Shown: positions 1-62,637 of the stretch, one piece after another | How positions within the stretch are numbered: the stretch's first letter is position 1 | How the letters are laid out: every line of letters starts with the position of its first letter | DNA from: Candidatus Nanopelagicales bacterium | Lineage (GTDB): Bacteria > Actinomycetota > Actinomycetes > S36-B12 | Direction: 5' to 3' | DNA length: 62,637 bases | Assembly (NCBI GenBank): GCA_023253325.1 | Contig: JALRGY010000002.1 | Coordinates: 1 to 62,637 of the forward strand | Notes under the pieces: generated by a model | Seen by the model: the letters and a program-made list of their open reading frames with translations, nothing else | The model's database searches: none | What the model was told of the DNA's origin: nothing | Program-made: the position numbers and the translations under genes

Positions 1-56
1 CATCCAAGACGGGTGAAAGCGCGCGAATTTTTTTGTGCACCTGAGACACTGTTGCC

Positions 57-1283
57 ATGAATACGGGAGTGGCGTTTATCGCGCACGTGAACAGCGCTGC
101 GTCGAGTGAAGCCTTTTCCACTCTATTCCTCGAGTTCGGTTCAATGTTGTTGGTCCTCGGTCTACTCGCCATGCTCGCTCGGAAATTGGACATCTCTGCG
201 ATTCCGTTCTACCTCATAGCTGGATTAATTCTCGGTCAAGGCGGATTCAATGTCATTGATCAAAGCAATAGCTTGGTACCGACATTGGCCGAGCTGGGTG
301 TCATTTTGTTGCTCCTACTCCTTGGTCTGGAGTACTCCGGGCGCGAACTCGTTGACACCGCTCGTGCTCAAAGCAAGTCGGGCGTAATTGATCTAATTGC
401 CAACTTCACACCGGGCGCACTCTTTGGATTCCTGCTCGGATGGGGACTTCCGGGTGTTTTCGCACTCGGTGGCGTTACCTACATTTCGTCCTCGGGAATT
501 GTCTCGCAGGTCGTGCGTGACCTTCGCTGGCGCAGAAACCCTGAAACGAAACCAGTTGTGAGTGTCTTGGTCTTAGAAGACCTTGTCATGGCACCCTATT
601 TGCCCGTACTCACCGTTATTCTGACTGGAACAGGGCTTGTCACCGGTCTGATCAGCGTTGGAGTTGCACTCATTGTTGTGGCAATAGTCATTTTGATTTC
701 TATCAAACGTTCCAACGCAATTCAGCGACTTTTCAACGCGAGTGAACCTGTTGGTTTGCTGTTGGTGGTGTTCGGCGCTGCGGTGGCGGTTGGCGGTTTG
801 GCAGGGCTTTTTGAATTCTCGCCACCGGTCGCTGCATTCCTTGTTGGACTGTTGCTCACGGGAGAAATCGCTGAGGTGGCCCGAAGGCGCCTTGACCCAC
901 TGCGTGAACTCTTTGCCGCCATCTTTTTTGTGTACTTCGGCCTGAACACCGATGTCAGTGAAATCCCCAGCATGCTGCTGCCCGCAGCCATCTTGGCCAT
1001 CGTCACAATCGCCACGAAATTCCTCACCGGCTGGTTTGCCGCTAAAACGGTGTCAAAATCGACCATCTCCCGTTTGCGGGCCGGTGCCTTGCTCAGTTCA
1101 CGGGGTGAATTCAGCGTGATCATCGCCGGACTTGCCGCCACAAGCACCTTGCTTCCATCCAGTTTTCAAGCTTTGGTGGCCGGATACATTCTCCTCACCG
1201 CCACCGCCGGACCGATTCTCGCTCGCTTTGCTGAAGGGGTTGGCTGGTGGTGGGACCAAAGACCAAGGGTCGTACCCTCGTAA
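57..1283 (+). CDS. cation:proton antiporter (CPA2/Kef-like membrane domain)
   Basis: 408-aa ORF, hydrophobic throughout with many predicted TM helices. Gly/Leu-rich motifs typical of Na+/H+ exchanger family proteins (LGVILLLLLLGLEYS, SSRGEFS). Confidence 0.75.
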   Translation: MNTGVAFIAHVNSAASSEAFSTLFLEFGSMLLVLGLLAMLARKLDISAIPFYLIAGLILGQGGFNVIDQSNSLVPTLAELGVILLLLLLGLEYSGRELVDTARAQSKSGVIDLIANFTPGALFGFLLGWGLPGVFALGGVTYISSSGIVSQVVRDLRWRRNPETKPVVSVLVLEDLVMAPYLPVLTVILTGTGLVTGLISVGVALIVVAIVILISIKRSNAIQRLFNASEPVGLLLVVFGAAVAVGGLAGLFEFSPPVAAFLVGLLLTGEIAEVARRRLDPLRELFAAIFFVYFGLNTDVSEIPSMLLPAAILAIVTIATKFLTGWFAAKTVSKSTISRLRAGALLSSRGEFSVIIAGLAATSTLLPSSFQALVAGYILLTATAGPILARFAEGVGWWWDQRPRVVPS

Positions 1284-1294
1284 TTGTGAAAACA

Positions 1295-1906
1295 ATGGTG
1301 AAATCCAGTGTCTTGGCCGTTGCCACAATGTTGCTTTTCTTCGCAACCCCTGCCGCAATTCACGCCCATGCTGAACTCACTTCGAGCAACCCTGCCGACG
1401 GTAGTGCCCTGACACAAGCCCCGGAAACTATTGAATTGGCTTTCAGCGAGGATCTCCTGGTTGACACCGTTGAAATTGCGGTGACAAATTCCGATGAAGA
1501 ACTGGTGGACAACATTGTCGTTTCAACAGAGCGCAACACCGTGACCACCATCTGGCCCGCAGATCTCCCCGGCGGCCAATACCGAGTGGCTTATCGCGTG
1601 GTGAGCAACGATGGCCACCCCATCACTGGCGTTATTAATTTTGAATACCCCGAAACTGTTGTTGTTGAGCAATCAGCTGCGCCAGAGGCGACGCAGGAAG
1701 AAGTAGTGTCCGAGACAGAGACTGTTGTTGCGGAACCCATCTCAGATGAGTCCATCGCGGAGGAACCCACTGCAGCAGAACCTGCTCAGGACAAGACGTC
1801 CCCGGGAATTTCACCTATTTGGCTCATCATTATTGGCCTTGGCATCGGTGCCATCATCGGATTTGTCATGCTCAAACGCGGTGCATCACGAGCATCAAAG
1901 AATTGA
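1295..1906 (+). CDS. copC: CopC-domain copper resistance protein, secreted with C-terminal membrane anchor
   Basis: Signal peptide followed by HAELTSSNPADGSAL...IELAFSE, the typical mature N-terminus of CopC/YobA. Acidic linker and a C-terminal TM helix. The ORF-track start at 1247 overlaps the antiporter, so the ATG at 1295 is preferred. Confidence 0.8.
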   Translation: MVKSSVLAVATMLLFFATPAAIHAHAELTSSNPADGSALTQAPETIELAFSEDLLVDTVEIAVTNSDEELVDNIVVSTERNTVTTIWPADLPGGQYRVAYRVVSNDGHPITGVINFEYPETVVVEQSAAPEATQEEVVSETETVVAEPISDESIAEEPTAAEPAQDKTSPGISPIWLIIIGLGIGAIIGFVMLKRGASRASKN

Positions 1907-1913
1907 TTGCCCG

Positions 1914-3920
1914 ATGAAGGTCACCGTGAGCGCTGGAAAGGAAACTTCCCAAGCGCGCATTTCACTCGTTGGTGCGCTATTGGTTTTCTTGGCCGTAAGC
2001 ACAACCGCCCTCGGACTTGTAATTACCGGTGGCGCCTATGCACCCGCACCCGTTGGAATCTCGGATCCCGGACCTCTTGTGGTGTGGGGATCGGTTCTTT
2101 TGAGGGTGCTGACAGACATTGCAGCAGTAACAACTATCGGGTTTCTCATCGCTGCTGCATTCTTGGATCCCTCGGGTAAAGACGGTGTGCTCTCGCCCGC
2201 TGGACGCAAAGATGTCATTCGCGCAACCAAATCCGCTGTTGCGTGGATGGTCCTTGCATTGGCCCAGACCATCTTCTTGCTCGCCAACGTGCTCAGCTTG
2301 TCTCTCACCCAAACACTTAATCCCACCGTTATTAGTACCTATGTCAATGAAGTTCCCGCAACGCGGGCGCTAATTGCTACCGCAATTGTTGCGCTTGTTA
2401 TTGCTCTCGGGGGTTACGTAACGGCAACGACAGGGGTAAGCGCCGCTTGGCTGGCGCTGGCTTTGATTACTGCCTCTCTACCTGCACTCGCGGGACATGG
2501 TTCCGGATTTGGTGATCATGCTTTGGCACTCACCGCAGGCGTCGCACATGTCATCGCTGCAACGTTGTGGGTTGGTGGCGTCTTCGTACTTATTCTTCAC
2601 GCGCTGCGCAGAGACATCCCAATCCAAAGGTCTCTGCAGCGCTTCTCACCGATAGCACTCACCGCCATTGCGCTGCTCGCAATCAGCGGAGTGACCAACG
2701 CCTACACTCGATTGAATTCCGCCTCAGAGCTTTTCACAACCGGCTACGGACAAGTGATCACCATGAAGGTGACCCTGATTATTGCACTAGGAATCATCGG
2801 CTGGCTCCTACGTCAAAGGGTTATCCCTCAATTAAACAGGCTATCGCGCTCGGTTATTTTCGTGCGGACCGCTCTCGTCGAATTGATCATCATGGTGATG
2901 GCAATGAGTCTTGGGGTGGCTCTGGCGGCAAGCCCCTACCCTCGAATCGAAACACAACTACCCAGCTACGGCGAATCGCTTCTTGGATACCTCTATCCAG
3001 AGCCACCAACATTCGAGCGAATCGCCTTCGGATTCCAACTTGAACCATTCTTCCTTGTTGGCTCACTAATTGCCGCATCACTTTATGCAGTCGGATACGC
3101 GCGACTTCGCGCCCGAGGCGATGCGTGGCCCATTATGCGTTTGGTTTCATGGATGGCAGGCATTGCTGTCGTCATCTGGTGCACAAACTCGGGCATCGCA
3201 CTTTACTCACAAGTTTCTGTCGGTTTACATATGACACAACACATGACACTGACCATGCTTGGGCCCATTTTTCTCGTCATGGGAGCTCCAGCCACACTTG
3301 CACTGAGAGCACTTAAGCCGTCCACCACCAATGAGCGTGGGCCGCGGGAGTGGGTTGTTTGGTTCTTGCACAGCCCCATTAACAGAGTTCTCACAAACCC
3401 GTTCTATGTTTTCATCGTTTATGTGATTGGCCTTTATGGGCTCTATTTGACGCCAGCATTTGGGTGGCTGATGGGTAGCCACGTGGGCCACATCATTATG
3501 CAACTCCACTTCGTTACCGCGGGCTACCTTTTCTACTGGGTTCTTATTGGAATTGACCCCAGGCCGAGTCCGCTTCCCTACTGGGGTCGCATCCTGTTAC
3601 TGCTGATGTCACTTGGTGTGCACGCATTCTTCGCCGTCATTCTGATGATGGGAACAACGCCGATGGCGGTGGAGTGGTACGGGATTGTGCGACCAGACTG
3701 GGTGACAGACCCTTTGCAAGACACTCTTTTCGGTGGCCAAGTTGCCTGGGGTTTGTCTGAAATTCCTGCCTTGATTGTCTTAATCGTGATCATGGTCCAG
3801 TGGTCGCGCAGTGATGACAGGGAGGCCGTGCGCAAAGACCGTCAGGCTGACCGTGATGGAGATGCCGAACTCAACGCCTACAACGAACGCCTTGCCAGTA
3901 TGAATAAGCGCTCCGGTTAA
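1914..3920 (+). CDS. CopD-family copper resistance membrane protein fused to a cytochrome c oxidase assembly factor CtaG-like domain
   Basis: Polytopic membrane protein directly downstream of copC. The N-terminal half resembles CopD and the C-terminal half resembles caa3-type CtaG (His-rich helices HMTQHMTLTML, HVGHIIMQLHF). The ATG at 1914 lies just after the copC stop; the upstream part of the track ORF (from 1725) overlaps copC. Confidence 0.7.
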   Translation: MKVTVSAGKETSQARISLVGALLVFLAVSTTALGLVITGGAYAPAPVGISDPGPLVVWGSVLLRVLTDIAAVTTIGFLIAAAFLDPSGKDGVLSPAGRKDVIRATKSAVAWMVLALAQTIFLLANVLSLSLTQTLNPTVISTYVNEVPATRALIATAIVALVIALGGYVTATTGVSAAWLALALITASLPALAGHGSGFGDHALALTAGVAHVIAATLWVGGVFVLILHALRRDIPIQRSLQRFSPIALTAIALLAISGVTNAYTRLNSASELFTTGYGQVITMKVTLIIALGIIGWLLRQRVIPQLNRLSRSVIFVRTALVELIIMVMAMSLGVALAASPYPRIETQLPSYGESLLGYLYPEPPTFERIAFGFQLEPFFLVGSLIAASLYAVGYARLRARGDAWPIMRLVSWMAGIAVVIWCTNSGIALYSQVSVGLHMTQHMTLTMLGPIFLVMGAPATLALRALKPSTTNERGPREWVVWFLHSPINRVLTNPFYVFIVYVIGLYGLYLTPAFGWLMGSHVGHIIMQLHFVTAGYLFYWVLIGIDPRPSPLPYWGRILLLLMSLGVHAFFAVILMMGTTPMAVEWYGIVRPDWVTDPLQDTLFGGQVAWGLSEIPALIVLIVIMVQWSRSDDREAVRKDRQADRDGDAELNAYNERLASMNKRSG

Positions 3921-3967
3921 GGCAGCCCCTTACCGATTCATTCGGTGTTTGTTATACCCTAGGGGGT

Positions 3968-4414
3968 ATGAAAATGTCCGCGATTGGTGCCGCGCTGGCG
4001 GCCACAGCACTCGTCCTTACCGGTTGTTCAAACTCTACCGAGGCATCAGAGTCTGTAGCTGGTCCAGATACCTCGGTAATTGTTGAGCAACCAGCAACCC
4101 CTGAGCGCGTTGGCCCGGAAATGTTCGCCAATGTCGTTACAACACCGGGCATCCAGATCATTGACGTCCGGTCACCCGAGGAGTTTGCTCAAGGTCATAT
4201 CGAGGGCGCTGTTAACTACAACGTTCAAGGCCCGGACTTCGCTGCTCAGATCTCAGCACTTGACCCTGCGGGCACTTACGCCGTCTATTGCCGGAGCGGA
4301 AATCGCTCTCAGCCAGCAGTTGCTGCCATGTCGGGTATCGGTATCAATGGAATCTTTGAACTCGAATCAGGAATTGTTGGTTGGGAAGATGCAGGGTTTC
4401 CTGTAGTTTCCTAG
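3968..4414 (+). CDS. rhodanese-like sulfurtransferase lipoprotein
   Basis: Lipobox LTGCS, then a single rhodanese domain with active-site loop CRSGNRS. The second ATG at 3974 is an alternative start with better spacing to the AGGGGG Shine-Dalgarno. Confidence 0.8.
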   Translation: MKMSAIGAALAATALVLTGCSNSTEASESVAGPDTSVIVEQPATPERVGPEMFANVVTTPGIQIIDVRSPEEFAQGHIEGAVNYNVQGPDFAAQISALDPAGTYAVYCRSGNRSQPAVAAMSGIGINGIFELESGIVGWEDAGFPVVS

Positions 4415-4416
4415 GT

Positions 4417-5172
4417 GTGAACTTTCAAAGACAACAATGGTGGACAAAGTTTTTGTCCACCATTGCCATCTTCATTCTCACCGCAACGCTTTTGCCAACA
4501 GGCGCTAAGGCGCAACCTGCAATCCCGCGATCCGTCCTGGATTCCCAGGGTTCTGAACAAGTTGTACTGGTCCAGGCTCCGCGTTGGAGTTCAACGGAAT
4601 CAACCCTGAGGGCATTCGAAAAACGTGGAAAAAACTGGGTTGAGATCATACCCACTGTTCAGGCAAAACTCGGATATGGCGGCCTAGTTCCAGGCAACAA
4701 AAGGATCCAAGGTACCGGGAAAACCCCAACCGGAACCTACAGTCTCGTCTCAGCATTTGGCACCAAAAGGAATCCGAATGGCAAAATCCCCTACACAAAA
4801 GTGAGTGAGTACGACGCGTGGACCTACAACCCCAAGGTGCCGAGTACCTATAACATTTTTCAAACGGCCAAGAAGTCTTGGAATGGCTACGGAAACTTTG
4901 TGGAACGCCTGAATTACTTCGGAGTCCAATATAACTATTCATTGGTGCTGGATTTCAACCTACCCGCAGGGAAAATTTCGACAGGTGCCAATGGGATCCA
5001 CCGAACGAACAAGCCAGCGAATACTCAACTCGGTGGTGGAATTTTTCTGCACGTGACAAATGGTAAAGAGACAGCTGGGTGCATCGCGGTCAAACAATCG
5101 GTCATGAAAGATCTCCTTCAGTGGCTCGACCCAGCTCTTAATCCGTCGATCATCATCGAGGTCACCTCCTAA
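4417..5172 (+). CDS. L,D-transpeptidase (YkuD) family secreted protein
   Basis: Signal peptide, then a C-terminal GGGIFLHV...ETAGCIAV motif resembling the His/Cys catalytic region of YkuD-fold L,D-transpeptidases. Start is uncertain: GTG at 4417 versus the track start at 4381, which overlaps the rhodanese gene. Confidence 0.6.
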   Translation: MNFQRQQWWTKFLSTIAIFILTATLLPTGAKAQPAIPRSVLDSQGSEQVVLVQAPRWSSTESTLRAFEKRGKNWVEIIPTVQAKLGYGGLVPGNKRIQGTGKTPTGTYSLVSAFGTKRNPNGKIPYTKVSEYDAWTYNPKVPSTYNIFQTAKKSWNGYGNFVERLNYFGVQYNYSLVLDFNLPAGKISTGANGIHRTNKPANTQLGGGIFLHVTNGKETAGCIAVKQSVMKDLLQWLDPALNPSIIIEVTS

Positions 5173-5277
5173 TTCTTCTCCCTCAAACCAACAGTAAGTT
5201 CACAGATTCGACTCAGGTATTTCCCAGACTCACAGTAAAGAGTGCGGTCAACAGGAAAAACTACTTGAGGAGTCAAC

Positions 5278-6444
5278 ATGAAAAAAATGATCAAAGGGGT
5301 AGTGCTCACCGGCGCAACGGTCTCACTACTTGCAGCAGGAATGGCAACAGCAAGTGCAGGACCGAATTCAGGTGCGAGTCAGGGTGTACAGACTCGGGCC
5401 GGTGCCGGAAACAGTTTTGCCGTCACCTGCGATTTTAGCCACGCCGGTCGCGTCGACCCCGTCGTCATGCCCGGTATGGCAATGATGAGTCATCTCCATC
5501 AATTCTTTGGCAACACCACAACAAATGAGAACTCAACAGGTGCATCTCTACTCTCCGGCGGAACTACCTGCAGCGACCAGAACGATCTCTCTGCTTACTG
5601 GTTCCCCGCTCTCTACCAGGACGATGTGCTCGTCGAGCCAACAACACTGCGCGCTCGCTATGCGCGACTTGGGGGCAATGTCACTGCATTTCCACAAGGA
5701 TTTATGGCCGTTACGGGCCGTTCAGACTCAACAGCACGCTGGGGCTGCAACTCGGGTGGTCGAACGACCTTCAGTTCAACACTCTCAGATGTCCCCACGT
5801 GTGAGGGCGGATCTCGCCTCGTGGCAGAGGTAAAATTTGGAGACTGCTGGGATGGGACCAGCCTAGACAGCGCTGACCATGCCTCGCACCTCGTTGCATC
5901 AACTAACGGAGCCAGCGGACGTCCTGAGTGCCCATCAACTCACCCGGTTCATGTACCCGAGGTCACCCTTCAGGCCCAGTACCCCGCCGCCGCCACAGGT
6001 GGCGCCGGTGTGACCCTTGCTAGCGGTGGTCCCACAACTTTGCACGCGGACATATTCGAAGCTTGGGCCGGTAACAGCCTGCAAAACCGTGTTGGCCGTG
6101 TCCAAGCAACTGGCGCTAACCGTGGACCACGGCAACAGGACGCGGGCTCAGCCACAAATGGAAATGCAAACGGTCAAAACCGTCCCAATGCACGTGACAA
6201 CGGCAACCAAGGCAATGTGAACGGACAACAGGGTCGCGGGGGAAATCGTGGACCTCGCCAAAATAACAATGTTGGTGCGAACAATGTTGGTGCGAACAAT
6301 CCTGGTGCCAACAATGCTGGAATCAACGGTCGAGTTGGCACAGCAGAAAATGCGCAAGGCGCAAAGGACTGCAACAAGGATGACGCCGGTTCAACCACAA
6401 CACCTACGCCTTCAACTCCGGTACCAGCACCCCTGCCCTCCTAG
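5278..6444 (+). CDS. secreted DUF1996-domain protein with Asn/Gly-rich low-complexity tail
   Basis: Signal peptide. DPVVMPGMAMMSHLHQFFGN motif and the cysteine pattern typical of DUF1996. The C-terminal roughly 110 aa are N/G/Q/R-rich, with a 15-bp tandem repeat in the DNA. Confidence 0.6.
   Translation: MKKMIKGVVLTGATVSLLAAGMATASAGPNSGASQGVQTRAGAGNSFAVTCDFSHAGRVDPVVMPGMAMMSHLHQFFGNTTTNENSTGASLLSGGTTCSDQNDLSAYWFPALYQDDVLVEPTTLRARYARLGGNVTAFPQGFMAVTGRSDSTARWGCNSGGRTTFSSTLSDVPTCEGGSRLVAEVKFGDCWDGTSLDSADHASHLVASTNGASGRPECPSTHPVHVPEVTLQAQYPAAATGGAGVTLASGGPTTLHADIFEAWAGNSLQNRVGRVQATGANRGPRQQDAGSATNGNANGQNRPNARDNGNQGNVNGQQGRGGNRGPRQNNNVGANNVGANNPGANNAGINGRVGTAENAQGAKDCNKDDAGSTTTPTPSTPVPAPLPS
6265..6324 (+). 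repeat. four tandem 15-bp units (AACAATGTTGGTGCG-like) inside the DUF1996 gene, encoding NNVGA/NNPGA/NNAGI
   Basis: Read directly: aacaatgttggtgcg aacaatgttggtgcg aacaatcctggtgcc aacaatgctggaatc. Confidence 0.85.
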
Positions 6445-6508
6445 GAGTTGCTTCTATTGAGTGTCGAGAGACCGGTAGTTGGTGCCATTGGCATCATCTG
6501 CCGGTTTC

Positions 6509-7309
6509 TCATTTATCAGGCTGTTTTACCTGGTAATCAACAACATCATCGTGGGCAGGAAATTCCTCACGCCATTGGGCGGCCAGATCCGGATCAATGT
6601 CAACCGTCAAGACTTCTTCACCGTCGTCACCAAAAACACGGGTGACACCCAAGGGGTCGATGATTGCCGAGTTCCCTCCCAATACATGTGAACCTTGGGT
6701 TCCGACTTGGTTACCCGCTATCACCCACGCTTGATTCTCCACGGCTCTCGCCGGCAACAACGAATTCCATTGACCAATTCGCGCGGTTGGCCAACCAGAG
6801 GGGATGAGAAAAACTTGGGCACCGGCGTCCCGCATCCTCCGAAACATTTCAGGAAATCTTGTGTCATAACAGGTGGCCAGACCTGTTAGTCCCAATGGCG
6901 TCTCGACCACAACATACTCTTCACCTGGAGTCATGGTGTCCTGCTCACGAGCGTATGTGAACACATGAACTTTTCGGTACTTCGCAACTAAATCACCCGA
7001 AGCATTGAAAAGTACGCTCGTGTTGAACAGTGAGTCTCCATCTCTTTCACAGAAGGAGCCACCGTGAATCCACATTCGATGCTCACGTGCTTTTGCTGCA
7101 AGCGCCGCAGGCAGGGGTCCGTCTATTTCCTGCGCATGCAATTTACAGGAGGCAAGATCAAAGGCTCCCGTATTCCACAGCTCCGGTAGCAGGACGAAAT
7201 CCGACCGCTCAGAAAGGTCATCGAGTAAAGTCATAACTCTCTCAACACGGGCGTCCACAGATTCCACCGTTGAGCAGTTCAACTGCACAATGCTTGTTCG
7301 TACGCTCAT
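6509..7309 (-). CDS. carbon-nitrogen hydrolase family protein (nitrilase/amidase superfamily)
   Basis: Glu-Lys-Cys signature context: LLPELW (Glu), KYRKVH (Lys), ATCYDTRFPE (Cys). Length of 266 aa is typical. Confidence 0.8.
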   Translation of the reverse strand: MSVRTSIVQLNCSTVESVDARVERVMTLLDDLSERSDFVLLPELWNTGAFDLASCKLHAQEIDGPLPAALAAKAREHRMWIHGGSFCERDGDSLFNTSVLFNASGDLVAKYRKVHVFTYAREQDTMTPGEEYVVVETPLGLTGLATCYDTRFPEMFRRMRDAGAQVFLIPSGWPTARIGQWNSLLPARAVENQAWVIAGNQVGTQGSHVLGGNSAIIDPLGVTRVFGDDGEEVLTVDIDPDLAAQWREEFPAHDDVVDYQVKQPDK

Positions 7310-7360
7310 GTCTTTAGCCTAATGCCTGAATATCGTCTCGAGATGCGACACAATTTTCAC

Positions 7361-8203
7361 ATGACGATTGATTTGAAAGATATTCACTCCCAAGCCGACC
7401 CCATCACCACTTATCAAGAAGCAATGACTGACGTTATTGAGCTACTTGGGGGTGTAACCCCAAGCCAGTGGGAGTCCCCCACTCCCTGCCCCGGTTGGAC
7501 GGTCGCAGACATTGCTGCCCATTTGATCGACCTCGACGCCATGGTTGTCAATGGGACTGCTGTTGATCACGAACCATCATGGGATTCGTTACCTCATGTA
7601 AAAAGTGAGAGCAGTAAATTCACTGAACGCGGGGTTGACTTTAGACGAGGAACATCATCAACAGACCTGCTCGAGCAATTGACTTCAACTTCACAAGAAC
7701 TTATTAAACATATTCAATTGCATGGATTGGAATTTCAAGTCCCTTGGGTGAAAGGCGAACTCTCCGTCGATCAATTCCTCTCCCTGCGAACGTTCGATAT
7801 CTGGGTACATGAGCAAGACATAAGATCCGCACTTGGTGTACCCGGAAATCTTGGGGGCAATCCGGCGCGCACTTCAGCTCAACGAATGATCAGCGCTTTG
7901 CCGCTCATTTGGGGCAAAAAGGTTGGAGCGCATCCCGGATCAATCATTACCCTTCACATAACGGGCCCGGAGATTGTCGGTGCGGCAACCATCATGATTA
8001 ACCAAGATGGGCGAGCAGTCTTCACAGAGTTGACCGAATCCGAGGTTGAGGTCGATTCAGATGTGAACTCGGTATCCATGTCATGGCCTTCTTTTAATGA
8101 TGCCTTTTGCGGCCGAGTTGAGGTCGATGCAATCGTGGCTAGCGCCAATCTGACGGGATCCCTGGCGGAGGGATTTGTTTCCCAACTACCTTCAACTCCT
8201 TAA
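7361..8203 (+). CDS. maleylpyruvate isomerase family mycothiol-dependent enzyme (DinB/MDMPI N-terminal domain)
   Basis: W-x-x-PTPCPGWTVADIAAHL motif of the TIGR03083/MDMPI_N family. The ATG at 7361 is preferred over 7322, which would leave only 12 nt to the divergent gene. Confidence 0.7.
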   Translation: MTIDLKDIHSQADPITTYQEAMTDVIELLGGVTPSQWESPTPCPGWTVADIAAHLIDLDAMVVNGTAVDHEPSWDSLPHVKSESSKFTERGVDFRRGTSSTDLLEQLTSTSQELIKHIQLHGLEFQVPWVKGELSVDQFLSLRTFDIWVHEQDIRSALGVPGNLGGNPARTSAQRMISALPLIWGKKVGAHPGSIITLHITGPEIVGAATIMINQDGRAVFTELTESEVEVDSDVNSVSMSWPSFNDAFCGRVEVDAIVASANLTGSLAEGFVSQLPSTP

Positions 8204-8276
8204 TTTGTAATTTGGCCGCACCATCGTCTCTCGAATGAATGGGCGAGTTGTTCATGTCCCGGTGCATAATGAGCAC

Positions 8277-10627
<2,351 letters not shown>

Positions 10628-10737
10628 TCAACTCAACCGGTTCCTGACCAAACCACTGACCCACCGCAAAAAGCTCGTCATGGCGGCCAGGACATTCCCA
10701 AGCGCGGTTCTGCGCGCACCTCTGTCATAGTTCGCAG

Positions 10738-11691
10738 GTGGCTACTGACGTGCGGGGGGTTTCTGGCGTACCTATCGCCACGATCATGCCCCCGCTGATC
10801 ACGCTGTGGATCGTGTGGGGCTCCACATATATGGGTGTGGCTCTGGTCGTCCAATCCATGCCCCCGTTGATAGGTGCTGGGACCCGATTCCTCGCAGCAA
10901 CCGCCCTACTGGCCATATTCGTGGCAATTTTCAAAGGCGTGGGCACATTTCGAATGTCCTGGGCGCAATTTCGTGGTGCTTCATTGCTGGGCGTGGTGAT
11001 TCTGGGCGTGGGGATCGGCATCGTTTCTCTCGCCGAGCGATACGTTCCCTCGAGCATTGCAGCTCTCGTGGTCTCAGTCATACCATTGTGGATCATCATT
11101 TTCCGAGTTCACGCCGGTGATCGCCCCTCGCGCCTGACTCTGACTGGCGTAGGCGTTGGCCTCGTTGGCCTTGCACTCATGCTCCTGCCCGGCGGTACTC
11201 AGGCAGTTGGCGACGCAAACGCAACCGAGGTTGCCCTATGGACTTTCGCAATCGCTTGCGGCAGTTTTTCTTGGGCCTTCTTTTCATGGCGGTCAACACG
11301 GTATGCGCAGCCAGACAACCCACTTGTCACGAGTGTGGTCGAAATGTTTTCTGCAGGACTGGCTCTCGTACTCGTGGGCGTGCTCATGGGTGAAAGTTGG
11401 GACTCAGCCACTATCACCGCATCCTCATGGGGCGGCTGGATTTTTCTCGTCTTTGCATCAGCCATTGCCTACTCTGCCTACGTTTGGTTAATTGGCCATG
11501 CACCCATGTCACTGGTTTCGACATACGCGTATGTGAATCCAGTGATCGCGGTGCTCCTTGGATTTTTCATCCTTAATGAGTCGATTACAACCGACGTCGT
11601 TCTAGGACTCACCATTGTTGTCGGTGGTGTTGTGTTGGTCGTCTCAGGAGAGCGACGACCAACTAAACCAGGCCGGATAAAACGTCAATAA
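10738..11691 (+). CDS. EamA/DMT-family transporter
   Basis: About 10 TM helices in a duplicated EamA-type organisation; 317 aa. Confidence 0.75.
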   Translation: MATDVRGVSGVPIATIMPPLITLWIVWGSTYMGVALVVQSMPPLIGAGTRFLAATALLAIFVAIFKGVGTFRMSWAQFRGASLLGVVILGVGIGIVSLAERYVPSSIAALVVSVIPLWIIIFRVHAGDRPSRLTLTGVGVGLVGLALMLLPGGTQAVGDANATEVALWTFAIACGSFSWAFFSWRSTRYAQPDNPLVTSVVEMFSAGLALVLVGVLMGESWDSATITASSWGGWIFLVFASAIAYSAYVWLIGHAPMSLVSTYAYVNPVIAVLLGFFILNESITTDVVLGLTIVVGGVVLVVSGERRPTKPGRIKRQ

Positions 11692-12742
11692 CCCGATCAT
11701 TGGCTTCGGGCTCTGCAACCGTGATGCGCAAACCTTCGTTAGGGAATGGGCGAACTGACAACCCGGCTTGCTCAAGCGATTCATAGACATGAGCAGTCTT
11801 CTCATTGAGACGAAGCCAGACAAAGTTCGCATAACTTTCTTCCGGGGTCCAACCTTGGGCACGTAAGGCAGCAAGGACCCGTGCACGCTCTTGTTGAACA
11901 AATTTAACTCGCTCCATGAGTTCGGCTTCAGCCTTTAACGCAGCTATGGATGCAACTTGTGCGAGAGTAGAAACGCCAAACGGAAGAGCGGTTTTTCTCA
12001 GTGCAGCGGAAATGCGCTCCTGCGCAAATGCGTAACCCACCCGTAATCCAGCCAATCCGTATGCTTTTGAGAACGTGCGCAGTACAACCACATTGGGATG
12101 CTCCCGATATAACCCGACTGAATCGGAACGAAGTTCATCCGGCAAATATTCAATATAGGCTTCATCGAGAACAATCAATATCTCTGGTGAAACGGATTTG
12201 ATGAACTTCGCAATGTCTTGAGCTGAGGAAATTTGGCCCGTTGGATTATTTGGCGAGCAAATAAAAATAACTCTCGTACGATTCGTGATGGCCGCTTTCA
12301 TTGCATCGAGGTCATGTGATTCGTCAGCCGCCAGGGGAACCTGAACACTTGTGGCTCCTGCAATCTGAGTCCAGATTGGATAGGCCTCGAAACTGCGCCA
12401 TGCGTATATGACTTCATCGCCCGGACCTGCTGCGGACTGAATAATCTGCCCGCAAAGTGCAACACTTCCCGTTCCTAGAGAAATATGCTCCGCGGGAACC
12501 GAAAATTGTTGTGAGATGGCTGCGACCAGGTCTGCAGAACTCGGATCAGGATAGCGGTTGATTTCCGGCAATGCCTGGGTGATCGCGGCGGTAACACTTG
12601 GCAGCGGATCGTGATGGCTCTCATTACTGCTCACTTTAAATGTGGTGACGCCGTGAACCGGCTTCGGTCGAGCACCCGCTTTATAGTCAGCGATGCTCTC
12701 AATATCAGCGCGCAGTCGCGGAATGTTGTCAGCCACTAGCAC
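11663..12742 (-). CDS. histidinol-phosphate/aromatic aminotransferase family (class II PLP transaminase, HisC/Pat-like)
   Basis: Motifs YPD, SPNNPTG, and RTFSKAYGLAGLRVGY with the PLP lysine. It stands alone, not within a his operon. Confidence 0.8.
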   Translation of the reverse strand: MLVADNIPRLRADIESIADYKAGARPKPVHGVTTFKVSSNESHHDPLPSVTAAITQALPEINRYPDPSSADLVAAISQQFSVPAEHISLGTGSVALCGQIIQSAAGPGDEVIYAWRSFEAYPIWTQIAGATSVQVPLAADESHDLDAMKAAITNRTRVIFICSPNNPTGQISSAQDIAKFIKSVSPEILIVLDEAYIEYLPDELRSDSVGLYREHPNVVVLRTFSKAYGLAGLRVGYAFAQERISAALRKTALPFGVSTLAQVASIAALKAEAELMERVKFVQQERARVLAALRAQGWTPEESYANFVWLRLNEKTAHVYESLEQAGLSVRPFPNEGLRITVAEPEANDRVIDVLSGLV

Positions 12743-12756
12743 AACCTAGACCGTGA

Positions 12757-13611
12757 TCACTCGGCCTGCAAAAGGGAACCTGCATAGTCCGGGACGTAAT
12801 TATTGAGCTCCCGAGGCGGCCGTTCATACCCGCGTGCTGCTGGTCGCTGCGGGATTTCAAGTTCAGGAGGCGATATGGAGTAGTGGTCAACGCTGGAAAG
12901 AAAGTGCTGCATCGAATTGATTCGAGCGCGCCGTTTGCAGTTTGCTTCCACGACGTACCACGGAGACTCAGGCAAATCAGTGTGTACAAGCATTTCATCT
13001 TTTGCTTGCGAGTAGTCCTCCCAGCGACTGATCGACTCTAAGTCCATGGGGGACAATTTCCAACGACGCATGGGATCTTCATGTCGGGATTTGAATCGTC
13101 GTTCCTGTTCATCATCAGAGATGCTGAACCAGTATTTGCGCAGAATGATGCCGTCCTCGATCAACATGCGTTCGAAGATCGGTGCTTGATGTAGAAATTG
13201 TCGGTATTCCGCCGGAGTGCACAGGTCCATTACTTTCTCAACCCCTGCCCTGTTGTACCAAGATCGATCAAAGAATCTCATCTCACCCGCTGACGGTAAA
13301 TGTTTCACGTAGCGCTGGAAATACCACTGAGTACGCTCACGCTCCGTTGGAGCTGGAAGGGCAACTATGTTGGCTTGACGTGGATTCAAATACTGAGTGA
13401 AACGTTTGATTGTTGAACCTTTTCCTGCGGCATCCCGACCTTCAAACAAGATGACAACGCGCTTGCCTTCGAGTCGTACCCACTCTTGAAAATTGACCAG
13501 TTCGGCCTGGAGGCGCGCCAGTTCTAGTTTGTAGAATGCCTTGGGAATCTTCTTTTGCGCCACCTGTTCACTGGTAGGGCTTTGAATAGGTACGCCGATT
13601 GAATCACTCAC
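12757..13611 (-). CDS. ppk2: polyphosphate kinase 2 (single-domain PPK2)
   Basis: Walker A-like FEGRDAAGKGSTIKR and the FDRSWYNR lid motif characteristic of PPK2. Confidence 0.88.
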   Translation of the reverse strand: MSDSIGVPIQSPTSEQVAQKKIPKAFYKLELARLQAELVNFQEWVRLEGKRVVILFEGRDAAGKGSTIKRFTQYLNPRQANIVALPAPTERERTQWYFQRYVKHLPSAGEMRFFDRSWYNRAGVEKVMDLCTPAEYRQFLHQAPIFERMLIEDGIILRKYWFSISDDEQERRFKSRHEDPMRRWKLSPMDLESISRWEDYSQAKDEMLVHTDLPESPWYVVEANCKRRARINSMQHFLSSVDHYSISPPELEIPQRPAARGYERPPRELNNYVPDYAGSLLQAE

Positions 13612-13690
13612 GTAACCAGATTAGCCACATAAAACCAACTTCTCACCCCAGTGTCACAACAGATTACAAATTTTTGGGTACCCTGAGCAC

Positions 13691-15223
13691 GTGACATTGC
13701 GGCGGAGAGTGCTTATCGGTTCAGGCGCAGGCCTCGGACTGATACTGATTGGTTTTCTCATCGTGGTTTTGCAGTTCTCATCTGTCTCTGGCAAACAGAA
13801 CACCTTGGACTCAACATTGAATCCCGCGGCCCAGATTGCCGATTCATTGTTGTTAGCTCAAACAGCATCGTCAGGTGATCTTTCAGACTATGTACTCACC
13901 GGCTCAGAGGAAGCTCTTGCCAGCTATCAAAGTTCTATCTCAACCACAAATTCATTAAGTGACTCATTAATCAAGATCTTCGGTGAAGAAAATCCTGCAC
14001 TTATTGCTCTGGTTGAGAACGCCGCTGCTGCTGAACGAGCGTGGATTAGCGCAGATGCCCAACCTACCTTGGACTCAATGGCTGATGGAAAAACAACAAA
14101 AGCTGCGCGCCTCACAAATAAGCCTCGGGCTTGGAACACCTTTGATGCGATGATTGACGCCACCTCGGAATTACAAACTGAAATCGAAGTGCAACGCGCT
14201 AATGCAGTCACCGATGTCGCCGGATCCGCGCGAACACTGGGTGTGTTCTTGATTTTGGGCGGAATTGCGCTCATTGGAATTTTCCTGGCGTATTTCATTT
14301 TGCTCCAACGGTGGGTGATTTTCCCACTGATGGATATTCGTAAAGATCTTCAACTTGCAACCCGGGACCCTGCACATACACATCCCATAGAGCCCGTTGG
14401 ACCCTCGGAGCTCAACACCCTCGCCAAAGATGCTGAGAGCCTTCGTCGCAAACTCGTTACTGAAATCGATGAAGCAATGGCCGCACGCAAAGGCCTCCAG
14501 CAGGATGCCCCTCTCGTTGCTGCCGTGCGCGCTGAGATGCAGGTTGACACGCGAATTCATTGCCCCGGTGTTGCTATTGCGGGTCTTGCTTCCAGTGCAG
14601 AAGGTGTACTCGCTGGCGATTATTGGGATTACATTCCCTTGGATGAAAATCGCGTCGCACTTGTTATTGCCGACGTCTCGGGCCACGGACCTTCGGCCAA
14701 TGTGATTGCACTTCGGGTACGCGCAATCATCAAGGCCTGTCTCGAGAACAGTGGGTCAATCGCCGAATCAGTCGAACTCGCGGCACGCTCAACAGAGCGT
14801 GACGAACATTTTGTCACAGCCATTCTCATGGTCGTCGACACAGAGAAAAACATTTTGCAGTGGATTAATGCTGGGCACCCCGCCGCTATCGGAGTCGATC
14901 ATGACAAGGAACAGTTTTACCTTGATCCCACCGGTCCACTCATTTCTTCGCTCGGCGGCGACTGGGAGGTCAAGGAACGCCCATTTGTCCCCGGGGACGT
15001 AATTCTGGGGGTCACCGACGGCTTTCTTGAGGGCCAGTCCACACCTGACTCAGATTCCGACACTGAAAGTGCGGCGATTGCCCGGGTCGTGCGGGGACTG
15101 GATGCCCCCGTTCGGCAACACCCTGAGGAGATCGTGCAGCGGCTCGTGTCCCACTTCCGGGAAATTTCCCCTCGCTGGCGCAGTGATGACGTCACGGTGG
15201 TTGCTATGAGCAGGTTGAGCTGA
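13691..15223 (+). CDS. membrane-anchored CHASE3/HAMP-like sensor fused to a PP2C (SpoIIE) Ser/Thr phosphatase
   Basis: N-terminal TM helix, extracytoplasmic helical region, second TM helix, then a PP2C core (GDYWDYIPL, ALVIADVSGHG, NAGHP, TDGFLE). Confidence 0.75.
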   Translation: MTLRRRVLIGSGAGLGLILIGFLIVVLQFSSVSGKQNTLDSTLNPAAQIADSLLLAQTASSGDLSDYVLTGSEEALASYQSSISTTNSLSDSLIKIFGEENPALIALVENAAAAERAWISADAQPTLDSMADGKTTKAARLTNKPRAWNTFDAMIDATSELQTEIEVQRANAVTDVAGSARTLGVFLILGGIALIGIFLAYFILLQRWVIFPLMDIRKDLQLATRDPAHTHPIEPVGPSELNTLAKDAESLRRKLVTEIDEAMAARKGLQQDAPLVAAVRAEMQVDTRIHCPGVAIAGLASSAEGVLAGDYWDYIPLDENRVALVIADVSGHGPSANVIALRVRAIIKACLENSGSIAESVELAARSTERDEHFVTAILMVVDTEKNILQWINAGHPAAIGVDHDKEQFYLDPTGPLISSLGGDWEVKERPFVPGDVILGVTDGFLEGQSTPDSDSDTESAAIARVVRGLDAPVRQHPEEIVQRLVSHFREISPRWRSDDVTVVAMSRLS

Positions 15224-15249
15224 GCCGGTTGAGCTGAGCAGGTTGAGCT
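15208..15249 (+). repeat. 3 x 14-bp tandem repeat (GAGCAGGTTGAGCT) spanning the phosphatase stop codon, with a fourth partial copy at about 15272
   Basis: Read directly: gagcaggttgagct gagccggttgagct gagcaggttgagct. The last copy plus CCTGCTC (15252-15258) can form a 7-bp hairpin, a weak terminator candidate with no T-tract. Confidence 0.8.
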
Positions 15250-15320
15250 GACCTGCTCAAGGAACCAGCCCGAGCAGGTTGGGTTGAAGGCCAAAATCCC
15301 CTCCATGGCACACTGTCACT

Positions 15321-16580
15321 ATGCGAAAAATTACTAAGTCAAGCCTCCTCGCCCTTCTAGTAGCTGCTCTCATCGTTCCGATTGCTTCCCCTGCACAGGC
15401 CGCAAAACTGAAGAACCCTGCTCAGAACCTCAAAGGCACGGTCATTCAGGATGACCTTTTCGGTCTGCACGTCACCGATGTTCAATTCGGAGCGTGGCCA
15501 TCCATAAATTTTGGTTCCATCCGCCTGTGGGATAACGACACTGCGTGGGCCAATATTGAAACTTCAAAAGGTGTATTCAATTGGACTGCGCTGGACAATG
15601 CAGTTGCTACTGCAGAATCCAAAGGGGTCACAGACATCCTTATGGTCTTAGCGGGTACGCCTGCTTGGGCGACCGACCAACGTAACGCAGCTGCTCTTCC
15701 GCGACCCGATGCTTCAGGGGTTCCGCGCGATATGAATGACTGGAATGACTGGGTACGTGCAGTCGCAACTCGCTACAAAGGCCGCATCACTAGTTACCAG
15801 CCTTGGAATGAAGCGAACCTCTCCACATTCTTCACGGGCACCCCGCGTCAAATGGCCGACATGACCAAAAGCACCTATGACATTGTGCGCAGCATTGACC
15901 CCAAGGCCACGATCGTTGCTCCCAGTACTGGCACACGGCTCGGTGGACCCTTCAAAAAGTTCTATCCTGCATATCTCGCTGAGTTGAAGAAAATGAATTG
16001 GCCTGTTGATGCTTGGTCGGCACATACCTACCCATCGTCCTTGGGTGACACGAACGACCGTCAGGATTTGGCCAATTCCTGGATTTCCTACCTGAAAGCA
16101 GCTGGAGCACCCGATCTTCCGCTGTGGGATACCGAGAGCAACTACGGACTTGCTGGTCCCGGACCGAGTAATCCCGATCAGGATATTGAAGGCACCCAGG
16201 CCGCCAATCTCGTTGCTATCACCTACCTTGATGCCCTTCGCCTCGGGATCTCGCGGGTTTACATGTTCCGCTGGGGGCCTTACAACGATCTCCTTGGAAT
16301 CCAGTTCAGTGACAACACCGTCGGTGCTGTGGCAATGGACACGCTTCAGGATTGGATCGTGGGAACCAAGTACCGAGGCTGTAAAGAAACCAAACGCAAA
16401 GTGACCTGCACTTTTGGTGCAAAGAATGGTCTCCAACAAGTGATTTACTCAGAGACAGGCACCAGGAGCTTTAAGATCAAAAAGGTCTACAAGCAAATGT
16501 GTTCCCTTGACGGGACGTGTAAAGCCGTTCCAAGTAATCGCAAGGTTCGCGTGTCAGGGCCTGTGCTGCTGACGCGTTAG
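15321..16580 (+). CDS. secreted glycoside hydrolase, TIM-barrel clan GH-A (GH5/GH39-like)
   Basis: Signal peptide (PAQA/AK). A QPWNEANL acid/base-type motif and a later TESNYG candidate nucleophile. The family cannot be resolved by eye. Confidence 0.55.
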   Translation: MRKITKSSLLALLVAALIVPIASPAQAAKLKNPAQNLKGTVIQDDLFGLHVTDVQFGAWPSINFGSIRLWDNDTAWANIETSKGVFNWTALDNAVATAESKGVTDILMVLAGTPAWATDQRNAAALPRPDASGVPRDMNDWNDWVRAVATRYKGRITSYQPWNEANLSTFFTGTPRQMADMTKSTYDIVRSIDPKATIVAPSTGTRLGGPFKKFYPAYLAELKKMNWPVDAWSAHTYPSSLGDTNDRQDLANSWISYLKAAGAPDLPLWDTESNYGLAGPGPSNPDQDIEGTQAANLVAITYLDALRLGISRVYMFRWGPYNDLLGIQFSDNTVGAVAMDTLQDWIVGTKYRGCKETKRKVTCTFGAKNGLQQVIYSETGTRSFKIKKVYKQMCSLDGTCKAVPSNRKVRVSGPVLLTR

Positions 16581-16594
16581 GAATCATTCCTTGA

Positions 16595-16627
16595 TTAGAG
16601 GCCGGTGAATATTTCACCGGCCTCTAA
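16595..16627. terminator. bidirectional intrinsic terminator between convergent genes
   Basis: Perfect 14-bp stem, TTAGAGGCCGGTGA-ATAT-TCACCGGCCTCTAA, followed by TTTG. It overlaps the stop codon of the minus-strand SDR gene. Confidence 0.75.
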
Positions 16628-17412
16628 TTTGTTCGTTCCTCGCCCACGGTGTTCCCACCGTCTACAGCGATGCATTGTCCTGTGACATAACTTGCACCCG
16701 GGCTTGCAAGAAATGCAGCAACGGCAGCGACCTCGGAGGGGCTTGCGCTTCTTCCTAATGGCACAAGTTCTGATTCGCGAGCCTCATGCTCTGTCTGTGA
16801 ACCGCTTTGGACCCAACCTGGTGCAATTGCGTTCGCAGTAATTCCATCTCTCGCATAATCGACTGCAAGGGATCTGGTCAGACCAACGACCGCAGCTTTT
16901 GCAGTGGCATAAGCACTTTCACCCTGCATTGACATCAGCGGACCCGTGACGCTTGAAATAGAAATGACTCTCCCCCACTCATTTGCCTGCATGTGTGGGA
17001 GAGCAGCTCGTGTCACATGGACCATTGTCATCAGGTTCCTTGACAGTGCTTGGTCAAATATTGTGAGATCAATCGTTCCAAGGGATCCAGATTCAGTTCC
17101 AACGGGAGTGTTCACACTTGCCATGCCTGCGTTATTAATAACTATGTCGATGCCGCCCAAATCATGACTTGTTAACTCAAACATGGAATTGGTTGCATCT
17201 GGATCCGTCAAGTCGCACACATAACCTTTGACAACGCCTAGGGGAGCTAATTCAGATGCTCGGTCATGAATATGTTCTCCCGTTGCGGTGACTGCGACTT
17301 CTGCGCCCAGATCCAATAGTGCCCTAGCGCAGGCAAAGCCGATTCCAGTCTGCGAGCCACACCCCGTGACCAACGCCCGTTTACCTGCAAGCGATAGCCA
17401 TTGAGGTGTCAC
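16624..17412 (-). CDS. SDR-family oxidoreductase (FabG-like)
   Basis: TGxxxGIG-type nucleotide-binding motif (VTGCGSQTGIG), NNAG, and catalytic YxxxK (YATAKAAV). Confidence 0.8.
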   Translation of the reverse strand: MTPQWLSLAGKRALVTGCGSQTGIGFACARALLDLGAEVAVTATGEHIHDRASELAPLGVVKGYVCDLTDPDATNSMFELTSHDLGGIDIVINNAGMASVNTPVGTESGSLGTIDLTIFDQALSRNLMTMVHVTRAALPHMQANEWGRVISISSVTGPLMSMQGESAYATAKAAVVGLTRSLAVDYARDGITANAIAPGWVQSGSQTEHEARESELVPLGRSASPSEVAAVAAFLASPGASYVTGQCIAVDGGNTVGEERTN

Positions 17413-18761
17413 TGCGAAATCCTGGACAATGCCTCAGCAAAAAGTGTGGTGTGCAGGTCAACATCGGCAGACGTCGTGGCCGGACACATGAGAGCCATGT
17501 TGTGAAATGGCGTCATGAGCACTCCTCGATTGCTCATGAAAAGGTGGAGGTATTCCTCTATCTCTGCATCGAATGCCTGCGCTGACTCCGTTCCATTGCG
17601 GGGCGCAGGTGAACAGAACCTGTATTCGGTCCGCGCACCCAATTGCGCAATGGTCCATGGCATCTTTGTGTCTTCGAGAACCTTCTCGACACCAACGGTG
17701 AATTGTGTCGCCAGTGCGATCATGTGAGCAAACGCGTCAGGGGTCAGAACCTCCCCGAGAGTGGCACGCATCGCAGCGGTGGATAACACATTGCCAGCGA
17801 GGGTGCCGCCGACTCCGCCGACATCCTCCAAATCTGCGTCCGGTGAGTTCAGGATGCGATCAGCTAAGTCCTGCGTGATGCCATAGGCCCCTGATGGAAT
17901 TCCTCCACCAATGCTCTTTCCAATCACGAAGATGTCCGGTGAAAGATTCCACTCCCTGGTGCAACCACCCCAGCCAGCTGAGATTGTGTGGGTTTCATCG
18001 ATGAGTAGTAGGGCTCCGTACCTGTCACATAAAATTCTCAGGCCGTCAAGAAAGCCTGGATCTGGTAGGACGATTCCAATATTGGTCAGAGCAGGCTCGG
18101 TGATCACCACTGCGACATCGCCGTGAGCGAGTGCCCGCTCAACTGACTCTAAATCATTGAACTCAGCTACTCGCGTTGTCTGCGCGATGTCTACCGCAGG
18201 GCCAACATTTCCTTCACGGAGAATGGCACTGCCATTAGGTCCGGTTCGCACCAGCGTTTCGTCCACGGCTCCGTGATAGCAGTATGAAAAGGCGAGCACC
18301 TTCGATTTGCCAGTGACCTGACGCGCAATGCGAAGTGCCCATCTGTTTGCGTCTGTTGCCGTCAGGCTGAACGACCACAGTGGTAAGCCAAAGCGATTGC
18401 TTAATTCAGCTGCCACCCATTCGGCATCGCCACTGGGCACCATCGTTGTAATACCACCGTCAACAGCGATTCGTTGCTGGACTGCACGGGTGGTTGGTTC
18501 TGGAGAATGACCAGCCATGGCACCTGTATCACCTAGGGCGAAATCCACGTACTCATTTCCATCAACATCAGTGATTTGATTCCCGTGAGCGCTCGCCAGA
18601 TACAGCGGGTATCCACCCGACCATTTGTTCATCCAGGTCATGGGTACTCGACCCAACAGGTGATTGCTCGCCTCAAACATGGCGCGAGAGGTGGTGGTCC
18701 TGGTCAAGTGAAGTGACTGCTCATGAATCAGTTCTTGGGCTAGTTTCGCGCGATCAAGCAC
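17409..18761 (-). CDS. class III PLP aminotransferase family (glutamate-1-semialdehyde aminomutase-like)
   Basis: 450 aa. LLIDETHT and FVIGKSIGGG (PLP Lys) motifs. 4-nt overlap with the downstream SDR gene. Confidence 0.78.
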   Translation of the reverse strand: MLDRAKLAQELIHEQSLHLTRTTTSRAMFEASNHLLGRVPMTWMNKWSGGYPLYLASAHGNQITDVDGNEYVDFALGDTGAMAGHSPEPTTRAVQQRIAVDGGITTMVPSGDAEWVAAELSNRFGLPLWSFSLTATDANRWALRIARQVTGKSKVLAFSYCYHGAVDETLVRTGPNGSAILREGNVGPAVDIAQTTRVAEFNDLESVERALAHGDVAVVITEPALTNIGIVLPDPGFLDGLRILCDRYGALLLIDETHTISAGWGGCTREWNLSPDIFVIGKSIGGGIPSGAYGITQDLADRILNSPDADLEDVGGVGGTLAGNVLSTAAMRATLGEVLTPDAFAHMIALATQFTVGVEKVLEDTKMPWTIAQLGARTEYRFCSPAPRNGTESAQAFDAEIEEYLHLFMSNRGVLMTPFHNMALMCPATTSADVDLHTTLFAEALSRISQ

Positions 18762-18823
18762 AGTGTGCGGTCCTCTCAGACTGTCATTCCACCTCGTGTG
18801 GCGAGCACATCATATTCGGCCGA

Positions 18824-20311
18824 TTAGTGCCCCGCTGCCAGCTTCCCACTCAATCGATCATGGAATTCCGCACTCTTTTCATTGAATCCCAGAATCCGAA
18901 TCGACTTTCCACGCTTTTCATATTTTGTCACGACTGCGTCCAGGGAAGCGACCGTAGACGCATCCCACACATGCGCACCTGTGAGATCAATGATGACAAG
19001 GTCAGGATCATTCGAATACTCGAATTGATACACCAAGTCATTACTTGACGCGAAAAACATTTCACCATGGATGGAGTAGCGGACTGTTTCGAAACCTGTC
19101 ATTGGATCGAACTCAAGTGTGCGGTCCATGGAGACAAGGTGCGCGACTCGACGGGCAAAAAGCACAGTGGCTGTTACGACACCTGTGATTACTCCAATTG
19201 CTAGGTTGTGAGTAATGAGTGTTGCGATGACTGTCGCGAGCATGACCGTTGTTTCACTCTTGGGCATGGAGAAAATAGTGCGCAAACTATGCCAATCAAA
19301 TGTTGCGTAAGCAACAACAATCATGACGGCCACCAGCGCAGCCATGGGAATTTCAGCGACAATGTCACCCAATGCAACGACGAGAATCAGCAAGAAGATT
19401 CCCGCGAGGAATGTGGACAGTCGTGTGCGAGCGCCGGATCGCACGTTGATCATGGTTTGGCCAATCATGGCGCAGCCACCCATTCCACCAAAGAATCCGG
19501 TGACAATGTTGGCAACTCCCTGACCCCAGGACTCACGTGTCTTATTGGAACGGGTGTCGGTGATGTCATCGACAAGTTTCGCAGTCATCAAACTTTCCAT
19601 GAGCCCCACCAAAGCGATGGCCAAAGCAAATGGGGCAATGATTTGCAGTGTCTCAAGGGTAAACGGAACGGTGGGGATACCAAGGACGGGAAGGCTGTCA
19701 GGAAGTTCCCCTTGATCTCCAACCATGGGCACGTTGATGTTCATAACTGCAACGATGATGGTGAGAAAGACAACTGTGACCAACGGACCTGGAATTGCCG
19801 TAGTTATTTTGGGCAACACGAGAATAATTGCAATGCCGATAACCACCATGGGATAGACGATCCAAGGGACATCAATCAGATACTGCAACTGCGCGGCGAA
19901 AATCAGAATCGCAAGGGCATTAACAAATCCAACCATCACGCTTCGTGGAACAAATCTCATGAGGCGAGCAACACCCGCCAGTGCCAGCAAGATTTGAAAA
20001 ATCCCTCCCAGAATCACTGCCGCGATGAGGTATTGCAGCCCATGATCGCGAGCTAGGGGTGCCACCACCAGAGCGATCGCGCCCGTGGCCGCAGAGATCA
20101 TGGCGGGACGGCCGCCCGTGAAGGCAATCGTTACAGCCATGGTGAAAGAGGCAAAAAGCCCAACACGTGGATCAACCCCGGCGAGGATGGAAAAGGAAAT
20201 GGCCTCAGGGATCAATGCGATGGCAACAACAAGCCCTGCCAGGACTTCTGTGCGCATTATTCGGGGAGAGAGCCAAACAGGACGGTGGGCGGAAAGGTAT
20301 GCAACGGACAC
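18824..20311 (-). CDS. SulP-family anion transporter with C-terminal STAS domain
   Basis: Polytopic N-terminal SulP core followed by a STAS-like tail ([31 protein letters not shown]). Confidence 0.85.
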
Positions 20312-20351
20312 TTGATTGACTGTAACTCAAGTGATGGTGATCCCCTAATTC

Positions 20352-20573
20352 TCAGAGTTTGCCAACCATTTTGCGAATGGTCATTCGAGGGATTCCCGTC
20401 ACCGTTGAAATCTTGTTTTCAGAGAGCACCTCTGAGTCAACGTGCACTTTGACGAGTGCGGCCAGAGTGTCTCGGTGGGCACGTTCCTTCTTCTTTGCGG
20501 CTTGCCACTCTTCGGCGGCCGTTTCAATCTCGCTGAGAGCCGCCTGCTTCTTGGGGTTAGGTGACTTAGTCAT
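20352..20573 (-). CDS. small hypothetical protein (73 aa) with C-terminal helix-turn-helix-like segment
   Basis: The ATG at 20573 overlaps the stop of the upstream small ORF (ATGACTAA). A charged coiled N-terminal half is followed by ISTVTGIPRMTIRKMVGKL. I recognise no family. The long track ORF (to 20798) is an out-of-frame extension across the upstream ORF. Confidence 0.4.
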   Translation of the reverse strand: MTKSPNPKKQAALSEIETAAEEWQAAKKKERAHRDTLAALVKVHVDSEVLSENKISTVTGIPRMTIRKMVGKL

Positions 20574-20811
20574 GCGCTGGAGTCGTGTTTGCCAATTGGT
20601 CGGCCAATGGCGCGAGTTCCCTGTGCATTGCTGACCATTCAAGTGCCTCATCGATATAACGAGTCTCGTGGGCTGCTCCACAGGAGCACTCCAGCACAAA
20701 GCGGCATTTGCTGGAACAGAAATCAGATTCAATGGTGTGGCCAGATTTGATGGTCCGATCCAAGACCGAACCGTGAGCGCTCTTGGTATTGCGGGCAAAT
20801 GGGTTGCTCAT
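20566..20811 (-). CDS. small hypothetical Cys-containing protein (81 aa)
   Basis: ATG at 20811 preceded by GAAAGGGG. Four Cys in FCSSKCRFVLECSCG. I recognise no family. Confidence 0.4.
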   Translation of the reverse strand: MSNPFARNTKSAHGSVLDRTIKSGHTIESDFCSSKCRFVLECSCGAAHETRYIDEALEWSAMHRELAPLADQLANTTPAHD

Positions 20812-20878
20812 GGAAACCCCTTTCTCGTGTTTTTCTCGAGCACAACTGTGATGCACTGACAATTTTTGTCTTAATTTT

Positions 20879-20919
20879 GTATATGTATAGACACTATCGT
20901 ATAAGTATATACATAGACA
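20879..20919. promoter_or_regulatory. AT-rich divergent promoter region with two 15-bp direct repeats (GTATATGTATAGACA / GTATATACATAGACA)
   Basis: Read directly. The repeats start 26 bp apart and sit in the most AT-rich stretch of the window, between the small-ORF pair (minus) and the LLM monooxygenase (plus). Confidence 0.4.
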
Positions 20920-21045
20920 ATGAATGTTACCGGTGGGGCACGTGTTGCCGCCGAAATCGGATGAGTTACAGCGTGATGTGGATAGATCTTGGCGCCGGTC
21001 CAGCCCACAATGTGACCAAGAGCCACATCACCTAAGGAGTTTCCC

Positions 21046-22146
21046 ATGACCAAATCACTCATCGATGGCAAAGACTTCAAACTCGGACTCTTCTCGTCCA
21101 ACTGTTCCGGCGGAATGGCCGTGTCCAAAGCCCCTGACCGTTGGAGTGCTAGCTGGGATGACAATCTGCGCCTTGCTCAGATTGCCGATGAAGTAGGCAT
21201 TGACTTCCTCCTCCCTATTGCCCGCTGGATTGGATATGGAGGCGAGACAAATTTTCACGGTTCCGTGCTTGACCCAACCGTGTGGGCGGCCAGCCTCCTA
21301 GCCAACACCAAGCGAATCAGTGTTTTCGCGACGATTCACACGGCCTACAACCACCCCATCGTGGTGGCCAAGCAAATGGCCACCGTTGATCAAGTGGGCA
21401 AGGGTCGTGCCGGTCTCAATGTTGTCGCAGGCTGGAACAAGCCCGAGTACGACACCTTCGGCGTTGAACTTCCTGAGGATCACAACGATCGTTATGAATA
21501 TGCACAAGAATGGTTTGACATTGTTAAAAAGATTTGGACCACCGAAGGAACATTTGACTGGGACGGAAAATTCTTCCACCTGCAACACGTTGAGAGTTTG
21601 CCCAAGCCATATGACGGAATGATTCCAATCCTCAACGCCGGATCCTCGGCGCAGGGCCGAGGGTTTGCCGCCAAGAATGCGAACTTTGTGTTCACCATTG
21701 TCGGCGGTCCGGAGGATGGAGCCGAGGTTGTCAAGACGGTAACAACCCAAGCAAATGATGAATTCCACCGTGAGGCTGGCGTGTTTACGCTGGGGTATTG
21801 CGTGGTTCGTCCCACCGAAAAGGAAGCAAAGGACTTTTTGCACTACTACGCGGAGGAGAACGCTGACTGGGGCGCGGTTGACAACCTCATGACTTTGCAG
21901 GGGATGCACGCCCAATCCTTCACCCCGGAGATGCTGTCCATGTTCCGGGAACGATTCGCGGGTGGACATGGATCATGCCCCATTATTGGCACCCCTGACC
22001 AGGTGGCGGATGAAATCGAAAGGTTTGCCAGGGCGGGCTTTGGCGGCATGACATTGTCATTCTTCGACTACGCGGGTGAACTGCCATATTTCGCAGAAGA
22101 GGTGCTCCCCCGACTCGAAGCCAAAGGTGTTCGGCTACCCCGCTAG
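21046..22146 (+). CDS. LLM-class flavin-dependent monooxygenase (RutA/SfnG-like subgroup)
   Basis: N-terminus KLGLFSSNCSGGMAVSK and GLNVVAGWNKPEYDTFG resemble RutA/SfnG-type luciferase-like monooxygenases. 366 aa. Confidence 0.78.
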   Translation: MTKSLIDGKDFKLGLFSSNCSGGMAVSKAPDRWSASWDDNLRLAQIADEVGIDFLLPIARWIGYGGETNFHGSVLDPTVWAASLLANTKRISVFATIHTAYNHPIVVAKQMATVDQVGKGRAGLNVVAGWNKPEYDTFGVELPEDHNDRYEYAQEWFDIVKKIWTTEGTFDWDGKFFHLQHVESLPKPYDGMIPILNAGSSAQGRGFAAKNANFVFTIVGGPEDGAEVVKTVTTQANDEFHREAGVFTLGYCVVRPTEKEAKDFLHYYAEENADWGAVDNLMTLQGMHAQSFTPEMLSMFRERFAGGHGSCPIIGTPDQVADEIERFARAGFGGMTLSFFDYAGELPYFAEEVLPRLEAKGVRLPR

Positions 22147-22403
22147 TGAACCAACCACTAAAAGTGTCAATTGGGAGGCCTCCTTGCCGCTCAGCGCATA
22201 GAGTGAAACCAGCAAGTTTCACGCGCACCGCAAGGAGGTCTTCCGTGGCATTGAATGGGGCTGGAGATGCGCAAGTCGCCGAACCCAACCAGATTTTCAA
22301 CCTGACAAGTAATCGCGCGTCCGTCCTCCGCGATGAAGTCGCGGCACGAACTACACCACACGAAGTCTTGACCAAAGAATCATCCCTGGAAGGAAAAGTG
22401 GGC

Positions 22404-23228
22404 ATGGTCACCATGCCATCGTCACGTTTTGTATTCGTGCGCTACGGAGGGAATGTGGTTGTCGAGGCGCCTCCTACTGACGATCGCGTCGTCGCCACAA
22501 TTCCACTTGGCCCCATGGGTGTCAGCCATCGCACCCATGTGAAACCAACTTATTTCACTTCTGGCTTCCTACTTTCTCCCAATAACGTCACCGTCATGCG
22601 TCCTGATCCTTGGGCGGGTGCACTGATCATTGCCAGTGACGCTGAACAGTTAGACAACCAAAGAAGAAAAGTGTTGGGAGAGTCCTGTACATCAGCAATA
22701 AATTTTGCTGAAGACTCCAACGTTGGCACACAATGGCTCACTCACACATGCCGGACTTTATGGAATCTGGCATCCACCATTCCAAGTGAAACTCCAACAC
22801 AAGTCATGGACAAATTTTTGGGAGTCATGGAAGACAGTCTTCTCAATGCCTTGATCATGGCCACTGAGGATTCAAAAAACTTGGGTGCTGTAGAGAGCGT
22901 CAGAGCTCGCAACATTCAAGAATGGATCAATGCCCATCACCAGGAGCCACTCACCGTTGCCGACTTGGCGGCCGCGGTGGGATTGAGTGTCCGCCAACTG
23001 CAAGCATCTGTTCATCAACATTTTTCAGTCGGGCCCATGGAGCTACTGAGAGATATTCGACTCTCTAAATTACATAGCCTCCTGCGCTCATCAGACTCGG
23101 ATCAATCCACCGTGGCAACGTTGGCATACAGCGTTGGATTCACTCATCTGAGTCGGACTTCGCAGCTGTATCGGGCAAAATATGGTGAAAGTCCCTCGCA
23201 TACTCTCAAGAGAAGTGTGCATGGGTAG
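22404..23228 (+). CDS. AraC-family transcriptional regulator
   Basis: C-terminal double-HTH AraC signature (LTVADLAAAVGLSVRQLQ ... GFTHLSRTSQLYRAKYGESPS). The track ORF starts at 22146, but an ATG at 22404 gives a typical length of about 274 aa. Confidence 0.75.
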   Translation: MVTMPSSRFVFVRYGGNVVVEAPPTDDRVVATIPLGPMGVSHRTHVKPTYFTSGFLLSPNNVTVMRPDPWAGALIIASDAEQLDNQRRKVLGESCTSAINFAEDSNVGTQWLTHTCRTLWNLASTIPSETPTQVMDKFLGVMEDSLLNALIMATEDSKNLGAVESVRARNIQEWINAHHQEPLTVADLAAAVGLSVRQLQASVHQHFSVGPMELLRDIRLSKLHSLLRSSDSDQSTVATLAYSVGFTHLSRTSQLYRAKYGESPSHTLKRSVHG

Positions 23229-23835
23229 TTCACCAAAAATTGCAGTTATCTACTACTCCGCCACGGGAAATGTCGCAAACTTGGCTCACAATATTGCCCT
23301 CGGTGCTCAGAGTGTGGGCGCCCAGACACGGGTCTTACGAGTTCAGGAAACGGCCCCACCTGAAGCGATTGCAAGTAACGCCTCCTGGCAGCGCTTAGTG
23401 GAGCACAGTACAGATGATCTTGCTCAGCTACAGGACCTGGAATGGGCTGACGGAATTGCTTTGGGCTCTCCCACCCGATTCGGCGGACCAGCTAGCCAAT
23501 TAAAGGCTTTTCTTGATACAACAGGATCACTCTGGGATGCGGGTGCGTTGGCAAATAAAGTGGGCACCGCATTTACCAGCGCCTCCACTCAGCATGGTGG
23601 CCTTGAATCAACAATCCTTGCGATAAACAATATTTTTTATCACTGGGGAACTCTGATCATGCCACTTGGATATCCCAATGAACATGTTCGTAAACACAGC
23701 GGAAATCCCTATGGCGCATCGCATTTTGCTTCGAGCAGAAATGCAGAGGACACATCGCACATCAAGGCAGCATTTAGTCAAGGGGAACGATTAGCGCATG
23801 TGGCAGCCGCAGTCACGGGACTGGAAAGTTCATGA
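23221..23835 (+). CDS. wrbA: NAD(P)H:quinone oxidoreductase, WrbA-type flavodoxin-like protein
   Basis: KIAVIYYSATGN N-terminus, GSPTRFG motif, about 200 aa. The start overlaps the AraC stop (ATGGGTAG). Confidence 0.8.
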   Translation: MGSSPKIAVIYYSATGNVANLAHNIALGAQSVGAQTRVLRVQETAPPEAIASNASWQRLVEHSTDDLAQLQDLEWADGIALGSPTRFGGPASQLKAFLDTTGSLWDAGALANKVGTAFTSASTQHGGLESTILAINNIFYHWGTLIMPLGYPNEHVRKHSGNPYGASHFASSRNAEDTSHIKAAFSQGERLAHVAAAVTGLESS

Positions 23836-24413
23836 TTGATCCCATCAAAATTGTCGCCATTGGTGGGACAACTCGCCCAAATTCTTCAAGTGAGAAAGCC
23901 CTTCGCATCGCTGCGCGGGCGGCTCAGCACTCCGGTGCCCAGGTGTGTTTCATAACCGGCTCCGATTTGATCCTCCCCATATATGAGACTCAATCTAGTG
24001 ATCGTGATGAGCGAGCCATTCGTCTTGTGCAACAAGTCCGAGGTGCTGATGGCTTGCTGATTTCAAGCCCGGGATACCACGGCGGCATGAGCGGGCTCAT
24101 TAAGAATGCCATTGATTACCTGGAGGATCTCAGTGACGACGCTCGACCGTACCTTCATGGCCGAGCCGTAGGGTGCATCGCGAGTGCCTACGGGTGGCAA
24201 GCCTCTGTAACAACCTTGCACCAACTCCGCCAGGTCACGCATGCCCTTCGGGGCTGGCCAACTCCCATGGGCGGCGCCATAAACTCACAGGTAACGCAAT
24301 TTGACGAGTCGGGGCAATCCACCGATGTTGCCGCAATCTCAAATTTGGAGCTGATCGGCACCCAGGTGGTGGAATTTGCCCGCGCATTTCGCCAGCCCAC
24401 ACCACTGTCATAA
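23832..24413 (+). CDS. NADPH-dependent FMN reductase family protein
   Basis: KIVAIGGTTRPNSSSEKAL and SPGYHGGMSGLIKNAIDY motifs of the FMN_red family. 4-nt overlap with wrbA. Confidence 0.75.
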   Translation: MIDPIKIVAIGGTTRPNSSSEKALRIAARAAQHSGAQVCFITGSDLILPIYETQSSDRDERAIRLVQQVRGADGLLISSPGYHGGMSGLIKNAIDYLEDLSDDARPYLHGRAVGCIASAYGWQASVTTLHQLRQVTHALRGWPTPMGGAINSQVTQFDESGQSTDVAAISNLELIGTQVVEFARAFRQPTPLS

Positions 24414-24464
24414 ACGTTTCGAAGTTTCCCAATCAATAAAACTCGGACCCGCTAATCTGTCCAA

Positions 24465-25364
24465 GTGAGCGACAGGCTAAGCGTGACCACTCCGAGGGAT
24501 GATGCCCTTTCCGGGCGCAATGAGGTCCTGCTTCAACGGATTGCGCGCCCACAGTCGCTGATCTTTACCATTTATGGCGCCTATAGCCGCTCCCTCGGTG
24601 GATGGATGTCCGTCGGTGCATTGCTTGAATTGTTGCGGGAAATCGGAGTCGAGGACCCAGCAGTAAGAAGCGCCCTGTCCCGCTTTAAACGTCGAGGTGT
24701 GCTGATCTCCGAATCTCGAGATGGCTCAGCAGGCTATGCACTGAGTGAAAGCGCACGGCGCACTTTCGACATTGGTGACGCACGCGTCTTGGAGCGACGG
24801 GAGCCTCCTTCGAGCGACCGATGGGTTCTCATTGCCTTTTCCATTCCAGAAAAATCGCGGGATCTGAGATACCGTCTGCGATCACGGTTATCCCGAGTCG
24901 GCTTTGCACAGGTGACTGGCGGGCTTTGGATCGCACCCGAGGGGCTTGAAGTAGATGCTCGGCTGGTGATCGAATCCCTAGGTGTCAGCGAACATGTTGA
25001 TGTATTTCGCAGTGAACACGTTGCTTTCCGCAGCATGCCTGACGCGGTCGGTGAGTGGTGGGACCTCCAATCCATCGCAAATGAGTATCAGGATTTTTCT
25101 TCAACTTTTGCTGACCTCACAGAGGACTATAAATCTGGAAAAATAGAGATGACGCCCCTGCAGGCATTCATTGATTACACGCGTGTGCTCACCGCGTGGC
25201 GACCCCTGCCCTATCGAGATCCAGGGCTTCCTGCCGCGCATCTACCAATGGACTGGCCTGGAATCCAAGCCACTCAAATGTTTTTCAACTTTTACGACAT
25301 ACTCGGTGGCTTGGCGCAACAACATGTGATCGATGTTTGTTCAGCGCGAAATAGGCAGTCTTAA
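24465..25364 (+). CDS. PaaX-family transcriptional regulator
   Basis: N-terminal winged-helix region (RPQSLIFTIYGAY...VRSALSRFKRRGVL) and a C-terminal PaaX_C-like region (TAWRPLPYRDPGLP). GTG start. Confidence 0.7.
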   Translation: MSDRLSVTTPRDDALSGRNEVLLQRIARPQSLIFTIYGAYSRSLGGWMSVGALLELLREIGVEDPAVRSALSRFKRRGVLISESRDGSAGYALSESARRTFDIGDARVLERREPPSSDRWVLIAFSIPEKSRDLRYRLRSRLSRVGFAQVTGGLWIAPEGLEVDARLVIESLGVSEHVDVFRSEHVAFRSMPDAVGEWWDLQSIANEYQDFSSTFADLTEDYKSGKIEMTPLQAFIDYTRVLTAWRPLPYRDPGLPAAHLPMDWPGIQATQMFFNFYDILGGLAQQHVIDVCSARNRQS

Positions 25365-26911
25365 AAATCTGAAGTGGGCTGCCACTTCCCGTACACCTCG
25401 CGCAAAACGTTTGTGATCTCCCCTACCGTTGCATACTCTTTAACAGCGACCACAACCGCGGGAACGATATTAATTCCGGCTTGGGCCGCTAATAACAAAC
25501 TCTCGAGGGATTCAGTCACTTTATCCGTGTTTCTTTTTAACTTTATTTTCGCGAGGTCAGCGATTTGTCGTTGCTCGCTTTCCTTATCAATTTCAAAGAC
25601 CTCAAACCTCGCGGACTCTGACACAAAGGTATTAACACCAATAACTTTTTGATCACCTGAGTCAATGGCACGCGCAGTTTCGTAGGCGCTGTCTGAGAGT
25701 TTGGTGGCGAAATAGCCGGACTCGATGCAGGCAAGTGCTCCACCAAGTTCGGCGATCTTGTCCATCTCAGAAAAAATGGCGGCTTCGAGTTCGTCGGTCA
25801 GACTCTCGAGGAGTTCACTGCCGCCGAGAGGATCAACGAGTCCCGTGACACCTGTTTCAAAGGCAACAACCTGCTGTGTACGCAGGGCAAGCGTGGCAGC
25901 TGCTTCGGTGGGAACACCCAAGGCTTCATCGAACGCACAGACATGCATTGTTTGGCAACCACCCAATGCGGCGGCAAGTGCTTCAATTGAAGTGCGCACA
26001 ACGTTGTTCAGTGGTTGTTGGGCTGTCAAAGACGAGCCCGCAGTGAAGGCAAATATCCTCAGTTGCTCGGAGCGAGGATCTTGTGAGCCATAACTCTCAC
26101 GCATTAACTTTGCCCAGACTCGTCGAGCTGCGCGAAATTTTGCAACTTCAGGCATGAACTCCATATTGCTCGATAGAAACGTGAACAGCGTTGGTGCAAC
26201 GTCATCGACGGTCATACCGCGTTCGATGGCTGCGTCCATGTACGCCCGCGCGTTAGCAAAGGTGAAGGCAATTTCCTGAACGGCACTGGAACCTGACTCG
26301 CGAATGTGATAGCCGCTCATGGCGAGGGAGACCCATCGAGGAATTTTTGTGGCGACATGTTCAATAACATCGACTGACAGCTTCAGGCCCGCCGGAGCGG
26401 GGAAGATCTGAGTGCCGCGGGCAAAATACTCTTTAAGCACGTCATTTTGAATAAACATTCCGAATTTATTGGGATCCACTCCGCGCTTTTCAGCCAACGC
26501 TTCAAACATGGCCGCCCAGATGTAACCGATGGAGTTCGCAGTGGTTCGAACTTGGGTGATTTTCTCGAGTTCAATGCCATCCATCAAGATTTCAATGTCG
26601 GCCAAACTGTCAATGGCGACACCAACTTTGCCAACCTCCCCCGCCGCAAGAGGATTATCCGAGTCAAGTCCCATTTGTGTGGGGAGGTCAAGAGCGACAC
26701 TGAATCCCGTGAGACCTTGATCTAACAAAGAACGAAATCGAGCATTGGTTTCCTTGGCGGTTCCAAAGCCTGCATACTGCCCCATGGTCCACACTCCGGG
26801 ATCCGCACTAATTCCACGGGTGTAGGGGTAGGCGCCAGGAACCTCTTGGCTCTGTGAGTTACTCACTTTATTGACCCTTTCCACTTGTTTCTTCTGCGTT
26901 GAGTTCCTCAC
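25361..26911 (-). CDS. acyl-CoA mutase large (substrate-binding) subunit, methylmalonyl-/isobutyryl-CoA mutase family, without a B12-binding domain
   Basis: PGAYPYTRGI...QYAGFGTAKETNARFRSLLDQGLTGFSVALDLPTQMGLDSD is the hallmark N-terminal TIM-barrel signature. At 516 aa it ends before any DxHxxG cobalamin domain. Confidence 0.85.
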   Translation of the reverse strand: MRNSTQKKQVERVNKVSNSQSQEVPGAYPYTRGISADPGVWTMGQYAGFGTAKETNARFRSLLDQGLTGFSVALDLPTQMGLDSDNPLAAGEVGKVGVAIDSLADIEILMDGIELEKITQVRTTANSIGYIWAAMFEALAEKRGVDPNKFGMFIQNDVLKEYFARGTQIFPAPAGLKLSVDVIEHVATKIPRWVSLAMSGYHIRESGSSAVQEIAFTFANARAYMDAAIERGMTVDDVAPTLFTFLSSNMEFMPEVAKFRAARRVWAKLMRESYGSQDPRSEQLRIFAFTAGSSLTAQQPLNNVVRTSIEALAAALGGCQTMHVCAFDEALGVPTEAAATLALRTQQVVAFETGVTGLVDPLGGSELLESLTDELEAAIFSEMDKIAELGGALACIESGYFATKLSDSAYETARAIDSGDQKVIGVNTFVSESARFEVFEIDKESEQRQIADLAKIKLKRNTDKVTESLESLLLAAQAGINIVPAVVVAVKEYATVGEITNVLREVYGKWQPTSDF

Positions 26912-28430
26912 GCAAAACCTTTTTTGCGATTTTCCCCGTTGAGTTCAGCGGAAATTCGGTCACAATGCGAACATCTTTTGGTTTTTTATATGACGCTAGG
27001 TTCGCTTTGCAATGCTCAAGAATTGAATCGATACTCGTATCAGCCCCATCGCGCAGTGTCACAAGTGCGGTGACGTGCTGCCCCCAGTCCGAGTCATTTA
27101 CTCCGACGACAGCAACTTCGTGGACGCCGGGGACTTCAGCGATGGTGTCTTCGATTTCACGAGGGTAGATGTTGTAGCCACCTGAAATAATCATGTCACC
27201 TTTACGGTCTACCAAGAAAAGGTAGTCATCAGCATCAAGGCGGCCAAGATCACCGGTGTGAAGCCAGCCATCGCGCACCGCCTTGGTCACCGTGTTGTCT
27301 TGTCCAGCTTGACCGTAGTACCCGCGCATGACGTGATCGCCTCGAGTAATTACCTCACCGATTTCTCCTGAAGGTACGTCATTGCCTTGTTCATCGACAA
27401 TGCGTACTTCAACTCCATTACACGGATTGCCAGCGCTGGTGAGTAATTCGGGTTCACCAAAAATTCCGCGTCGGTGCTCTTCGGGTCCAAGTACAGTGAC
27501 CGGTGGAATGGCCTCAACTAACCCGTAATACTGACTCATGTTGACGGTAATTCGTTCATAACAATCCTTGATTTGTTCGGGCGGCATTGGTGCCCCCGCA
27601 TATCCCATGATTTCAAGATTCTTCATGCGCTCACGGGATATGTCCGGCATCGCGAGAAGTCGTGCCACCATGGTCGGGACAAGTGCCGTTCCATTCGCTC
27701 CACGGTTTTCAATGGCATCCACCAAGTCTTCGGGGTCGTACTTAGCTTGAACAATTTGCTTGGCACCGAATGTGAAATAAGGCAAGACAAACAAGCCTGT
27801 TGTATGTGTAACCGGTCCCGCGTGAACCCAAGTGCTGTTTTCATTGGGAACTTTGCCTAAAAAGTCTGTAACTATGTTGTGCAAACTCGCCATTCTGTTG
27901 CGGTGTGTGCGGATCGCCCCTTTGGGGTTGCCCGTTGTCCCACTTGAGTAGTTCAACGAGACCAACGCATCCGGGTCAACAGAAAGTAGCAGTGGTTCGG
28001 GAGACTGTGCCGCGAGAAAGCGTTCATATTCTGTGCTCTGGCCCGGATCTCCATTGATAACAATGACGTGATCCACCATCGATCGTATTTCGGCGGTCTG
28101 ATCCCAAAATTTAACATCAAGAATGAGTACCTTGGGCGTGCAGTCATTTGTGATTCTGACCCAGTCAGTTGGATGAAGACGGTAGTTGAGCGCCACGCGA
28201 CACAAGCCAGCTGTGCTGATGCCTAGGTCAGTTTCAATGTATGTGTTCTGATTGGACTGTAAATCCAAAACCCGATCGCCCGTCTCGAGTCCCAATGCAC
28301 GCAAGCCACGAGCAAGCTGCATTACTCGCGCTCCCGTTTGACCATAGGAGCTTTCACCCTCAGGACCAATAAGGGCAATGCGATCTCGGTACCTTTGCAT
28401 TGAGCGTGCAACGAGTCGACCAACATCCAT
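26868..28430 (-). CDS. AMP-forming acyl/aryl-CoA ligase (class I adenylate-forming enzyme)
   Basis: YSSGTTGNPKG (A3), GYGLVE-like, TGDLG, and IISGGYNIYPREIE motifs, with a C-terminal GKIAKK lysine. Confidence 0.85.
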   Translation of the reverse strand: MDVGRLVARSMQRYRDRIALIGPEGESSYGQTGARVMQLARGLRALGLETGDRVLDLQSNQNTYIETDLGISTAGLCRVALNYRLHPTDWVRITNDCTPKVLILDVKFWDQTAEIRSMVDHVIVINGDPGQSTEYERFLAAQSPEPLLLSVDPDALVSLNYSSGTTGNPKGAIRTHRNRMASLHNIVTDFLGKVPNENSTWVHAGPVTHTTGLFVLPYFTFGAKQIVQAKYDPEDLVDAIENRGANGTALVPTMVARLLAMPDISRERMKNLEIMGYAGAPMPPEQIKDCYERITVNMSQYYGLVEAIPPVTVLGPEEHRRGIFGEPELLTSAGNPCNGVEVRIVDEQGNDVPSGEIGEVITRGDHVMRGYYGQAGQDNTVTKAVRDGWLHTGDLGRLDADDYLFLVDRKGDMIISGGYNIYPREIEDTIAEVPGVHEVAVVGVNDSDWGQHVTALVTLRDGADTSIDSILEHCKANLASYKKPKDVRIVTEFPLNSTGKIAKKVLREELNAEETSGKGQ

Positions 28431-28458
28431 TGTGGTGCCTCCTAATTAGTTTGATTGT

Positions 28459-30510
28459 CTAGTCAGTGGGGGGTGAAACATACGCTGCATCGAGGACCCA
28501 ACAGCCGCGCTCAAGAACGGTCACCGGATTTATGTCTAATTCACAACCAGTTGGCCAATTTCTCACACCGTGCGCAAGGGTCTCAATAAATGTGACCAAA
28601 GCCTTGCGGTCTGATGGTTGGGTGCCTCGTGCACCTGCGAGTAATTGCTCAAGCGCGGTCTCAGAAATCATCTGCTCAATATCAACTCGATCTACAGGGA
28701 GCAGACGCACCGAAGCACTCGCCACAATCTCCGTCAAAACCCCGCCAACCCCCACCGTGAGCACCGGTCCCATGGAGCTCCCGCTGATTCCAACCAGGAC
28801 TTCAATTCCCCCGGGAACAAACCTTTCAACGAGCACATCACCACCCATGGCTTTCAGTGTGGTGAAGGTTTTCACGGCTTGATCAGTTGTTACATCAAGC
28901 ACCACTCCGCCTGCATCGGACTTGTGAAGCAGTCCTGGAACGATGGCCTTGAAAACTGCCCTGCCGCCAACGTTGTCAACGGCGTCGAGGACCTGTGCAG
29001 ACTCACTGACAAGAATTGATTCAGGGATGGGTAATCCTGAGGATGCGAGTAATTCCTTTAATTCCTTTTCCGATGCACCTGGTGAAGGGGTGGGAATCTC
29101 GGAAGGAGAGGCTACATCGAATGCACGATCAACTCTCGTGTTCACGGTGACGAGGGCGCGCAGGGCAGCCACAGCCCGTTCGGGGGTTGGATACACAGGG
29201 ACACCTGCTCTTTTGAGCACTTCAGCGCCCTCGGGCGCAAGTGCAGCCGCGCCCGTGCGAACCGCCGCCACGGGAAGACCAGTTCGTACCCGCACTTCAT
29301 GTAGGGCGGTCGCAATTCTGTCAACATCCTTGCCCACCAACACTGCAAAGCAAGCGACGATTGCATTCACCGCTGGATCGTCAGCCAACCGATCAACACA
29401 ACGTTCAAATAAGCCTGGTTCAGCCATCACCGCAGCAGTGACATCGACCGGGTTCGTAGCATTGCCATAACTGGGAACAATCTGTTCTAGGTCGGACACT
29501 GTGGATTGATCAAGATTGGCAAGGACCAAACCTTCTTTTTCGATTGCATCGACGGCGAGGATTCCACTTCCCCCGGATGTAGTGACGATGCCAACCCCTG
29601 AGCCACCGATGGCTCTCTCCGATGCAAACAGGGAAGCGACATCGAGCAACTCATCAATGTTGTCGACTCTAGCTATGCCATATTGTTTTAATCCTGCGCT
29701 CACCACTTTGTCTGGCGACGCCAACGCTCCAGTGTGCGAAGCCGCGGCCTCCGCTCCCGCCGCACTGCGCCCAGCTTTAAGGATTGCTATTGGTTTGGTT
29801 GCCGCAACCTGCGCTAATAAATCCAGATTTCCCAATGACTCAACGTACATAACAACAGCATCGACACCAGGGTCCTGCGCAAGTTGCACAGCAACTTCAG
29901 TAGCTGTGACATCTGCTTCGTTGCCGGTTGTGATGGCGATCCCAGTGGGGACACCACGTTCAAGACCAAGGGACAGTGCTCCAAAACCAAGGGCACCCGA
30001 TTGGCTCACTAACGCAATGCGTCCGTTAGGTAACGGGGTTGCTTCGGATGAAAAGACTGGGCTAAACGTTGCCATCACTTTATGGGCGCCGCCCACTGAC
30101 CCGATGCAGTTTGGCCCGACAATTCGCATTCCCTTGGTTCGGGCGATATCGACCAATTCCTGTTGTGCGGCAGCGCCTTTTTCATCAACCTCAGCGAAAC
30201 CTGAAGACATGACGATAGCCACATTCACACCAGCGTCCGCGCAATCCCGCACGGCATCTTTGACGTGTTGAGCTGGCACCATAATGAGGGCAAGGTCAAT
30301 ATGTTGTGGAACAGATGCCATGGAGGGGAATGCCTCCATACCGAAAATCTCTCCGCCCTTTGGGTTCACGGGCGCAATGAATCCATCAAAACCATGTTTG
30401 ATCAAGTACTCGAGCGGCAAGCGGCCCATTGCGCCGACGCGCTCCGTCGCCCCGATGACGGCGATGGATGTCGCCGCCCACAGGGGACGCAGATCAAGGT
30501 GTGATGTCAC
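28459..30510 (-). CDS. ADP-forming (NDP-forming) acyl-CoA synthetase, fused CoA-binding/ligase and ATP-grasp domains
   Basis: 683 aa. N-terminal IAVIGATER...VNPKGGEI (CoA_binding), SQSGALG and catalytic-His-region AASHTGALA, and a C-terminal ATP-grasp-like region. Confidence 0.8.
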   Translation of the reverse strand: MTSHLDLRPLWAATSIAVIGATERVGAMGRLPLEYLIKHGFDGFIAPVNPKGGEIFGMEAFPSMASVPQHIDLALIMVPAQHVKDAVRDCADAGVNVAIVMSSGFAEVDEKGAAAQQELVDIARTKGMRIVGPNCIGSVGGAHKVMATFSPVFSSEATPLPNGRIALVSQSGALGFGALSLGLERGVPTGIAITTGNEADVTATEVAVQLAQDPGVDAVVMYVESLGNLDLLAQVAATKPIAILKAGRSAAGAEAAASHTGALASPDKVVSAGLKQYGIARVDNIDELLDVASLFASERAIGGSGVGIVTTSGGSGILAVDAIEKEGLVLANLDQSTVSDLEQIVPSYGNATNPVDVTAAVMAEPGLFERCVDRLADDPAVNAIVACFAVLVGKDVDRIATALHEVRVRTGLPVAAVRTGAAALAPEGAEVLKRAGVPVYPTPERAVAALRALVTVNTRVDRAFDVASPSEIPTPSPGASEKELKELLASSGLPIPESILVSESAQVLDAVDNVGGRAVFKAIVPGLLHKSDAGGVVLDVTTDQAVKTFTTLKAMGGDVLVERFVPGGIEVLVGISGSSMGPVLTVGVGGVLTEIVASASVRLLPVDRVDIEQMISETALEQLLAGARGTQPSDRKALVTFIETLAHGVRNWPTGCELDINPVTVLERGCWVLDAAYVSPPTD

Positions 30511-30905
30511 GGGAGAATCGCTGTTCCTTCAATTTCGATCAGTGCGTCGTCATCCCACAGACGCGTGACGCCGACAAGTGTCATTGCGGGGTAATCCCGC
30601 CCAACAAGCCGTTTCCATACCGCTCCGATTTCGCTTGAGTGCGCGCGGTAATCAACAGGATCAACGCAATAGATCGTGAGTTTTGCTAGCTGTGACGGAT
30701 TTCCGCCAGCGGCTTCCAGTGCGGCCAATAAATTTTGCAAGCCTTTTTCCACTTGTTCGACAATTGTCGCCCCCACAATTACGTTGTTGGCGTTCAATGC
30801 TGTTTGTCCGGCGAGTAAGACAATCGTGGAACCTTCCGCGACCACTGCATGTGAAAACCCAATTGGTGGGGCAAGTGACTCTGGATTGATTCTCTTCACT
30901 GTCAT
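30507..30905 (-). CDS. RidA/YjgF-family enamine/imine deaminase
   Basis: 132 aa with a typical RidA fold sequence (GFSHAVV...LAGQTAL...TIYC...YPAMTLVGV..L...IEIEGTA). 4-nt overlaps with both neighbours. Confidence 0.8.
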   Translation of the reverse strand: MTVKRINPESLAPPIGFSHAVVAEGSTIVLLAGQTALNANNVIVGATIVEQVEKGLQNLLAALEAAGGNPSQLAKLTIYCVDPVDYRAHSSEIGAVWKRLVGRDYPAMTLVGVTRLWDDDALIEIEGTAILP

Positions 30906-31675
30906 GTCTGAACCTTTCCGCCATCAAGGGTGATCCCTTGTCCGTTTATTGCACCCTGTTCGTGGACAAGGAAATTAACTGTTGCTGCCACTTCTTCGGG
31001 TTCTATCAATTTTCCGTGCCCCTGTTCTTGTGCCAATGTGTCCAGCACTTCACTCCGATTCCTACCCGTCTTTTCAACAATAGAATCAACAGTACGTGCT
31101 GTCATGGGTGTATTCACATAGCCGGGACAGACAGCATTCACGGTTATTCCGTGTGACGACAATTCCGCAGCGGCGGACCGCACTAGACCCAGGACTCCAT
31201 GCTTTGCCGCGGTGTAGGCCGAGATGTAGGGGGCTCCGACGCGCGAGGCAACGCTTGCAATGACAACGATGCGGCCAAAACCTTGCTCTTTCATCGTGGG
31301 TATTGCCGCACGCATAAATCGGAATGGGGCATTGAGATTGAGTTCGATCATGCGCTCCCATAGTGCGTCATCAGTTCGCGTTATGGGTGCAGAGATCCCT
31401 TCGCCTGCGTTAATAACGAGAACATCGAGCCCATTCCATTCACTCACCACCTGCTGGACAATTTTGTCAGCGGCGGTGGGGTCCGTGACATCGCCTGGAA
31501 TGACCAAATGTGGCACTTTCAAGGTGCTAGCAACTGCAAGCAGGTCCGACTCAGTTCGAGCAGTCAGGGCAATTGGGTAGCCAGCGCTGGCCAAATCACC
31601 CACAATTGCTGCACCAATACCTCGACTGGCTCCAGTCACTAGGCAACGGAAAGGAGATTGCCTCGACGAATTCAT
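30902..31675 (-). CDS. SDR-family oxidoreductase (3-hydroxyacyl-CoA / 3-oxoacyl reductase-like)
   Basis: VTGASRGIG, NAG and YTAAKHGV (YxxxK) motifs. First gene of the minus-strand operon 31675 to 25361. Confidence 0.8.
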   Translation of the reverse strand: MNSSRQSPFRCLVTGASRGIGAAIVGDLASAGYPIALTARTESDLLAVASTLKVPHLVIPGDVTDPTAADKIVQQVVSEWNGLDVLVINAGEGISAPITRTDDALWERMIELNLNAPFRFMRAAIPTMKEQGFGRIVVIASVASRVGAPYISAYTAAKHGVLGLVRSAAAELSSHGITVNAVCPGYVNTPMTARTVDSIVEKTGRNRSEVLDTLAQEQGHGKLIEPEEVAATVNFLVHEQGAINGQGITLDGGKVQT

Positions 31676-31735
31676 CGGACTTCCCTTTCTGAGCTAAATA
31701 TTGGGACCCAAAGACCACATGAATAGTGCACTTCT

Positions 31736-31759
31736 CTGTCGATCGGCAATAATACGACA
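31736..31759. promoter_or_regulatory. 23-bp pseudo-palindromic candidate operator, site A (TGTCGATCGGCAATAATACGACA), in the divergent SDR/thiolase promoter
   Basis: Read directly. It ends 1-2 nt before the thiolase ATG, and its AATAAT/ATTATT core can act as a -10 in both directions. It matches site C at 20 of 23 positions by eye. Coordinates are +/-1 nt: my hand indexing in this line disagrees by 1 with the ORF track. Confidence 0.5.
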
Positions 31760-31760
31760 C

Positions 31761-32936
31761 ATGAGCCCTACCCGTCCTGTAGTTGCCGCAGCAAAGCGGA
31801 CAATGTTTGGTAAAAATCGAGGTGCGCTCTCAGGGATTCGCCCAGACGACCTTTTGGCGCTGAGTCTGCGAGAGCTTGCCGCGTCGATTCCTGGCCTAGA
31901 TCTTTCTCGAGTCGATGACATAGTGATGGGCGATGCCAATGGCGCCGGCGAGGACAACCGCAATGTGGCCCGCATGGGCGCCCTCCTAGCCGACTTCCCC
32001 GTCACTATTCCCGGCGTGACCCTGAACAGGCTCTGCGGTTCGGGAGGCGAGGCGATTGTGCAAGCATCGAGGGCGGTGCTCTCGGGTGACATGGACATCG
32101 TTATCGCTGGTGGAGTGGAAAGCATGAGCCGCGCGCCGTTCGTTCTGCCCAAGTCCGATAAGCCACTTGATGCATCGATGAAACTGGAACAAACCACGGT
32201 CGGTTGGCGAATGATCAACCCTGCATTCCCCAAACATTGGACAGACTCCCTTGGCGAGTGCGCACAACGCAGTGCCCAGGAACTGGGCATCGGGAGACAA
32301 GAACAGGATGAATGGTCAGTGCGGTCACATGAATTGGCTTCTGCTGCCTGGGACCGAGGCGTGCACGACGGGTTTGCATTCTCCGTTAACGACTTGACCC
32401 GCGATGAATCAATTAGACCCACCACGACGCTCGAAACGCTCGGTGCATTGAAACCCGCCTTTACCGCCGACGGCACTGTCACCGCTGGCAATTCATCACC
32501 CATCAACGACGGTTCCGTAGCAGCGCTCATCACGCGAGAAGAGATCGCGAGAGATCTCAATCTTGACTCATTTGCATCGATTGTTTCATCAGCAGTTGTC
32601 GCGGTTGAACCCGACAGATTCGCCAACGCCCCTGTCCCTGCAATGCATAAGTTATTGCAGCGCAACAACTTAACCTTCGGTGATATTGATTTATTCGAAA
32701 TCAATGAAGCTTTCGCTGCGATGGTTCTCACCGTTCTCCGGGAAGAACCACGCATTGACGTGTCAAAAGTAAATCCCAATGGTGGTGCGATAGCAATGGG
32801 GCATCCGGTTGGTGCCTCCGCTGCTCGAGTCGTTGTTGACGCTGCTCGCAATCTTCATGCGCGTGGTGGTGGTCGTGCAATTGCGACTGCTTGTATTGGT
32901 GTTGGTCTCGGTATCGCAATTCTCTTGGAGGCATGA
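31761..32936 (+). CDS. acetyl-CoA C-acyltransferase (thiolase II-like)
   Basis: VVAAAKRTMFGK N-terminus, NRLCGSG active-site Cys, GGVESMS, and the C-terminal NPNGGAIAMGHP..GASG..ACIGVGLG signature. The internal ATG at 31761 gives the canonical N-terminus. Confidence 0.9.
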   Translation: MSPTRPVVAAAKRTMFGKNRGALSGIRPDDLLALSLRELAASIPGLDLSRVDDIVMGDANGAGEDNRNVARMGALLADFPVTIPGVTLNRLCGSGGEAIVQASRAVLSGDMDIVIAGGVESMSRAPFVLPKSDKPLDASMKLEQTTVGWRMINPAFPKHWTDSLGECAQRSAQELGIGRQEQDEWSVRSHELASAAWDRGVHDGFAFSVNDLTRDESIRPTTTLETLGALKPAFTADGTVTAGNSSPINDGSVAALITREEIARDLNLDSFASIVSSAVVAVEPDRFANAPVPAMHKLLQRNNLTFGDIDLFEINEAFAAMVLTVLREEPRIDVSKVNPNGGAIAMGHPVGASAARVVVDAARNLHARGGGRAIATACIGVGLGIAILLEA

Positions 32937-33733
32937 TGATAAAAATTTCAGAGTTCACCGACATAACCTATGAACTCATCGACCAGGTTGCCGTTATCAC
33001 GATCAACCGACCGGATCGTTACAACGCCCTTCGCGGTCGCACCGTTGATGAATTGATTTATGCATTCCGATACGCCTACGTTGATAAAGGTGTTGCCGCA
33101 GTCGTGCTCACAGGAGCTGGGCCCAAGGCTTTTTGCTCCGGTGGTGATCAGAAAGAACGTAATGAGACAGGCGGTTACGGTGAGACTGAAATGGGAATTT
33201 TTGAAATCGAGCGACTTCACCGTCTGATCCGAGAAATTCCCAAGCCCGTCATTGCGGCCGTTAATGGTTTTGCAATCGGTGGTGGGCACGTCCTGCATGT
33301 GCTCTGCGACGTTTCCCTAGCATCAACCACAGCAAAGTTTGGTCAAGTGGGCCCACGAGTTGGGAGTTTCGACGCCGGGTTTGGAACCGCCTATCTGGCC
33401 CGCGTGGTGGGTGAGAAACGTGCTCGCGAGATCTGGTTTTTCTGCGATCAATACGACGCGGAAACGGCAGAACGCTGGGGCTTGGTCAATCGGGTGGTAG
33501 AACCGAATGAACTGATGCCCCTTGCCCTGGAGTGGGGCCGCAAAGTTGCCGCGCTTTCTCCGACCGCGCTCAAGACCCTCAAACACAGCTTTAATGCTGA
33601 CACGGACCACATTGTCGGCATCCAGTCTTTGGCGTTTGATGTACTCGACCTATTCGTCGATACAGATGAAGCAAAAGAGGGCGGTCAGGCGTTTGTTGAG
33701 AAACGCAAACCCGACTTCTCACCGTTTCGCTGA
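32933..33733 (+). CDS. MenB/BadI-subfamily crotonase (1,4-dihydroxy-2-naphthoyl-CoA synthase-like / 2-ketocyclohexanecarboxyl-CoA hydrolase-like)
   Basis: ITINRPDRYNA, LTGAGPKAFCSGGDQK, GFAIGGGHVLHVLCD, FGQVGPRVGSFDAGFG, and the C-terminal FVEKRKPDFS closely follow the MenB pattern. GGAGG precedes an ATGATG that overlaps the thiolase stop. There are no men genes nearby. Confidence 0.85.
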   Translation: MMIKISEFTDITYELIDQVAVITINRPDRYNALRGRTVDELIYAFRYAYVDKGVAAVVLTGAGPKAFCSGGDQKERNETGGYGETEMGIFEIERLHRLIREIPKPVIAAVNGFAIGGGHVLHVLCDVSLASTTAKFGQVGPRVGSFDAGFGTAYLARVVGEKRAREIWFFCDQYDAETAERWGLVNRVVEPNELMPLALEWGRKVAALSPTALKTLKHSFNADTDHIVGIQSLAFDVLDLFVDTDEAKEGGQAFVEKRKPDFSPFR

Positions 33734-33761
33734 GAGCCCAGAAAATCACCCAAGAAGCTCT

Positions 33762-35306
33762 CTAGCTCAGGATCTTGGCAACCATGGACCCACTGGAACC
33801 ACCAACGCCTCCGCCGGGCCATGTGCCGGCTCCACAGAGATAGAGATCTTTAACGGGTGAGCGATGCCGACCCCACCCCGGAACAGGGCGAAGGAAGAAG
33901 AACTGTGATGGGTGGTGGCTACCGCCCAGAGAATCTCCCTTGATGAGATTCGCGTTGTAACGTTCTAGGTCAGTTGGACTGAGCACAGCGCGCGCAATGA
34001 CAGCATCTTTGAGACCTGGTGCATACTCCTCAATTTTCGCCATGACGAGATCGGCATACGCCTCTGAAATATCTTCCCAGCGCGAACCATCTGCCAGATC
34101 CAAGGGCAGCATGCGAACTTGGACCCACAGCGTGTGCTTTCCTTCGGGCGCGCGCGATGGATCTGTGACAGTTGGTTGACCGATGACCAATGTTGGTGAT
34201 GCAGGAAGTCGCCCCGCGGCTGCGTCCGTGTAGGTCTGGGCCATGTCGTCTACGTATGGCCCAATATGAACGTAGTTGTAGGTCCGCGCTTCACTCGCTG
34301 TCCACGGCGGCAACTCTTCTAGTGCAAGGTGAATCATCATGGTGGCTAGTCCGGACTGGAATTTTTCCACCCGTTTAATGCTTGATTCTTGGGCAACATG
34401 TGTTGGAAGAAGTTCGGGCATGAGGCGGGGATTGACATTGCTCACCACGGCTTTCTTGGCAGCCACGGATTCCCCTGTCGCGAGCACCACACCTGTTGCT
34501 CGCTTGCTATCAACGGTGATCTCATCCACGCGTGCATTGCATCGCACTTCACCGCCATTGGCTTCAATGATTTGCACCAATGCATCGATCAGAGAGGCTG
34601 CGCCACCCTGTCCAATGACCATGCCAAAGAGTTGGCCACCGATTGTTTCTAGGAATGAAAAGAGCGCACCACCCGAAACATCGGGCGCGAAATCCAAGTG
34701 CATGCCCCATGTCGCCATGAGAGCTTTGGTTTTTGGTGACTGAAAATTTTCATTGGTGAACGATCTGGTCGACTGCAACGCTAACTTGGCAATTTCATAA
34801 AGCCCAACCGTTCCTAGAGCGCGATGCGCTTTCCAGAGTGTTTTAACCGCAGCAACACTGGGTAAATCTGAATTAAGCACGCCAATCAGAAATGGTGCCC
34901 ATAGCCCCAATTTTGCCGTGAGTTCCTCCCACGCTTCGACGTCTTCAGGTGCGACTGCCGCGAGGTTCTTAATGGTGGCAGAGGCGTCAGCCTCAACACC
35001 GATCATGCTGCCATCGGGATAAACGGAACAGAAGGGTTTCGATGAGGGGACGAGGCTAAATCCATACTTGGTCAGTTGTTCACCCAATGCCGCCATGACG
35101 GGGCCGCCTGCGAAGAGGCCCAGGTTCATGGCGAAAAGATCATGATGAAAGCCGGGGACGGTTATTTGTTCGGTGCGAACTGCACCACCAGGGGCATCAT
35201 TAGATTCAAGAACTATTACTTTTTTTCCCTCTACCGCCAGTAATGCTGCGGCGCTGAGTCCATTGATCCCCGAACCGATGACAATCACGTCGAAGGAATT
35301 CTCCAT
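33762..35306 (-). CDS. NAD(P)/FAD-dependent oxidoreductase, phytoene desaturase (CrtI)-like family
   Basis: DVIVIGSGINGLSAA...VLESNDAPGG dinucleotide fold, with C-terminal LYLCGAGTWPGGGVGG. Confidence 0.75.
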   Translation of the reverse strand: MENSFDVIVIGSGINGLSAAALLAVEGKKVIVLESNDAPGGAVRTEQITVPGFHHDLFAMNLGLFAGGPVMAALGEQLTKYGFSLVPSSKPFCSVYPDGSMIGVEADASATIKNLAAVAPEDVEAWEELTAKLGLWAPFLIGVLNSDLPSVAAVKTLWKAHRALGTVGLYEIAKLALQSTRSFTNENFQSPKTKALMATWGMHLDFAPDVSGGALFSFLETIGGQLFGMVIGQGGAASLIDALVQIIEANGGEVRCNARVDEITVDSKRATGVVLATGESVAAKKAVVSNVNPRLMPELLPTHVAQESSIKRVEKFQSGLATMMIHLALEELPPWTASEARTYNYVHIGPYVDDMAQTYTDAAAGRLPASPTLVIGQPTVTDPSRAPEGKHTLWVQVRMLPLDLADGSRWEDISEAYADLVMAKIEEYAPGLKDAVIARAVLSPTDLERYNANLIKGDSLGGSHHPSQFFFLRPVPGWGRHRSPVKDLYLCGAGTWPGGGVGGSSGSMVAKILS

Positions 35307-35451
35307 GTGATGTTCTCCCTAATCTTCCAAAAAACTGACGACCGCCATCATTGCGCTATACGCTCGTGCGTGCAACCATGGTGGCGAAAAATGTTCCGCA
35401 CGATTTGTCGGAAGTCGCGGTCGCAGGAGACGTCGGAGGAAGGGAGCGCTC

Positions 35452-37017
35452 GTGGCACACAGCAGCGATGCCGTAATTATTGGCAGTGGGATCAATTCAT
35501 TGGTGTCTGGCGCCATGCTCGCGCAAAAGGGCTGGCGAGTCACCGTTCTCGAGCGCAATGATCTTGCCGGCGGTGCGATAGCAACGCGCACGGACATATT
35601 TCCCGGTTATACCGTTGAGCTCCTTTCGAGCTGGCATCCACTTTTTCTCGGGGGCCCTGCCTACGCCGAACTCGCAACTGACCTAGCCCGGCTCGGGGTG
35701 GAATACCTCAACACCGAAGATCCCACCGGAGTCATTTGTGCGGACGGTTCAGCCGTCTTGTCCACCGATGCCAATAGAAATGCCACGATGTTCGAAAGTC
35801 TGGGAGACCTAGAAGCTTGGAATGCCGTCATGTCTGATTTCGGTGGGAAGGCTGAACTCGCATTCGGACTCCTTGGAACGGATTTTTGGCGCCCAAACTC
35901 CAGCAAGTTAGGTTGGAAAGCATGGCGTCACTTGGGCCGAAAAGGCTTGTTGGCCAGCGGTGCCGAGTTGTTAGAACCCGCAGCACCTTGGGCTGATCGG
36001 ACGTTCACATCGCCCGTTACCAAGGCCCTGCTCGCTCCCTGGGCACTCCACAACGGACTGGGTCCGGACGATGCCTCAAGTGCGTTCATCACAAAAGTGA
36101 TTTCAGCCGCAATCTCTATGGGGGGCATGCCAATTCCCGTTGGAGGTGGGGTGAAACTTGTCGATGCTCTGAGCACGATCATCTCCGAAGCTGGTGGCGA
36201 GATCGTGACCGGCGTGGAAGCCACACATATTGCCGTGTCAGGTGGTCGGGCACACGGCGTTCGAACGAGTTCAGGTGTCACGTACACGGCGCAGAAGGCG
36301 GTACTTGCCTCGGTAACACCACAATCCCTTTACTTGAATTTATTGGATCCAAGTGATGTTCCAACCGATTACTCCACGGCTGCCTCGCAATATCGCTATG
36401 GGCGAGCCGGAATGCAGATTCACCTGGCCCTCTCGGAGCCGCCGGAGTGGACGGTCCCCGGCATGGACAAGGTCGCTTTGGTTCACGTTCTCGACTCCAT
36501 GAACTCCCTCTCCGAGTCGGTAAACGCGGCCAACAGAGGTTTCCTTCCACGCCGACCCACAATTGTTGTTGGTCAGCCCTCCACAATCGATCCTTCACGA
36601 GTTCCCGAGGGAGCTGGCCTGCTCTGGATCCAACTGCAGGAAATTCCACGGGAGATTCGCGGGGACCTAGCCGGAGAAATCGATCACCTCGGGGCATGGA
36701 CCCCCGAGATTCGGGACCGCTACGCGGACCGGGTCATTGAGCAACTCACGCCACATATTGCAAATATCTCGACCAGCCTCACCGGCAAGTGCATCTTGGG
36801 CCCGGCCGACTTGGCCGCCCTGAACGTCAACCTCGTTGGAGGCGACCCATATGCCGGCGACTGCCGCGTCGACCAATACGCCCTATGGCGACCTTTACGG
36901 TTAGCCAACGGGCATAACACGGGAATCAAAGGGCTATGGCATATCGGTGCCTCGACGCACCCCGGGCCAGGTCTGGGCGGTGGTTCGGGATATCTCGTGG
37001 CAAAACGGTTGCGCTAA
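35452..37017 (+). CDS. NAD(P)/FAD-dependent oxidoreductase, CrtI-like family (paralogue of the divergent neighbour)
   Basis: DAVIIGSGINSLVSG...VLERNDLAGG fold, with C-terminal LWHIGASTHPGPGLGG. Alignable by eye along its length with 33762-35306. Confidence 0.75.
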   Translation: MAHSSDAVIIGSGINSLVSGAMLAQKGWRVTVLERNDLAGGAIATRTDIFPGYTVELLSSWHPLFLGGPAYAELATDLARLGVEYLNTEDPTGVICADGSAVLSTDANRNATMFESLGDLEAWNAVMSDFGGKAELAFGLLGTDFWRPNSSKLGWKAWRHLGRKGLLASGAELLEPAAPWADRTFTSPVTKALLAPWALHNGLGPDDASSAFITKVISAAISMGGMPIPVGGGVKLVDALSTIISEAGGEIVTGVEATHIAVSGGRAHGVRTSSGVTYTAQKAVLASVTPQSLYLNLLDPSDVPTDYSTAASQYRYGRAGMQIHLALSEPPEWTVPGMDKVALVHVLDSMNSLSESVNAANRGFLPRRPTIVVGQPSTIDPSRVPEGAGLLWIQLQEIPREIRGDLAGEIDHLGAWTPEIRDRYADRVIEQLTPHIANISTSLTGKCILGPADLAALNVNLVGGDPYAGDCRVDQYALWRPLRLANGHNTGIKGLWHIGASTHPGPGLGGGSGYLVAKRLR

Positions 37018-37187
37018 CGCCGCCACTAGTACATGCTGTCCTTGTGACGGTCGTCAAAATAGTGTGATCTTGCCCGAAAGTATGTGACAAATCTGCTGTT
37101 GTGCCGACCAGTAATCTCCCCCATGCTTGTGCATGGGATTACGTCGGTGCACATGTACCGCGGCCAGTTAATGAAGGGATCATCGTA

Positions 37188-39356
37188 ATGGCGGAACGGT
37201 CATTTGCCAACGAAGTCCAGGAACTGCGCCTTGGCGCTGGTGCTGAGTTCCGTGGGGAGGGAATCCTCGCGGTCACAAAGGGACTGTTGCAGTCCGGAGT
37301 CGCCTATGTAGGTGGCTACCAAGGTGCTCCTATTTCCCACCTCATGGATGTCCTCGGTGATGCCCACGAAATTCTTGAAGAACTTGACGTCTATTTCGAA
37401 AACAGTGCATCCGAGGCAACCGCGGCGGCGATGCTCGCTGCATCGGTGCACTATCCACTCCGTGGGGCCGTTACGTTCAAGTCAACGGTCGGCACGAACG
37501 TTGCATCCGATGCACTTGCAAACTTAGCTTCCGGCGGTGTGCTTGGCGGCGCTCTCATTATTATCGGTGAGGATTACGGCGAGGGCTCGAGCATTATGCA
37601 GGAACGCTCACACGCGTTTGCCATGAAATCCCAAATGTGGCTCCTCGATCCAAGACCAAACCTCACCGCAATCGTAGATTTTGTTGAAAAAGGTTTCGAA
37701 CTCTCTGAAGCAAGTAGCACCCCCGTCATGTTGGAGTTGCGCCTGCGCTCTTGCCACCTGCACGGGTCATTTATCACACGCGACAACAAACGGCCCCCGT
37801 TCACTTTGAAGGAAGCCATCGAGAACCCACAGCGCGATGTCAGTCGCGTTGTGCTGCCGCCATCAAGCTTCACGCACGAACAAGAAAAGGTGAAGGACCG
37901 TTGGCCCGCGGCCGTTAAATTCATCCAAGAAAACGAACTCAATGAATTCGTTGCGGAAAAAGATCAGAACATCGGCATTATTTTGCAGGGTGGACTCTTC
38001 AACACTGTTAATCGCTCACTTGAATTACTGGGTTTGTCTGACCCCTACGGGAATAGTCAAATACCGCTCTACGTTCTCAATGTGACCTACCCGATCATTG
38101 ATCAAGAAGTCCTTCGTTTCTGTGAAGGCAAAGATGCAATTCTCTTGGTTGAAGAGGGTCAGCCTGATTACATCGAACAAAACATCAACACGGTTTTGCG
38201 TCGTGCGGGTGACACAACAGCACTACATGGCAAAGACCTACTGCCCGTTGCTGGCGAATACACACCTGCAGCCGTGACCAAGGGCGTAACCGCATTTATA
38301 CAAAAGTACCTTCCCAGCAAGATCAACTCCGAAAACTTGCCTGCAATCGTTTTTGATAACGACGATCCACGTAGTCCATTCGCGCCACGAGTTGCTCCCG
38401 AGTTAGTCCAAGGGCGACCACCTGGTTTTTGTACCGGTTGCCCTGAGCGCCCGATTTTTGCGGCCCTGAAGCTTGCTGAACGGGAAGTTGGGTCACACAT
38501 CGTCAGCGCGGACATTGGCTGCCACCTGTTTTCCATCAACGCACCGTTCAATATCGGTGCTACAACAATGGGCTATGGCCTTGGCTCTGCAAGTGGGTCC
38601 GCTTTCAACGCAAAGGACTCGGACAAACGAACAATCGCTTTCATGGGCGACGGAGGCTTTTGGCACAACGGCCTAACCAGTGGAGTTGGCAACGCAGTGT
38701 TCAATGAAAATGATCAGTTATTGGTTGTGGTTGACAATGCATACAGCGCGGCAACCGGCGGACAGGACGTACTTTCATCACGCGCCGAAGCACTCAATCG
38801 CTCCACCAACCACCCCATCGAGCGCGCGGTCCGCGGTATCGGTGTCAAGTGGTCACGAACCATGACGAATACATTCAAAGTGGCTGAAATGCGAGACCTT
38901 TTCAAGGAAGCACTCACAACAAAAGAAAAAGGGCCCAAAGTCATTGTTGCTCAGAGTGAATGCACCCTGAATCGAGAGAGGCGGGAGAAGCCTGCACGCG
39001 CCAAGAAAATCAAAGAAGGCAAGCGGGTGGTCCGAGAGCGCTACGGCGTTGACCCTGAAACCTGCACTGGTGATCACTCCTGCATACGAATTTCTGGGTG
39101 CCCATCTTTGACCATTGGCCCCAACCCTGACCCAATGCGCAATGACCCGATCGCGACAGTGTTAGACAGTTGCGTTGGCTGTGGTCTCTGTGGCGAAAAC
39201 GCACATGCCGCAGCCCTCTGCCCCTCGTTCTACCGAACTGAAGTTATTTACAACCCCAGCTGGTGGGACAAAGCCAAACTAGGAATTCGACAGAAGTACA
39301 TCGGTTGGCTGCAAAAGGGAATTGAAAAGCAACTTGTCGGAATTGATGCTGCATGA
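37188..39356 (+). CDS. iorA: indolepyruvate/arylpyruvate:ferredoxin oxidoreductase alpha subunit (TPP and 4Fe-4S binding)
   Basis: GYQGAPISH N-terminal pyrimidine-binding region, FCTGCPERP, GDGGFWHNG TPP motif, and the C-terminal Cys cluster CVGCGLCGENAHAAALCP. ATG at 37188. Confidence 0.85.
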   Translation: MAERSFANEVQELRLGAGAEFRGEGILAVTKGLLQSGVAYVGGYQGAPISHLMDVLGDAHEILEELDVYFENSASEATAAAMLAASVHYPLRGAVTFKSTVGTNVASDALANLASGGVLGGALIIIGEDYGEGSSIMQERSHAFAMKSQMWLLDPRPNLTAIVDFVEKGFELSEASSTPVMLELRLRSCHLHGSFITRDNKRPPFTLKEAIENPQRDVSRVVLPPSSFTHEQEKVKDRWPAAVKFIQENELNEFVAEKDQNIGIILQGGLFNTVNRSLELLGLSDPYGNSQIPLYVLNVTYPIIDQEVLRFCEGKDAILLVEEGQPDYIEQNINTVLRRAGDTTALHGKDLLPVAGEYTPAAVTKGVTAFIQKYLPSKINSENLPAIVFDNDDPRSPFAPRVAPELVQGRPPGFCTGCPERPIFAALKLAEREVGSHIVSADIGCHLFSINAPFNIGATTMGYGLGSASGSAFNAKDSDKRTIAFMGDGGFWHNGLTSGVGNAVFNENDQLLVVVDNAYSAATGGQDVLSSRAEALNRSTNHPIERAVRGIGVKWSRTMTNTFKVAEMRDLFKEALTTKEKGPKVIVAQSECTLNRERREKPARAKKIKEGKRVVRERYGVDPETCTGDHSCIRISGCPSLTIGPNPDPMRNDPIATVLDSCVGCGLCGENAHAAALCPSFYRTEVIYNPSWWDKAKLGIRQKYIGWLQKGIEKQLVGIDAA

Positions 39357-40954
39357 CCGTCACAAACTCACCAGTTAGTGCGGCTTCGATCACTCCTAGT
39401 TCCAGTGCGCGCCCATTGACCATGGCGATCCTGGCAATGGGTGGTGAAGGTGGTGGGGTCCTCGCTGACTGGGTGGTTGCTGTTGCCGAAAGAAACGGCT
39501 ACTTTGCACAAAATACATCGGTCGCGGGTGTGGCTCAACGCACGGGAGCCACCGTCTACTACGTTGAAATGCTGCCAAAGAGTGGGGATAACCCCGAACA
39601 AAGAGAACCGATTTTGAGCACAATGCCCACGCCCGGTGAGGTGGACATTGTCGTGGCGTCTGAATTAATGGAATCCGGGCGCGCAATTCAACGTGGATTC
39701 TGCACCCCGGATCGCACGACACTCATTGCCTCCACGAATCGGGTCTACTCAATGCCCGAGCGCACAGCCATGGGCGATGGACGCATTGATTCACAAGGGC
39801 TCATTGACGCCGGCAAGAATTCAGCCAAAAGGTTCATCCGTGCCGACTTCAACAAACTAGCAATTGATAACCGCAGTGTGATCAGCGCATCGCTTTTCGG
39901 TGCCATCGCCGCTGCTCAAGTTATTCCGTTTACCCGCGAACAATGTGAAGACATTATTCGCGGCGGAGGCAAGGGAATTGAAGCCAGTCTTGCTGCCTTC
40001 GATGCAGGTTTCAATGCGGCTCTCGCGTCAGAGCGACCCGTTGTTGAACTCACAATCGGTTCACGCCCACCCGAGGTCGAGAAATCAGGTCCAACAGCTG
40101 AAGTCCTCTCCATGGCGATTAACAATCCCAGTGAGCTAGTCGGGCCGAGACTCACCCAGTGTGCCGAACGCATTCATTCCGAGTTTCCCGAGCAGGCTCG
40201 CTACATGCTGGTTGAAGGCATTAAGCGATGCGCCGAATACCAAGATGTCAAATATGCCGAGCAGTACCTTGATCGCGTCGCACGTGTTACCCAGGTCGAT
40301 TCAACTCCCGATAACAAGCTAACCCTCGAGGCGGCCCGCTACACAGCTTTATGGATGACCTACGAAGACACCATTCGTGTCGCTTTTCATAAGACCCGCA
40401 AAGTGCGCTTTGATCGAGTCAAAGAGGAATCACGGGCATCGGACGCTGAAATGGTTCAAGTGCGCGAATTTCTTCACCCACAGATCGAAGAGATCACCGA
40501 CACCCTTCCCACGCCAATGGGTCGTTGGCTCCTCAATTCAAAGCCTTTCCAGTGGCTAGTTTTCAAAATCACCAATAAAGGCATCAAGATTCAAACATCA
40601 TCGGTCTGGGGATTCACCGTGCTTTACCTACTCGCCAAGCTTCGACCACTGCGACGCCGTTCGCTTCGTTTCGGAATTGAACAAAAGCGAATTGATAACT
40701 GGATTTCCATGCTCGTTTCTTTAGCTCCCGGCAATGGCGAGTTGGCCTATCAAGTGTGCCTGTGTCAGCAACTTATCAAGGGCTACGGCGACACCCATGC
40801 CAATGGCCTGCGCAATTTCACTGAAATCATTGATTACATTCCAACGGCCGAGAAGTCTCCAGATCCGGCTAACAAGATCAAAGAACTTCGAGGTGCAGCC
40901 CTGTCAGATGAAACAGGAAAAGCACTCACAGTGGCCCTAGGGCGAGCGCTTTAG
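39353..40954 (+). CDS. iorB: indolepyruvate oxidoreductase beta-subunit family protein (long form)
   Basis: AMGGEGGGVLADW and VAGVAQRTGAT motifs of the gamma/POR-type domain. 4-nt overlap with iorA, which suggests translational coupling. Confidence 0.75.
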   Translation: MTVTNSPVSAASITPSSSARPLTMAILAMGGEGGGVLADWVVAVAERNGYFAQNTSVAGVAQRTGATVYYVEMLPKSGDNPEQREPILSTMPTPGEVDIVVASELMESGRAIQRGFCTPDRTTLIASTNRVYSMPERTAMGDGRIDSQGLIDAGKNSAKRFIRADFNKLAIDNRSVISASLFGAIAAAQVIPFTREQCEDIIRGGGKGIEASLAAFDAGFNAALASERPVVELTIGSRPPEVEKSGPTAEVLSMAINNPSELVGPRLTQCAERIHSEFPEQARYMLVEGIKRCAEYQDVKYAEQYLDRVARVTQVDSTPDNKLTLEAARYTALWMTYEDTIRVAFHKTRKVRFDRVKEESRASDAEMVQVREFLHPQIEEITDTLPTPMGRWLLNSKPFQWLVFKITNKGIKIQTSSVWGFTVLYLLAKLRPLRRRSLRFGIEQKRIDNWISMLVSLAPGNGELAYQVCLCQQLIKGYGDTHANGLRNFTEIIDYIPTAEKSPDPANKIKELRGAALSDETGKALTVALGRAL

Positions 40955-42187
40955 CTCACCCTCGCGCAGTGGAGATCGTTTTCGAGCAAGGAATGTCACT
41001 AATAAGGCAATCATCGCTGCCACCAACATTGTGCTTCCCATTGACCAAGTATCGCCGAATATCGCTGTGACAACCGGTGGTATCAATGCACCCAACAGAA
41101 ATTGTGAACTGCCCAGAAATGCCGATGCTGTGCCCGCGGCATTGCCATGATGCTCCATTGCAATCGCTTGCGCATTTGCAATCATCCCTCCGAAGGCACC
41201 CACCGAGATAATGGTGGACGCTACGACGACAGGCAGGGGCCAGTGCGCAATTGAACCGATTACCAGAACAAGAGCGGCGGTGCAAATAATTACCAAGCCA
41301 CGCACAAGCGCTTTGTACGCGCCAATTACAAGTACAGCGCGCGAGTTGATCCAGGCACTGATGAGGAACGCGGTGGCCGAAAGGCCGAGAAAAATCGAGT
41401 ATTCAGTTGCTTCAACACCATATTGATCTGCCAGAAAAAATGAACCGGTAGACAGCCAGCTGAACATAATTAATCCCATGAGTCCTGTCACTAGGACCAT
41501 TGACCAAAAGTGAGGGTCGCGCATGAGTTCACTACGTGCCACTGTCTCTAATGCCTTATCTTCTTTGCTCACCAAATGGCGATGCCAGGTCTCGGGAAAC
41601 CAAAAGAAAGTCATGAGGAATGCGGCAGCTCCAGCCACCGCCAAGACTGCGAACACCCCGTGCCAGTCAATAACTTGAAGTGCCAATGCACCAATAAATG
41701 GGCCAATGATGGGCGCGAGCACAGCCACAACTAGCAAGCGAGAAAGCGCTTGGGCCGTAAAAGGACCTGTTGTGCGGTCACGTATTGAGGCCCTCGCGAG
41801 CACCACCCCGGAGGCACCCGCAAATCCTTGCAGGAACCGTAAGACCACCAGAGCAGGTAGTGACGGTGCGAAGGCACAAAGAACACTGAGGACCACGAAT
41901 AGACCGGTGCCAACGAGCGCCGGCATACGTCGACCCACGTGATCACTCAGGGAGCCAATAACCAATTGCCCTATCGCGATGCCAATGAGGGCCGCGGAAA
42001 CAGTTAATTGAGTCGCGGAGGTTGACGAGTCAAATGCCAATGCAATGGCGGGCAAGGCTGGGACAAATAGATTTGTAGCCAACGGAGTAATCATGGTGAG
42101 CGCACCCAATACGAGATAGCCCTTCAGTGATATCGGGCTCTTACCGGCGATGCTCATGGGATCCGAGTCTCTCACGTGGTCCTGCAA
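40937..42187 (-). CDS. MFS transporter (Bcr/CflA-like, 12 TM)
   Basis: Twelve hydrophobic segments and an MFS motif A-like SDHVGRR. A likely start is at 42157 (MSIAGK...). Confidence 0.8.
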   Translation of the reverse strand: MQDHVRDSDPMSIAGKSPISLKGYLVLGALTMITPLATNLFVPALPAIALAFDSSTSATQLTVSAALIGIAIGQLVIGSLSDHVGRRMPALVGTGLFVVLSVLCAFAPSLPALVVLRFLQGFAGASGVVLARASIRDRTTGPFTAQALSRLLVVAVLAPIIGPFIGALALQVIDWHGVFAVLAVAGAAAFLMTFFWFPETWHRHLVSKEDKALETVARSELMRDPHFWSMVLVTGLMGLIMFSWLSTGSFFLADQYGVEATEYSIFLGLSATAFLISAWINSRAVLVIGAYKALVRGLVIICTAALVLVIGSIAHWPLPVVVASTIISVGAFGGMIANAQAIAMEHHGNAAGTASAFLGSSQFLLGALIPPVVTAIFGDTWSMGSTMLVAAMIALLVTFLARKRSPLREGELKRSP

Positions 42188-42191
42188 AAGT

Positions 42192-42226
42192 ATTGGGTCC
42201 CAGTCATTTGCTGACTGGGACCCAAT
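42192..42226 (-). terminator. intrinsic terminator downstream of the cyclase gene
   Basis: Perfect 15-bp inverted repeat ATTGGGTCCCAGTCA-TTTGC-TGACTGGGACCCAAT. On the minus strand it is followed by ACTTTTG. Confidence 0.7.
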
Positions 42227-42248
42227 TGAGAAACTTGTTAGTGTCTGT

Positions 42249-43019
42249 CTATTTTTGAACCAAAGCTAAAACTCGACAAGGGCTGCCTGATCCCTTAACG
42301 ATGGGAAGCGGTGCAACAACCACGACTGCACCCGTGATGGGAAGCTTGTCCAGGTTGCGTAACTGCGTTACGCCACACTTATTTGCACCCATAAACATGT
42401 TGTGACAAGGAAATGGTGGGTCAAATGCCATGGCACCACCCGCATCAGTTCCAACGGTTTCCACACCCCACCCAAGAATCTCACTCTCAGAGAGGTACTT
42501 GGCGGCTTCGGGTGTCACACCTGGTGTGTGCGGGCCATTTTCGTCGGCATTTGCAAATGCAACAGGATCATCACCGTACCGTGACCAACCGGTGCGGAAC
42601 AGGAACCATGAGTGTGGAGGGATGGGGCCATTCTCTGCTTCCCAAGCTTTCACATCTTCCAAGGTGAGACAGTAGTCAGGGTTTGCCGCCACCTCGGCGG
42701 TTTTGTCAATGATTACGGCGGGGCCAACTAGACGCTGCGCTGGGATCTGGCTGACATCGTCTTTGTCCTGGCCCGTTACCCAGTGAATAGGAGCATCGAC
42801 GTGTGTGCCCGTGTGCTCACCCGTGTGAACGTTATTCCAATACCAAGCAGGACCACGATCGTCATATCGACTGATCTCTTCAAGCTCGAAAACAGCGGTC
42901 TGGCCAAATTCCGGTGGAAGCGCCAGCACGGGTGTCCCCGAATGAAGCGGTGAAGTCAAGTCAATTACTTGAACGGAGCCATCAACTATCGAGGCTGCTA
43001 ATGAATTGAGATCTGTCAT
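42249..43019 (-). CDS. cyclase-family metal-dependent hydrolase (kynurenine formamidase / isatin hydrolase fold)
   Basis: HTGEHTGTHVDAPIHW matches the HxGTHxDxPxH metal-binding motif of the cyclase/arylformamidase family. 256 aa. Confidence 0.8.
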   Translation of the reverse strand: MTDLNSLAASIVDGSVQVIDLTSPLHSGTPVLALPPEFGQTAVFELEEISRYDDRGPAWYWNNVHTGEHTGTHVDAPIHWVTGQDKDDVSQIPAQRLVGPAVIIDKTAEVAANPDYCLTLEDVKAWEAENGPIPPHSWFLFRTGWSRYGDDPVAFANADENGPHTPGVTPEAAKYLSESEILGWGVETVGTDAGGAMAFDPPFPCHNMFMGANKCGVTQLRNLDKLPITGAVVVVAPLPIVKGSGSPCRVLALVQK

Positions 43020-43064
43020 AACATTGATCCTTCCAGTTTTCAGTGTGAGTACATTGTGTCGGTT

Positions 43065-45422
43065 TTATTGCCCTGGCCGCCAGCGTTTTGGCCTATCCGT
43101 GAGTTTTTCTGGCGCTCGCAATTCAAGGCGCGGTTTTGGATCTTCATTGCGTCCCGCAGGGGGCTTACGGCTCCCAGCCGCGTATTGATTCGGCCACGGA
43201 ACTCGATATTCCTGTTCTGTTGCTGCATGCAGGGTCCAAGCTGGGTCATAAAGATGCGGCCGGCCAAGAGCACAGAGATCCGCCCTTCCCGCAGCGATAA
43301 TCGTGTTGACATCGTCCCAACTGCTGATTGAACCAACAGCCATCGTGGCAACTCCGATTACGTTTCGGATTCGATCTGCAAATGGAGTTTGATACGAACG
43401 GCCGTAAGCAGGCTTAGCCTTTGGGGTCGTTTGGCCCGTTGAAACATCGACAATATCTACTCCGTGCTCAGCAAATACTCGAGCCATTTCCACCGATTCC
43501 TCGACGGATAGGCCATCGGGGACCCAATCCGAGGCGGAGATGCGCACACTAATTGGCTTACCCGCAGGCCACACGGCGCGAATGGCATCAAATACTTCGA
43601 GTGGGAAACGCATTCGGTTTTCCAGGCTGCCGCCATATTCATCGGTCCGTTGATTACTCACTGGAGTCAAGAAACTCGACATGAGATAACCGTGGGCGCA
43701 GTGGTATTCCAGCAGATCAAATCCTGCTGCATCAGCATTTTGAGCGCCCGTGACAAATTCTTCAAGGACCGCGTCCATGTCGGCTCGCGTCATTTCCCGC
43801 GGTACTTGGCTGTTTTCCAAATACGGAATGGGCGAAGGAGCAATGATCTCCCAATTGCCATCGGGAAGTGGCTGATCGATGCCCTCCCACATTAATTTTG
43901 TGGAACCCTTGCGACCTGAGTGACCTAATTGCAAACCAATTTTAGACTCAGTCGTGTGCACGAAATCAACAATTTTTTTCCATGCGGTGACTTGTTCGTG
44001 ATTCCAAATTCCACCGCATCCCGGAGTGATCCTGCCCTGCGGTGAAGTGCACACCATCTCTGTCATGACCAGGCCGGCACCTCCCAATGCCCGCGAGCCT
44101 AAATGCACCATGTGGAAATCACCAGGTATGCCGTCCACGGAACAGTACATATCCATGGGGGAGACAACAACACGGTTGGGCAGTTCCAAGTCGCGCAATT
44201 TGAACGGCAGGAACATCGGGGGGCGTGGTGTGGTTCCAGCCGGAACACGACCACTCGCTATTTGATCACGCAAAAGCCACGAATCAACTTCTCGAACAAA
44301 CGCTGGGTCTCGTTCGAGGAGATTGTCATAGGTGATTCGTCTGCTGCGTGTCATCAGATTGAAAGCAAACTGAACGGGCTCTTGAGCAGCGTATTGATTA
44401 ATCTCCTCAAACCATTCCATGCTTGCTTGGGCGGATCGCTGAGTGCTCTTCACCACAGGAAGACGTTCTTCGTCATACGCCTTCAGTGCACTCTCAATTG
44501 TCGGTTGCTCCTGCAAACATGCAGCTAAACTAAGAGCATCTTCCATGGCGAGTTTTGTGCCCGAACCGATGCTGAAGTGTGCCGTGTGTGCTGAATCTCC
44601 AAGAAGTACAAGGTTGTCTTTTACCAATGTGCGGTTTCGAATCGTTCGGAAGGTTACCCATTTACTATTGTTCACGATCAATTCGTGACCATCGAGTACA
44701 TCGGCAAAAAGTTCAGCTACTTTCTCAACACTCTTCATGTCACTGACACCGGGCGGCAATTCCTCTGACTCAAATTGATCAAACCCAGCGTTGCGCCACA
44801 CGTCCTCATGCATTTCAATGATGAATGTGCTGCCTTTGTCATCCATGGGATAGGCGTGAATCTGCATGACTCCGTGAGGAGTATTGCGGATGAAAAATTC
44901 GAATGCTTCAAAAACGAGATCCGTGCCCAGCCACATGAACTTGCATTGACGTGGATCGATCGTTGTTCCAAAGTCAGATTCAAAGGTTGAACGGATCCCG
45001 CTGTTGATACCGTCACTTGCCAACACAAGATCGTAGTTCGCCATGAGTTCTTCAACAGGAGGTGCTTCGGAATTGAAGTGAATGGGAACGCCATGAGCTG
45101 TGGCCCTCCGTTGCAGCACATGGAGCAACTCCTTGCGGCTCATTGCCGCGAAACCATTGCCGCCAATGGTGAACTGAGATCCATCAATGTCTACATCTAC
45201 GTCATCCCAATAGGCGAATGAGCGGCCCATGTCCTCAAAGACAGACTGGTCCGATGCCTTGATCCCACTCAATGTTTGGTCAGAAAAAACAACACCGAAA
45301 CCAAAAGTGTCATCGGGGGCATTTCGCTCCCAAACAGTGATGTCGGCATGTGGATCAATTTGTTTGATGAGGGAAGAGAAGTACAAACCTCCTGGGCCTG
45401 CGCCAACTACTGCGATTTTCAC
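43065..45422 (-). CDS. bifunctional FAD-dependent aryl-CoA monooxygenase / Old-Yellow-Enzyme-type reductase (2-aminobenzoyl-CoA monooxygenase-reductase or salicylyl-CoA 5-hydroxylase-like)
   Basis: The N-terminal half has IAVVGAGPGG, GDSAHTAHFSIGSGT (the DG/GD motifs of group A flavin monooxygenases). The C-terminal half is an OYE TIM barrel (VVSPMDMY, GLQLGHSGRKG, LEYHCAHGYL). The GTG at 45422 with an upstream GGGAAG is preferred over the track start at 45458. Confidence 0.8.
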   Translation of the reverse strand: MKIAVVGAGPGGLYFSSLIKQIDPHADITVWERNAPDDTFGFGVVFSDQTLSGIKASDQSVFEDMGRSFAYWDDVDVDIDGSQFTIGGNGFAAMSRKELLHVLQRRATAHGVPIHFNSEAPPVEELMANYDLVLASDGINSGIRSTFESDFGTTIDPRQCKFMWLGTDLVFEAFEFFIRNTPHGVMQIHAYPMDDKGSTFIIEMHEDVWRNAGFDQFESEELPPGVSDMKSVEKVAELFADVLDGHELIVNNSKWVTFRTIRNRTLVKDNLVLLGDSAHTAHFSIGSGTKLAMEDALSLAACLQEQPTIESALKAYDEERLPVVKSTQRSAQASMEWFEEINQYAAQEPVQFAFNLMTRSRRITYDNLLERDPAFVREVDSWLLRDQIASGRVPAGTTPRPPMFLPFKLRDLELPNRVVVSPMDMYCSVDGIPGDFHMVHLGSRALGGAGLVMTEMVCTSPQGRITPGCGGIWNHEQVTAWKKIVDFVHTTESKIGLQLGHSGRKGSTKLMWEGIDQPLPDGNWEIIAPSPIPYLENSQVPREMTRADMDAVLEEFVTGAQNADAAGFDLLEYHCAHGYLMSSFLTPVSNQRTDEYGGSLENRMRFPLEVFDAIRAVWPAGKPISVRISASDWVPDGLSVEESVEMARVFAEHGVDIVDVSTGQTTPKAKPAYGRSYQTPFADRIRNVIGVATMAVGSISSWDDVNTIIAAGRADLCALGRPHLYDPAWTLHAATEQEYRVPWPNQYAAGSRKPPAGRNEDPKPRLELRAPEKLTDRPKRWRPGQ

Positions 45423-45474
45423 CGGATGAACTTCCCTTCTGAATTTCCCGACACCCACACCTCTTGCGTCTTTT

Positions 45475-45497
45475 TGACTATCGCCAATAGTACGGTA
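45475..45497. promoter_or_regulatory. candidate operator site B (TGACTATCGCCAATAGTACGGTA) in the divergent monooxygenase/SDR promoter
   Basis: 17 of 23 positions match site A by eye. The central CAATAGTA (TACTAT on the minus strand) is -10-like. Confidence 0.4.
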
Positions 45498-45549
45498 TAT
45501 ACATCATTGAGCAACCTTTTTCCCGAAATCCCACTCAATTTAGGCAAGG

Positions 45550-46359
45550 ATGCCCCCTATGTCAGAAAACCCCAGTCTCGAGACCGCACCACAACGATTT
45601 GCTGGCAAGGTCGCGGTCATCACGGGTGGGGCAGGTGGTCTAGGCCTGGCAATAGCTGAAGCCTTCTGCCACGAGGGCGGGCGCGTAGCCCTCTTTGACG
45701 CGAACCCCGAAGCCGTCACAGCCGGGACTCAAAGTCTTGAGAAACTGGGTTTTTCAGCAAGTGGCGAGTGTGTCGACGTTCGAGATTCACACCAGGTACA
45801 GGCGGCGATGGCTCGAGTGGCCGAGCGCTTTGGTCGAATAGATTCACTCATTGCGGCGGCCGGTGGAAGTTTGGGAACACCTCGCGACTTGGAAGATATT
45901 TCCCCCGAAGACCTAGACCTCGTTATTGACGTCAACATCAAGGGCACTTACCACTGCAGTGCTGCCGTAGTTCCCTACATGCGCTCCCAGGGTGGCGGGT
46001 CAATCGTCACCTTTAGTTCCATCGGAGGCCGGAGCACGAGTCCCGTTACAGGTATTCCCTATGCCGCTGCAAAAGCTGGCATTCTTGGTTTAACCCGACG
46101 ATTGGCGCGCGAAGTCGGGCCCGAAAATATTCGCGTTAATGCCATTGCACCTGGATTATTTCTCACCGGCAGATTACAAGGCATGTTTGATGCGATGAGC
46201 GAAAAAGATCGGAATGAAGTACTCGATTCCATTCCGTTGCACCGCATGCCGAACATTGACGAATGTGTTGAGCCTGTCCTATTTCTGGCAAGCGATGCTT
46301 CGTCTTACATCACGGGGGTTGTGCTCGACGTCAACGGTGGAAGGTTTATGGCCGGTTAA
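45550..46359 (+). CDS. SDR-family oxidoreductase
   Basis: ITGGAGGLG and YAAAKAGI (YxxxK) motifs. The alternative ATG at 45559 has better Shine-Dalgarno spacing. Confidence 0.8.
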   Translation: MPPMSENPSLETAPQRFAGKVAVITGGAGGLGLAIAEAFCHEGGRVALFDANPEAVTAGTQSLEKLGFSASGECVDVRDSHQVQAAMARVAERFGRIDSLIAAAGGSLGTPRDLEDISPEDLDLVIDVNIKGTYHCSAAVVPYMRSQGGGSIVTFSSIGGRSTSPVTGIPYAAAKAGILGLTRRLAREVGPENIRVNAIAPGLFLTGRLQGMFDAMSEKDRNEVLDSIPLHRMPNIDECVEPVLFLASDASSYITGVVLDVNGGRFMAG

Positions 46360-47398
46360 GAAATGGGAGACGAAGCGTAAATTCCCTGCCCCCTGTTATA
46401 CCTTTGGGTCGCCAAATGAGAATGGCTACCAGCGCCGCCGCAATCACCACTCCGCGGGCACCGTTGGGCAACGTGATGTCAATGCCACCAAGGGTTACAC
46501 CACTTTCAAACTCCAACAAAACTTGTCCGATTGCGGTCACCGCAATTGTTCCGACCACCGCACCCCACATGCTGGTAGCACCACCGATAACCAACATTGC
46601 CAACGTGGTAAACGTGAATCCAAGATAAAAGTCACGTGCACTCACAGCACCCGAATGGTGGGCATACATAGCGCCACTGAGTGCTGCGATTCCACCGGAA
46701 ACCGTAAAGAAAAGCACACGTAGGCGCCAGACGCTAGCTCCTAGTGCTCGCGCGGCCAATGGATCTTCCCGTGTTGCGCGCAGAAGGCGCCCTCTCCGAG
46801 AAATCCCAATGAGATAGACCACCACCATGACGACCACTGCCAAGATGATTGATTCATCAACGAATCCGAATTTGGGAACCTGGGGCATGACCTGAGGACC
46901 TGGGCCGATCAGGCGCCAGTTGAAAAACACGTTGTCTGCCACCATAAGAAGCGCAAATGTCGCGATTCCAGCGGCCAGACCGCTCAGTCGCATGAGGAAC
47001 AGCCCGGTGAGGAATGCAAAAAATGCACCTATGGCGACGGCAATGACCAGGCTTGGCCAAATGCCCATGTTAATTGCCTTGAGCGGCTCCCAAAGTTCAT
47101 CTAACACGTTTTCTTTGATTTTGACCGGCACGGTTAATAAACCCGTGGCAAAACCACCGACCATGGCAAACGCTGCCTGACCAAACGACAAAACACCACT
47201 ATTACCGATGAAAACTTGTAAGCCTAAAACCATGACAAGGAGAGCCAAGGTTCCTTCAGTGAGGAAGGTGAATGTAATCGAAATGCTACTGATCACGTAA
47301 GACAAAACCACGATTACAACGATGGGACCAAGTAATTGCTGCCATTGAAAGCGCGTTACACCCGGCAATTGACTTGAGCGCAAGAGATCATCAGACAC
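46346..47398 (-). CDS. ABC transporter permease, LivM-like (HAAT family)
   Basis: Polytopic. Order and size match the LivM component of branched-chain/hydrophobic amino-acid type importers. Confidence 0.82.
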   Translation of the reverse strand: MSDDLLRSSQLPGVTRFQWQQLLGPIVVIVVLSYVISSISITFTFLTEGTLALLVMVLGLQVFIGNSGVLSFGQAAFAMVGGFATGLLTVPVKIKENVLDELWEPLKAINMGIWPSLVIAVAIGAFFAFLTGLFLMRLSGLAAGIATFALLMVADNVFFNWRLIGPGPQVMPQVPKFGFVDESIILAVVVMVVVYLIGISRRGRLLRATREDPLAARALGASVWRLRVLFFTVSGGIAALSGAMYAHHSGAVSARDFYLGFTFTTLAMLVIGGATSMWGAVVGTIAVTAIGQVLLEFESGVTLGGIDITLPNGARGVVIAAALVAILIWRPKGITGGREFTLRLPFLNRP

Positions 47399-48270
47399 TA
47401 CACACGCTCCTTGACAGCCTTATTTGATATCAGTCCGCCAGGGCGCACCAACAGGACGATGATCACGAGAATGAATAGCCATGTGTATGTGTAGACGCGG
47501 TAATTACCCAAAAACGAGTTCAACAGGCTGATCGTTGCACCAACCGCGAATCCGCCCAGGGCTGCTCCTTGTAGGCTTCCTAGCCCACCGATCACCGTGC
47601 CCACGAGTGCAAGGATCGTGATGTTAACGCCAAATAATGGGTCGACACTGCCACGCTGTGTCACCAGAACGAAGGCCACAGCCGCGGCCAACACACCACT
47701 GAAAACAAAGGCCGCACCGATAACACGGTTGGAGCGAACCCCCAATAGGCGTGCCGTTTGAAAATCACTTGATGCGGCACGAATTTGAAGGCCCAAAGTG
47801 GTCTTCTCAATGAAGAACCACATTCCGCCAAGGAGGATTAGAGCGAGAACAATGGTGACAATGCTGCCGCGGGTAATTGTGGTGTCTCCGAATTCAATGA
47901 CTCCCGTCATCCACGGTGCAATTTGACCTGAGAGAGGTAGCGCACCAAAAATAATCTCATAAAACCGCTGCAGGAAAACACTAACCCCAAATGACGCAAT
48001 CAAAAGGACTGCAGGTCCTGCAAGCCGCAATCGTTTAAAGACACTAAATTCCATCAACAGCGCCAAAATTGCCGTACCTGTCACCGCAATCAAAATACTT
48101 AACGGTAAACCAAGGTCAATGGTGACAATAAAAAGATAAGCACCGATCGCTATAAGCTCACCATGCGCAAAGTTTACGAGTCGCATCACACCAAAAACGA
48201 GACCAATACCGAGCGCTGCAAGACCGTAGAGTCCTCCATAACTCAGTGCATCGAGAATAGTTTGAATCAT
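47398..48270 (-). CDS. ABC transporter permease, LivH-like (HAAT family)
   Basis: N-terminus MIQTILDALSYGGLYGLAALGIGLVFGVMRLVNFAHGE is the typical LivH signature. Confidence 0.85.
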   Translation of the reverse strand: MIQTILDALSYGGLYGLAALGIGLVFGVMRLVNFAHGELIAIGAYLFIVTIDLGLPLSILIAVTGTAILALLMEFSVFKRLRLAGPAVLLIASFGVSVFLQRFYEIIFGALPLSGQIAPWMTGVIEFGDTTITRGSIVTIVLALILLGGMWFFIEKTTLGLQIRAASSDFQTARLLGVRSNRVIGAAFVFSGVLAAAVAFVLVTQRGSVDPLFGVNITILALVGTVIGGLGSLQGAALGGFAVGATISLLNSFLGNYRVYTYTWLFILVIIVLLVRPGGLISNKAVKERV

Positions 48271-48992
48271 TCGCGATCCTCTCCGGTGCCGAAGTACGCT
48301 GCTGCAAGCTTTGCTTCGTCCTGCGCGTCAGACTGCGACAACGTCGCTCGTATGTGTCCTTCCCGCATGACTAACGTGCGGACCGCAATACTCATGACCA
48401 GATGAGCTCGTTGTTCGACAACGATAATTGCTGTGCCTCGTTCTTGGATTCGAGCGAGCACTCCGAAGACATCCTGAATAACAGTGGGAGAAAGACCGAG
48501 GCTTGGTTCATCTAATAACAAGAGTTTGGGTTCTGAGACCAATGCTCTAGCGATGGCCAACTGCTGCTGTTGACCGCCACTCAAAAGTCCAGCCTGATGA
48601 TTCTTGTGCGTGGTGAGGACGGGGAAAAGGTCCATGACTTCATCTACTGCTTGCTGTGCACCAGATTTCTCACGTCGACCAGTGAGACCAAGGCGTAAAT
48701 TTTCGTTTACTGTTAGATCAGTGAAAATGGCGCGCCCTTCCGGCACCATGGCTAACCCAAGCCGCACAATATCTTCAGGGTTTTTTCCTTTTATTGATGC
48801 GCCGTCAAAGTCAATGGACCCACTGCTGGCTCGAACTGAACCCGCGAGGGTGCCCAAAAAGGTTGACTTTCCTGCACCGTTGGGTCCAACAATCCCTACA
48901 AGTTCACCCGGTTCCACATCAATGTGGCCGTTGTACAGGACCTGCACTTTGCCATAGCCTGATTGGAGGTCGCGGACAGTGAGCAGAGTCAT
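48267..48992 (-). CDS. ABC transporter ATP-binding protein, LivF-like
   Basis: Walker A GPNGAGKST, signature LSGGQQQ, Walker B LLLLDEPS. Confidence 0.88.
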   Translation of the reverse strand: MTLLTVRDLQSGYGKVQVLYNGHIDVEPGELVGIVGPNGAGKSTFLGTLAGSVRASSGSIDFDGASIKGKNPEDIVRLGLAMVPEGRAIFTDLTVNENLRLGLTGRREKSGAQQAVDEVMDLFPVLTTHKNHQAGLLSGGQQQQLAIARALVSEPKLLLLDEPSLGLSPTVIQDVFGVLARIQERGTAIIVVEQRAHLVMSIAVRTLVMREGHIRATLSQSDAQDEAKLAAAYFGTGEDRE

Positions 48993-49726
48993 GCTCGCCC
49001 TCCATGTAGACCCATGGTGGCATCGCCCAAATAGGCCGATAAAACACCTTCATCGACCAGAGCGTCTTGAGGATTGCCTTCAAAAAGTAGTTCACCCGAT
49101 GCCAACACGAATACCCGAGAACAGGCTGCTGCCACGAGCCCCACATTGTGCTCAATCAGGAGCATGCCGCACCCAGATTCACGGCGAATACTGTCCAGCG
49201 CTGCCAGTAGTGCCGGTGTCTCGTGATCATTGAGACCGGCGGCGGGTTCATCCATGATCAAATAATCAGGTTCAGAGGTTACGGCACGAGCGAGACCAAC
49301 GAGTCGGGAAAGTCCATGTGAAAGCCCAGCTGCAGATTCCGTTTGTACACCTGATAGGCCCAGCATCTCAATAGCCGCGGCAGCACGACCATTCGCTTTC
49401 TTTGTGGAGCATCCAGATCCAATGGCTCCCAAAACTATATTTTCAGTGACTGTCAAATCTGGGAATAATCGTCCAGATTGAAATGTGCGGGCCAGCCCAG
49501 CATGTGTGCGGGCCTCCGGTGTCATTCCGTCGAGATTGCGACCATCAATCGCCACGGTCCCAGAATCCTGAGTCTCATACCCCGCGATTATGTTCACTAA
49601 AGTGGTTTTGCCTGCGCCGTTGGGTCCCAACAACCCAACTACTTCCCCTTTATTGACAGAAACCGTGACATCCTCGAGGACATGAATTGCGCCAAAGGAT
49701 TTCACGATGGACGCAGCCTCTAGCAT
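48989..49726 (-). CDS. ABC transporter ATP-binding protein, LivG-like
   Basis: Walker A GPNGAGKTT, signature-like LSHGLSR, Walker B YLIMDEPAAGL. The ATG at 49726 is preferred; the track ORF extends to 49780. Confidence 0.85.
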   Translation of the reverse strand: MLEAASIVKSFGAIHVLEDVTVSVNKGEVVGLLGPNGAGKTTLVNIIAGYETQDSGTVAIDGRNLDGMTPEARTHAGLARTFQSGRLFPDLTVTENIVLGAIGSGCSTKKANGRAAAAIEMLGLSGVQTESAAGLSHGLSRLVGLARAVTSEPDYLIMDEPAAGLNDHETPALLAALDSIRRESGCGMLLIEHNVGLVAAACSRVFVLASGELLFEGNPQDALVDEGVLSAYLGDATMGLHGGRA

Positions 49727-49848
49727 TTGTGTCACAAAAAGCTCCCGAGAGAAGTGTTGACGCGCGCAATAAGCACACAATGAACACTAGTTGGTGAATA
49801 AGCAGGCTGCGGGGAAAACATGCAATCCCCGCAGCCTGCTGTGTTCAA

Positions 49849-51123
49849 CTAGTTGAGAATTGGCTGTTCTGCAGCGCGGTACTCAATGAATGAATGCTGT
49901 CCATCCTGAATCTGCATGACTGCCATGGGGCGAGTCACGTTAACGTGCAATTCAGGTGAGAAGCTCGTTGGTCCAGCAGTCAGATCAACGCCATTGAATG
50001 TTTCCAATGCTGCAGCAAGGTCAGCACCATTGGTGCTGCCAGCTTGTTCAGCCGCAAGTACAAATGCCTCGATTGTTGAGGCACCCGTGACCAAGCCACT
50101 GGTTGCTGCATCGCTGCCGGTCAGATCCTTGTAGGAGGCCAAAAGTTCGCCAACCTTGGGATTGGGATCGTCACCGAAAACGGATGCGTAGGTCACGAAG
50201 TAGAAGTCCGAAAGATCTGGGACTGCTCCGAGCCAGAACGCACCATCCATGCCAAAGCCGGATACGACTGGTGTTTCAACTCCACCTGCACGAAGTGCAG
50301 CTGCAGCCTCAGCGCCACCACCTGGGTAGGAGCACAGGGCAACGACGTCAGGACTTGAGTCCTTGATTTCCTTGACCTGTGCGGTCACGGGGGCAGCAAG
50401 TGAGCCTTCAGGTGTCTGGCTGAACTCTGGAGCAGAAACGATTTCGCCACCAAGTTGAGTCCAACGCTCTTCGAAGACCTTGCACTGATTCTGGGTGTAC
50501 TTGATGGACATGTCCTTGAACAGTGAAGCCTTGGGGCCAAACTCTGCAAATGCCCATTCAGCCATGATTGCTGCTTCACCGGGGACTGCGGAACCAAGAG
50601 AGAAGCCGAGGGTCAATCCGGCGTCAGGGCCCATGATCGTGTCACCAACACACGGAGCAATAACCAGCACACCGGCATCCTGAGCAACCTGGGAAGCCTT
50701 AGCGTTGACGTCGTAGTCACATGTGACAAGAAGGAGTTGTGCACCCTGTGAAATCAGGTCAGTCGCGATTTGTGCTGCTTTATCAGGGTTTGTCTCACTA
50801 TCTACAGCAATGAGTTCAAGTTGGCAGCCAAGAACGCCGCCCGCTGCGTTGGTCTTATCGATGGCGATACGCGCCGTATCCAAAGCAGGGACGTCAAAAG
50901 GAGACATAAATCCTGTTTGGGCCATGGCCGAACCAACAATGATCGGCTCGGTGCATTCCGCGGCAACTTCCTCTTCCGTGGTTTCTTCCGCTACCGCGGT
51001 TTCTTCCGCTACCGCTTCGGTAGTCGCTTCATCCGCCGTGTCTGATGTTGAGGCGCAGCCCGCGAGCACCAGGCTCAGGCTCGCCGCTACCGCGAGAATC
51101 CCCGCGGTTTTTCGGTTCTTCAT
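49849..51123 (-). CDS. ABC transporter substrate-binding lipoprotein (type I periplasmic binding fold, Leu/Ile/Val-binding family)
   Basis: Lipobox LAGCAS, an acidic E/T/A-rich linker, then a PBP1-type domain. Track start at 51141; ATG at 51123 is equally plausible. Confidence 0.82.
   Translation of the reverse strand: MKNRKTAGILAVAASLSLVLAGCASTSDTADEATTEAVAEETAVAEETTEEEVAAECTEPIIVGSAMAQTGFMSPFDVPALDTARIAIDKTNAAGGVLGCQLELIAVDSETNPDKAAQIATDLISQGAQLLLVTCDYDVNAKASQVAQDAGVLVIAPCVGDTIMGPDAGLTLGFSLGSAVPGEAAIMAEWAFAEFGPKASLFKDMSIKYTQNQCKVFEERWTQLGGEIVSAPEFSQTPEGSLAAPVTAQVKEIKDSSPDVVALCSYPGGGAEAAAALRAGGVETPVVSGFGMDGAFWLGAVPDLSDFYFVTYASVFGDDPNPKVGELLASYKDLTGSDAATSGLVTGASTIEAFVLAAEQAGSTNGADLAAALETFNGVDLTAGPTSFSPELHVNVTRPMAVMQIQDGQHSFIEYRAAEQPILN
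50980..51015 (-). repeat. 2 x 18-bp tandem repeat within the binding-protein linker (encodes AVAEET AVAEET)
   Basis: Read directly on the plus strand: ggtttcttccgctaccgc ggtttcttccgctaccgc. Confidence 0.85.
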
Positions 51124-51187
51124 TTGTTCTCCCTCATTCATTCGTGGATTAAGGCAACTGCCCTTGTGCCCATCTATGCCGTAATTC

Positions 51188-51210
51188 TGTCGTACGTCAA
51201 TAATACGACA
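51188..51210. promoter_or_regulatory. candidate operator site C (TGTCGTACGTCAATAATACGACA) upstream of the ABC importer operon
   Basis: Perfect 7-bp inverted arms TGTCGTA/TACGACA around CGTCAATAA. TATTAT on the minus strand is -10-like, about 50-70 nt upstream of the binding-protein start. Confidence 0.5.
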
Positions 51211-51260
51211 TGAACTGTTGCCATAGTGTTACCTATTTGGAAGGTATTTGCCCGCATTTT

Positions 51261-51704
51261 TCATATTTTTGTTAAAAAGGCTTCCTTGACGGTCGTCGGC
51301 CACGGAACAGCGCCGCCATGGGCATCCGGGGAATGGACGGCTGTGTGACGCCCCTCAATACAGATTCCCCCCTCAATCGTTTCCACCACAAAGCCGTATG
51401 ACACTGACGTCCGGCCCACGGCAATTACTCCTACCGTGACATCAACTTCCTGGTTAAACCAGATCCGATCCCGATAATCAATCTCGACATGAACCCGAGG
51501 AATAGATCCCGTGAGCTCAGCTGGCAAATTGAGGGCGCGTCGCAGGTCGTGTTCAACTTCTTCCATCCACCGCACTGCGACCGAAAAATGATTGTGGCCG
51601 GCGGCATCAGTGTCTGCCCATTCCAGTCTTCGCCGAACCTTAATGCTGGCCCCTGTTATTTCGTCTTTTACCGGCACAAATACTCCTTGAATCGTTAGGC
51701 ACAT
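51261..51704 (-). CDS. hotdog-fold acyl-CoA thioesterase (4HBT/YbgC-like)
   Basis: 147 aa. N-terminal V..RL.W.DTDAAGH motif typical of 4HBT-type thioesterases. Confidence 0.65.
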   Translation of the reverse strand: MCLTIQGVFVPVKDEITGASIKVRRRLEWADTDAAGHNHFSVAVRWMEEVEHDLRRALNLPAELTGSIPRVHVEIDYRDRIWFNQEVDVTVGVIAVGRTSVSYGFVVETIEGGICIEGRHTAVHSPDAHGGAVPWPTTVKEAFLTKI

Positions 51705-51835
51705 AAGAGTTAGGTATATAAAAATTGTTCCCGACTCAATCGAGCCGCATTATGAACTGAGGAACCGTAGGAGTCTCAACGTACCAAGATACACATTTAA
51801 GCTGTACTACAGCATGTAACGATGGATGCCTCTAT

Positions 51836-52978
51836 TCAAGCGAGCAAGTGCCTATTCTTTTCCAAGGAACTTAAAACGACTTTAACGTCAGTCGAGTTAT
51901 TGTAAAAATGCGGGCTTACTCTCAGGTTTCCATCGCGGGAGGAAACAATCACACCGTCGGCTGCCATAGCGTCTACCAGTGCGTGTTCATCTGTTGAGGC
52001 AATAGCAATCATGGGACCATGAGCACCTGATCCACCCGGCGTTACAACTGTGCCCCCCAGTGCTTGGACACCTTCACGGAGTTCCTCATGCAATTGGCGC
52101 GATACCTCCCAAGCGTTACTGACCCCCACATCCAACAAGAGCCCCAAACCAGCCTGGGCGGCATACATGCTCGGGACATTGGGTGTCCCCGCTTCAAATC
52201 TCCGTGCATCCTTTGCAGGGTCAAATGTGTTTATGTCCATGGAGAAAATGTCTCTCGCTGCAAACCAACCTGTTGTCGTTGGAATGTATTCGGAAGTTGT
52301 CGCTGCGTTAACAAGTGCAAAACCGACACCCGGACTGCTGAGCATGTATTTCAATAGGCCACCCACGACAAAATCTGCGCCAAGCTCGGCAAAATCAAGT
52401 GGGACTGCGCCAACTGATTGATAGGCGTCAACGAGGACGGGCACTCCCTTGCTGTGAGCTGCGTCAACTATTGCCTTTATGTCATTCATTGCGCCATTGC
52501 GGTAGCACACATGCGTGACTGACACGATCGCTGTGTCTGAGGTGATTGCATCTGCCACCTGTTGCGCAGTCACTCGATGGTCTGGGCCCTCAGGAAGGTG
52601 AACAACGGTGGCACCGCGACGTTCCTGTGCGTGCCATATCTGTCCTACGGTGGGAAACTCAAGTGATGTTGTGAGTATTTGGCTTGGACCTTTGTCAAAA
52701 TCAAAGCAACTGGCTATGGCATTAACGGCAGCTGACGCTGATGTTGTGATCGCAACCTCATCAGAGGATGCATTGAAAAGTTCACCGAGCAGTGCTCGCA
52801 CATTTTCTTGCACACCAACCCAGGTCTCCCATGGTGAACCGAATTCGACCAGACCATCTAGATAGGAGTCATAAGCGGCCCGTACTTCATCTGCCAGAGC
52901 AGCTTGGGAGCACGAGTTGATGTAGGTCTTGTTCTTAAAAATTTCGAACTTATCCCGCGCAATCGCTTCAACACCCAC
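51836..52978 (-). CDS. class V-fold PLP-dependent enzyme (kynureninase/cysteine desulfurase-like)
   Basis: 380 aa. DAYQSVG and the GGLLKYMLSSPGVGFA region (Lys in a KY-x-x-x-PG context) resemble class V aminotransferase-fold enzymes. The KY(L/M) context is closer to kynureninase-type than to SxHK desulfurases, but that is unproven. Confidence 0.7.
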   Translation of the reverse strand: MGVEAIARDKFEIFKNKTYINSCSQAALADEVRAAYDSYLDGLVEFGSPWETWVGVQENVRALLGELFNASSDEVAITTSASAAVNAIASCFDFDKGPSQILTTSLEFPTVGQIWHAQERRGATVVHLPEGPDHRVTAQQVADAITSDTAIVSVTHVCYRNGAMNDIKAIVDAAHSKGVPVLVDAYQSVGAVPLDFAELGADFVVGGLLKYMLSSPGVGFALVNAATTSEYIPTTTGWFAARDIFSMDINTFDPAKDARRFEAGTPNVPSMYAAQAGLGLLLDVGVSNAWEVSRQLHEELREGVQALGGTVVTPGGSGAHGPMIAIASTDEHALVDAMAADGVIVSSRDGNLRVSPHFYNNSTDVKVVLSSLEKNRHLLA

Positions 52979-53009
52979 GGATAACTCTCCCTTAAAAGTA
53001 AGTCAGGCT

Positions 53010-54383
53010 TTAGATCGAGTCTCGAGCCATGTCAACAAAACGAGAGTAGTGCCCTTGAAAGGCGACATTGATATTGGCTGTTGGGCCATTACGGTGCTTG
53101 GCCACAATAAAGTCTGCTTCGCCAGCACGCGGTGATTCCCGTTCATAGGCATCTTCGCGGTGGAGGAGGACAACCATGTCCGCATCTTGTTCTAAAGAGC
53201 CCGACTCGCGAAGATCCGAGAGCATCGGCCGCTTGTCTTGGCGTTGTTCTGGCCCACGGTTGAGCTGAGAAATCGCAATAACGGGAACATCAAGTTCCTT
53301 GGCCAGCAACTTGAGAGAACGTGAGAATTCGGAGACCTCCTGCTGACGACTCTCAACTCTCTTTCCGCTGGTCATCAACTGGAGATAGTCGATGACAACA
53401 AGGCGAAGATCATGTCGTTGTTTGAGTCTGCGGCACTTGGCTCGAATTTCCATGAGCGTCATGTTGGGGGAGTCATCGATGAATAGCGGTGCTTCACTAA
53501 CAACACCCATTTTGTTTGCGAGTTTTGACCAGTCGGCTTCACTCATTTGACCCGAACGCATGTGGTGCAGGGCCACTTGTGCTTCCGCAGAAAGCAGACG
53601 CATGACAATTTCATTGCGGCTCATTTCCAGTGAGAAAATCACACTGGTCAGGCCATTCTTAATGGAAGCACTACGGCAAATATCGAGGCCGAGTGTTGAT
53701 TTACCCAAAGCAGGTCGCGCTGCGAGAATGATTAGCTGTCCAGGGTGAAGACCATTGGTCAATGTGTCGAGCTCAGCAAACCCCGTTGGAACACCAACCA
53801 TTTCACCATCACGATTAGAAATTGCCTCAATTTCGTTGAGGGTTCCTTGCATGATGTCAGCAAGTGGTGCGTAGTCCTCACTTGTACGTCGTTCGGTGAC
53901 TTCATAGACCTCAGCCTGTGCCCGGTCGACGACGTCGTCCACTTCACCCTGACCGCTGTAACCCATGTGCACGATTCGGGTTCCTGCAGTGACCAAACGG
54001 CGAAGAATGGCTTGCTCGCGAACTATGCGCCCGTAATAGTTTGCGTTGGCGGCTGTGGGAACCATGGACACAAGCGTGTGCAGATAGGAGGCTCCGCCTA
54101 TGCGGGAGATCTCACCCGCTTTGCTCAACTCTGATGCGACAGTGACGGCATCTGCTGGTTCGCCGCGACCGTATAGGTCCAGGATTACGTCGTAGATTGT
54201 TGAGTGTGATGGTTTGTAAAAGTCATCAGCGCGGATCATTTCAACGACATCGGCGATGGCGTCCTTGCTCAACAGCATGGCGCCGAGAATGGACTGCTCA
54301 GCAGCAATGTCACTGGGCGGGGTGCGCTCCTGCCTTTCAAAACTTTCGGGTTCTTCGGGGACGTGCAACTCAGTAACGCTCAC
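53010..54383 (-). CDS. dnaB: replicative DNA helicase DnaB
   Basis: PPSDIAAEQSILGAMLL N-terminal domain, Walker A ARPALGKST, Walker B VVIDYLQLM, SQLNRGPEQR. 457 aa, so no intein. GTG start with AGGAGG upstream. Confidence 0.95.
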   Translation of the reverse strand: MSVTELHVPEEPESFERQERTPPSDIAAEQSILGAMLLSKDAIADVVEMIRADDFYKPSHSTIYDVILDLYGRGEPADAVTVASELSKAGEISRIGGASYLHTLVSMVPTAANANYYGRIVREQAILRRLVTAGTRIVHMGYSGQGEVDDVVDRAQAEVYEVTERRTSEDYAPLADIMQGTLNEIEAISNRDGEMVGVPTGFAELDTLTNGLHPGQLIILAARPALGKSTLGLDICRSASIKNGLTSVIFSLEMSRNEIVMRLLSAEAQVALHHMRSGQMSEADWSKLANKMGVVSEAPLFIDDSPNMTLMEIRAKCRRLKQRHDLRLVVIDYLQLMTSGKRVESRQQEVSEFSRSLKLLAKELDVPVIAISQLNRGPEQRQDKRPMLSDLRESGSLEQDADMVVLLHREDAYERESPRAGEADFIVAKHRNGPTANINVAFQGHYSRFVDMARDSI

Positions 54384-54401
54384 GTTGAACCTCCTACTTT
54401 T

Positions 54402-54442
54402 CTTGTGACTTGCTTTCCTTGTGACTTGCTTTCCTTGTGACT
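54402..54442. repeat. 2.5 x 16-bp tandem repeat (CTTGTGACTTGCTTTC) immediately upstream of the dnaB Shine-Dalgarno
   Basis: Read directly: cttgtgacttgctttc cttgtgacttgctttc cttgtgact. Confidence 0.85.
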
Positions 54443-54605
54443 AGCTACTTGGACTCTTGGTCGAGCCCACACCCATCACCCTGCAGTAAACACCGAACCC
54501 CTGACGTTAGACCGCGCATGCCGACGTGTCTATTCCTCCTGTGGGCATATGTGTGCGTGCCCTGTGTATATGTGGCACCTGAGTGTGCACGGCCTGGGTA
54601 TTCCT

Positions 54606-54614
54606 TGTGGATAA
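54606..54614 (-). promoter_or_regulatory. consensus DnaA box (TTATCCACA on the minus strand)
   Basis: The plus strand reads TGTGGATAA, embedded in a small hairpin (ttccttg tggataac caaggaa). Confidence 0.4.
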
Positions 54615-54670
54615 CCAAGGAATTTTGCCGTCGAATCGGGTAATTAATGAGGAATTGACCACGCACAGGC

Positions 54671-54679
54671 TGTGGACAA
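54671..54679 (-). promoter_or_regulatory. actinobacterial-type DnaA box (TTGTCCACA on the minus strand)
   Basis: The plus strand reads TGTGGACAA, in the same orientation as the box at 54606. Confidence 0.4.
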
Positions 54680-54702
54680 GAATCTCTTTGTAGGCTCATC
54701 CA

Positions 54703-55221
54703 GTGACCACATCCCCGTATCGCATCACCACAGTCTGCTTGGGCAATATTTGCCGCTCTCCAATGGCTGAAGCTGTCCTGCGCGACAGAATCGAACGGGC
54801 GGGTCTGGCTGACAAGATCACGGTAGATTCCGCGGGAACCGGTGATTGGCATATTGGTCATAATGCTGATGAGCGCGCATTAAACACGCTGTCAGTTAAT
54901 GACTATTCATTAGTGAGCCACCGATCCCGGCAAATTGACTCCACCTGGATGAGTGAACTCGACCTAATTGTTGTTATGGATTCCAGCAACTACACCAATG
55001 TCGAGTACATGATTGATAACAGCGATCACTCACCTGAGCTCGTCATGTTCCGCGCATTTGATCCCGAACTGTCACACCTGCCCATGCCCCACCCGGATCT
55101 CGATGTTCCCGATCCTTATTACGGTGCAGGGGATGGATTCACCACCGTGTTGCACATGATTGAGCGCGCGAGTGATGGACTTATTAGCCAACTTCCTCAA
55201 AGATTGAACGCTGCAAGATAA
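54703..55221 (+). CDS. low-molecular-weight protein-tyrosine phosphatase
   Basis: P-loop VCLGNICRSPMAE (CX5R-S) and the DPYYG Asp loop. GTG start. Confidence 0.9.
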   Translation: MTTSPYRITTVCLGNICRSPMAEAVLRDRIERAGLADKITVDSAGTGDWHIGHNADERALNTLSVNDYSLVSHRSRQIDSTWMSELDLIVVMDSSNYTNVEYMIDNSDHSPELVMFRAFDPELSHLPMPHPDLDVPDPYYGAGDGFTTVLHMIERASDGLISQLPQRLNAAR

Positions 55222-55258
55222 GGAGACCCGAGGCTGATTTTTCCAGCCCCGGGCTCCT
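55221..55258. terminator. imperfect GC-rich hairpin followed by a T-run, between convergent genes
   Basis: AGGAGACCCGAGGCTG-ATTTTTC-CAGCCCCGGGCTCCT followed by TATTTTG. Confidence 0.55.
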
Positions 55259-55286
55259 TATTTTGATCAAGTTTCATTAAAAAATT

Positions 55287-56009
55287 TTATGGACGGACAA
55301 CTTCTCCATCACCGGAAAGCCGACGGTATGCCAATGCATCCGCCAAATAGGTGAATGCTGCAATGAAGACATTTATAAATATTGCAAGCACTGCACCGAT
55401 AACTAAAAGAATTGCAGTTATTGCGCCGACATCGCTATCGCCCGCAACTGCATTAAATACACCCTGAACCACAGCCCCGACAACGGCAAGAGCGACTGAG
55501 GTTCCAAAGAGAACAACACGTAAACCTATATAACGCCAGAATGCCGTTGTGATGAGTTCCCAACTGTGCGCCAATGCACCAATGCCTGTTGTTCCAGGGT
55601 GACCAATAAGTGCGTAGGGGAACAACGCAAACATGAAGGCGAAGATGAGACCGGGAATGATAAATGCGATGAGCCCTAGTACGACGATGCCGATGTAAAT
55701 CGCACCACCAACAAGGAACCACCAATACCGATCAGAGCGAAGTAGAACGCCAACCGATGGCTTTGCGCCCTCACTCGAATTGTATGCATTTCGCAACAGT
55801 CCAAGGAACGTGTAAAAAAATCCAAGGATGCCAATCAAAATAACGATCCCGCCAAGTGCAGGAATCGCGATGGCTGCAATCGCACCCACAGCAATGATTG
55901 CGACAGGGATCGCGATTGCAACCACGATCACTAGTAGCCAGTGCCAGTATTGGCGTTTTGTGAGGCTCCATGCCTCGTCTAAAACCTCAGCGATGTTGAA
56001 ACTACTCAT
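55287..56009 (-). CDS. hypothetical polytopic membrane protein
   Basis: Six or so hydrophobic segments rich in small residues. I recognise no motif. ATG at 56009 (MSSFNIAEV...) or upstream at 56045. Confidence 0.5.
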   Translation of the reverse strand: MSSFNIAEVLDEAWSLTKRQYWHWLLVIVVAIAIPVAIIAVGAIAAIAIPALGGIVILIGILGFFYTFLGLLRNAYNSSEGAKPSVGVLLRSDRYWWFLVGGAIYIGIVVLGLIAFIIPGLIFAFMFALFPYALIGHPGTTGIGALAHSWELITTAFWRYIGLRVVLFGTSVALAVVGAVVQGVFNAVAGDSDVGAITAILLVIGAVLAIFINVFIAAFTYLADALAYRRLSGDGEVVRP

Positions 56010-56049
56010 GGATTTCCACCTCTCCTGTCGTCCTCCGTCACCCATTCGG

Positions 56050-56382
56050 GTGCAGACATCTACACAACTATGTCATAAATTTCGCGGCAGAGCGAGCCGC
56101 TCGGAGTTCTGGTGGTTCGTGCTTTTCACCTACATTGTCGGCTTCATAATCTCTTTGTTCACCAGTTCGATGGATGGTGGCACCTACATCACCTTGATCT
56201 GGACCCTTGCAATCTTTCTCCCACTATTCGGTCTCTATTTCCGCCGTTTGCACGACGCTGATCATTCAGCATGGTGGTTACTCATTGGATTGGTGCCCCT
56301 TGTCGGTCAAATTGTGTTGATCGTCTTCTGGGCAACAAAGGGAACCCCCGGTGACAATAAGTATGGTCCGCCGGTTATCTAG
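56050..56382 (+). CDS. DUF805-family small inner-membrane protein
   Basis: F.GRASRSEFWWF..F and RRLHDADHSAWWLL...P.VG.IVLIVF....GTPG.NKYGP are the DUF805 hallmarks. The GTG at 56050 is proposed; the track ORF from 55828 runs antisense through the neighbouring gene. Confidence 0.65.
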   Translation: MQTSTQLCHKFRGRASRSEFWWFVLFTYIVGFIISLFTSSMDGGTYITLIWTLAIFLPLFGLYFRRLHDADHSAWWLLIGLVPLVGQIVLIVFWATKGTPGDNKYGPPVI

Positions 56383-56398
56383 GTTTCATCATTATGTG

Positions 56399-56432
56399 AG
56401 TGGGCGGGCAGCATTTATGTCCGCCCACTTTC
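56399..56432. terminator. bidirectional intrinsic terminator
   Basis: 9-bp perfect stem AGTGGGCGG...CCGCCCACT with a 13-nt loop, followed by TTTC. Confidence 0.65.
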
Positions 56433-56437
56433 ATGCG

Positions 56438-57472
56438 CTATCGCAGATCATTTAAAACGTAGTCCAACAATTCTTTTCCGTGCTCCGATGCAGTCACAAT
56501 GTCGGCGGTTTGAAGATCTACGCCACCAAACGATTGCAACCGCAAGACGTCTCCATTTCGCTCTCTGTTAGGAAATATTCCTGCGAAACTAAAACTGAGA
56601 TCTGGGTCCTGTTGCTGCAGAACAACCTGCGTTTGGGGAATCTGCAACGGCATATCCAGATACACGGCGTCACGGCCCTTGACATCAATTTGCTCTTGAC
56701 GAATTTGCTCCACCACTCTGGAGAAATCTAGCCCAGGAACTTCAACGTGAATCACCGCTGAATTGTGATCTTCCTTCTCTTCAACACTCAGTACTGATTC
56801 ATCGACAATATTTATTTCAGATGACGCACTGATGATCTCACCATGGAGTCCTGAGGCCTCAAGAATCGACCGCACAATCGCTCGGTGCCTTTCTGGCACA
56901 AACATGGGTCGGTTGTCACCACTATTGAGTTTCAAATAGAACAGAGCAACCGATTGTCTGTGGGCATCGGGATCGATCGCCGCATTGTTGCTCACCGTTG
57001 ACGGAATCCACCCGAGTAGGAATCCAGTTTCATGGGCACCGAGAGCGATGTTTGCCTTTTGGGAATAGGGGTGCGCTGCCGTCGCTTCACTGAAAATGCC
57101 CAGGTAACCCGCCTCCGTTGCCCACTGGGCTGCGAACCTCTTTAACCGTTCAAAAACATGGTGGCCTCGGGCCGCATCACGCACCACCGCAACCCCTGCG
57201 TGCATCACGCGTTCCGTGGTTTCCTCAACCATGAGGGCCATGTGACCAAGAATGGTTCCATCGGACAGGTGGCCAATCGCACTGCGCAACGTATTCGTGT
57301 TAATTCGGTGTGCAATCTGTTCCGGGTGATAAACCCACTCGGCGTCATAGGTGTCGCCATAGGACTCGCGGATCAAGTCAACAAGGACACTTGATTCCTC
57401 AGCGGCAAGGAAACGGATATGGACCTCAGTGTCGTCCGCCACTGGATGCTGATCTTGCCGCTGCGACGTCAT
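56438..57472 (-). CDS. GNAT-family N-acetyltransferase with extended C-terminal domain
   Basis: The N-terminal roughly 160 aa show a GNAT-like pattern (ILGHMALMV...AGVAVVRDAARGHHVFERLKRF). The C-terminal half is unrecognised. ATG at 57472 is preferred. Confidence 0.55.
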   Translation of the reverse strand: MTSQRQDQHPVADDTEVHIRFLAAEESSVLVDLIRESYGDTYDAEWVYHPEQIAHRINTNTLRSAIGHLSDGTILGHMALMVEETTERVMHAGVAVVRDAARGHHVFERLKRFAAQWATEAGYLGIFSEATAAHPYSQKANIALGAHETGFLLGWIPSTVSNNAAIDPDAHRQSVALFYLKLNSGDNRPMFVPERHRAIVRSILEASGLHGEIISASSEINIVDESVLSVEEKEDHNSAVIHVEVPGLDFSRVVEQIRQEQIDVKGRDAVYLDMPLQIPQTQVVLQQQDPDLSFSFAGIFPNRERNGDVLRLQSFGGVDLQTADIVTASEHGKELLDYVLNDLR

Positions 57473-57556
57473 TGCCTGAGTATGGCAAAGATTTGACATT
57501 GAAAAGAAGTGTGGGGCCACTCAAAGAGCAGCCCCACTTCGCGTTCTAAGGAATTA

Positions 57557-58003
57557 CTAGCTTGCTGCAACCTCGAATGAGAGTTTCGCGGTCACGCCTG
57601 GGTGAACCTCAACCGTGGCATTGTGCTTACCCACGGTCTTGATCGCCTTGGACAGTGTCACCTTGCGCTTGTCAATTGCAATGCCTCCATTTGATTGGAC
57701 AGCAAATGCAACGTCTGCAGCAGTGACGGAACCGAAGAGCTTGCCGGTTTCACCAGCCTTGACCGGAACCACGATTGTCATGGACTCGAGAGCCTGCTTG
57801 ATCTCATTGGCATGGTCGCGGTCCCGCACCTCGCGCACTTTCTGAGCACGCTTAATTGATGTGACCTGCTTCTCGCCACCGCGGGTCCATGCAATTGCAA
57901 AGCCACGTGGTAGAAGGAAGTTGCGGCCGTAGCCGTCCTTGACTTCAACGATGTCGCCTGGGATTCCGAGACCACTGACTTCTTGGGTGAGAATGAGTTT
58001 CAT
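57557..58003 (-). CDS. rplI: 50S ribosomal protein L9
   Basis: MKLILTQEVSGLGIPGDIVEVKDGYGRNFLLPRG is a canonical L9 N-terminus. Confidence 0.95.
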   Translation of the reverse strand: MKLILTQEVSGLGIPGDIVEVKDGYGRNFLLPRGFAIAWTRGGEKQVTSIKRAQKVREVRDRDHANEIKQALESMTIVVPVKAGETGKLFGSVTAADVAFAVQSNGGIAIDKRKVTLSKAIKTVGKHNATVEVHPGVTAKLSFEVAAS

Positions 58004-58017
58004 GTCGATTCCCTTTC

Positions 58018-58278
58018 TTAGCGTGTTGCAGCTGAGTAGGGAAGAAGTGCCATTTCACGGGCATTCTTCACGGCCATGGCAACGTCGCGTTGGTGCTGAG
58101 TGCAGTTACCTGTGACTCGGCGTGCACGAATCTTGCCTCGATCGGAAATGAACTTGCGCAGCAAGTTCACGTCTTTGTAGTCCAGACCTTTTACGTCTTT
58201 CTTGCAGAATGCGCAGGCTTTTGCCTTAACCATCTTCTGCGCATCGCGCGCTGGTTGGCGCTTGTTATCGCGTGCCAT
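58018..58278 (-). CDS. rpsR: 30S ribosomal protein S18
   Basis: CAFCKK...[31 protein letters not shown] signature. Confidence 0.95.
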
Positions 58279-58329
58279 GTTATGACTCCTATGTATACGT
58301 GTTGAGTTGAGTAAGTAGTGAAATACTTT

Positions 58330-58806
58330 TTAGAAAGGGGGTTCGTCGAAGTTCGCTGCCGGCGCGCCTGTTGCCCATGGATCATCTGCTGGTGCAGAAC
58401 CACCTGCAGGGCCACCTGCGCTAAAGCCGCCATCGGAGCGCTGAACACGATTAACCTTGGCAGTTGCGTAACGCAATGCGGGACCAACGTCTTCAACTTC
58501 GATTTCCATTACTGTTCGCTTCTCGCCCTCGCGGGTTTCGTAGGAACGCTGCTTCAACTTGCCAGAAACAATCACGCGAGTTCCCTTTGTGAGGGACTCT
58601 GCAACGTTTTCAGCGTATTGACGCCACACACTGCATCGCAGGTATGTGGGTTCCCCGTCTTTCCACTCATTAGTGGTTTTGTCCAAGTAACGTGAACTTG
58701 AAGCGACGGTGAAAGAAGCAACAGCAGCACCACTCGGGGTGAAACGCAGTTCGGGATCGTTGGTTAAGTTGCCAACAACCGTCACAGTGATATCCCCGGC
58801 GGCCAC
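58330..58806 (-). CDS. ssb: single-stranded DNA-binding protein
   Basis: OB-fold N-terminus ([27 protein letters not shown]), Gly-rich linker, and acidic DEPPF tail. Confidence 0.95.
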
Positions 58807-59114
58807 TAGCTAGCCTTCTCCGCGACACTCCAATTTGGCCGCAGCACCTTGGTCCGCATGACTGCCTCATTGAGTGAGAGTTGACGATCAAGTTCAGCAA
58901 CGGCTGCAGGTGTTGACGTCAGTTCAATGACTGCGTAGTAACCCTCGCCTTTGTGGTTGATTTCGTAGGCGAAGCGACGCTTGCCCCACAGATCAACTTT
59001 CTCAACGGAACCACCATCGGCCTTGATGACATTCAGGAATGCATCGAGGCTGGGGGCAATTGTTTTTTCATCGAGTTCAGGGTCGAGAATGACCATGACT
59101 TCATATTTACGCAT
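58806..59114 (-). CDS. rpsF: 30S ribosomal protein S6
   Basis: [16 protein letters not shown]...[10 protein letters not shown] signature. Confidence 0.95.
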
Positions 59115-59121
59115 GAATTAA

Positions 59122-59172
59122 CCCACCTCCTTCGGACTAAACGGTCACGGCATTTCCGTGACAGGAGGATTA
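59122..59172 (-). promoter_or_regulatory. structured rpsF 5-prime leader that sequesters the Shine-Dalgarno (candidate S6:S18 autoregulatory element)
   Basis: The minus strand reads AUCCUCCU-GUCACGG-AAAUG-CCGUGAC-CGUUUAGUCCGA-AGGAGGUGGGUU, then AAUUCAUG. The CCUCCU can pair with the AGGAGG Shine-Dalgarno around an inner 7-bp hairpin. Confidence 0.5.
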
Positions 59173-59357
59173 ATGCGTGCCCAGACTAGCCGCAAGCGCG
59201 CCTTCTGCCAAAACCGGGCGTTATTTCAGATGTAATTTCCACCATCTTCAGATTCATGGTGCGCTGCCCCCGTATCCACACTCCCCTGACGCTTTTCCCA
59301 TTTGATGATTAATCGTGGAATCCTGTAGATGTGTCCATTTCCCCACCGCTGCACGAT

Positions 59358-59377
59358 TGGTACCGAAAGTGGTACCG
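59358..59377. promoter_or_regulatory. two TGGTACCG direct repeats (each with a palindromic GGTACC core) 12 bp apart; candidate VapB operator
   Basis: Read directly: tggtaccg aaag tggtaccg, ending 8 nt before the vapB ATG at 59385. Confidence 0.45.
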
Positions 59378-59384
59378 TTTTCCC

Positions 59385-59672
59385 ATGAGTTTGAACCTTC
59401 GGCTTTCTGATGACCTAGCCGCCGGCCTACGAGCATTGGCGCAAGAGACCGAAAAGTCACAGCAGGCCTTGATCCGCGAGGCGATCGAGATGTACCTGCG
59501 GGATTACAAAGTCCAGGCATATCCACCTGAGATCCGGTACGCCATCACTCCGGCGACAACCACTTATGCGGCGGCGCTGGAAGAAGTAAAGGCCATGGGG
59601 TACCTAGAAACCTTGACCGATAAGGAATCCATGCTGGCAACACTTCAAGAACTACGTGAAGATCGCGTGTGA
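59385..59672 (+). CDS. vapB: ribbon-helix-helix (CopG/VapB-type) antitoxin
   Basis: MSLNLRLSDDLAAGLRALAQETEKSQQALIREAIEMYL has the typical RHH beta-alpha-alpha pattern. It ends 12 nt before the PIN gene. Confidence 0.7.
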   Translation: MSLNLRLSDDLAAGLRALAQETEKSQQALIREAIEMYLRDYKVQAYPPEIRYAITPATTTYAAALEEVKAMGYLETLTDKESMLATLQELREDRV

Positions 59673-59684
59673 ACGGGCTCAAAA

Positions 59685-60071
59685 ATGAAGCTATACGTTG
59701 ACACCAACATTCTCCTTCAGGACTTGATTGACCACCCGGATTCAGGTGCAGTTGCGGGGGAGTCTTTTCGGTTTCAGGGCCAAGGCCACACATTGATTTC
59801 CAGTGTGCTGACCGCGGTTGAAATGGATCGGGTCTTACTACGGCACGGGGGTTCACGGACCCAGATAACGGCAACATTGCTCCGTGGATTCGACCTCCTG
59901 TCGATCACGCCTGCAGTGATTGATCTGGCGCGCGTCATCCCCGTGCAATTCCTCAAGACCTTGGACTCACTGCATCTCGCAACAGCGGTTATCAGTCGTT
60001 GTGACGCGGTGATCACCATGGACCAGCAATTCGCCCGGGCTTGCGAAGAAATTGGATTAGCTGTCGCCTAA
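59685..60071 (+). CDS. vapC: PIN-domain ribonuclease toxin (VapC)
   Basis: MKLYVDTNILL (first acidic residue), E in TAVEMDRV, DSLHLATA, and a C-terminal VITMDQQF. These are the four conserved acidic positions of PIN domains. Confidence 0.8.
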   Translation: MKLYVDTNILLQDLIDHPDSGAVAGESFRFQGQGHTLISSVLTAVEMDRVLLRHGGSRTQITATLLRGFDLLSITPAVIDLARVIPVQFLKTLDSLHLATAVISRCDAVITMDQQFARACEEIGLAVA

Positions 60072-60160
60072 ATGGGATACCACCTTTAAAACAGATCCTT
60101 GAGTCGTGACAGTAAATCAATAGCGCGAAGTCCAGAGTGGATGGGGAATAGGCTGCTCCC

Positions 60161-60940
60161 GTGCGGATTGCTACTTGGAATGTGAACTCTGTCGGAGCCC
60201 GTATTGATCGGGTGGTGGAGTGGTTGGAGAGTGCCCAACCTGACGTTGTGGCTTTGCAAGAACTCAAATGCACCGATGAAGCGTTTCCGCACCTGCCAAT
60301 TCAGGCCGCGGGCTACGAGGCGCTGACGCATGGCACGGGTCGCTGGAATGGTGTTGCGATCCTGACTCGGGTGGGTGCCACCGATGTTGTCCGCGGTTTA
60401 GTTGGTCAACCTGACTTTGAAGGTGTTGCGGAGCCTCGTGCAATTGGTGCAACTTGCGGTGGGGTGCGGGTTTGGAGTTTGTACTGTCCAAATGGCCGCG
60501 AACCAGGGCATGATCACTACAACTACAAGTTGGAGTGGTTCAAGGCTTTGAATGCAACGGTTGAATCTGAATTAGTGACTTATCCAGATCTTCCTTTTGC
60601 CGCGATTGGTGACTACAACATTGCACCAACTGATGCGGACGTGTGGGATATTTCGAAATTCGTTGACTCAACTCATGTGACAGCTGCAGAGCGGGCAGCA
60701 TTGACTGATCTTTCTAATCTTGGATTGAGTGAGGTGATGCCGCGTTCACTCAAGGGTGAGCCGTACACGTTTTGGGATTACCGCAATGGTTCATTCCACC
60801 GCGGGTGGGGAATGCGCATCGACTTGATTTACGGCAACAGTGCCTTCACATCCAGGGTCACCGATGCCTATGTTGATCGCGATGCGCGCAAAGGAAAAGG
60901 CGCGTCAGATCATGCGCCTGTTGTGGTCGATATTTCATGA
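60161..60940 (+). CDS. xthA: exodeoxyribonuclease III
   Basis: MRIATWNVNS, ALQELK, GDYNIAP, and SDHAPVVVD motifs of the EEP/ExoIII family. GTG start. Confidence 0.9.
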   Translation: MRIATWNVNSVGARIDRVVEWLESAQPDVVALQELKCTDEAFPHLPIQAAGYEALTHGTGRWNGVAILTRVGATDVVRGLVGQPDFEGVAEPRAIGATCGGVRVWSLYCPNGREPGHDHYNYKLEWFKALNATVESELVTYPDLPFAAIGDYNIAPTDADVWDISKFVDSTHVTAAERAALTDLSNLGLSEVMPRSLKGEPYTFWDYRNGSFHRGWGMRIDLIYGNSAFTSRVTDAYVDRDARKGKGASDHAPVVVDIS

Positions 60941-62046
60941 GTCTGGTTGTTAGGGCCATCAGTTCGCAAACCCACGAGGACTTCATTCAATCCACTAATG
61001 CCCATGTGTCATTCTTGCAATTACCGCAGTGGGGTCAGGTGAAAGTTGGTTGGAAACCTGAATCAATTGGATGGTTTCGTGACTCCACTTTGGTGGGGGT
61101 TGCCTTGGTTCTGTATCGGCCCGTGCCCAAGATCCCACGGCGTTCACTGGCCTACATCCCTGAAGGACCCATCATTGATTGGCAGTCGCCTGATTTGCAA
61201 TCCTGGTTGCGTCCTCTCATCTCACACGTCAAATCACGTGGTGCTTTTCAAGTCAAGATCGGACCACCTGTCGCAGTGGCCCAATGGAATGCTGACACTG
61301 TTAAAGCGGCTATCGCCCAGGGTAATTCGCGCGAATGCGTCAGTGATTTAACACCTGATCGCACTTTCCCCGATGATTCAAAGGTTGTTCCCGAGTTACA
61401 GCAACAGGGATGGGCCCAGGAATCATCTGATGGTGCAGGTTTTGGTGATGTTCAACCTCGCTTCGTCTTTCAGGTGCCACTTGCCGGTCGGAGCTCGAAA
61501 GATATTTTGGCCGGATTCAATCAGCAGTGGCGACGCAATATTCGTAAGGCTGAAAAATCTGGAGTAGTTGTTCGGCTAGGAACACGCGCCGACCTACCCG
61601 CCTTTCATTCTGTCTATGTTGAAACAGCGCAACGCGATGGGTTCACACCCCGTGGGCTGATCTACTTCGAGCGCATGTGGGACGCACTCGGGAAACACCT
61701 CACCTTGCACGTCGCTGAGTATGAAGGACATGTTGCCGCAGCAACAATCATGGTCACGGTGAATAAGCATGCTTGGTATTCCTACGGTGCGAGCACGACA
61801 GCAGATCGAGATGTTCGTCCATCAAATGCCCTTCAGTGGCACATGATTCAAACTGCAAGTGAATTGGGTTGTGATACCTATGACCTACGTGGGATCTCTA
61901 ACACCCTTGATCCTGACAACCATCTTTTTGGGCTTATTAATTTCAAACTGGGTTCAGGTGGTTATGTCCAAGAATACGTCGGCGAATGGGATTTTGACAT
62001 TAGAAAACTTTGGGCACGTGCTTTTGCGTGGTATCAAAAGCGATAA
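60937..62046 (+). CDS. FemAB-family peptidoglycan interpeptide-bridge aminoacyltransferase
   Basis: SFLQ...WG..K..WKPE, QWRRNIRKAEKSGV, and YSYGAS....RPSNALQW..I......G...YDLRGI match the FemA/FemB/FemX pattern. 4-nt overlap with xthA. Confidence 0.8.
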   Translation: MSLVVRAISSQTHEDFIQSTNAHVSFLQLPQWGQVKVGWKPESIGWFRDSTLVGVALVLYRPVPKIPRRSLAYIPEGPIIDWQSPDLQSWLRPLISHVKSRGAFQVKIGPPVAVAQWNADTVKAAIAQGNSRECVSDLTPDRTFPDDSKVVPELQQQGWAQESSDGAGFGDVQPRFVFQVPLAGRSSKDILAGFNQQWRRNIRKAEKSGVVVRLGTRADLPAFHSVYVETAQRDGFTPRGLIYFERMWDALGKHLTLHVAEYEGHVAAATIMVTVNKHAWYSYGASTTADRDVRPSNALQWHMIQTASELGCDTYDLRGISNTLDPDNHLFGLINFKLGSGGYVQEYVGEWDFDIRKLWARAFAWYQKR

Positions 62047-62059
62047 CTCGAGCTGTGAT

Positions 62060-62632
62060 TTAACCCAATGCTAATCGGGCAATGCGCGTAATGAGTGCGT
62101 TCCAGTCATCAGGATCCATTGGTGTTGGTGAAATGTCATCGACGATCTTGCCCAGCGTGTATGCCTGTATAAAGACTGCGCCCGTGCGAGGCTCAAACGT
62201 TGTGTTCAGCCATCCCTGTTTCTGGGCCTGCTCAAAACAATCGGCAAGCGAGTCAGTCAAGTGCTGCTGAACCTGTGCAAGTTCAACTTTGAATCGATCA
62301 TTGCGTTCGGCTTTAGCAAGGATGCGGGCTCGCTCAAATCGGTTGATGCTCCGAACAGCCGCTTGAGTTGCGACCGTAACTCCCTCGAGTCGCAAGAAAA
62401 ATTCCTCTTGGCTCGTGCTGTTATTGACAATTGATTCGATGGCTTCAATCGATTGCTCAACATGGCGAGAAAAGCGTTGCAGGAAGGCTGCTTCAAGGAG
62501 TGATGAATAGTCAGGGAAAAAGTGATACATGGAACCCTTGGAAACGCCCGAAGTCTTGAGCACCATTTCGGCGCTCATCTCTTCAAGAGAGTAGACGTCC
62601 AAGAGTGAAACTGTTGAATCGATCAATAGCAT
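62060..62632 (-). CDS. TetR-family transcriptional regulator (N-terminus probably runs off the window edge)
   Basis: HTH region MSAEMVLKTSGVSKGSMYHFFPDYSSLL close to the ORF start. The ORF is open to within 5 nt of the window end. Confidence 0.75.
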   Translation of the reverse strand: MLLIDSTVSLLDVYSLEEMSAEMVLKTSGVSKGSMYHFFPDYSSLLEAAFLQRFSRHVEQSIEAIESIVNNSTSQEEFFLRLEGVTVATQAAVRSINRFERARILAKAERNDRFKVELAQVQQHLTDSLADCFEQAQKQGWLNTTFEPRTGAVFIQAYTLGKIVDDISPTPMDPDDWNALITRIARLALG

Positions 62633-62637
62633 CCGAG

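What the first reader, a model, noticed from the sequence alone, without database searches (positions are those of the whole stretch)
24465..52978. About 28-kb CoA-thioester catabolic island whose parts fit an anthranilate / indole-derivative (hybrid aerobic aryl-CoA) pathway, abutting the dnaB core locus
**Seen in sequence.** The island is a contiguous block containing:
- a PaaX-family regulator;
- a five-gene operon (SDR, RidA, ADP-forming acyl-CoA synthetase, AMP-forming CoA ligase, acyl-CoA mutase large subunit);
- a thiolase and a MenB/BadI-type crotonase;
- two CrtI-like flavoproteins;
- IorAB and an MFS transporter;
- a cyclase/formamidase-fold hydrolase;
- a 785-797-aa FAD-monooxygenase/OYE fusion;
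- another SDR, a five-component Liv-type ABC importer, a hotdog thioesterase and a class V PLP enzyme.

**Established knowledge.**
- FAD-monooxygenase/OYE fusions of this size are known as 2-aminobenzoyl-CoA monooxygenase/reductase (Azoarcus evansii) and salicylyl-CoA 5-hydroxylase (Streptomyces SdgC).
- As I recall, the Azoarcus 2-aminobenzoate clusters also carry a CoA ligase, beta-oxidation-type genes and a five-component ABC transporter.
- PaaX-type repressors respond to aryl-acyl-CoA effectors.
- Cyclase-fold enzymes include kynurenine formamidase and isatin hydrolase, both of which feed anthranilate.
- IOR makes indoleacetyl/arylacetyl-CoA.
- A B12 mutase acts on an aminophenyl-succinyl-CoA in the anaerobic indoleacetate (iaa) pathway that ends at 2-aminobenzoyl-CoA.

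**Inference.** This is a single regulon for tryptophan-derived aromatics (anthranilate, kynurenine, isatin or indole-3-acetate/pyruvate) degraded through CoA thioesters. To my knowledge that combination has not been described in Actinobacteria. There are no mobile-element genes, and the last gene sits only 31 nt downstream of dnaB with no terminator.
Basis: partly seen in the sequence, partly recalled or inferred. Interest (0 to 1): 0.8.

Follow-up and report, generated by a model that had tools for sequence, protein, structure and literature searches.

The report
Isatin-to-anthraniloyl-CoA breakdown gene cluster
This is a real, conserved and apparently co-regulated gene cluster of freshwater actinobacteria. 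It most likely breaks down indole-derived compounds (isatin, anthranilate) as coenzyme A esters, and it offers concrete candidate enzymes for the still-unknown lower half of the 'anthraniloyl-CoA' pathway.

Summary

**What the cluster centres on.**
- The hub is a 797-aa FAD-monooxygenase/old-yellow-enzyme fusion. It scores above NCBI's cut-off for the 2-aminobenzoyl-CoA monooxygenase-reductase / salicylyl-CoA hydroxylase family.
- It is 61% identical to the enzyme of the anthranilate-CoA pathway of Arthrobacter Rue61a.

- The 'cyclase' is an isatin hydrolase orthologue, not a kynurenine formamidase.
- The class V PLP gene is not a kynureninase and does not travel with the cluster.
- The AMP-ligase is not the classical anthranilate-CoA ligase.
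- The anthranilate-CoA route is already known in Actinobacteria.
- The nearest relatives are Nanopelagicales-type freshwater MAGs, not Microbacteriaceae.

**New observations.**
- The lower-pathway gene set is specific to this lineage: MenB-like crotonase, PcaF-like thiolase, two SDRs, RidA, two CoA synthetases and a B12 mutase.
- Isatin hydrolase recurs next to IorAB or another thiamine enzyme.
- A PaaX-type operator palindrome (TGACGNNCGTCA) sits in five promoter regions and is conserved in relatives. This supports a single regulon.

**Proposed route (inferred).** Isatin → isatinate → (IorAB) 2-aminobenzoyl-CoA → dearomatisation → RidA deamination → MenB-type ring opening to 4-oxopimeloyl-CoA → mutase/thiolase.

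**Verdict.** New variant of a known kind.

The parts
21046..22146 (+). Luciferase-like (FMN-dependent, two-component) monooxygenase. Probable accessory member, left of the finding's boundary.
   Evidence: PF00296. Orthologues at 76-92% identity lie beside SDR2/fusion or PaaX in L001, L002, L005, L013 and L083, with a flavin reductase next to it in L005.
22146..24413 (+). AraC-family regulator (22146-23228) and two NADPH:FMN reductases (23182-23835, 23832-24413).
   Evidence: Pfam. The same trio lies beside PaaX in L083, L085 and L086.
24465..25364 (+). PaaX-family repressor, the likely regulator of the cluster.
   Evidence: All three PaaX domains are present. It scores below the PaaX equivalog cut-off (154 vs 264 bits). 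It is 38-40% identical to the two PaaX-type regulators of Arthrobacter pAL1.
25361..26911 (-). Coenzyme-B12 acyl-CoA mutase large subunit. The true start is probably 10-15 codons downstream. The B12-binding small subunit is not in the window.
   Evidence: PF01642 570 bits. The closest solved structure is HcmA 4r3u, but the substrate residues are MCM-type: Tyr89, Arg207, Tyr243/His244. Homologues are 497-507 aa. The small subunit is found only in relatives.
26868..28430 (-). AMP-forming acyl-CoA ligase of fatty-acyl / OSB-CoA-ligase-like type. It is not the classical anthranilate-CoA ligase.
   Evidence: It is 27-29% identical to the pAL1, Tsukamurella and Ralstonia aryl-CoA ligases. L023 carries both types.
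28459..30510 (-). ADP-forming (NDP-forming) acyl-CoA synthetase, 683 aa.
   Evidence: Five domains of the ACD family. It scores below every equivalog cut-off. It precedes the AMP-ligase and mutase in all nine related loci where that region is visible.
30507..30905 (-). RidA enamine/imine deaminase. Proposed to deaminate the ACMR product.
   Evidence: PF01042. RidA is found near the fusion in all three cluster types.
30902..31675 (-). SDR1, the dehydrogenase type shared with proteobacterial abm-like clusters.
   Evidence: It is 43% identical to the SDR next to the Ralstonia fusion. Hits of 35-57% occur in type A loci.
31737..31758 (.). Operator-like site TGTCGATCGGCAATAATACGAC in the SDR1/thiolase divergent promoter.
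   Evidence: It is conserved with at most 2 mismatches at the same place in 14 related loci. The L023 counterpart is an exact TGACGGTCGTCA.
31701..32936 (+). Thiolase, closest to 3-oxoadipyl-CoA thiolase PcaF. Probable start is the ATG at 31761.
   Evidence: pcaF 409 bits, below the 597 cut-off. Homologues are 386-391 aa. It is always adjacent to the MenB-like gene.
32891..33733 (+). MenB-like crotonase. Proposed retro-Dieckmann ring-opening hydrolase.
   Evidence: MenB models score 342 and 316 bits and BadI 304 bits, all below their cut-offs. It keeps MenB G86, Y97, G133, Q154, G156, S161 and D163 but has Val at Tyr258. Val or Ile is conserved there in 11 orthologues.
33762..35306 (-). CrtI/CrtO-like FAD oxidoreductase 1 (upper module, role unknown).
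   Evidence: It is paired divergently with CrtI2 in L001-L007, L082-L086.
35336..35347 (.). Operator-like palindrome TGACGACCGCCA between the two CrtI-like genes.
   Evidence: A site with 1 mismatch lies in the same intergenic region in 9 related loci.
35452..37017 (+). CrtI/CrtO-like FAD oxidoreductase 2.
   Evidence: It is 33% identical to CrtI1 and 43% to a Tsukamurella plasmid gene in the same context.
37045..37056 (.). Exact operator palindrome TGACGGTCGTCA upstream of iorA.
   Evidence: Exact copies lie upstream of iorA in L007 and L067.
37101..40954 (+). IorA (37101-39356) and IorB (39353-40954): two-subunit thiamine-dependent 2-oxoacid:ferredoxin oxidoreductase that forms an acyl-CoA. 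Proposed to act on isatinate.
   Evidence: NF006179 653 bits, above the 348 cut-off. It lies next to the isatin-hydrolase-like gene in L007, L014, L067, L072 and the Tsukamurella plasmid.
40937..42187 (-). Bcr/CflA-type MFS efflux transporter. Probably an unrelated insertion.
   Evidence: It is never found in related loci. A perfect 14-bp-arm hairpin (42193-42225) separates it from the upstream gene.
42249..43019 (-). Isatin hydrolase orthologue (Mn-dependent cyclic amidase). Lies 45 nt downstream of the fusion gene on the same strand.
   Evidence: 278 bits, E 7e-82, full length, to L. aggregata isatin hydrolase A; Ralstonia and IH-B are also hit. The catalytic and Trp residues are conserved, except that a T-Q pair replaces Q219-C (PMC6117287).
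43065..45458 (-). FAD-monooxygenase/OYE fusion of the ACMR/SdgC family. The hub enzyme.
   Evidence: It is 61% identical to the pAL1 and Tsukamurella enzymes and 52% to the Ralstonia enzyme.
45475..45494 (.). Operator-like site TGACTATCGCCAATAGTACG in the fusion/SDR2 divergent promoter.
   Evidence: It is conserved at the same place in L001-L006, L013 and L016.
45550..46359 (+). SDR2 (FabG-like). Always divergent from the fusion gene in this cluster type.
46346..51141 (-). Five-component Liv-type ABC importer (LivK 49849-51141, LivG, LivF, LivH, LivM).
   Evidence: The same block lies beside SDR2/fusion in L007, L015 and L067. The binding protein is only remotely like branched-chain amino-acid binders.
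51188..51209 (.). Operator-like site TGTCGTACGTCAATAATACGAC, 47 nt upstream of livK.
   Evidence: Counterparts lie upstream of livK in L007 and L067.
51261..51704 (-). Hotdog (4HBT_2) thioesterase. Recurrent partner of the fusion enzyme.
   Evidence: It is 37% identical to the pAL1 hotdog protein. Hits occur beside the fusion in L014, L019, L022 and L036.
51836..52978 (-). Class V PLP enzyme 31 nt downstream of dnaB. Membership doubtful.
   Evidence: Kynureninase model 79 bits vs a 246 cut-off, and no KYNU_C domain. The best solved structure is a kynureninase at only 88 bits. It is not found in related type C loci.

Best explanation
The block is one co-regulated catabolic cluster of a freshwater actinobacterium. 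It funnels indole-derived compounds into 2-aminobenzoyl-CoA (anthraniloyl-CoA) and degrades that compound without an oxygenolytic ring cleavage.

**Shown by computation.**
- The gene identities.
- The conservation of the modules across related loci.
- The shared operator motif.

**Inferred route.**
1. An upper module makes and opens isatin. The isatin hydrolase orthologue gives isatinate (2-aminophenylglyoxylate, a 2-oxo acid).
2. The neighbouring IorAB 2-oxoacid:ferredoxin oxidoreductase decarboxylates isatinate oxidatively to 2-aminobenzoyl-CoA. This would explain why no classical anthranilate-CoA ligase is present.
3. The two CrtI/CrtO-like flavoproteins, and possibly the luciferase-like monooxygenase with its FMN reductases, would oxidise an indole-type precursor to isatin.
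4. The FAD/OYE fusion hydroxylates and reduces 2-aminobenzoyl-CoA to 2-amino-5-oxocyclohex-1-ene-1-carbonyl-CoA.
5. RidA hydrolyses this enamine to 2,5-dioxocyclohexane-1-carbonyl-CoA.
6. The MenB-like crotonase opens the ring by a retro-Dieckmann reaction to 4-oxopimeloyl-CoA. The substrate is the non-benzo analogue of MenB's product, and the product is the analogue of o-succinylbenzoyl-CoA.
7. Least certain: the B12 mutase shifts the thioester carbon to give 2-methyl-3-oxoadipyl-CoA. The PcaF-like thiolase then splits this into succinyl-CoA and propionyl-CoA.

**Other members.**
- The two SDRs act on the 5-oxo/4-oxo group, or on a 3-hydroxy intermediate.
- The hotdog thioesterase rescues CoA from dead-end esters.
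- The Liv-type system imports the substrate.
- The PaaX-type repressor, probably released by the aryl-CoA, controls at least five promoter regions through the palindrome TGACGNNCGTCA.
For: **Hub enzyme.**
- NF006101 scores 1179 bits, above the 1078 cut-off.
- It is 61% identical to the fusion on Arthrobacter pAL1. In that organism the adjacent ligase was assayed with anthranilate.
- In that organism, anthraniloyl-CoA and a C7H8O4-CoA (cyclohexanedione-carboxyl-CoA) appeared only in anthranilate-grown cells, and salicylate did not support growth (PMC3534580).

**RidA.** It accompanies the fusion in all three cluster types, which fits an amino substrate.

**Anthranilate link to this cluster type.** L023 joins a 58% orthologue of the assayed anthranilate-CoA ligase to the same MenB-like/thiolase/SDR/RidA/synthetase/mutase set.

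**Isatin hydrolase.**
- 278 bits over the full length, with the catalytic residues conserved.
- It sits directly downstream of the fusion gene on the same strand in the window and in 12 related loci.
- It is adjacent to IorAB in L007, L014, L067, Caulobacter L072 and the Tsukamurella plasmid.
- In L041 and L045 it is adjacent to a different thiamine-dependent enzyme plus a true kynureninase.

**MenB-like enzyme.** It keeps the MenB oxyanion-hole and Ser/Asp/Tyr97 residues, but forms a separate subfamily with Val at Tyr258.

**Mutase.**
- It has the Tyr/Arg pair that binds a carbonyl or carboxylate next to the migrating centre.
- It follows the two synthetases in all nine related loci where that region is visible.
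- It is absent from the other two cluster types.

**Regulon.**
- The window has 8 sites within one mismatch of TGACGNNCGTCA, against 2.95 expected.
- Three of these lie in cluster promoter regions, and two 2-mismatch versions lie in two more.
- The same palindrome is exact in the pAL1, Tsukamurella and L023 promoter regions.
- It is conserved at orthologous sites in relatives, including upstream of the mutase small-subunit gene in L085 and L086.
Against: - No enzyme activity was tested. Steps 2, 3, 6 and 7 are inferences from context and chemistry.
- IorAB orthologues (57-65% identity) also occur in other aromatic contexts. They could instead make indoleacetyl-CoA from indolepyruvate.
- The isatin-hydrolase-like subfamily has T-Q where the Mn ligand Gln219 lies in crystallised enzymes.
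- The family model does not separate 2-aminobenzoyl-CoA from salicylyl-CoA enzymes.
- The mutase has ordinary methylmalonyl-CoA-mutase substrate residues. In L085 and L086 its small subunit is followed by sucCD. It may therefore be a plain methylmalonyl-CoA mutase.
- No small subunit is in the window.
- The two SDRs, the two CoA synthetases, the CrtI-like pair and the luciferase-like monooxygenase have no secure role.
- L008 and L012 lack both IorAB and a classical aryl ligase within the sequence held.
Confidence: 0.55

Rival explanations
1. Salicylate pathway. The fusion is a salicylyl-CoA 5-hydroxylase (SdgC type) that makes gentisyl-CoA. The rest of the cluster processes gentisyl-CoA or unrelated acids.
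For: NCBI names the matching model 'bifunctional salicylyl-CoA 5-hydroxylase/oxidoreductase'. A hotdog thioesterase that could release gentisate is present.
Against: - No gentisate dioxygenase (cupin) or fumarylacetoacetate-hydrolase gene is in the window.
- RidA, which has no role with a hydroxy substrate, is in the operon and recurs near the fusion in all three cluster types.
- An isatin hydrolase gene sits directly downstream of the fusion gene on the same strand.
- Arthrobacter Rue61a, which carries the 61%-identical enzyme, grows on anthranilate and not on salicylate.
Confidence: 0.08
2. Indole-3-acetate / indolepyruvate pathway (iad- or iaa-like).
- IorAB makes indoleacetyl-CoA.
- The CrtI-like enzymes oxidise it.
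- The thiolase or crotonase removes the side chain to give isatin.
- The hydrolase opens isatin.
- The AMP-ligase activates a free acid.
- The mutase acts upstream on an arylsuccinyl-CoA, as in the anaerobic pathway.
For: - The Variovorax/Bradyrhizobium iad locus degrades IAA through isatin and isatinic acid to anthranilate (PMC9613470, PMC12633357).
- That locus holds IorAB homologues, an AMP-ligase, a thiolase, an alcohol dehydrogenase, a cyclase-family amidase and an ABC binding protein.
- The window has counterparts of all of these.
Against: - No Rieske oxygenase (IadCDE) or hydantoinase-like gene is present.
- The thiolase, AMP-ligase and mutase are kept in L008, L012 and L023, which lack IorAB, the CrtI-like genes and the hydrolase. 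In L023 they accompany an anthranilate-CoA-ligase orthologue, which places them downstream of 2-aminobenzoyl-CoA.
- The binding protein shows no match to any solved auxin-binding protein.
Confidence: 0.15
3. Tryptophan/kynurenine feeder. The cyclase is kynurenine formamidase and the PLP enzyme is kynureninase, giving free anthranilate that the AMP-ligase activates.
For: - The cyclase fold is shared with KynB.
- The best solved-structure match of the PLP enzyme is a kynureninase.
- True kynureninases lie near the fusion in L041, L043 and L045.
Against: - The cyclase matches isatin hydrolases at 278 bits. The only other hits in that search are three proteins at 43-106 bits, none named kynurenine formamidase.
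- The PLP enzyme is far below the kynureninase cut-off and lacks the KYNU_C domain.
- No tryptophan dioxygenase was seen in the block.
- The PLP gene is not syntenic with the cluster.
Confidence: 0.05
4. Same hub pathway, but the mutase is an ordinary split methylmalonyl-CoA mutase. It handles propionyl-CoA-derived methylmalonyl-CoA. The C7 keto-diacid is broken some other way, for example by a Baeyer-Villiger step carried out by the luciferase-like monooxygenase and its FMN reductases.
For: - The substrate-binding Tyr, Arg and His residues are those of methylmalonyl-CoA mutase.
- In L085 and L086 the small-subunit gene is followed by sucC and sucD, and malic enzyme lies next to the large subunit.
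- The luciferase-like monooxygenase with flavin reductases is a conserved neighbour. From my own knowledge, the two-component diketocamphane monooxygenases belong to that family.
Against: - The PcaF-like thiolase, present in every cluster of this type, would then have no 3-oxoacyl-CoA substrate.
- The monooxygenase is absent from L008, L012, L014 and L023.
- No propionyl-CoA carboxylase or epimerase is in the cluster.
Confidence: 0.3
5. There is no single system. Several unrelated operons merely lie side by side.
For: - There are at least eight transcription units in both orientations.
- The MFS and PLP genes are not conserved with the rest.
- IorAB orthologues occur in other contexts.
Against: - The modules co-occur in different orders across about 20 loci and two phyla.
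- A shared operator palindrome lies in five promoter regions and is conserved in relatives.
Confidence: 0.05

Closest known systems
Aerobic 2-aminobenzoyl-CoA ('hybrid') pathway of Azoarcus evansii (abm clusters). A Ralstonia solanacearum megaplasmid carries a locus (L087) that I take to be of this type. The abm gene content is from my memory of Schühle et al. 2001, which could not be read here.
   Same: - FAD-monooxygenase/OYE fusion (52% identity to the Ralstonia enzyme).
- RidA-type protein.
- SDR of the same type as SDR1 (43% identity).
- A crotonase-superfamily enzyme and a thioesterase.
- An ABC binding protein.
- All intermediates are CoA esters and ring cleavage is not oxygenolytic.
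   Different: - The Ralstonia type has an ordinary enoyl-CoA hydratase, an acyl-CoA dehydrogenase, a classical aryl-CoA ligase and a MarR regulator.
- The window has a MenB-like crotonase, a thiolase, SDR2, two other CoA synthetases, a B12 mutase and a PaaX regulator.
- The window has no acyl-CoA dehydrogenase.
Anthranilate CoA-thioester pathway of Arthrobacter sp. Rue61a (plasmid pAL1 and chromosome). The same gene set occurs in Streptomyces, Microbacterium and Tsukamurella.
   Same: - Actinobacterial host.
- Fusion enzyme at 61% identity.
- RidA at 45%, hotdog thioesterase at 37% and PaaX-type regulators at 38-40%.
- The same TGACGNNCGTCA palindrome in promoter regions.
   Different: - pAL1 continues with an acyl-CoA thioesterase, a cupin and a fumarylacetoacetate-hydrolase-family protein, and has an assayed anthranilate-CoA ligase.
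- None of these has an orthologue in the window.
iad auxin-degradation locus of Variovorax paradoxus and Bradyrhizobium japonicum.
   Same: - The route passes through isatin and isatinic acid to anthranilate.
- The locus contains IorA/IorB homologues, a cyclase-family amidase, an AMP-ligase, a thiolase and an ABC binding protein.
   Different: - The iad route starts with the Rieske oxygenase IadCDE and ends at free anthranilate.
- The role of its IorAB homologues is unassigned.
- The window has no Rieske oxygenase, and it couples the hydrolase directly to an ACMR-type enzyme.
Isatin hydrolases of Labrenzia aggregata and Ralstonia solanacearum (PDB 5NNA, 5NNB, 5NMP, 4J0N).
   Same: - Full-length match at 270-278 bits.
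- His69, His73 and Asp75 (Mn ligands), His79, Asp193 and His207 (catalytic), and Trp59, Trp61 and Trp80 (substrate stacking) are all conserved.
   Different: The subfamily linked to the cluster has Phe for Tyr204, and Thr-Gln where the crystallised enzymes have Gln219-Cys.
MenB (1,4-dihydroxy-2-naphthoyl-CoA synthase) and BadI (2-ketocyclohexanecarboxyl-CoA hydrolase).
   Same: - Same crotonase subfamily, which catalyses Dieckmann and retro-Dieckmann reactions.
- Oxyanion-hole glycines, Tyr97, Ser161, Asp163 and the bicarbonate-site Gln154/Gly156 are kept.
   Different: - It scores below the curated cut-offs of both enzymes.
- MenB Tyr258 is Val or Ile in all cluster orthologues.
- The genomic context is catabolic, beside a thiolase.

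Membership tests
ACMR / SdgC family (NCBIfam NF006101) | A single chain of about 770-800 aa with an N-terminal FAD aromatic hydroxylase domain and a C-terminal old-yellow-enzyme FMN domain. | tested here: met
   FAD_binding_3 at residues 16-340 and Oxidored_FMN at 415-747.
ACMR / SdgC family (NCBIfam NF006101) | Score above the curated equivalog cut-off. | tested here: met
   1179 bits against a cut-off of 1078, covering profile positions 2-764 of 768.
ACMR / SdgC family (NCBIfam NF006101) | Hydroxylation and reduction of 2-aminobenzoyl-CoA, as opposed to hydroxylation of salicylyl-CoA. | not testable with these tools
   Context favours the amino substrate: RidA, isatin hydrolase, and the anthranilate-CoA ligase orthologue in L023. 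No sequence marker was available.
Known 2-aminobenzoate CoA clusters (Azoarcus/Ralstonia type, Arthrobacter type) | A classical aryl-CoA (anthranilate-CoA) ligase next to the fusion gene. | tested here: not met
   The window's only AMP-ligase is 27-29% identical to those ligases. No locus of this type except L023 has an orthologue.
Known 2-aminobenzoate CoA clusters (Azoarcus/Ralstonia type, Arthrobacter type) | A RidA-family protein in the cluster. | tested here: met
   RidA at 30507-30905; 45% identical to pAL1 RidA and 34% to Ralstonia RidA.
Known 2-aminobenzoate CoA clusters (Azoarcus/Ralstonia type, Arthrobacter type) | The known downstream genes: acyl-CoA dehydrogenase plus an ordinary enoyl-CoA hydratase, or thioesterase plus cupin plus FAH. 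| tested here: not met
   The window has none of these. Among loci of the window's type (L001-L016, L023, L067) there are no orthologues of the acyl-CoA dehydrogenase, cupin or acyl-CoA thioesterase. The only hits are the MenB-like gene at 34-36% to the Ralstonia enoyl-CoA hydratase, and an FAH homologue at 41-45% in L001 and L005.
Isatin hydrolase | Cyclase fold with Mn ligands His69, His73, Asp75 and Gln219. | tested here: inconclusive
   PF04199 is matched, and His, His and Asp are conserved. The Gln219 column holds Thr, with Gln one residue later. This holds in 14 of the 17 related proteins examined.
Isatin hydrolase | Catalytic His79, Asp193 and His207, and the substrate-stacking Trp59, Trp61 and Trp80. 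| tested here: met
   All are conserved in the window protein. Fifteen of the 17 related proteins examined keep all six; L046 has His at Trp61, and L069 differs at Asp193 and His207.
Kynurenine formamidase (KynB) | Closest similarity to characterised KynB enzymes. | tested here: not met
   Four isatin hydrolase sequences match at 270-278 bits. The only other hits at E up to 0.001 are three proteins at 43-106 bits, deposited as 'cyclase family protein' or 'metal-dependent hydrolase'.
Kynureninase (TIGR01814) | Score above the cut-off, and the KYNU_C domain. | tested here: not met
   79 bits against 246, and no KYNU_C. The L041 neighbour passes, with 256 bits and KYNU_C.
MenB / BadI | Score above the curated cut-offs, and catalytic Tyr258 (E. 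coli numbering). | tested here: not met
   342 vs 380, 316 vs 343 and 304 vs 468 bits. Tyr258 is Val.
Methylmalonyl-CoA mutase | Substrate residues Tyr89, Arg207 and Tyr243/His244. | tested here: met
   The alignments to 1req and 2xij show all four.
Methylmalonyl-CoA mutase | A B12-binding domain or subunit. | tested here: not met
   There is none in the window by motif search or tblastn. Relatives encode it separately.
2-Hydroxyisobutyryl-CoA mutase (HcmA) | Ile at the Tyr89 position, Gln at the Arg207 position, and Asp117. | tested here: not met
   The window protein has Tyr, Arg and Ala at these positions, although HcmA is the best overall match.
iad auxin-degradation locus | The Rieske oxygenase IadCDE that starts the pathway. 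| tested here: not met
   No Rieske or ring-hydroxylating dioxygenase domain was found in any gene of the block.
PaaX-type regulon | A three-domain PaaX protein and a shared operator in the catabolic promoters. | tested here: met
   The three domains are present. The palindrome lies in five promoter regions and is conserved in relatives and on pAL1. The protein is below the cut-off for E. coli-type PaaX itself.

The most novel reading that the evidence does not exclude
The cluster would encode a complete route from isatin to succinyl-CoA and propionyl-CoA that uses oxygen at only one known step. It would rest on three enzyme activities that, as far as I know and as far as my literature searches here showed, have not been described:
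- an isatinate (2-aminophenylglyoxylate):ferredoxin oxidoreductase that forms 2-aminobenzoyl-CoA directly;
- a MenB-derived 2,5-dioxocyclohexanecarbonyl-CoA hydrolase;
- a coenzyme-B12 mutase that converts a 4-oxoacyl-CoA (4-oxopimeloyl-CoA) into a 2-methyl-3-oxoacyl-CoA, which would solve the gamma-keto problem by a carbon-skeleton shift.

This would close the lower 2-aminobenzoyl-CoA pathway. GapMind's authors left it out in 2022 for lack of knowledge.
Probability: 0.18. Interest if true: 0.85.

Novelty: new variant of a known kind. Interest (0 to 1): 0.62.

Why it matters
**An unresolved pathway.**
- From my own knowledge, the fate of the dearomatised product of 2-aminobenzoyl-CoA monooxygenase/reductase has never been worked out.
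- This cluster type gives a compact, co-regulated set of candidate genes. The candidates are RidA, a MenB-like hydrolase, a thiolase, a B12 mutase and two SDRs. They can be expressed and tested with defined CoA esters.

**A possible ligase-free entry.** The recurrent pairing of isatin hydrolase with a thiamine-dependent 2-oxoacid enzyme suggests a route from isatin to the CoA ester without a ligase.

**Ecology.** Close homologues of the cluster's mutase are numerous in public metagenome assemblies. The nearest loci carrying the cluster come from lake and other freshwater MAGs. The pathway may therefore matter for the turnover of indole-type signals and tryptophan-derived carbon and nitrogen by streamlined freshwater actinobacteria.

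Tried and rejected
- **B12-binding small subunit in the window.** A motif regex and a tblastn with the L008 subunit both found nothing.
- **Look-up of the window's own mutase protein.** Not on record, probably because the start codon is called differently. The hotdog protein led only to a 4.7-kb contig.
- **Schühle et al. 2001 (PMC95408).** Not held. MeqR2 was not found in the library. The published operator consensus is therefore cited from memory and was checked only indirectly on pAL1 DNA.
- **Literature searches.**
  - 'oxopimel' gave nothing on 4-oxopimeloyl-CoA.
  - Nanopelagicales plus anthranilate plus CoA gave nothing.
  - Aminobenzoyl-CoA / anthraniloyl-CoA plus mutase gave no paper on the lower pathway.
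- **Solved-structure comparison of the binding protein and the AMP-ligase.** Only generic matches, so no substrate clue.
- **Palindrome TTGGGNCCCAA.** It looked shared between two intergenic regions but is not significant.
- **Rfam and tRNA scans.** Nothing found, and in particular no cobalamin riboswitch.
- **Compositional island.** Rejected, because G+C and skew are flat.
- **A pair of CrtI-like genes in Tsukamurella.** Rejected. Only one is CrtI-like; the other is an FMO-type monooxygenase.

Full report
**1.
- The thiolase and the MenB-like crotonase lie on the plus strand.
- SDR, RidA, ADP-forming synthetase, AMP-ligase and mutase form a tight minus-strand operon with 4-nt overlaps.
- The fusion protein has an FAD hydroxylase domain and an old-yellow-enzyme domain. 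It passes NCBI's equivalog cut-off for the ACMR/SdgC family (1179 vs 1078 bits).
- The PLP gene follows dnaB after 31 nt with no terminator-like site in the gap.
- G+C is flat over the whole window, so 'island' is not justified in the compositional sense.
- No tRNA, Rfam match or mobile-element domain was found.

**2. Where it comes from, and whether the block is real.**
- A scan of one genome per species with the fusion protein gave 80 loci.
- The nearest (70-80% identity) are freshwater MAGs labelled Candidatus Nanopelagicales, Actinomycetota or Actinomycetes. Microbacterium, Streptomyces and Pedococcus are at 59-62%.
- I mapped all window proteins onto these loci, and onto contigs found through the mutase. 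The genes recur as modules in shuffled order:
  - [SDR2 / fusion, hydrolase]
  - [CrtI-like pair]
  - [MenB-like, thiolase]
  - [SDR1, RidA, ADP-synthetase, AMP-ligase, mutase]
  - [IorA, IorB]
  - [LivKGFHM]
  - PaaX
- The MFS transporter never recurs. The PLP gene does not recur in this cluster type.
- The luciferase-like monooxygenase, the AraC regulator and the two FMN reductases, just left of the finding, do recur beside the cluster. I therefore place the boundaries at about 21046 and 51704.

**3. Three kinds of cluster around the same hub enzyme.** I added reference proteins from annotated plasmids. The 80 loci then fall into three types.
- **Type A** (Ralstonia, other Proteobacteria, Gemmatimonadota, Solirubrobacterales): fusion, SDR1-type SDR, ordinary enoyl-CoA hydratase, acyl-CoA dehydrogenase, aryl-CoA ligase, thioesterase, RidA, MarR. 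As I recall it, this is the gene content described for Azoarcus evansii.
- **Type B** (Arthrobacter pAL1, Streptomyces, Microbacterium, Tsukamurella): aryl-CoA ligase, fusion, acyl-CoA thioesterase, cupin, FAH-family hydrolase, RidA, PaaX, hotdog.
- **Type C** (the window, L001-L016, L023, L067, L082-L086): SDR2, MenB-like crotonase, thiolase, SDR1, RidA, two CoA synthetases, mutase, PaaX.

Type C has no acyl-CoA dehydrogenase, cupin or classical aryl ligase. The exception is L023, which has a 58% orthologue of the Arthrobacter ligase next to the fusion gene.

**4. What the literature already knows.**
- Arthrobacter sp. Rue61a degrades anthranilate only through CoA thioesters.
- Its ligases were assayed with anthranilate.
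- Anthraniloyl-CoA, a hydroxyanthraniloyl-CoA and a C7H8O4-CoA (cyclohexanedione-carboxyl-CoA) were seen only in anthranilate-grown cells.
- Salicylate did not support growth, and PaaX-type regulators take part (PMC3534580).

The claim that such a route is undescribed in Actinobacteria is therefore wrong. The steps after the dearomatised product are still unknown. A 2022 curation effort omitted the pathway for lack of knowledge (PMC9007349).

**5. The 'cyclase' is an isatin hydrolase.**
- It matches the crystallised isatin hydrolases of Labrenzia and Ralstonia over its full length (270-278 bits, E about 1e-80). The only other hits in that search, which reported matches up to E = 0.001, are three proteins at 43-106 bits, none named kynurenine formamidase.
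- The Mn ligands His/His/Asp, the catalytic His/Asp/His and the three stacking tryptophans described in PMC6117287 are all conserved in the window protein and in 15 of the 17 related proteins examined.
- One difference marks most of the subfamily (14 of those 17): Thr-Gln replaces Gln219-Cys.
- The gene lies 45 nt downstream of the fusion gene on the same strand. That arrangement recurs in 12 loci.

**6. Isatin hydrolase pairs with a thiamine-dependent 2-oxoacid enzyme.**
- It is adjacent to IorAB in L007, L014, L067, Caulobacter L072 and a Tsukamurella plasmid. In the window only the non-conserved MFS gene separates them.
- In L041 and L045 it sits in an operon between an acetolactate-synthase-like thiamine enzyme and a true kynureninase, 5 kb from the fusion gene.
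- Isatinate, the hydrolase product, is 2-aminophenylglyoxylate, which is a 2-oxo acid.
- I infer that IorAB converts it oxidatively to 2-aminobenzoyl-CoA. As I recall, phenylglyoxylate oxidoreductase makes benzoyl-CoA in the same way.
- This would explain why the window has no classical anthranilate-CoA ligase.

The inference is not shown. IorAB orthologues at 57-65% identity occur in other aromatic contexts, and indolepyruvate remains a possible substrate. The Variovorax/Bradyrhizobium iad locus also runs through isatin and isatinic acid and carries IorAB homologues of unassigned role. That locus starts with a Rieske oxygenase that is absent here.

**7. The lower pathway.**
- RidA accompanies the fusion enzyme in all three cluster types. 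This fits hydrolysis of the enamine product to 2,5-dioxocyclohexane-1-carbonyl-CoA, the C7H8O4-CoA seen in Arthrobacter.
- That compound has the same substitution pattern as the diketo form of 1,4-dihydroxy-2-naphthoyl-CoA, the MenB product. Its retro-Dieckmann product, 4-oxopimeloyl-CoA, is the aliphatic analogue of o-succinylbenzoyl-CoA. This is my own chemical reasoning.
- It gives a reason why the crotonase is MenB-like. The enzyme keeps the oxyanion-hole glycines, Tyr97, Ser161, Asp163 and the bicarbonate site. It falls below the MenB and BadI cut-offs and has Val or Ile at Tyr258 in all 11 orthologues.
- The crotonases of type A clusters lack these residues.

**8. The mutase.**
- Overall it is closest to 2-hydroxyisobutyryl-CoA mutase. 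However, it has the methylmalonyl-CoA-mutase residues Tyr89, Arg207 and Tyr243/His244, and lacks the HcmA signature.
- It follows the two synthetases in all nine related loci where that region can be seen. It is absent from types A and B.
- It is kept in L008, L012 and L023, which lack the upper module. This argues against an Iaa-like role upstream of 2-aminobenzoyl-CoA.
- My favoured reading has modest probability. The mutase moves the thioester carbon of 4-oxopimeloyl-CoA, or of its 4-hydroxy form, to give a 2-methyl-3-oxo(hydroxy)adipyl-CoA. The PcaF-like thiolase can then cleave this to succinyl-CoA and propionyl-CoA.
- The main rival is an ordinary split methylmalonyl-CoA mutase. In L085 and L086 the small-subunit gene is followed by sucCD.
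- The window holds no small subunit.

**9. A shared operator supports one regulon.**
- The three intergenic sites 31737, 45475 and 51188 share the core CGNNAA[T/G]ANTACG. It occurs three times in the window against 0.1 expected. In relatives it recurs only at the orthologous promoter regions.
- Their left half resembles the palindrome TGACGNNCGTCA. I recall this as the operator of the anthraniloyl-CoA-responsive PaaX-type repressor MeqR2 of pAL1. I could not check the paper.
- On pAL1 DNA the palindrome is exact between a paaX-type gene and the hotdog gene, and has one mismatch between RidA and the catabolic operon. It is exact in the equivalent Tsukamurella and L023 regions.
- The window has 8 sites within one mismatch, against 2.95 expected. 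These include an exact copy upstream of iorA (37045), one between the CrtI-like genes (35336) and one upstream of livK (51188).
- Relatives keep these sites: the CrtI pair in 9 loci, and iorA and livK in L007 and L067. L085 and L086 have one 42 nt upstream of the mutase small-subunit gene.
- This ties the upper module, the lower pathway, the transporter and the mutase to one regulator.

**10. What remains open.**
- The roles of the two CrtI/CrtO-like flavoproteins, which are only remotely like phytoene desaturase.
- The roles of the luciferase-like monooxygenase with its reductases, the two SDRs and the two CoA synthetases.
- The true substrate taken up by the Liv-type system.
- Whether the hub enzyme prefers the amino or the hydroxy substrate.

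**11. Verdict.**
It is wrong or unsupported in several assignments.
- The system is a new variant of a known kind. Its value lies in specific, testable candidates for the missing steps after 2-aminobenzoyl-CoA dearomatisation and for a ligase-free entry from isatin.

Noticed in passing
window 54397-54446: A 16-nt unit (CTTTCCTTGTGACTTG) is repeated 3.1 times directly upstream of the dnaB start. Function unknown; it may be a binding-site array.
   Followed up: partly
window 42193-42225: A perfect 14-bp-arm inverted repeat (TTGGGTCCCAGTCA / TGACTGGGACCCAA, 5-nt loop) lies between the isatin hydrolase gene and the MFS gene. A similar 14-bp-arm hairpin lies between livK and livG (about 49803-49840). 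Both were read from the sequence.
   Followed up: no
L085 16170-18654 and L086 14833-17296: In 79%-identity relatives the mutase's B12-binding small subunit is encoded about 5 kb from the large subunit. It is directly followed by sucC and sucD, and an operator-like palindrome lies 42 nt upstream. Malic enzyme is inserted next to the large subunit.
   Followed up: partly
L005 4216-9137 (similar in L001): Between iorA and SDR2 these relatives carry a bicupin dioxygenase, a carbon-nitrogen hydrolase, an FAH-family hydrolase, the luciferase-like monooxygenase and a flavin reductase. The first three are absent from the window. The same cupin / C-N hydrolase / FAH / IorAB combination occurs on the Ruegeria pomeroyi megaplasmid.
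   Followed up: partly
L041 15855-19605 and L045: An operon of a thiamine-dependent acetolactate-synthase-like enzyme, an isatin-hydrolase-like protein and a true kynureninase lies near a type A fusion cluster in soil Actinomycetota MAGs.
   Followed up: yes
L091 (Variovorax boronicumulans plasmid) 15998-26574: IorAB orthologues (57% identity) sit in an operon with an ABC importer, an alpha-hydroxy-acid oxidase and an enolase-superfamily protein. This suggests a 2-hydroxy-acid to 2-oxo-acid to acyl-CoA route, either mandelate-like or aryl-lactate-like.
   Followed up: no
L020 (Pedococcus MAG): A DnaB homologue (69% identity) lies within 10 kb of the fusion gene there too. The closeness to dnaB may be older than the window's lineage, or it may be coincidence.
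   Followed up: no
window 50967-51015: An 18-nt unit repeated 2.7 times lies inside the 5' part of livK. It probably encodes a repetitive linker after the signal peptide.
   Followed up: no
L088 (Tsukamurella plasmid) 13135-14706 and 21227-22318: Next to the CrtI2 orthologue, IorAB and isatin hydrolase lie an FMO / trimethylamine-monooxygenase-like flavoprotein and a nitrilase-superfamily amidase. From my own knowledge, bacterial FMOs oxidise indole, which fits an indole-to-isatin upper route.
   Followed up: partly

What the first reader, a model, noticed from the sequence alone, without database searches (positions are those of the whole stretch)
30507..33733. RidA + MenB/BadI-like crotonase + SDR + thiolase around one promoter: plausible missing lower steps of the 2-aminobenzoyl-CoA pathway
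**Seen in sequence.** RidA and an SDR are translationally coupled in the minus-strand operon. A thiolase and a MenB/BadI-type crotonase are coupled on the plus strand. Both units share the site-A promoter. The crotonase has the full MenB-like motif set but no men neighbours.

**Established knowledge.** RidA proteins hydrolyse enamine/imine intermediates, releasing ammonia. BadI, a MenB homologue, opens 2-ketocyclohexanecarboxyl-CoA hydrolytically.

**Inference.** The ACMR product is an enamine (2-amino-5-oxocyclohex-1-ene-1-carbonyl-CoA). RidA could deaminate it to a 2-oxo-cyclohexane-carboxyl-CoA, the BadI-like enzyme could cleave the ring, and the SDR and thiolase could finish by beta-oxidation. 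I believe these downstream steps are still poorly defined experimentally, so this gene set is a concrete candidate.
Basis: inference. Interest (0 to 1): 0.6.

Follow-up and report, generated by a model that had tools for sequence, protein, structure and literature searches.

The report
Candidate anthraniloyl-CoA ring-opening gene module
Four tightly packed genes of a freshwater actinobacterium (a RidA-like protein, a reductase, a thiolase and a MenB/BadI-like ring-opening enzyme) are conserved with, and share operator-like sites with, the enzyme that de-aromatises anthraniloyl-CoA. That makes them good but unproven candidates for the undescribed later steps of this tryptophan-breakdown route.

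Summary
The genes and their couplings are real. SDR and RidA overlap by ATGA, thiolase and crotonase overlap by ATGA, and the two units diverge from an 85-bp gap.

- The minus-strand operon runs on into an ADP-forming acyl-CoA synthetase, an AMP ligase and a B12-type mutase large subunit.
- The crotonase does not carry the full MenB motif set: Tyr258 is Val and the aromatic-ring patch is altered.
- The RidA lacks the canonical Arg.

A genuine men cluster with its own MenB lies on another contig, so the main refuter fails. The crotonase falls outside both the MenB and the BadI clades. In cultured bacteria its relatives sit beside SDR, acyl-CoA dehydrogenase, ligase and, in one record, 3-oxoadipyl-CoA thiolase genes, as BadI does.

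Within this Nanopelagicales family the module lies 0.8-9 kb from the anthraniloyl-CoA monooxygenase/reductase (ACMR) in four arrangements. A conserved operator-like motif is shared with the ACMR promoter.

Best reading (about 0.5): these are post-ACMR steps of deamination, hydrolytic ring opening and thiolysis. Rivals are an upstream feeder route or an unrelated co-located pathway. No biochemistry exists for any step, and the mutase and both ligases remain unexplained.

The parts
24465..25364 (+). PaaX-family regulator, the probable repressor of the island
   Evidence: PaaX, PaaX_M and PaaX_C domains. It is 38-40% identical to the two PaaX-type regulators of the pAL1 anthranilate cluster. It is conserved at this position in relatives.
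25361..26911 (-). Acyl-CoA mutase large subunit without a B12 domain; last gene of the minus-strand operon
   Evidence: PF01642 at 569.8 bits. The MCM-type substrate residues Tyr89, Arg207, Tyr243 and His244 are kept; the nearest structure is HcmA 4r3u. Free B12-binding small subunits lie on C148 and C146.
26868..28430 (-). AMP-forming acyl-CoA ligase
   Evidence: AMP-binding domains. The nearest structures are FadD8 and feruloyl-CoA synthetase types. It is only 28% identical to the pAL1 anthranilate-CoA ligase.
28459..30510 (-). ADP-forming (NDP-forming) acyl-CoA synthetase, fused alpha/beta
   Evidence: CoA_binding, Succ_CoA_lig and ATP-grasp_5 domains. Its GTG start overlaps the RidA stop.
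30507..30905 (-). Rid-family protein lacking the canonical Arg (motif YPAMT)
   Evidence: PF01042 at 69.6 bits, but TIGR00004 at 46.9 bits against a cutoff of 106. It is 42-49% identical to the RidAs of three actinobacterial ACMR clusters and 32% to the Ralstonia one. All five have Met at Arg105.
30902..31675 (-). SDR1, a 3-hydroxybutyrate-dehydrogenase-like short-chain dehydrogenase; first gene of the operon
   Evidence: adh_short at 191 bits. It is 41.6% identical to the SDR directly downstream of ACMR in Ralstonia. It is absent from the minimal cluster variant.
31737..31759 (.). Operator-like site A in the divergent intergenic region
   Evidence: TGTCGATCGGCAATAATACGACA. The 13-mer core CGNCAATANTACG occurs only at 31744, 45482 and 51195 in the window (0.03 expected). 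It is conserved upstream of the thiolase in the related loci. Its left half fits TGWCGNNCGNCA.
31761..32936 (+). Thiolase of the beta-ketoadipyl-CoA (PcaF) type
   Evidence: TIGR01930 at 387.6 bits, above the 240.55 cutoff; pcaF at 409 bits, below the 597 cutoff. The nearest structures are the 7vtr thiolase and the 6pca beta-ketoadipyl-CoA thiolase.
32933..33733 (+). Crotonase of a third, uncharacterised group in the MenB/BadI family; candidate retro-Dieckmann ring hydrolase
   Evidence: menB models score 316 and 342 bits and badI scores 304 bits, all below their cutoffs.
35336..35347 (.). Operator-like 12-mer between the two divergent CrtI-like genes
   Evidence: TGACGACCGCCA matches TGWCGNNCGNCA.
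37045..37056 (.). Palindromic operator-like 12-mer upstream of iorA
   Evidence: TGACGGTCGTCA. The same 12-mer occurs in a pAL1 promoter region at L007 17663.
43065..45458 (-). ACMR-type fusion of a flavin monooxygenase and an Old Yellow Enzyme reductase
   Evidence: NF006101 at 1179 bits, above the 1078 cutoff. It is 61% identical to the pAL1 enzyme.
45482..45494 (.). Operator-like site B between ACMR and SDR2
   Evidence: CGCCAATAGTACG. A second conserved copy of the motif lies about 6.4-6.5 kb downstream of the crotonase gene in six relatives that carry ACMR and SDR2 there.
45550..46359 (+). SDR2, divergent from ACMR and kept in all cluster variants
   Evidence: adh_short_C2 at 195 bits. 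It is present beside ACMR in relatives, including the minimal variant.
51188..51210 (.). Operator-like site C upstream of the ABC importer
   Evidence: TGTCGTACGTCAATAATACGACA. It shares all 20 specified positions of the 23-nt pattern with site A.

Best explanation
The four genes are the centre of a conserved seven-gene 'core'. It reads SDR1-RidA-ADP-forming acyl-CoA synthetase-AMP ligase-mutase on one strand, divergent from thiolase-crotonase on the other. The core belongs to a PaaX-controlled tryptophan/anthranilate catabolic island of a Candidatus Nanopelagicales bacterium.

**Most likely function: the core processes the ACMR product.**
1. ACMR makes 2-amino-5-oxocyclohex-1-ene-1-carbonyl-CoA (established for the Azoarcus enzyme).
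2. The Arg-less Rid protein helps hydrolyse the enamine/imine to 2,5-dioxocyclohexane-1-carbonyl-CoA plus ammonia (inferred).
3. The MenB/BadI-family crotonase keeps the oxyanion hole and the Ser161/Asp163 pair but lacks MenB's substrate clamp. It opens the ring by a BadI-type retro-Dieckmann hydrolysis to a C7 oxo-dicarboxyl-CoA (inferred from family chemistry and from the contexts of its relatives).
4. An SDR and the beta-ketoadipyl-type thiolase finish the chain (inferred).

**Shown here:** gene order, couplings, conserved linkage to ACMR, shared operator-like motifs, non-MenB status and the active-site residue pattern.

**Not shown:** any activity, the order of steps, and the roles of the mutase and the two ligases.
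For: 1. **Linkage to ACMR.**
   - 19 of the roughly 37 related Nanopelagicales-type loci reach an ACMR gene.
   - By my reading of the locus lengths, the others stop within 10 kb downstream of the crotonase; none runs past about 12 kb without ACMR.
   - All five metagenome loci also carry ACMR.
   - Four arrangements exist. In the minimal one the crotonase lies directly beside ACMR.
   - In the family sample, 11 of 12 genomes with the crotonase have ACMR. In nine of them both genes lie on one contig, 0.8-9 kb apart.
2. **Shared regulation.**
   - The 13-mer CGNCAATANTACG occurs only at the core, ACMR/SDR2 and ABC-importer promoters.
   - It is conserved at the homologous place in the related loci.
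   - Related 12-mers mark two more island promoters. They resemble sites in pAL1 anthranilate-cluster promoters.
3. **Not MenB.**
   - A true men cluster is elsewhere in the genome.
   - Tyr258 is lost and the aromatic patch is changed (residue roles from PMC3637252).
   - The crotonase's group is present in genomes without menD.
4. **BadI-like context.** Relatives at 60-65% identity lie next to SDR, acyl-CoA dehydrogenase, ligase or thioesterase genes. In Azoarcus KH32C a 3-oxoadipyl-CoA thiolase is also present. This matches the genuine badI clusters.
5. **Counterparts in a proteobacterial ACMR cluster.** RidA and SDR homologues lie in the Ralstonia abm-type cluster. An Arg-less RidA accompanies ACMR in four other lineages.
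6. **Intermediate seen in vivo.** A C7H8O4-CoA ester was detected only in anthranilate-grown Arthrobacter (PMC3534580).
7. **No alternative route.** The window's genome and its four ACMR-bearing congeners have no gentisate-like bicupin.
Against:
- Members of the crotonase's group at 60-68% identity are never near ACMR. The link is therefore restricted to one lineage.
- Four ACMR genomes of the same family lack the core and carry bicupin, FAH and an Amdase-like gene (RidA in one) at ACMR.
- Seven genomes carry both modules, so the two are not simple alternatives.
- G310 has crotonase, RidA, ligase and mutase but no detectable ACMR, at 92% completeness.
- The RidA lacks the Arg needed for the known imine-deaminase activity.
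- The AMP ligase is not of the benzoate/anthranilate-CoA ligase type. It recurs directly beside the mutase elsewhere, which suggests an acid-activation plus rearrangement step that the scheme does not explain.
- SDR1 is missing from the minimal variant.
Confidence: 0.5

Rival explanations
1. Upstream feeder route. The ligase, crotonase, SDR and thiolase (with the mutase) shorten the side chain of an indole- or kynurenine-derived acid as a CoA ester. They deliver anthraniloyl-CoA, or isatin/anthranilate, to ACMR. This would resemble the iad auxin pathway or the anaerobic indoleacetate pathway with its B12 mutase.
For: - The iad pathway uses an AMP-forming ligase (IadF), a thiolase (IadG), a dehydrogenase (IadH) and a cyclase-fold amidase (IadI) to reach anthranilate (bioRxiv 10.1101/2025.10.25.684584).
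- The island holds a cyclase-fold hydrolase, IorAB and two CrtI-like flavoproteins. These are also linked to ACMR in Tsukamurella.
- The mutase keeps the carboxylate-binding Tyr89 and Arg207, as expected for a substituted succinyl-CoA.
- The ligase-mutase pair recurs in G267 and G310.
Against: - The minimal cluster variant keeps the core and ACMR but has no cyclase, IorAB or CrtI-like genes.
- Another variant pairs the core with tryptophan 2,3-dioxygenase and a kynureninase-like gene. Those give free anthranilate without any side-chain shortening.
- The thiolase is of the dicarboxyl (beta-ketoadipyl) type.
- The crotonase belongs to a family of C-C cleaving or forming Dieckmann enzymes, and its relatives sit in alicyclic contexts.
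- This route gives no role to a Rid protein.
Confidence: 0.2
2. Independent pathway merely co-located in an aromatic/alicyclic catabolic island. The core degrades another acid, for example an alicyclic or substituted dicarboxylic acid activated by the ligase and rearranged by the mutase. ACMR products would be handled elsewhere.
For: - The crotonase's group occurs widely without ACMR.
- G310 and G267 carry parts of the core without ACMR.
- Some ACMR genomes lack the core.
- The island is accessory and patchy within the genus.
Against: - The operator-like motif is shared only by the core, ACMR/SDR2 and importer promoters, and it is conserved in relatives.
- Adjacency to ACMR is kept through four rearrangements.
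- The window's genome has no other candidate genes for the ACMR product.
Confidence: 0.15
3. The crotonase is the cell's DHNA-CoA synthase (MenB) for menaquinone synthesis.
For: Best NCBIfam hits are the menB models at 342 and 316 bits. Sources name close homologues 'naphthoate synthase'.
Against: - Both scores are below the cutoffs.
- A genuine MenB at 430 bits lies in a men cluster on C145.
- Tyr258 is replaced.
- Relatives occur in genomes that lack menD.
Confidence: 0.01

Closest known systems
bad/ali cyclohexanecarboxylate pathway: BadH (SDR), BadI (2-ketocyclohexanecarboxyl-CoA hydrolase), AliA/AliB and a PcaF-type thiolase, as annotated in Salipiger abyssi and Cupriavidus basilensis plasmids
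   Same: An SDR, a MenB/BadI-family crotonase and a beta-ketoadipyl-type thiolase are clustered. The oxyanion-hole glycines and Ser161/Asp163 are shared. The expected substrate class is a 2-oxocyclohexane-1-carbonyl-CoA.
   Different: The window crotonase is 55% identical to these BadIs. It scores 304 bits against a cutoff of 467.6, falls outside the BadI clade and lacks the Tyr258 equivalent that both BadIs keep. The cluster has no AliB-type dehydrogenase or BadK hydratase. It adds a Rid protein, a mutase and an ADP-forming synthetase.
abm (aerobic 2-aminobenzoate) cluster of Azoarcus evansii (Schuhle et al. 2001, recalled from memory; paper not held), seen here in its Ralstonia solanacearum counterpart
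   Same: ACMR occurs together with a RidA-family protein and a 3-hydroxybutyrate-dehydrogenase-like SDR (41.6% identical to SDR1). The downstream steps are equally unresolved.
   Different: Ralstonia has a crotonase of family NF006107 (not MenB-like), an acyl-CoA dehydrogenase, a benzoate-type 2-aminobenzoate-CoA ligase, a 4HBT thioesterase and a MarR regulator. It has no thiolase, mutase or ADP-forming synthetase.
Anthranilate cluster of Arthrobacter sp. Rue61a plasmid pAL1, also found in Rhodococcus BG43 and Tsukamurella
   Same: PaaX-type regulators, ACMR at 61% identity, an Arg-less RidA at 42-49% identity, and TGACGNNCGTCA-like promoter sites.
   Different: There the partners are an FAH-family hydrolase, a small cupin, an acyl-CoA thioesterase and a different ligase. 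There is no crotonase, thiolase or mutase.
[quoted passage not shown]
   Same: Same fold and 50-55% identity. Gly86, Gly133, Ser161 and Asp163 are kept.
   Different: Tyr258 is Val and Leu106/Val108/Leu109 are Phe/Ile/Glu. There is no men context, and a true MenB lies elsewhere in the genome.
iad auxin-degradation pathway of Variovorax
   Same: A CoA ligase, a thiolase, a dehydrogenase and a cyclase-fold amidase act on the way to anthranilate.
   Different: iad acts upstream of anthranilate and uses a Rieske oxygenase. No MenB-like crotonase, RidA, mutase or ACMR is described in the passages read.

Membership tests
MenB (DHNA-CoA synthase) | Score above the NCBIfam equivalog cutoffs (NF005637 at 380; TIGR01929 at 342.7) | tested here: not met
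   342.1 and 316.5 bits. The genome's true MenB scores 430.5 and 385.2 bits.
MenB (DHNA-CoA synthase) | Tyr258, which clamps the ortho-carboxyl group of OSB (PMC3637252) | tested here: not met
   Val in the window. It is V, T, L, E or G throughout the crotonase's group and Tyr in all five MenBs aligned.
MenB (DHNA-CoA synthase) | Tyr97 of the A-loop | tested here: inconclusive
   A Tyr lies one position off in the multiple alignment (TGGYGE). The pairwise phmmer alignment puts it on Tyr97.
MenB (DHNA-CoA synthase) | Hydrophobic patch Leu106/Val108/Leu109 that contacts the aromatic ring | tested here: not met
   Phe/Ile/Glu in the window.
MenB (DHNA-CoA synthase) | Oxyanion hole Gly86/Gly133 and catalytic Ser161/Asp163 | tested here: met
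   All four are conserved.
MenB (DHNA-CoA synthase) | men gene context, and distribution that follows menD | tested here: not met
   There are no men genes in the window. The men cluster is on C145. Seven genomes have a member of this group but no menD.
BadI (2-ketocyclohexanecarboxyl-CoA hydrolase) | Score above the TIGR03210 cutoff (467.6) | tested here: not met
   304 bits in the window and 271-353 bits in its group.
BadI (2-ketocyclohexanecarboxyl-CoA hydrolase) | Placement in the BadI clade and retention of the Tyr258 equivalent | tested here: not met
   Two PGAP-named BadIs group as sister to the MenBs and keep the Tyr. The window's group lies outside both clades (FastTree, 24 sequences, supports not examined).
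BadI (2-ketocyclohexanecarboxyl-CoA hydrolase) | Clustering with a BadH-type SDR and beta-oxidation genes | tested here: met
   SDR1 and a PcaF-type thiolase are adjacent in the window. Relatives lie next to SDR, acyl-CoA dehydrogenase, ligase or thioesterase genes, with a 3-oxoadipyl-CoA thiolase in Azoarcus KH32C.
BadI (2-ketocyclohexanecarboxyl-CoA hydrolase) | Hydrolytic ring opening of a 2-oxocyclohexane-1-carbonyl-CoA | not testable with these tools
   Needs an enzyme assay.
RidA (Rid family imine/enamine deaminase) | YjgF/L-PSP fold (PF01042) | tested here: met
   69.6 bits against a cutoff of 27.3.
RidA (Rid family imine/enamine deaminase) | Canonical RidA subfamily score (TIGR00004 cutoff 106.25) | tested here: not met
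   46.9 bits.
RidA (Rid family imine/enamine deaminase) | Arg105, which binds the carboxylate of 2-imino acids (role taken from established knowledge) | tested here: not met
   Met in the window (YPAMT), as in the ACMR-linked RidAs of pAL1, Rhodococcus, Tsukamurella and Ralstonia.
abm-type aerobic 2-aminobenzoyl-CoA cluster | ACMR fusion enzyme present | tested here: met
   NF006101 at 1179 bits against a cutoff of 1078. The gene starts 9.3 kb downstream of the crotonase.
abm-type aerobic 2-aminobenzoyl-CoA cluster | Same downstream gene set (NF006107 crotonase, acyl-CoA dehydrogenase, benzoate-type ligase) | tested here: not met
   Only the RidA and SDR have counterparts.
Methylmalonyl-CoA-type B12 mutase | Substrate residues Tyr89, Arg207, Tyr243 and His244 | tested here: met
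   The motifs QYAGF, FARGT and GYH are present.
Methylmalonyl-CoA-type B12 mutase | B12-binding domain or subunit encoded with the large subunit | tested here: not met
   None in the window. Small subunits lie on C148 (next to sucC) and C146. In minimal-variant relatives a small subunit lies beside PaaX.

The most novel reading that the evidence does not exclude
The core encodes a complete, non-oxygenolytic lower pathway for aerobic anthranilate breakdown that uses a new B12 mutase reaction.
1. After Rid-assisted deamination, the crotonase opens the ring hydrolytically to give 4-oxopimeloyl-CoA.
2. The mutase shifts the thioester carbon. This is the succinyl-CoA to methylmalonyl-CoA reaction with a ketone in place of the carboxylate, and it gives 2-methyl-3-oxoadipyl-CoA.
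3. The beta-ketoadipyl-type thiolase splits that into succinyl-CoA and propionyl-CoA.
4. The ADP-forming synthetase recovers ATP.
Probability: 0.12. Interest if true: 0.85.

Novelty: new variant of a known kind. Interest (0 to 1): 0.6.

Why it matters
The aerobic 2-aminobenzoyl-CoA route has been known since about 1990, but only its first two enzymes are defined. None of the papers found here describes what happens to the de-aromatised product.

This module is a compact, testable gene set for those steps. It comes from an abundant lineage of freshwater and estuarine bacteria with small genomes.

It also flags three enzyme groups without a characterised member:
- a third branch of the MenB/BadI family, which PGAP and other sources often label 'naphthoate synthase';
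- a Rid subfamily without the canonical Arg that travels with ACMR in at least five lineages;
- a rare paralogue of the acyl-CoA mutases.

If the reading is confirmed, it would close a gap in tryptophan and anthranilate catabolism and correct a common MenB mis-annotation.

Tried and rejected
- **MenB function:** rejected.
- **BadI equivalog:** rejected on score, tree position and Tyr258.
- **'Either/or' lower modules:**
  - I tested whether the core and the gentisate-like set (bicupin, FAH, Amdase-like) are mutually exclusive partners of ACMR.
  - They are not. Seven genomes carry both, four carry only the gentisate-like set, and the own genus carries only the core.
- **ACMR next to a MenB-like gene in G174:**
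  - This looked like an independent case.
  - It is a true MenB (474 bits) followed by a UbiA-family (MenA-type) prenyltransferase gene, so I treat the adjacency as coincidental.
- **IOR fusions near distant relatives:** the large neighbouring ORFs turned out to be SMC, a FlgD-Ig protein and a GGDEF/EAL protein.
- **Sigma-70 promoter in the divergent gap:** none found.
- **Literature:**
  - Schuhle 2001, Li 2011 and the MeqR2 paper are not held.
  - Searches for RidA together with 2-aminobenzoyl-CoA, and for newer ACMR work, found nothing on downstream steps.
  - One search failed on term syntax and was not repeated.
- **Not run:** structure prediction, the large representative-protein search and the RNA-family tools. 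I did not expect them to separate the upstream from the downstream reading.

Full report
**What is there**

The stretch 30507-33733 holds four real genes:
- a Rid-family protein, 30507-30905 (-);
- a short-chain dehydrogenase, SDR1, 30902-31675 (-);
- a thiolase, ORF from 31701 with a likely ATG start at 31761, ending at 32936 (+);
- a MenB/BadI-like crotonase, ORF from 32891 with a likely ATG start at 32933, ending at 33733 (+).

Reading the DNA confirms the couplings. The SDR1 stop and the RidA start overlap as ATGA. The thiolase TGA overlaps the crotonase ATG. The two units diverge from an 85-bp gap.

The RidA stop overlaps the GTG start of a 683-aa ADP-forming acyl-CoA synthetase. An AMP-forming ligase and a 516-aa acyl-CoA mutase large subunit follow, and their frames overlap. 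The unit is therefore a five-gene operon divergent from a two-gene operon.

**The wider island**

The rest of the island runs from a PaaX-type regulator at 24465 to an aminotransferase-V gene at 52978. Beyond the core it holds two CrtI-like flavoproteins, IorA/IorB, an MFS transporter and a cyclase-fold hydrolase. It also holds the ACMR-type fusion (43065-45458; NF006101 at 1179 bits against a cutoff of 1078), a second SDR, an ABC importer and a 4HBT thioesterase. ACMR starts 9.3 kb downstream of the crotonase.

**Is the crotonase MenB?**

No. The window's genome is a 1.95-Mb Candidatus Nanopelagicales MAG; the name comes from near-identical loci. It has a second, better match on contig C145. 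That match sits in a menF-like/menD/menC/menB/menE/menA cluster and passes the equivalog cutoff at 430 bits against 380.

The window protein is below every cutoff: menB 342 and 316 bits, badI 304 bits.

Residue roles in E. coli MenB come from PMC3637252. Compared with them:
- The window protein keeps the oxyanion hole (Gly86, Gly133) and the Ser161/Asp163 pair.
- Tyr258, which clamps the substrate's ortho-carboxyl group, is Val.
- The aromatic-ring patch Leu106/Val108/Leu109 is Phe/Ile/Glu.
- Tyr97 is ambiguous.

In a 400-genome sample of the phylum, the nearest relatives outside the family form a discrete band at 63-67% identity. True MenBs follow at 56% or less. Seven of the twelve genomes in that band have no menD at all. 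The ones with menD have a separate MenB next to it.

With two PGAP-named BadIs added, MenBs and BadIs each form a clade. The window's group lies outside both, and it alone lacks the Tyr258 equivalent (a small FastTree whose supports I did not examine).

**What do relatives of the crotonase do?**

- In Mycobacterium dioxanotrophicus, Rhodococcus ruber and Azoarcus sp. KH32C plasmids, members at 60-65% identity lie directly beside an SDR or an acyl-CoA dehydrogenase.
- CoA ligases, CoA-transferases or thioesterases lie nearby. In Azoarcus there are also ETF genes and a 3-oxoadipyl-CoA thiolase.
- Genuine badI clusters look the same: SDR-badI-aliB-aliA...pcaF in Salipiger, and ligase-SDR-badI-hydratase...dehydrogenase in Cupriavidus.

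The trio in the finding (SDR, MenB/BadI-type crotonase, beta-ketoadipyl-type thiolase) is therefore the recognised layout for opening a 2-oxocyclohexane-1-carbonyl-CoA ring and degrading the resulting dicarboxyl-CoA.

**Link to ACMR**

- Across roughly 37 related Nanopelagicales-type loci (crotonase at least 85% identical), the order mutase-ligase-synthetase-RidA-(SDR1) <> thiolase-crotonase is fixed. Nineteen of these loci reach an ACMR gene.
- By my reading of the locus lengths, the others end within 10 kb downstream of the crotonase, before ACMR would be expected. The five metagenome loci carry it too.
- There are four arrangements. What lies between the crotonase and ACMR is:
  - CrtI-like genes, IorAB and the cyclase;
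  - CrtI-like genes and the cyclase;
  - tryptophan 2,3-dioxygenase, a cupin, a kynureninase-like gene and an ABC transporter;
  - nothing.
- The last, minimal variant is PaaX, mutase, ligase, synthetase, RidA, thiolase, crotonase, ACMR and SDR2. It has no SDR1.
- In a 200-genome sample of the order, 12 genomes of the window's family have the crotonase and 11 of them have ACMR. In nine of these both genes lie on one contig, 0.8-9 kb apart.

**Shared operator-like sites**

- The 13-mer CGNCAATANTACG occurs three times in 62.6 kb. The sites are the core's divergent gap, the ACMR/SDR2 gap and the region upstream of the ABC importer (0.03 expected). The pattern was derived from these sites, so that statistic is partly circular.
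- The independent evidence is conservation. The motif sits at the homologous place upstream of the thiolase in the related loci. In six relatives that carry ACMR and SDR2 downstream, a second copy lies about 6.4-6.5 kb beyond the crotonase gene.
- The left half of the site fits TGWCGNNCGNCA. That 12-mer also marks the CrtI/CrtI gap and the region upstream of iorA (9 matches against 1.7 expected).
- The related TGACGNNCGTCA lies in three promoter regions of the pAL1 anthranilate cluster. I recall that motif as the operator of MeqR2, an anthraniloyl-CoA-responsive PaaX-type repressor. The paper is not held, so this is memory plus the pAL1 scan.

**The Rid protein**

It is 42-49% identical to the RidAs encoded in the ACMR clusters of Arthrobacter pAL1, Rhodococcus BG43 and Tsukamurella, and 32% to the one in Ralstonia. 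All five have Met where RidA has Arg105.

A Rid subfamily therefore travels with ACMR across two phyla. It lacks the residue that binds the carboxylate of 2-imino acids (the residue's role is from established knowledge). That fits a substrate without a free alpha-carboxylate, such as a CoA thioester. It also means the 'established' RidA activity cannot simply be transferred to this protein.

In the pAL1-type clusters the partners are an FAH hydrolase, a small cupin and a thioesterase. The Rid protein may act there on a different enamine.

**Evidence that complicates the reading**

1. Four ACMR genomes of the same family have no core. They carry a bicupin, an FAH hydrolase and an Amdase-like gene beside ACMR, with a RidA in one case.
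2. Seven genomes carry both modules. The own genus carries only the core.
3. G310 has crotonase, RidA, ligase and mutase but no ACMR at 92% completeness.
4. Close relatives of the mutase are rare. In G267 and G310 they sit directly after a homologous AMP ligase. That suggests ligase and mutase act on one carbon skeleton.
5. The mutase keeps the MCM-type Tyr89, Arg207, Tyr243 and His244, which points to a substrate with a nearby carboxylate.
6. The iad auxin pathway reaches anthranilate with an AMP ligase, a thiolase, a dehydrogenase and a cyclase-fold amidase. An upstream role for some core genes therefore cannot be excluded.

Against that upstream role: the minimal and TDO/kynureninase variants have no cyclase or IorAB. 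The thiolase is of the dicarboxyl type. The crotonase's relatives sit in alicyclic contexts.

**The mutase partner**

- The window has no B12-binding subunit. The genome has two free ones, C148 (next to sucC) and C146. It also has two further large subunits, on C2 and C221.
- In minimal-variant relatives the sucC/B12-subunit pair lies directly beside PaaX.
- A working two-subunit mutase is therefore plausible.

**Verdict**

- **Best reading (about 0.5).**
  - The module handles the ACMR product: Rid-assisted deamination, retro-Dieckmann ring hydrolysis by a new branch of the MenB/BadI family, then SDR and thiolase steps.
  - The detection of a C7H8O4-CoA ester in anthranilate-grown Arthrobacter (PMC3534580) shows that the deaminated intermediate plausibly exists in vivo.
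- **Rivals.** An upstream feeder route (0.2) and an unrelated co-located pathway (0.15).
- **Most novel reading not excluded.** The mutase turns the ring-opened 4-oxopimeloyl-CoA into a thiolase-cleavable 2-methyl-3-oxoadipyl-CoA (about 0.12).

All chemistry beyond gene content is inference. Other agents in this scan reached similar views on homologous clusters, but that is not independent evidence.

Noticed in passing
window 33762-43019; L016 (Tsukamurella plasmid) 15747-24930: The set of cyclase-fold hydrolase, IorA/IorB and two CrtI-like flavoproteins is linked to an ACMR-type gene in Tsukamurella tyrosinosolvens as well as in this island. I did not test that idea.
   Followed up: partly
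L081-L084 (G424, G434, G492, G572); bicupin also in G504:C5:44776-45885 and G544:C13:36886-37971: A gentisate-like module (bicupin dioxygenase, FAH hydrolase, Amdase-like gene, a RidA in one genome) flanks ACMR in Nanopelagicales genomes that lack the core. It co-occurs with the core in seven others. It may handle 5-hydroxyanthraniloyl-CoA, the other ACMR product.
   Followed up: partly
G000 contig C148:17901-19527; L042 518-2190: A B12-binding small subunit sits next to sucC, about 320 bp from the end of contig C148. In minimal-variant relatives the same pair lies directly beside the island's PaaX gene.
   Followed up: partly
L017, L019, L020 (family f18 genomes): In seven genomes without menD, the single member of this crotonase group is the only MenB-like gene. 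In the two loci I annotated (L017, L019) it lies between ffh, ftsY and smc, with no metabolic neighbours. In at least two of these genomes it scores just above the TIGR01929 menB cutoff, so it is probably annotated as MenB there.
   Followed up: partly
L042 11128-11544: A PIN-domain gene is inserted between the crotonase and ACMR in one minimal-variant locus.
   Followed up: no
window 21046-24413: A luciferase-like monooxygenase, an AraC regulator and two NADPH-dependent FMN reductases lie directly upstream of the PaaX gene. A luciferase-like gene also follows PaaX in L082.
   Followed up: no
window 6509-8203: A carbon-nitrogen hydrolase and a protein with a mycothiol maleylpyruvate isomerase N-terminal domain lie about 17 kb upstream of the island. 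Tsukamurella has a nitrilase-related gene inside its ACMR cluster.
   Followed up: no
L015 (Ralstonia solanacearum megaplasmid) 12001-20257: An abm-type cluster in a plant pathogen reads ACMR-SDR-MarR-crotonase (NF006107)-acyl-CoA dehydrogenase-2-aminobenzoate-CoA ligase-4HBT thioesterase-RidA. It is flanked by IS5 transposases.
   Followed up: no

What the first reader, a model, noticed from the sequence alone, without database searches (positions are those of the whole stretch)
31736..31759. Recurrent 23-bp pseudo-palindrome in three island promoters: candidate shared operator overlapping bidirectional -10 elements
**Seen in sequence.** Three related sites occur in island promoter regions:
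- Site A, about 31736: TGTCGATCGGCAATAATACGACA, between the divergent SDR operon and the thiolase.
- Site C, 51188: TGTCGTACGTCAATAATACGACA, upstream of the ABC importer.
- Site B, 45475: TGACTATCGCCAATAGTACGGTA, between the monooxygenase fusion and the SDR.

A and C agree at 20 of 23 positions and B matches A at 17 of 23 (counted by eye). The outer arms TGTCGTA/TACGACA are inverted repeats. The centre reads AATAAT on one strand and TATTAT on the other, so a bound protein would occlude a -10 hexamer for either direction. At site A the motif ends 1-2 nt before the thiolase ATG, which implies a leaderless or near-leaderless mRNA.

**Inference.** The sites define one regulon. The only regulator encoded inside the island is the PaaX-like protein (24465-25364), which makes it the obvious candidate binder. 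This motif does not resemble the E. coli PaaX box as I remember it.
Basis: partly seen in the sequence, partly recalled or inferred. Interest (0 to 1): 0.7.

Follow-up and report, generated by a model that had tools for sequence, protein, structure and literature searches.

The report
Operator sites of PaaX-type repressor
The repeated 23-bp motif is a real, conserved repressor-binding site that switches on an aromatic-compound (anthranilate/tryptophan-type) breakdown gene cluster in freshwater Actinobacteria, but the same kind of operator and regulator is already known from a soil Arthrobacter plasmid.

Summary
The three sites exist as described: A at 31737-31759, B at 45475-45497 and C at 51188-51210. 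They are far from chance.

The common core is a 12-14 bp palindrome, TTGNCG-NN-CGNCAA, which forms the left end of the 23-mer. An extra CGNCA-type half-site often sits exactly 11 bp further out.

The window holds at least five such sites, all in promoter gaps of the island.

The sites are conserved at orthologous promoters in dozens of Nanopelagicales genomes whose flanking DNA has diverged. They also occur in Microbacterium, Rhodococcus and Nocardioidaceae, always next to a PaaX-like gene.

Plasmid pAL1 of Arthrobacter sp. Rue61a encodes two PaaX-type regulators that are 38-41% identical to the window protein. It carries the same palindrome at its four catabolic and regulatory promoters. From memory (the paper is not held), this is the published MeqR2 operator TGACGNNCGTcA, released by anthraniloyl-CoA.

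The thiolase start codon lies at a fixed 7 nt after AATAAT with no ribosome-binding site, which fits a leaderless mRNA.

It is a new member of a known kind.

The parts
31737..31759 (.). Site A. Core palindrome TGTCGATCGGCA at 31737-31748, AATAAT at 31748-53 (TATTAT on the other strand), outer half-site CGACA at 31755-31759. It lies between the SDR operon (-) and the thiolase (+).
   Evidence: Conserved at 22-23 of 23 positions in most close orthologues among 26 non-redundant sequences (more diverged in L070, L084, L088), while the rest of the spacer diverges.
35336..35355 (.). New site. Core TGACGACCGCCA at 35336-35347, plus an outer CG at 35354-55 (11 bp from the inner CG). It lies between two divergent amine-oxidase-like flavoprotein genes.
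   Evidence: The orthologous sites TGACGATCGACA and TGGCGGTCGTCA are conserved.
37045..37056 (.). New site. Perfect palindrome TGACGGTCGTCA, 45 nt upstream of iorA (37101). It is followed by AAATAGTGTGAT, which is conserved in L102.
   Evidence: This is the top PWM hit of the window.
45475..45497 (.). Site B. Core TGACTATCGCCA (= TGGCGATAGTCA on the minus strand), outer CG at 45493-94. It lies between the 2-aminobenzoyl-CoA monooxygenase/reductase-like gene (-) and SDR2 (+).
   Evidence: The variant ..CGATAGTCA is conserved at this gene's promoter in most loci, from Nanopelagicales to Microbacterium, with related variants in L088 and L098.
51177..51210 (.). Site C. A 34-bp extended palindrome, TGCCG-N6-TGTCG-TA-CGTCA-N6-CGACA, with its core at 51188-51199. 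It ends 47 nt upstream of the ABC substrate-binding gene (-).
   Evidence: Conserved in L102, in L070 and, more weakly, in L072.
51287..51298 (.). Possible extra site TGACGGTCGTCG, inside the 3' end of the thioesterase ORF. Unconfirmed.
   Evidence: It is not conserved in the 89%-related locus L102.
24465..25364 (+). PaaX-family regulator, the candidate repressor.
   Evidence: All three PaaX Pfam domains score above their cut-offs. It is 38-41% identical to the two PaaX-type proteins of pAL1. E = 3e-19 to E. coli PaaX, PDB 8A39.
31761..32936 (+). Thiolase gene, with its ATG 7 nt after AATAAT. Probable leaderless transcript, followed by an enoyl-CoA hydratase gene ending at 33733.
25361..31675 (-). 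Putative regulated operon: SDR, RidA, ADP-forming acyl-CoA synthetase, AMP-forming CoA ligase, and a methylmalonyl-CoA-mutase-like gene.
   Evidence: Synteny.
33762..40954 (.). Putative regulated genes: AO1 (-), AO2 (+) and iorAB (+).
42249..51141 (.). Putative regulated genes: monooxygenase/reductase (true start probably GTG 45422) plus cyclase (-), SDR2 (+), and the Liv-type ABC importer (-).

Best explanation
The motif is the operator of the island's PaaX-type repressor. The system is homologous to the PaaX-type regulators of Arthrobacter plasmid pAL1.

**Proposed mechanism**
- A repressor dimer recognises the 12-14 bp palindrome TTGNCG-NN-CGNCAA.
- At many promoters an additional CGNCA-type half-site, exactly one helical turn (11 bp) outside the core, probably supports cooperative binding of a second dimer.
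- The operators sit on or directly beside the A/T-rich -10-like hexamers of divergent promoters, so bound repressor blocks RNA polymerase in both directions.
- An aryl-CoA thioester made by the island's own CoA ligases releases the repressor. By analogy this is most likely anthraniloyl-CoA (2-aminobenzoyl-CoA).
- Release would induce at least five promoter regions: the SDR operon and thiolase, AO1 and AO2, iorAB, the monooxygenase and SDR2, and the ABC importer.
- The thiolase mRNA is probably leaderless.

**Shown here:** the sites, their statistics, their conservation, their position, and their co-occurrence with the regulator.

**Inferred:** binding, repression, the effector and the transcription start sites.
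For: **Specificity within the window**
- Statistics.
- A PWM trained without any window site puts its top three window hits, and five of its top seven, in island promoter gaps.

**Conservation in Nanopelagicales**
- In 26 non-redundant orthologous thiolase promoters only about 40 bp is conserved: ATAGTGCGC-N5-TTGTCGATCGGCAATAATACGACAcATG.
- Footprints of the same kind occur at AO1<->AO2, iorA<->cyclase, the monooxygenase gene and livK, and also at prpB in other genomes.

**Conservation beyond Nanopelagicales**
- Microbacterium candidum has TGACGATAGTCA directly after paaX, upstream of the monooxygenase operon.
- Rhodococcus erythropolis, a Nocardioidaceae MAG and a soil contig were fetched through the monooxygenase, not through PaaX. 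All three carry a PaaX gene within 10 kb and palindromes in their promoter gaps. These include gaps upstream of paaX itself or of its operon in two of them (L096, L098).

**Outer half-site**
- A CG lies exactly 11 bp outside the inner CG in 53% of flanks of 37 non-redundant sites. At every other offset the frequency is 18% or less.
- The spacing holds whatever the intervening 5-6 nt are (TAATA, ATATT, GAGAA, GTGTG).

**Link to the Arthrobacter system**
- pAL1 holds two PaaX-family genes next to an anthranilate-CoA ligase and the monooxygenase.
- Its palindromes lie in the gaps upstream of the two upper-pathway operons, the lower-pathway operon and the downstream paaX gene. There are 6 hits against 1.1 expected.
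- PMC3534580 states that these two regulators control quinaldine degradation.
- From my own memory of Niewerth et al. 2013 (J Bacteriol 195:1068): purified MeqR2 binds 5'-TGACGNNCGTcA-3' at these four promoters and is released by anthraniloyl-CoA.
Against: - There are no binding data, expression data or transcription start sites for this organism.
- The MeqR2 paper could not be retrieved, so the experimental link rests on memory plus the pAL1 sequence check.
- Most loci were fetched through PaaX, so co-occurrence is partly by construction. Only three loci (L096, L098, L100) were anchored independently.
- No negative control was possible, that is, homologous clusters without PaaX.
- No clear operator lies upstream of paaX in the window itself.
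- The -10 and -35 assignments are by eye. The sigma-70 scan found nothing at site A. TATTAT at site C is not conserved in L102.
- No whole genome could be scanned.
Confidence: 0.8

Rival explanations
1. The palindrome is bound by a different transcription factor, either the neighbouring AraC-type protein (22146-23228) or a factor encoded elsewhere. On this reading PaaX is only a passenger.
For: - AraC, the luciferase-like monooxygenase and the FMN reductases are syntenic with paaX in many loci.
- Some loci have a palindrome upstream of araC.
- Binding is untested.
Against: - Type-2 loci (L009-L012, L055 and others) and the Microbacterium, Rhodococcus and soil (L100) loci have the palindromes but no orthologous AraC nearby.
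- PaaX is the only regulator shared by all locus types.
- A different conserved motif, TGGATAG(A/T)C repeats upstream of the luciferase-like gene, fits AraC better.
- pAL1 has the palindromes together with two PaaX genes.
Confidence: 0.08
2. The motif is only shared core-promoter sequence, with TTGACG as a -35 and AATAAT/TATTAT as a -10 for the housekeeping sigma factor. No repressor is involved.
For: - TTGNCG resembles a -35 hexamer and AATAAT a -10 hexamer.
- In the livK promoter, TTGACG followed by 17 nt and then ATAGAT/ATAAAT is conserved.
Against: - The conservation is two-fold symmetric (CGNCAA mirrors TTGNCG), which a promoter does not need.
- The outer half-site keeps an 11-bp phase regardless of the sequence in between.
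- The position relative to start codons and -10-like elements differs between promoters.
- The same palindrome is kept in Microbacterium, in Rhodococcus and on pAL1.
- No other promoter in the 62-kb window carries it.
Confidence: 0.07
3. The inverted repeat acts as an RNA hairpin in 5' leaders, as an attenuator or translational element.
For: Site C can form a 7-8 bp stem, with z = -2.35.
Against: - Sites A and B fold no better than shuffled sequence, with z from +0.08 to -0.66.
- The core palindrome would leave a 2-nt loop.
- Changes in one arm are not compensated in the other. TGCCG pairs with CGACA, and TGTCG with CGCTA.
- No Rfam family reaches its gathering score anywhere in the window.
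- At the thiolase the element lies upstream of the start codon of a probably leaderless mRNA.
Confidence: 0.02

Closest known systems
MeqR2 / MeqR1 PaaX-type repressors and their operator on plasmid pAL1 of Arthrobacter sp. Rue61a (quinaldine to anthranilate to the anthraniloyl-CoA pathway)
   Same: - The regulator is of the same family, at 38-41% identity over the full length.
- The 12-bp palindrome TGACGNNCGTCA lies in the promoter gaps of catabolic operons and upstream of a regulator gene.
- The same anthranilate-CoA ligase and 2-aminobenzoyl-CoA monooxygenase/reductase genes sit next to the regulator.
   Different: - The host and habitat differ: planktonic Candidatus Nanopelagicales and a chromosomal locus.
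- The regulon is much larger and different in content. It includes indolepyruvate:ferredoxin oxidoreductase, two amine-oxidase-like flavoproteins, a mutase, beta-oxidation genes and an ABC importer.
- Frequent T/G/C variants occur at core positions 3 and 10.
- A conserved CGATAGTCA variant marks the monooxygenase promoter.
- The 11-bp-phased outer half-site and the leaderless thiolase are described here, and not, to my knowledge, for pAL1.
- The effector is unknown here.
E. coli / Pseudomonas PaaX (phenylacetyl-CoA-responsive repressor of the paa genes)
   Same: - Same protein family: all three PaaX Pfam domains, and E = 3e-19 to PDB 8A39.
- A repressor of a CoA-dependent aromatic pathway whose inducer is the first CoA thioester, and which autoregulates.
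   Different: - The operator is TGATTC-N27-GAATCA, which is absent from the window.
- Here the half-sites are TGNCG/CGNCA, separated by 2 bp, with optional outer half-sites at 11 bp.
- Protein identity is low (aligned; percentage not computed).
TetR-type PaaR operators (Thermus thermophilus, Corynebacterium glutamicum, Burkholderia cenocepacia)
   Same: From memory, the Thermus consensus CNAACGNNCGTTNG shares the central ACG-NN-CGT with TGACGGTCGTCA. It also controls an aryl-CoA pathway.
   Different: - The regulator family is different.
- No TetR gene lies in or near the island in any locus type.
- The resemblance is limited to the centre of the palindrome.

Membership tests
PaaX family of transcriptional regulators | N-terminal PaaX winged-helix domain (PF07848) | tested here: met
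   64.4 bits against a cut-off of 24.8, residues 28-96.
PaaX family of transcriptional regulators | Central Cas2-like domain (PF20803) and C-terminal PaaX_C domain (PF08223) | tested here: met
   75.4 and 72.2 bits, both above their cut-offs. Aligns to E. coli PaaX (PDB 8A39) over residues 30-281.
PaaX family of transcriptional regulators | DNA binding is relieved by an aryl-CoA thioester | not testable with these tools
   Context only. Two CoA-activating enzymes are encoded in the regulated operon.
E. coli-type PaaX operator | TGATTC-N27-GAATCA box in the regulated promoters | tested here: not met
   no match anywhere in the window. The conserved motif has different half-sites and spacing.
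MeqR2-type (actinobacterial anthraniloyl-CoA pathway) PaaX operator | 12-bp palindrome TGACGNNCGTcA in the promoter regions of catabolic operons | tested here: met
   - Window sites at 31737, 35336, 37045, 45475 and 51188.
- The same palindrome lies in the pAL1 promoter gaps.
- The published consensus itself is recalled from memory.
MeqR2-type (actinobacterial anthraniloyl-CoA pathway) PaaX operator | A PaaX-type regulator gene linked to anthranilate-CoA ligase and 2-aminobenzoyl-CoA monooxygenase/reductase genes | tested here: met
   Homologues of the monooxygenase are named anthraniloyl-CoA monooxygenase or salicylyl-CoA 5-hydroxylase by their sources.
MeqR2-type (actinobacterial anthraniloyl-CoA pathway) PaaX operator | An operator upstream of the regulator's own gene (autoregulation) | tested here: inconclusive
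   - Present in Rhodococcus (L096, position 5788), Nocardioidaceae (L098, position 2713), pAL1 (L101, position 5235) and some Nanopelagicales araC-paaX operons.
- No clear site lies upstream of paaX or araC in the window.
MeqR2-type (actinobacterial anthraniloyl-CoA pathway) PaaX operator | Specific binding by the purified regulator, abolished by anthraniloyl-CoA | not testable with these tools
   Needs EMSA and ITC.

The most novel reading that the evidence does not exclude
The operator may really be a four-half-site, 34-bp unit: TnnCG-N6-TGNCG-NN-CGNCA-N6-CGnnA, with an 11-bp phase. Two cooperating PaaX dimers would read it.

If so, it would link the compact actinobacterial palindrome to the widely spaced E. 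coli PaaX box. It would also give the first sequence-level model of how PaaX proteins recognise DNA.

Together with the regulon it defines, it would outline a previously undescribed route under one aryl-CoA sensor in very abundant freshwater Actinobacteria. The route would run from tryptophan or indolepyruvate to anthraniloyl-CoA, using iorAB, a mutase and beta-oxidation genes.
Probability: 0.3. Interest if true: 0.5.

Novelty: new member of a known kind. Interest (0 to 1): 0.33.

Why it matters
- It gives a ready-made, sequence-defined regulon for a CoA-dependent aromatic and amino-acid catabolic island. The hosts are Candidatus Nanopelagicales (recognised from the MAG names as the acI lineage of lakes and estuaries, which is largely uncultured, from general knowledge).
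- The operator can serve as a marker to find further regulon members. Examples seen in other genomes are the methylcitrate genes prpBCD and an unidentified gene just downstream of paaX.
- It can also help predict the inducing metabolite.
- The phased outer half-site offers a testable model of cooperative PaaX binding.
- The regulator-operator pair itself is not new in kind.

Tried and rejected
- **E. coli-type PaaX box TGATTC-N(24-30)-GAATCA:** no match.
- **Known RNA families:** none reaches its gathering score in the window.
- **RNA hairpin reading:** sites A and B fold like shuffled sequence, and the arms show no compensatory changes.
- **Sigma-70 consensus scan at site A:** nothing found. 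By eye the site is not a sigma-54 promoter, because the -24 GG is missing.
- **Similarity beyond the motif:** alignment of the three promoter regions shows it is limited to about 25-35 bp.
- **Extra site at 51287-51298:** scores well but is not conserved in L102, so I treat it as unconfirmed.
- **Autoregulatory site in the window:** none convincing upstream of paaX or araC.
- **Retrieving the MeqR2 paper or any paper quoting its motif:** failed. The del Peso-Santos 2006 paper is also not held.
- **Literature on this exact pathway in these organisms:** not found.
- **Metagenome-wide DNA scan:** not run. Any pattern loose enough to be informative would return thousands of chance hits, and a strict one would only return more orthologues.

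Full report
**Observation**

- Site A, TGTCGATCGGCAATAATACGACA, is at 31737-31759.
- Site C, TGTCGTACGTCAATAATACGACA, is at 51188-51210.
- Site B, TGACTATCGCCAATAGTACGGTA, is at 45475-45497.

The counted identities are correct: 20 of 23 for A against C, and 17 of 23 for A against B. The thiolase ATG is at 31761, one base after site A.

The consensus 23-mer has no chance expectation in shuffles. The degenerate form gives 5 hits against 0.08 expected. One of these is a second, overlapping copy on the other strand at 51177-51199.

**Context**

Pfam scans define the island, roughly 24465-51704.
- A PaaX-family regulator lies at 24465-25364.
- A minus-strand operon encodes a methylmalonyl-CoA-mutase-like protein, an AMP-forming CoA ligase, an ADP-forming acyl-CoA synthetase, RidA and an SDR.
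- Divergent from it are a thiolase and an enoyl-CoA hydratase.
- Next come two divergent amine-oxidase-like flavoproteins and indolepyruvate:ferredoxin-oxidoreductase-like IorAB.
- Then an MFS transporter, a cyclase (kynurenine-formamidase-like) and a 785-aa FAD-monooxygenase/old-yellow-enzyme fusion.
- Sources name homologues of that fusion anthraniloyl-CoA monooxygenase or salicylyl-CoA 5-hydroxylase.
- The island ends with a second SDR, a Liv-type ABC importer and a thioesterase.

An AraC-type gene, together with a luciferase-like monooxygenase and two FMN reductases, lies just upstream of paaX. The composition of the island does not differ from its surroundings.

Relatives of the regulator are all in Actinomycetota, mostly Candidatus Nanopelagicales MAGs. 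The closest is 90% identical, from Chesapeake Bay.

**What the motif really is**

Loci fetched through PaaX homologues were annotated by tblastn with the window proteins. Gene order varies, and there are two main arrangements. A common denominator recurs in the promoter gaps: the palindrome TGNCG-NN-CGNCA, usually TTGNCGNNCGNCAA.

In the window the exact 12-mer occurs 7 times against 1.5-1.7 expected. Four occurrences lie in island promoter gaps.
- 31737 is site A.
- 35336 lies between the two flavoprotein genes.
- 37045 is 45 nt upstream of iorA.
- 51188 is site C.

Site B is a one-mismatch variant.

The 716 nt of island intergenic DNA contain 4 hits to the 14-mer at 9 or more of 10 positions, against 0.04 expected (P about 1e-7). 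A matrix trained only on sites from other genomes ranks 37045, 31737 and 45475 first in the whole window. Five of its top seven hits are island promoter gaps.

**Conservation**

In 26 non-redundant thiolase upstream regions, only the last 40 bp or so before the ATG is conserved: ATAGTGCGC-N5-TTGTCGATCGGCAATAATACGACAcATG. Everything further upstream is unalignable.

The same kind of footprint is seen at several other promoters.
- AO1<->AO2.
- iorA<->cyclase (aaaTTGACGGTCGTCAaac).
- livK.
- The monooxygenase gene. There the variant TTG(G/A)CGATAGTCAA is kept from the window through Planktophila-like genomes.
- In type-2 genomes, the promoter of the methylcitrate operon prpBCD.

Outside Nanopelagicales the pattern continues.
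- Microbacterium candidum (PaaX 40% identical) has TGACGATAGTCA right after paaX, upstream of the operon that contains the monooxygenase.
- Three loci were fetched through the monooxygenase instead of PaaX: Rhodococcus erythropolis, a Nocardioidaceae MAG and a soil contig.
- All three contain a PaaX gene within 10 kb and palindromes in their promoter gaps. In two of them (L096, L098) these include gaps upstream of paaX or of its operon.

**The right arm of the 23-mer**

I aligned 37 non-redundant sites on the core and folded both orientations. A CG lies exactly 11 bp outside the inner CG in 53% of flanks. At every other offset the frequency is 0-18%.

The symmetrised consensus is T.T..CGTA...TTGACGATCGTCAA...TACG..A.A. 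The spacing holds whatever lies between: TAATA in the window, ATATT in L084, GAGAA in L098 and GTGTG in Microbacterium. The outer CGNCA element therefore behaves as a protein contact rather than only as promoter sequence.

Site C has outer elements on both sides and forms a 34-bp palindrome (51177-51210). The iorA, cyclase and prpB sites lack them.

Its symmetry is core plus auxiliary half-site, not one long palindrome.

**Position relative to promoters**

In one direction the palindrome abuts or overlaps an A/T-rich -10-like hexamer. Examples are CAATAAT at the thiolase and livK sites, CAAAAT/AATAGT at iorA, and CAATTT in type-2 iorA.

In the opposite direction a TAnnnT hexamer (TATTAT, TACTAT, TATCCT) directly precedes the palindrome. 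That would place the palindrome over the transcription start.

These assignments are by eye. The consensus scan found no sigma-70 promoter at site A. The TATTAT of site C is not kept in L102, where TTGACG-N17-ATAAAT is the better candidate.

For the thiolase, AATAAT-N7-ATG is kept in all 26 orthologues, with single-base variants of the hexamer in a few, and no Shine-Dalgarno sequence is present. Neighbouring genes have clear ones, such as AGGGAAG, GAGGGAG and AAGGAG. The extrapolated protein start coincides with this ATG. Leaderless mRNAs are common in Actinobacteria (established knowledge), so the leaderless reading is well supported but not shown.

**Who binds**

PaaX is the only regulator present in every locus type.
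- The AraC gene is absent from type-2 loci and from the Microbacterium, Rhodococcus and soil (L100) loci.
- A different conserved motif, TGGATAG(A/T)C repeats upstream of the luciferase-like gene, is a better candidate for AraC.

The decisive comparison is plasmid pAL1 of Arthrobacter sp. Rue61a, found by tblastn of the window regulator against plasmids.
- It carries two PaaX-family genes, 38% and 41% identical to the window protein.
- They flank an operon with a fumarylacetoacetate-hydrolase-family gene, a cupin, a thioesterase, an AMP-ligase and the monooxygenase/reductase.
- PMC3534580 identifies the ligase as an anthranilate-CoA ligase. It states that the two PaaX-related regulators control quinaldine degradation.

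Scanning pAL1 gives the following sites, with 6 hits against 1.1 expected.
- TGACGTGCGTCA, 134 nt upstream of the molybdenum hydroxylase operon.
- TGACGGGCGTCA, 150 nt upstream of the FAD-monooxygenase operon.
- TTACGATCGTCA, 34 nt upstream of the lower-pathway operon.
- TGACGACCGTCA, 188 nt upstream of the second paaX gene.

This matches my recollection of Niewerth et al. 2013 (J Bacteriol 195:1068). As I remember it, purified MeqR2 binds 5'-TGACGNNCGTcA-3' at exactly these four promoters, and anthraniloyl-CoA is the specific effector. I could not retrieve that paper, so this part is memory, not a tool result.

By contrast, the E. coli PaaX box is TGATTC-N27-GAATCA (review PMC9493321). It has no match in the window.

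**Rivals**

- A pure promoter-element reading does not explain the two-fold symmetry, the phased outer half-site, the variable position relative to genes, or the retention in unrelated genera outside Nanopelagicales.
- An RNA-structure reading fails. Sites A and B fold like shuffled sequence. Arm changes are not compensated. No Rfam family reaches its gathering score.
- A different transcription factor cannot be excluded without binding data, but it has no positive support.

**Mechanism proposed**

A PaaX-type repressor dimer sits on the core palindrome. A second dimer may be recruited through the outer half-site, which lies one helical turn away on the same face. The bound protein occludes divergent promoters.

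An aryl-CoA made by the island's own ligases releases it, most likely anthraniloyl-CoA by analogy.

Release would induce uptake (ABC importer), the upper steps (flavoproteins, IorAB, mutase, beta-oxidation genes) and the 2-aminobenzoyl-CoA monooxygenase/reductase.

The substrate assignment, tryptophan or indolepyruvate or indoleacetate to anthraniloyl-CoA, is inferred from gene content only.

**Novelty and verdict**

However, the regulator-operator pair is a member of an already characterised actinobacterial PaaX-type system.

New here are:
- the host lineage;
- the larger regulon, with two additional sites in the window, prpBCD elsewhere, and a further site just downstream of paaX in front of an unidentified gene in some loci;
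- the conserved weak variant at the monooxygenase promoter;
- the 11-bp-phased auxiliary half-site;
- the probable leaderless thiolase.

Interest is modest.

Noticed in passing
window 20975-20990; also L074, L082, L087, L048 and L105 (7290-7305): A conserved TGGATAG(A/T)C element lies upstream of the luciferase-like monooxygenase gene. It is present as two direct copies (TGGATAGTCGAC...CTGGATAGACGC) where that gene is divergent from paaX. It is a likely operator of the adjacent AraC-type regulator and is distinct from the PaaX palindrome.
   Followed up: partly
window 20870-20925: An AT-rich stretch carries near-identical direct repeats, GTATATGTATAGACA and GTATATACATAGACA. It lies between an unannotated 148-aa ORF (20352-20798, no Pfam hit) and the luciferase-like gene. 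Its function is unknown.
   Followed up: no
L009 14489-14500, and the same place in L054, L055, L061-L066, L068, L069, L071, L073: In type-2 genomes a perfect palindrome (ttttTGACGACCGTCAcctaccc) sits about 77 nt upstream of the methylisocitrate lyase, methylcitrate synthase and PrpD operon next to paaX. The regulon there seems to include propionyl-CoA disposal.
   Followed up: partly
L020 10894, L021 10868, L036 4515, L040 882: Palindromes lie immediately downstream of paaX, in front of the next gene. That gene was not identified in these loci. In L005 the corresponding neighbour is a malic enzyme, but no palindrome was seen there.
   Followed up: no
window 45422-45458: The longest ORF of the monooxygenase/reductase starts at GTG 45458. 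The conserved Rossmann start VKIAVVGAGPGG, preceded by AGAAGGGAAG, points to GTG 45422. Likewise the TTG 31701 start of the longest thiolase ORF would run through site A. The conserved start is ATG 31761.
   Followed up: yes
window 25361-26911, compared with L005 8923-9351 and L013 9476-9886: The mutase-like large subunit has no B12-binding small-subunit gene nearby in the window. Relatives encode a 136-142 aa B12-binding protein next to paaX. It may be encoded elsewhere in this genome, or 20352-20798 may be a diverged copy.
   Followed up: partly
window 51287-51298 and 51346-51357: Two further near-palindromes (TGACGGTCGTCG and TGACGCCCCTCA) lie inside the thioesterase gene, 77-136 nt beyond site C. 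They are not conserved in L102. They could be chance or lineage-specific auxiliary operators.
   Followed up: partly
L101 12945-12956 and 15798-15809 (pAL1): The lower-pathway promoter region of pAL1 (TTACGATCGTCAcataagctcaaggtagcacgacg) is present a second time in inverted orientation downstream of the first paaX gene (...cgtcgtgctagcttgagcatatgTGACGATCGTAA). This looks like a duplicated promoter and operator.
   Followed up: no
window 7322-10627: A gene with a mycothiol-dependent maleylpyruvate isomerase N-terminal domain fits an actinobacterial origin. Next to it is a GAF-histidine kinase and NarL/LuxR response-regulator pair, unrelated to the island.
   Followed up: no
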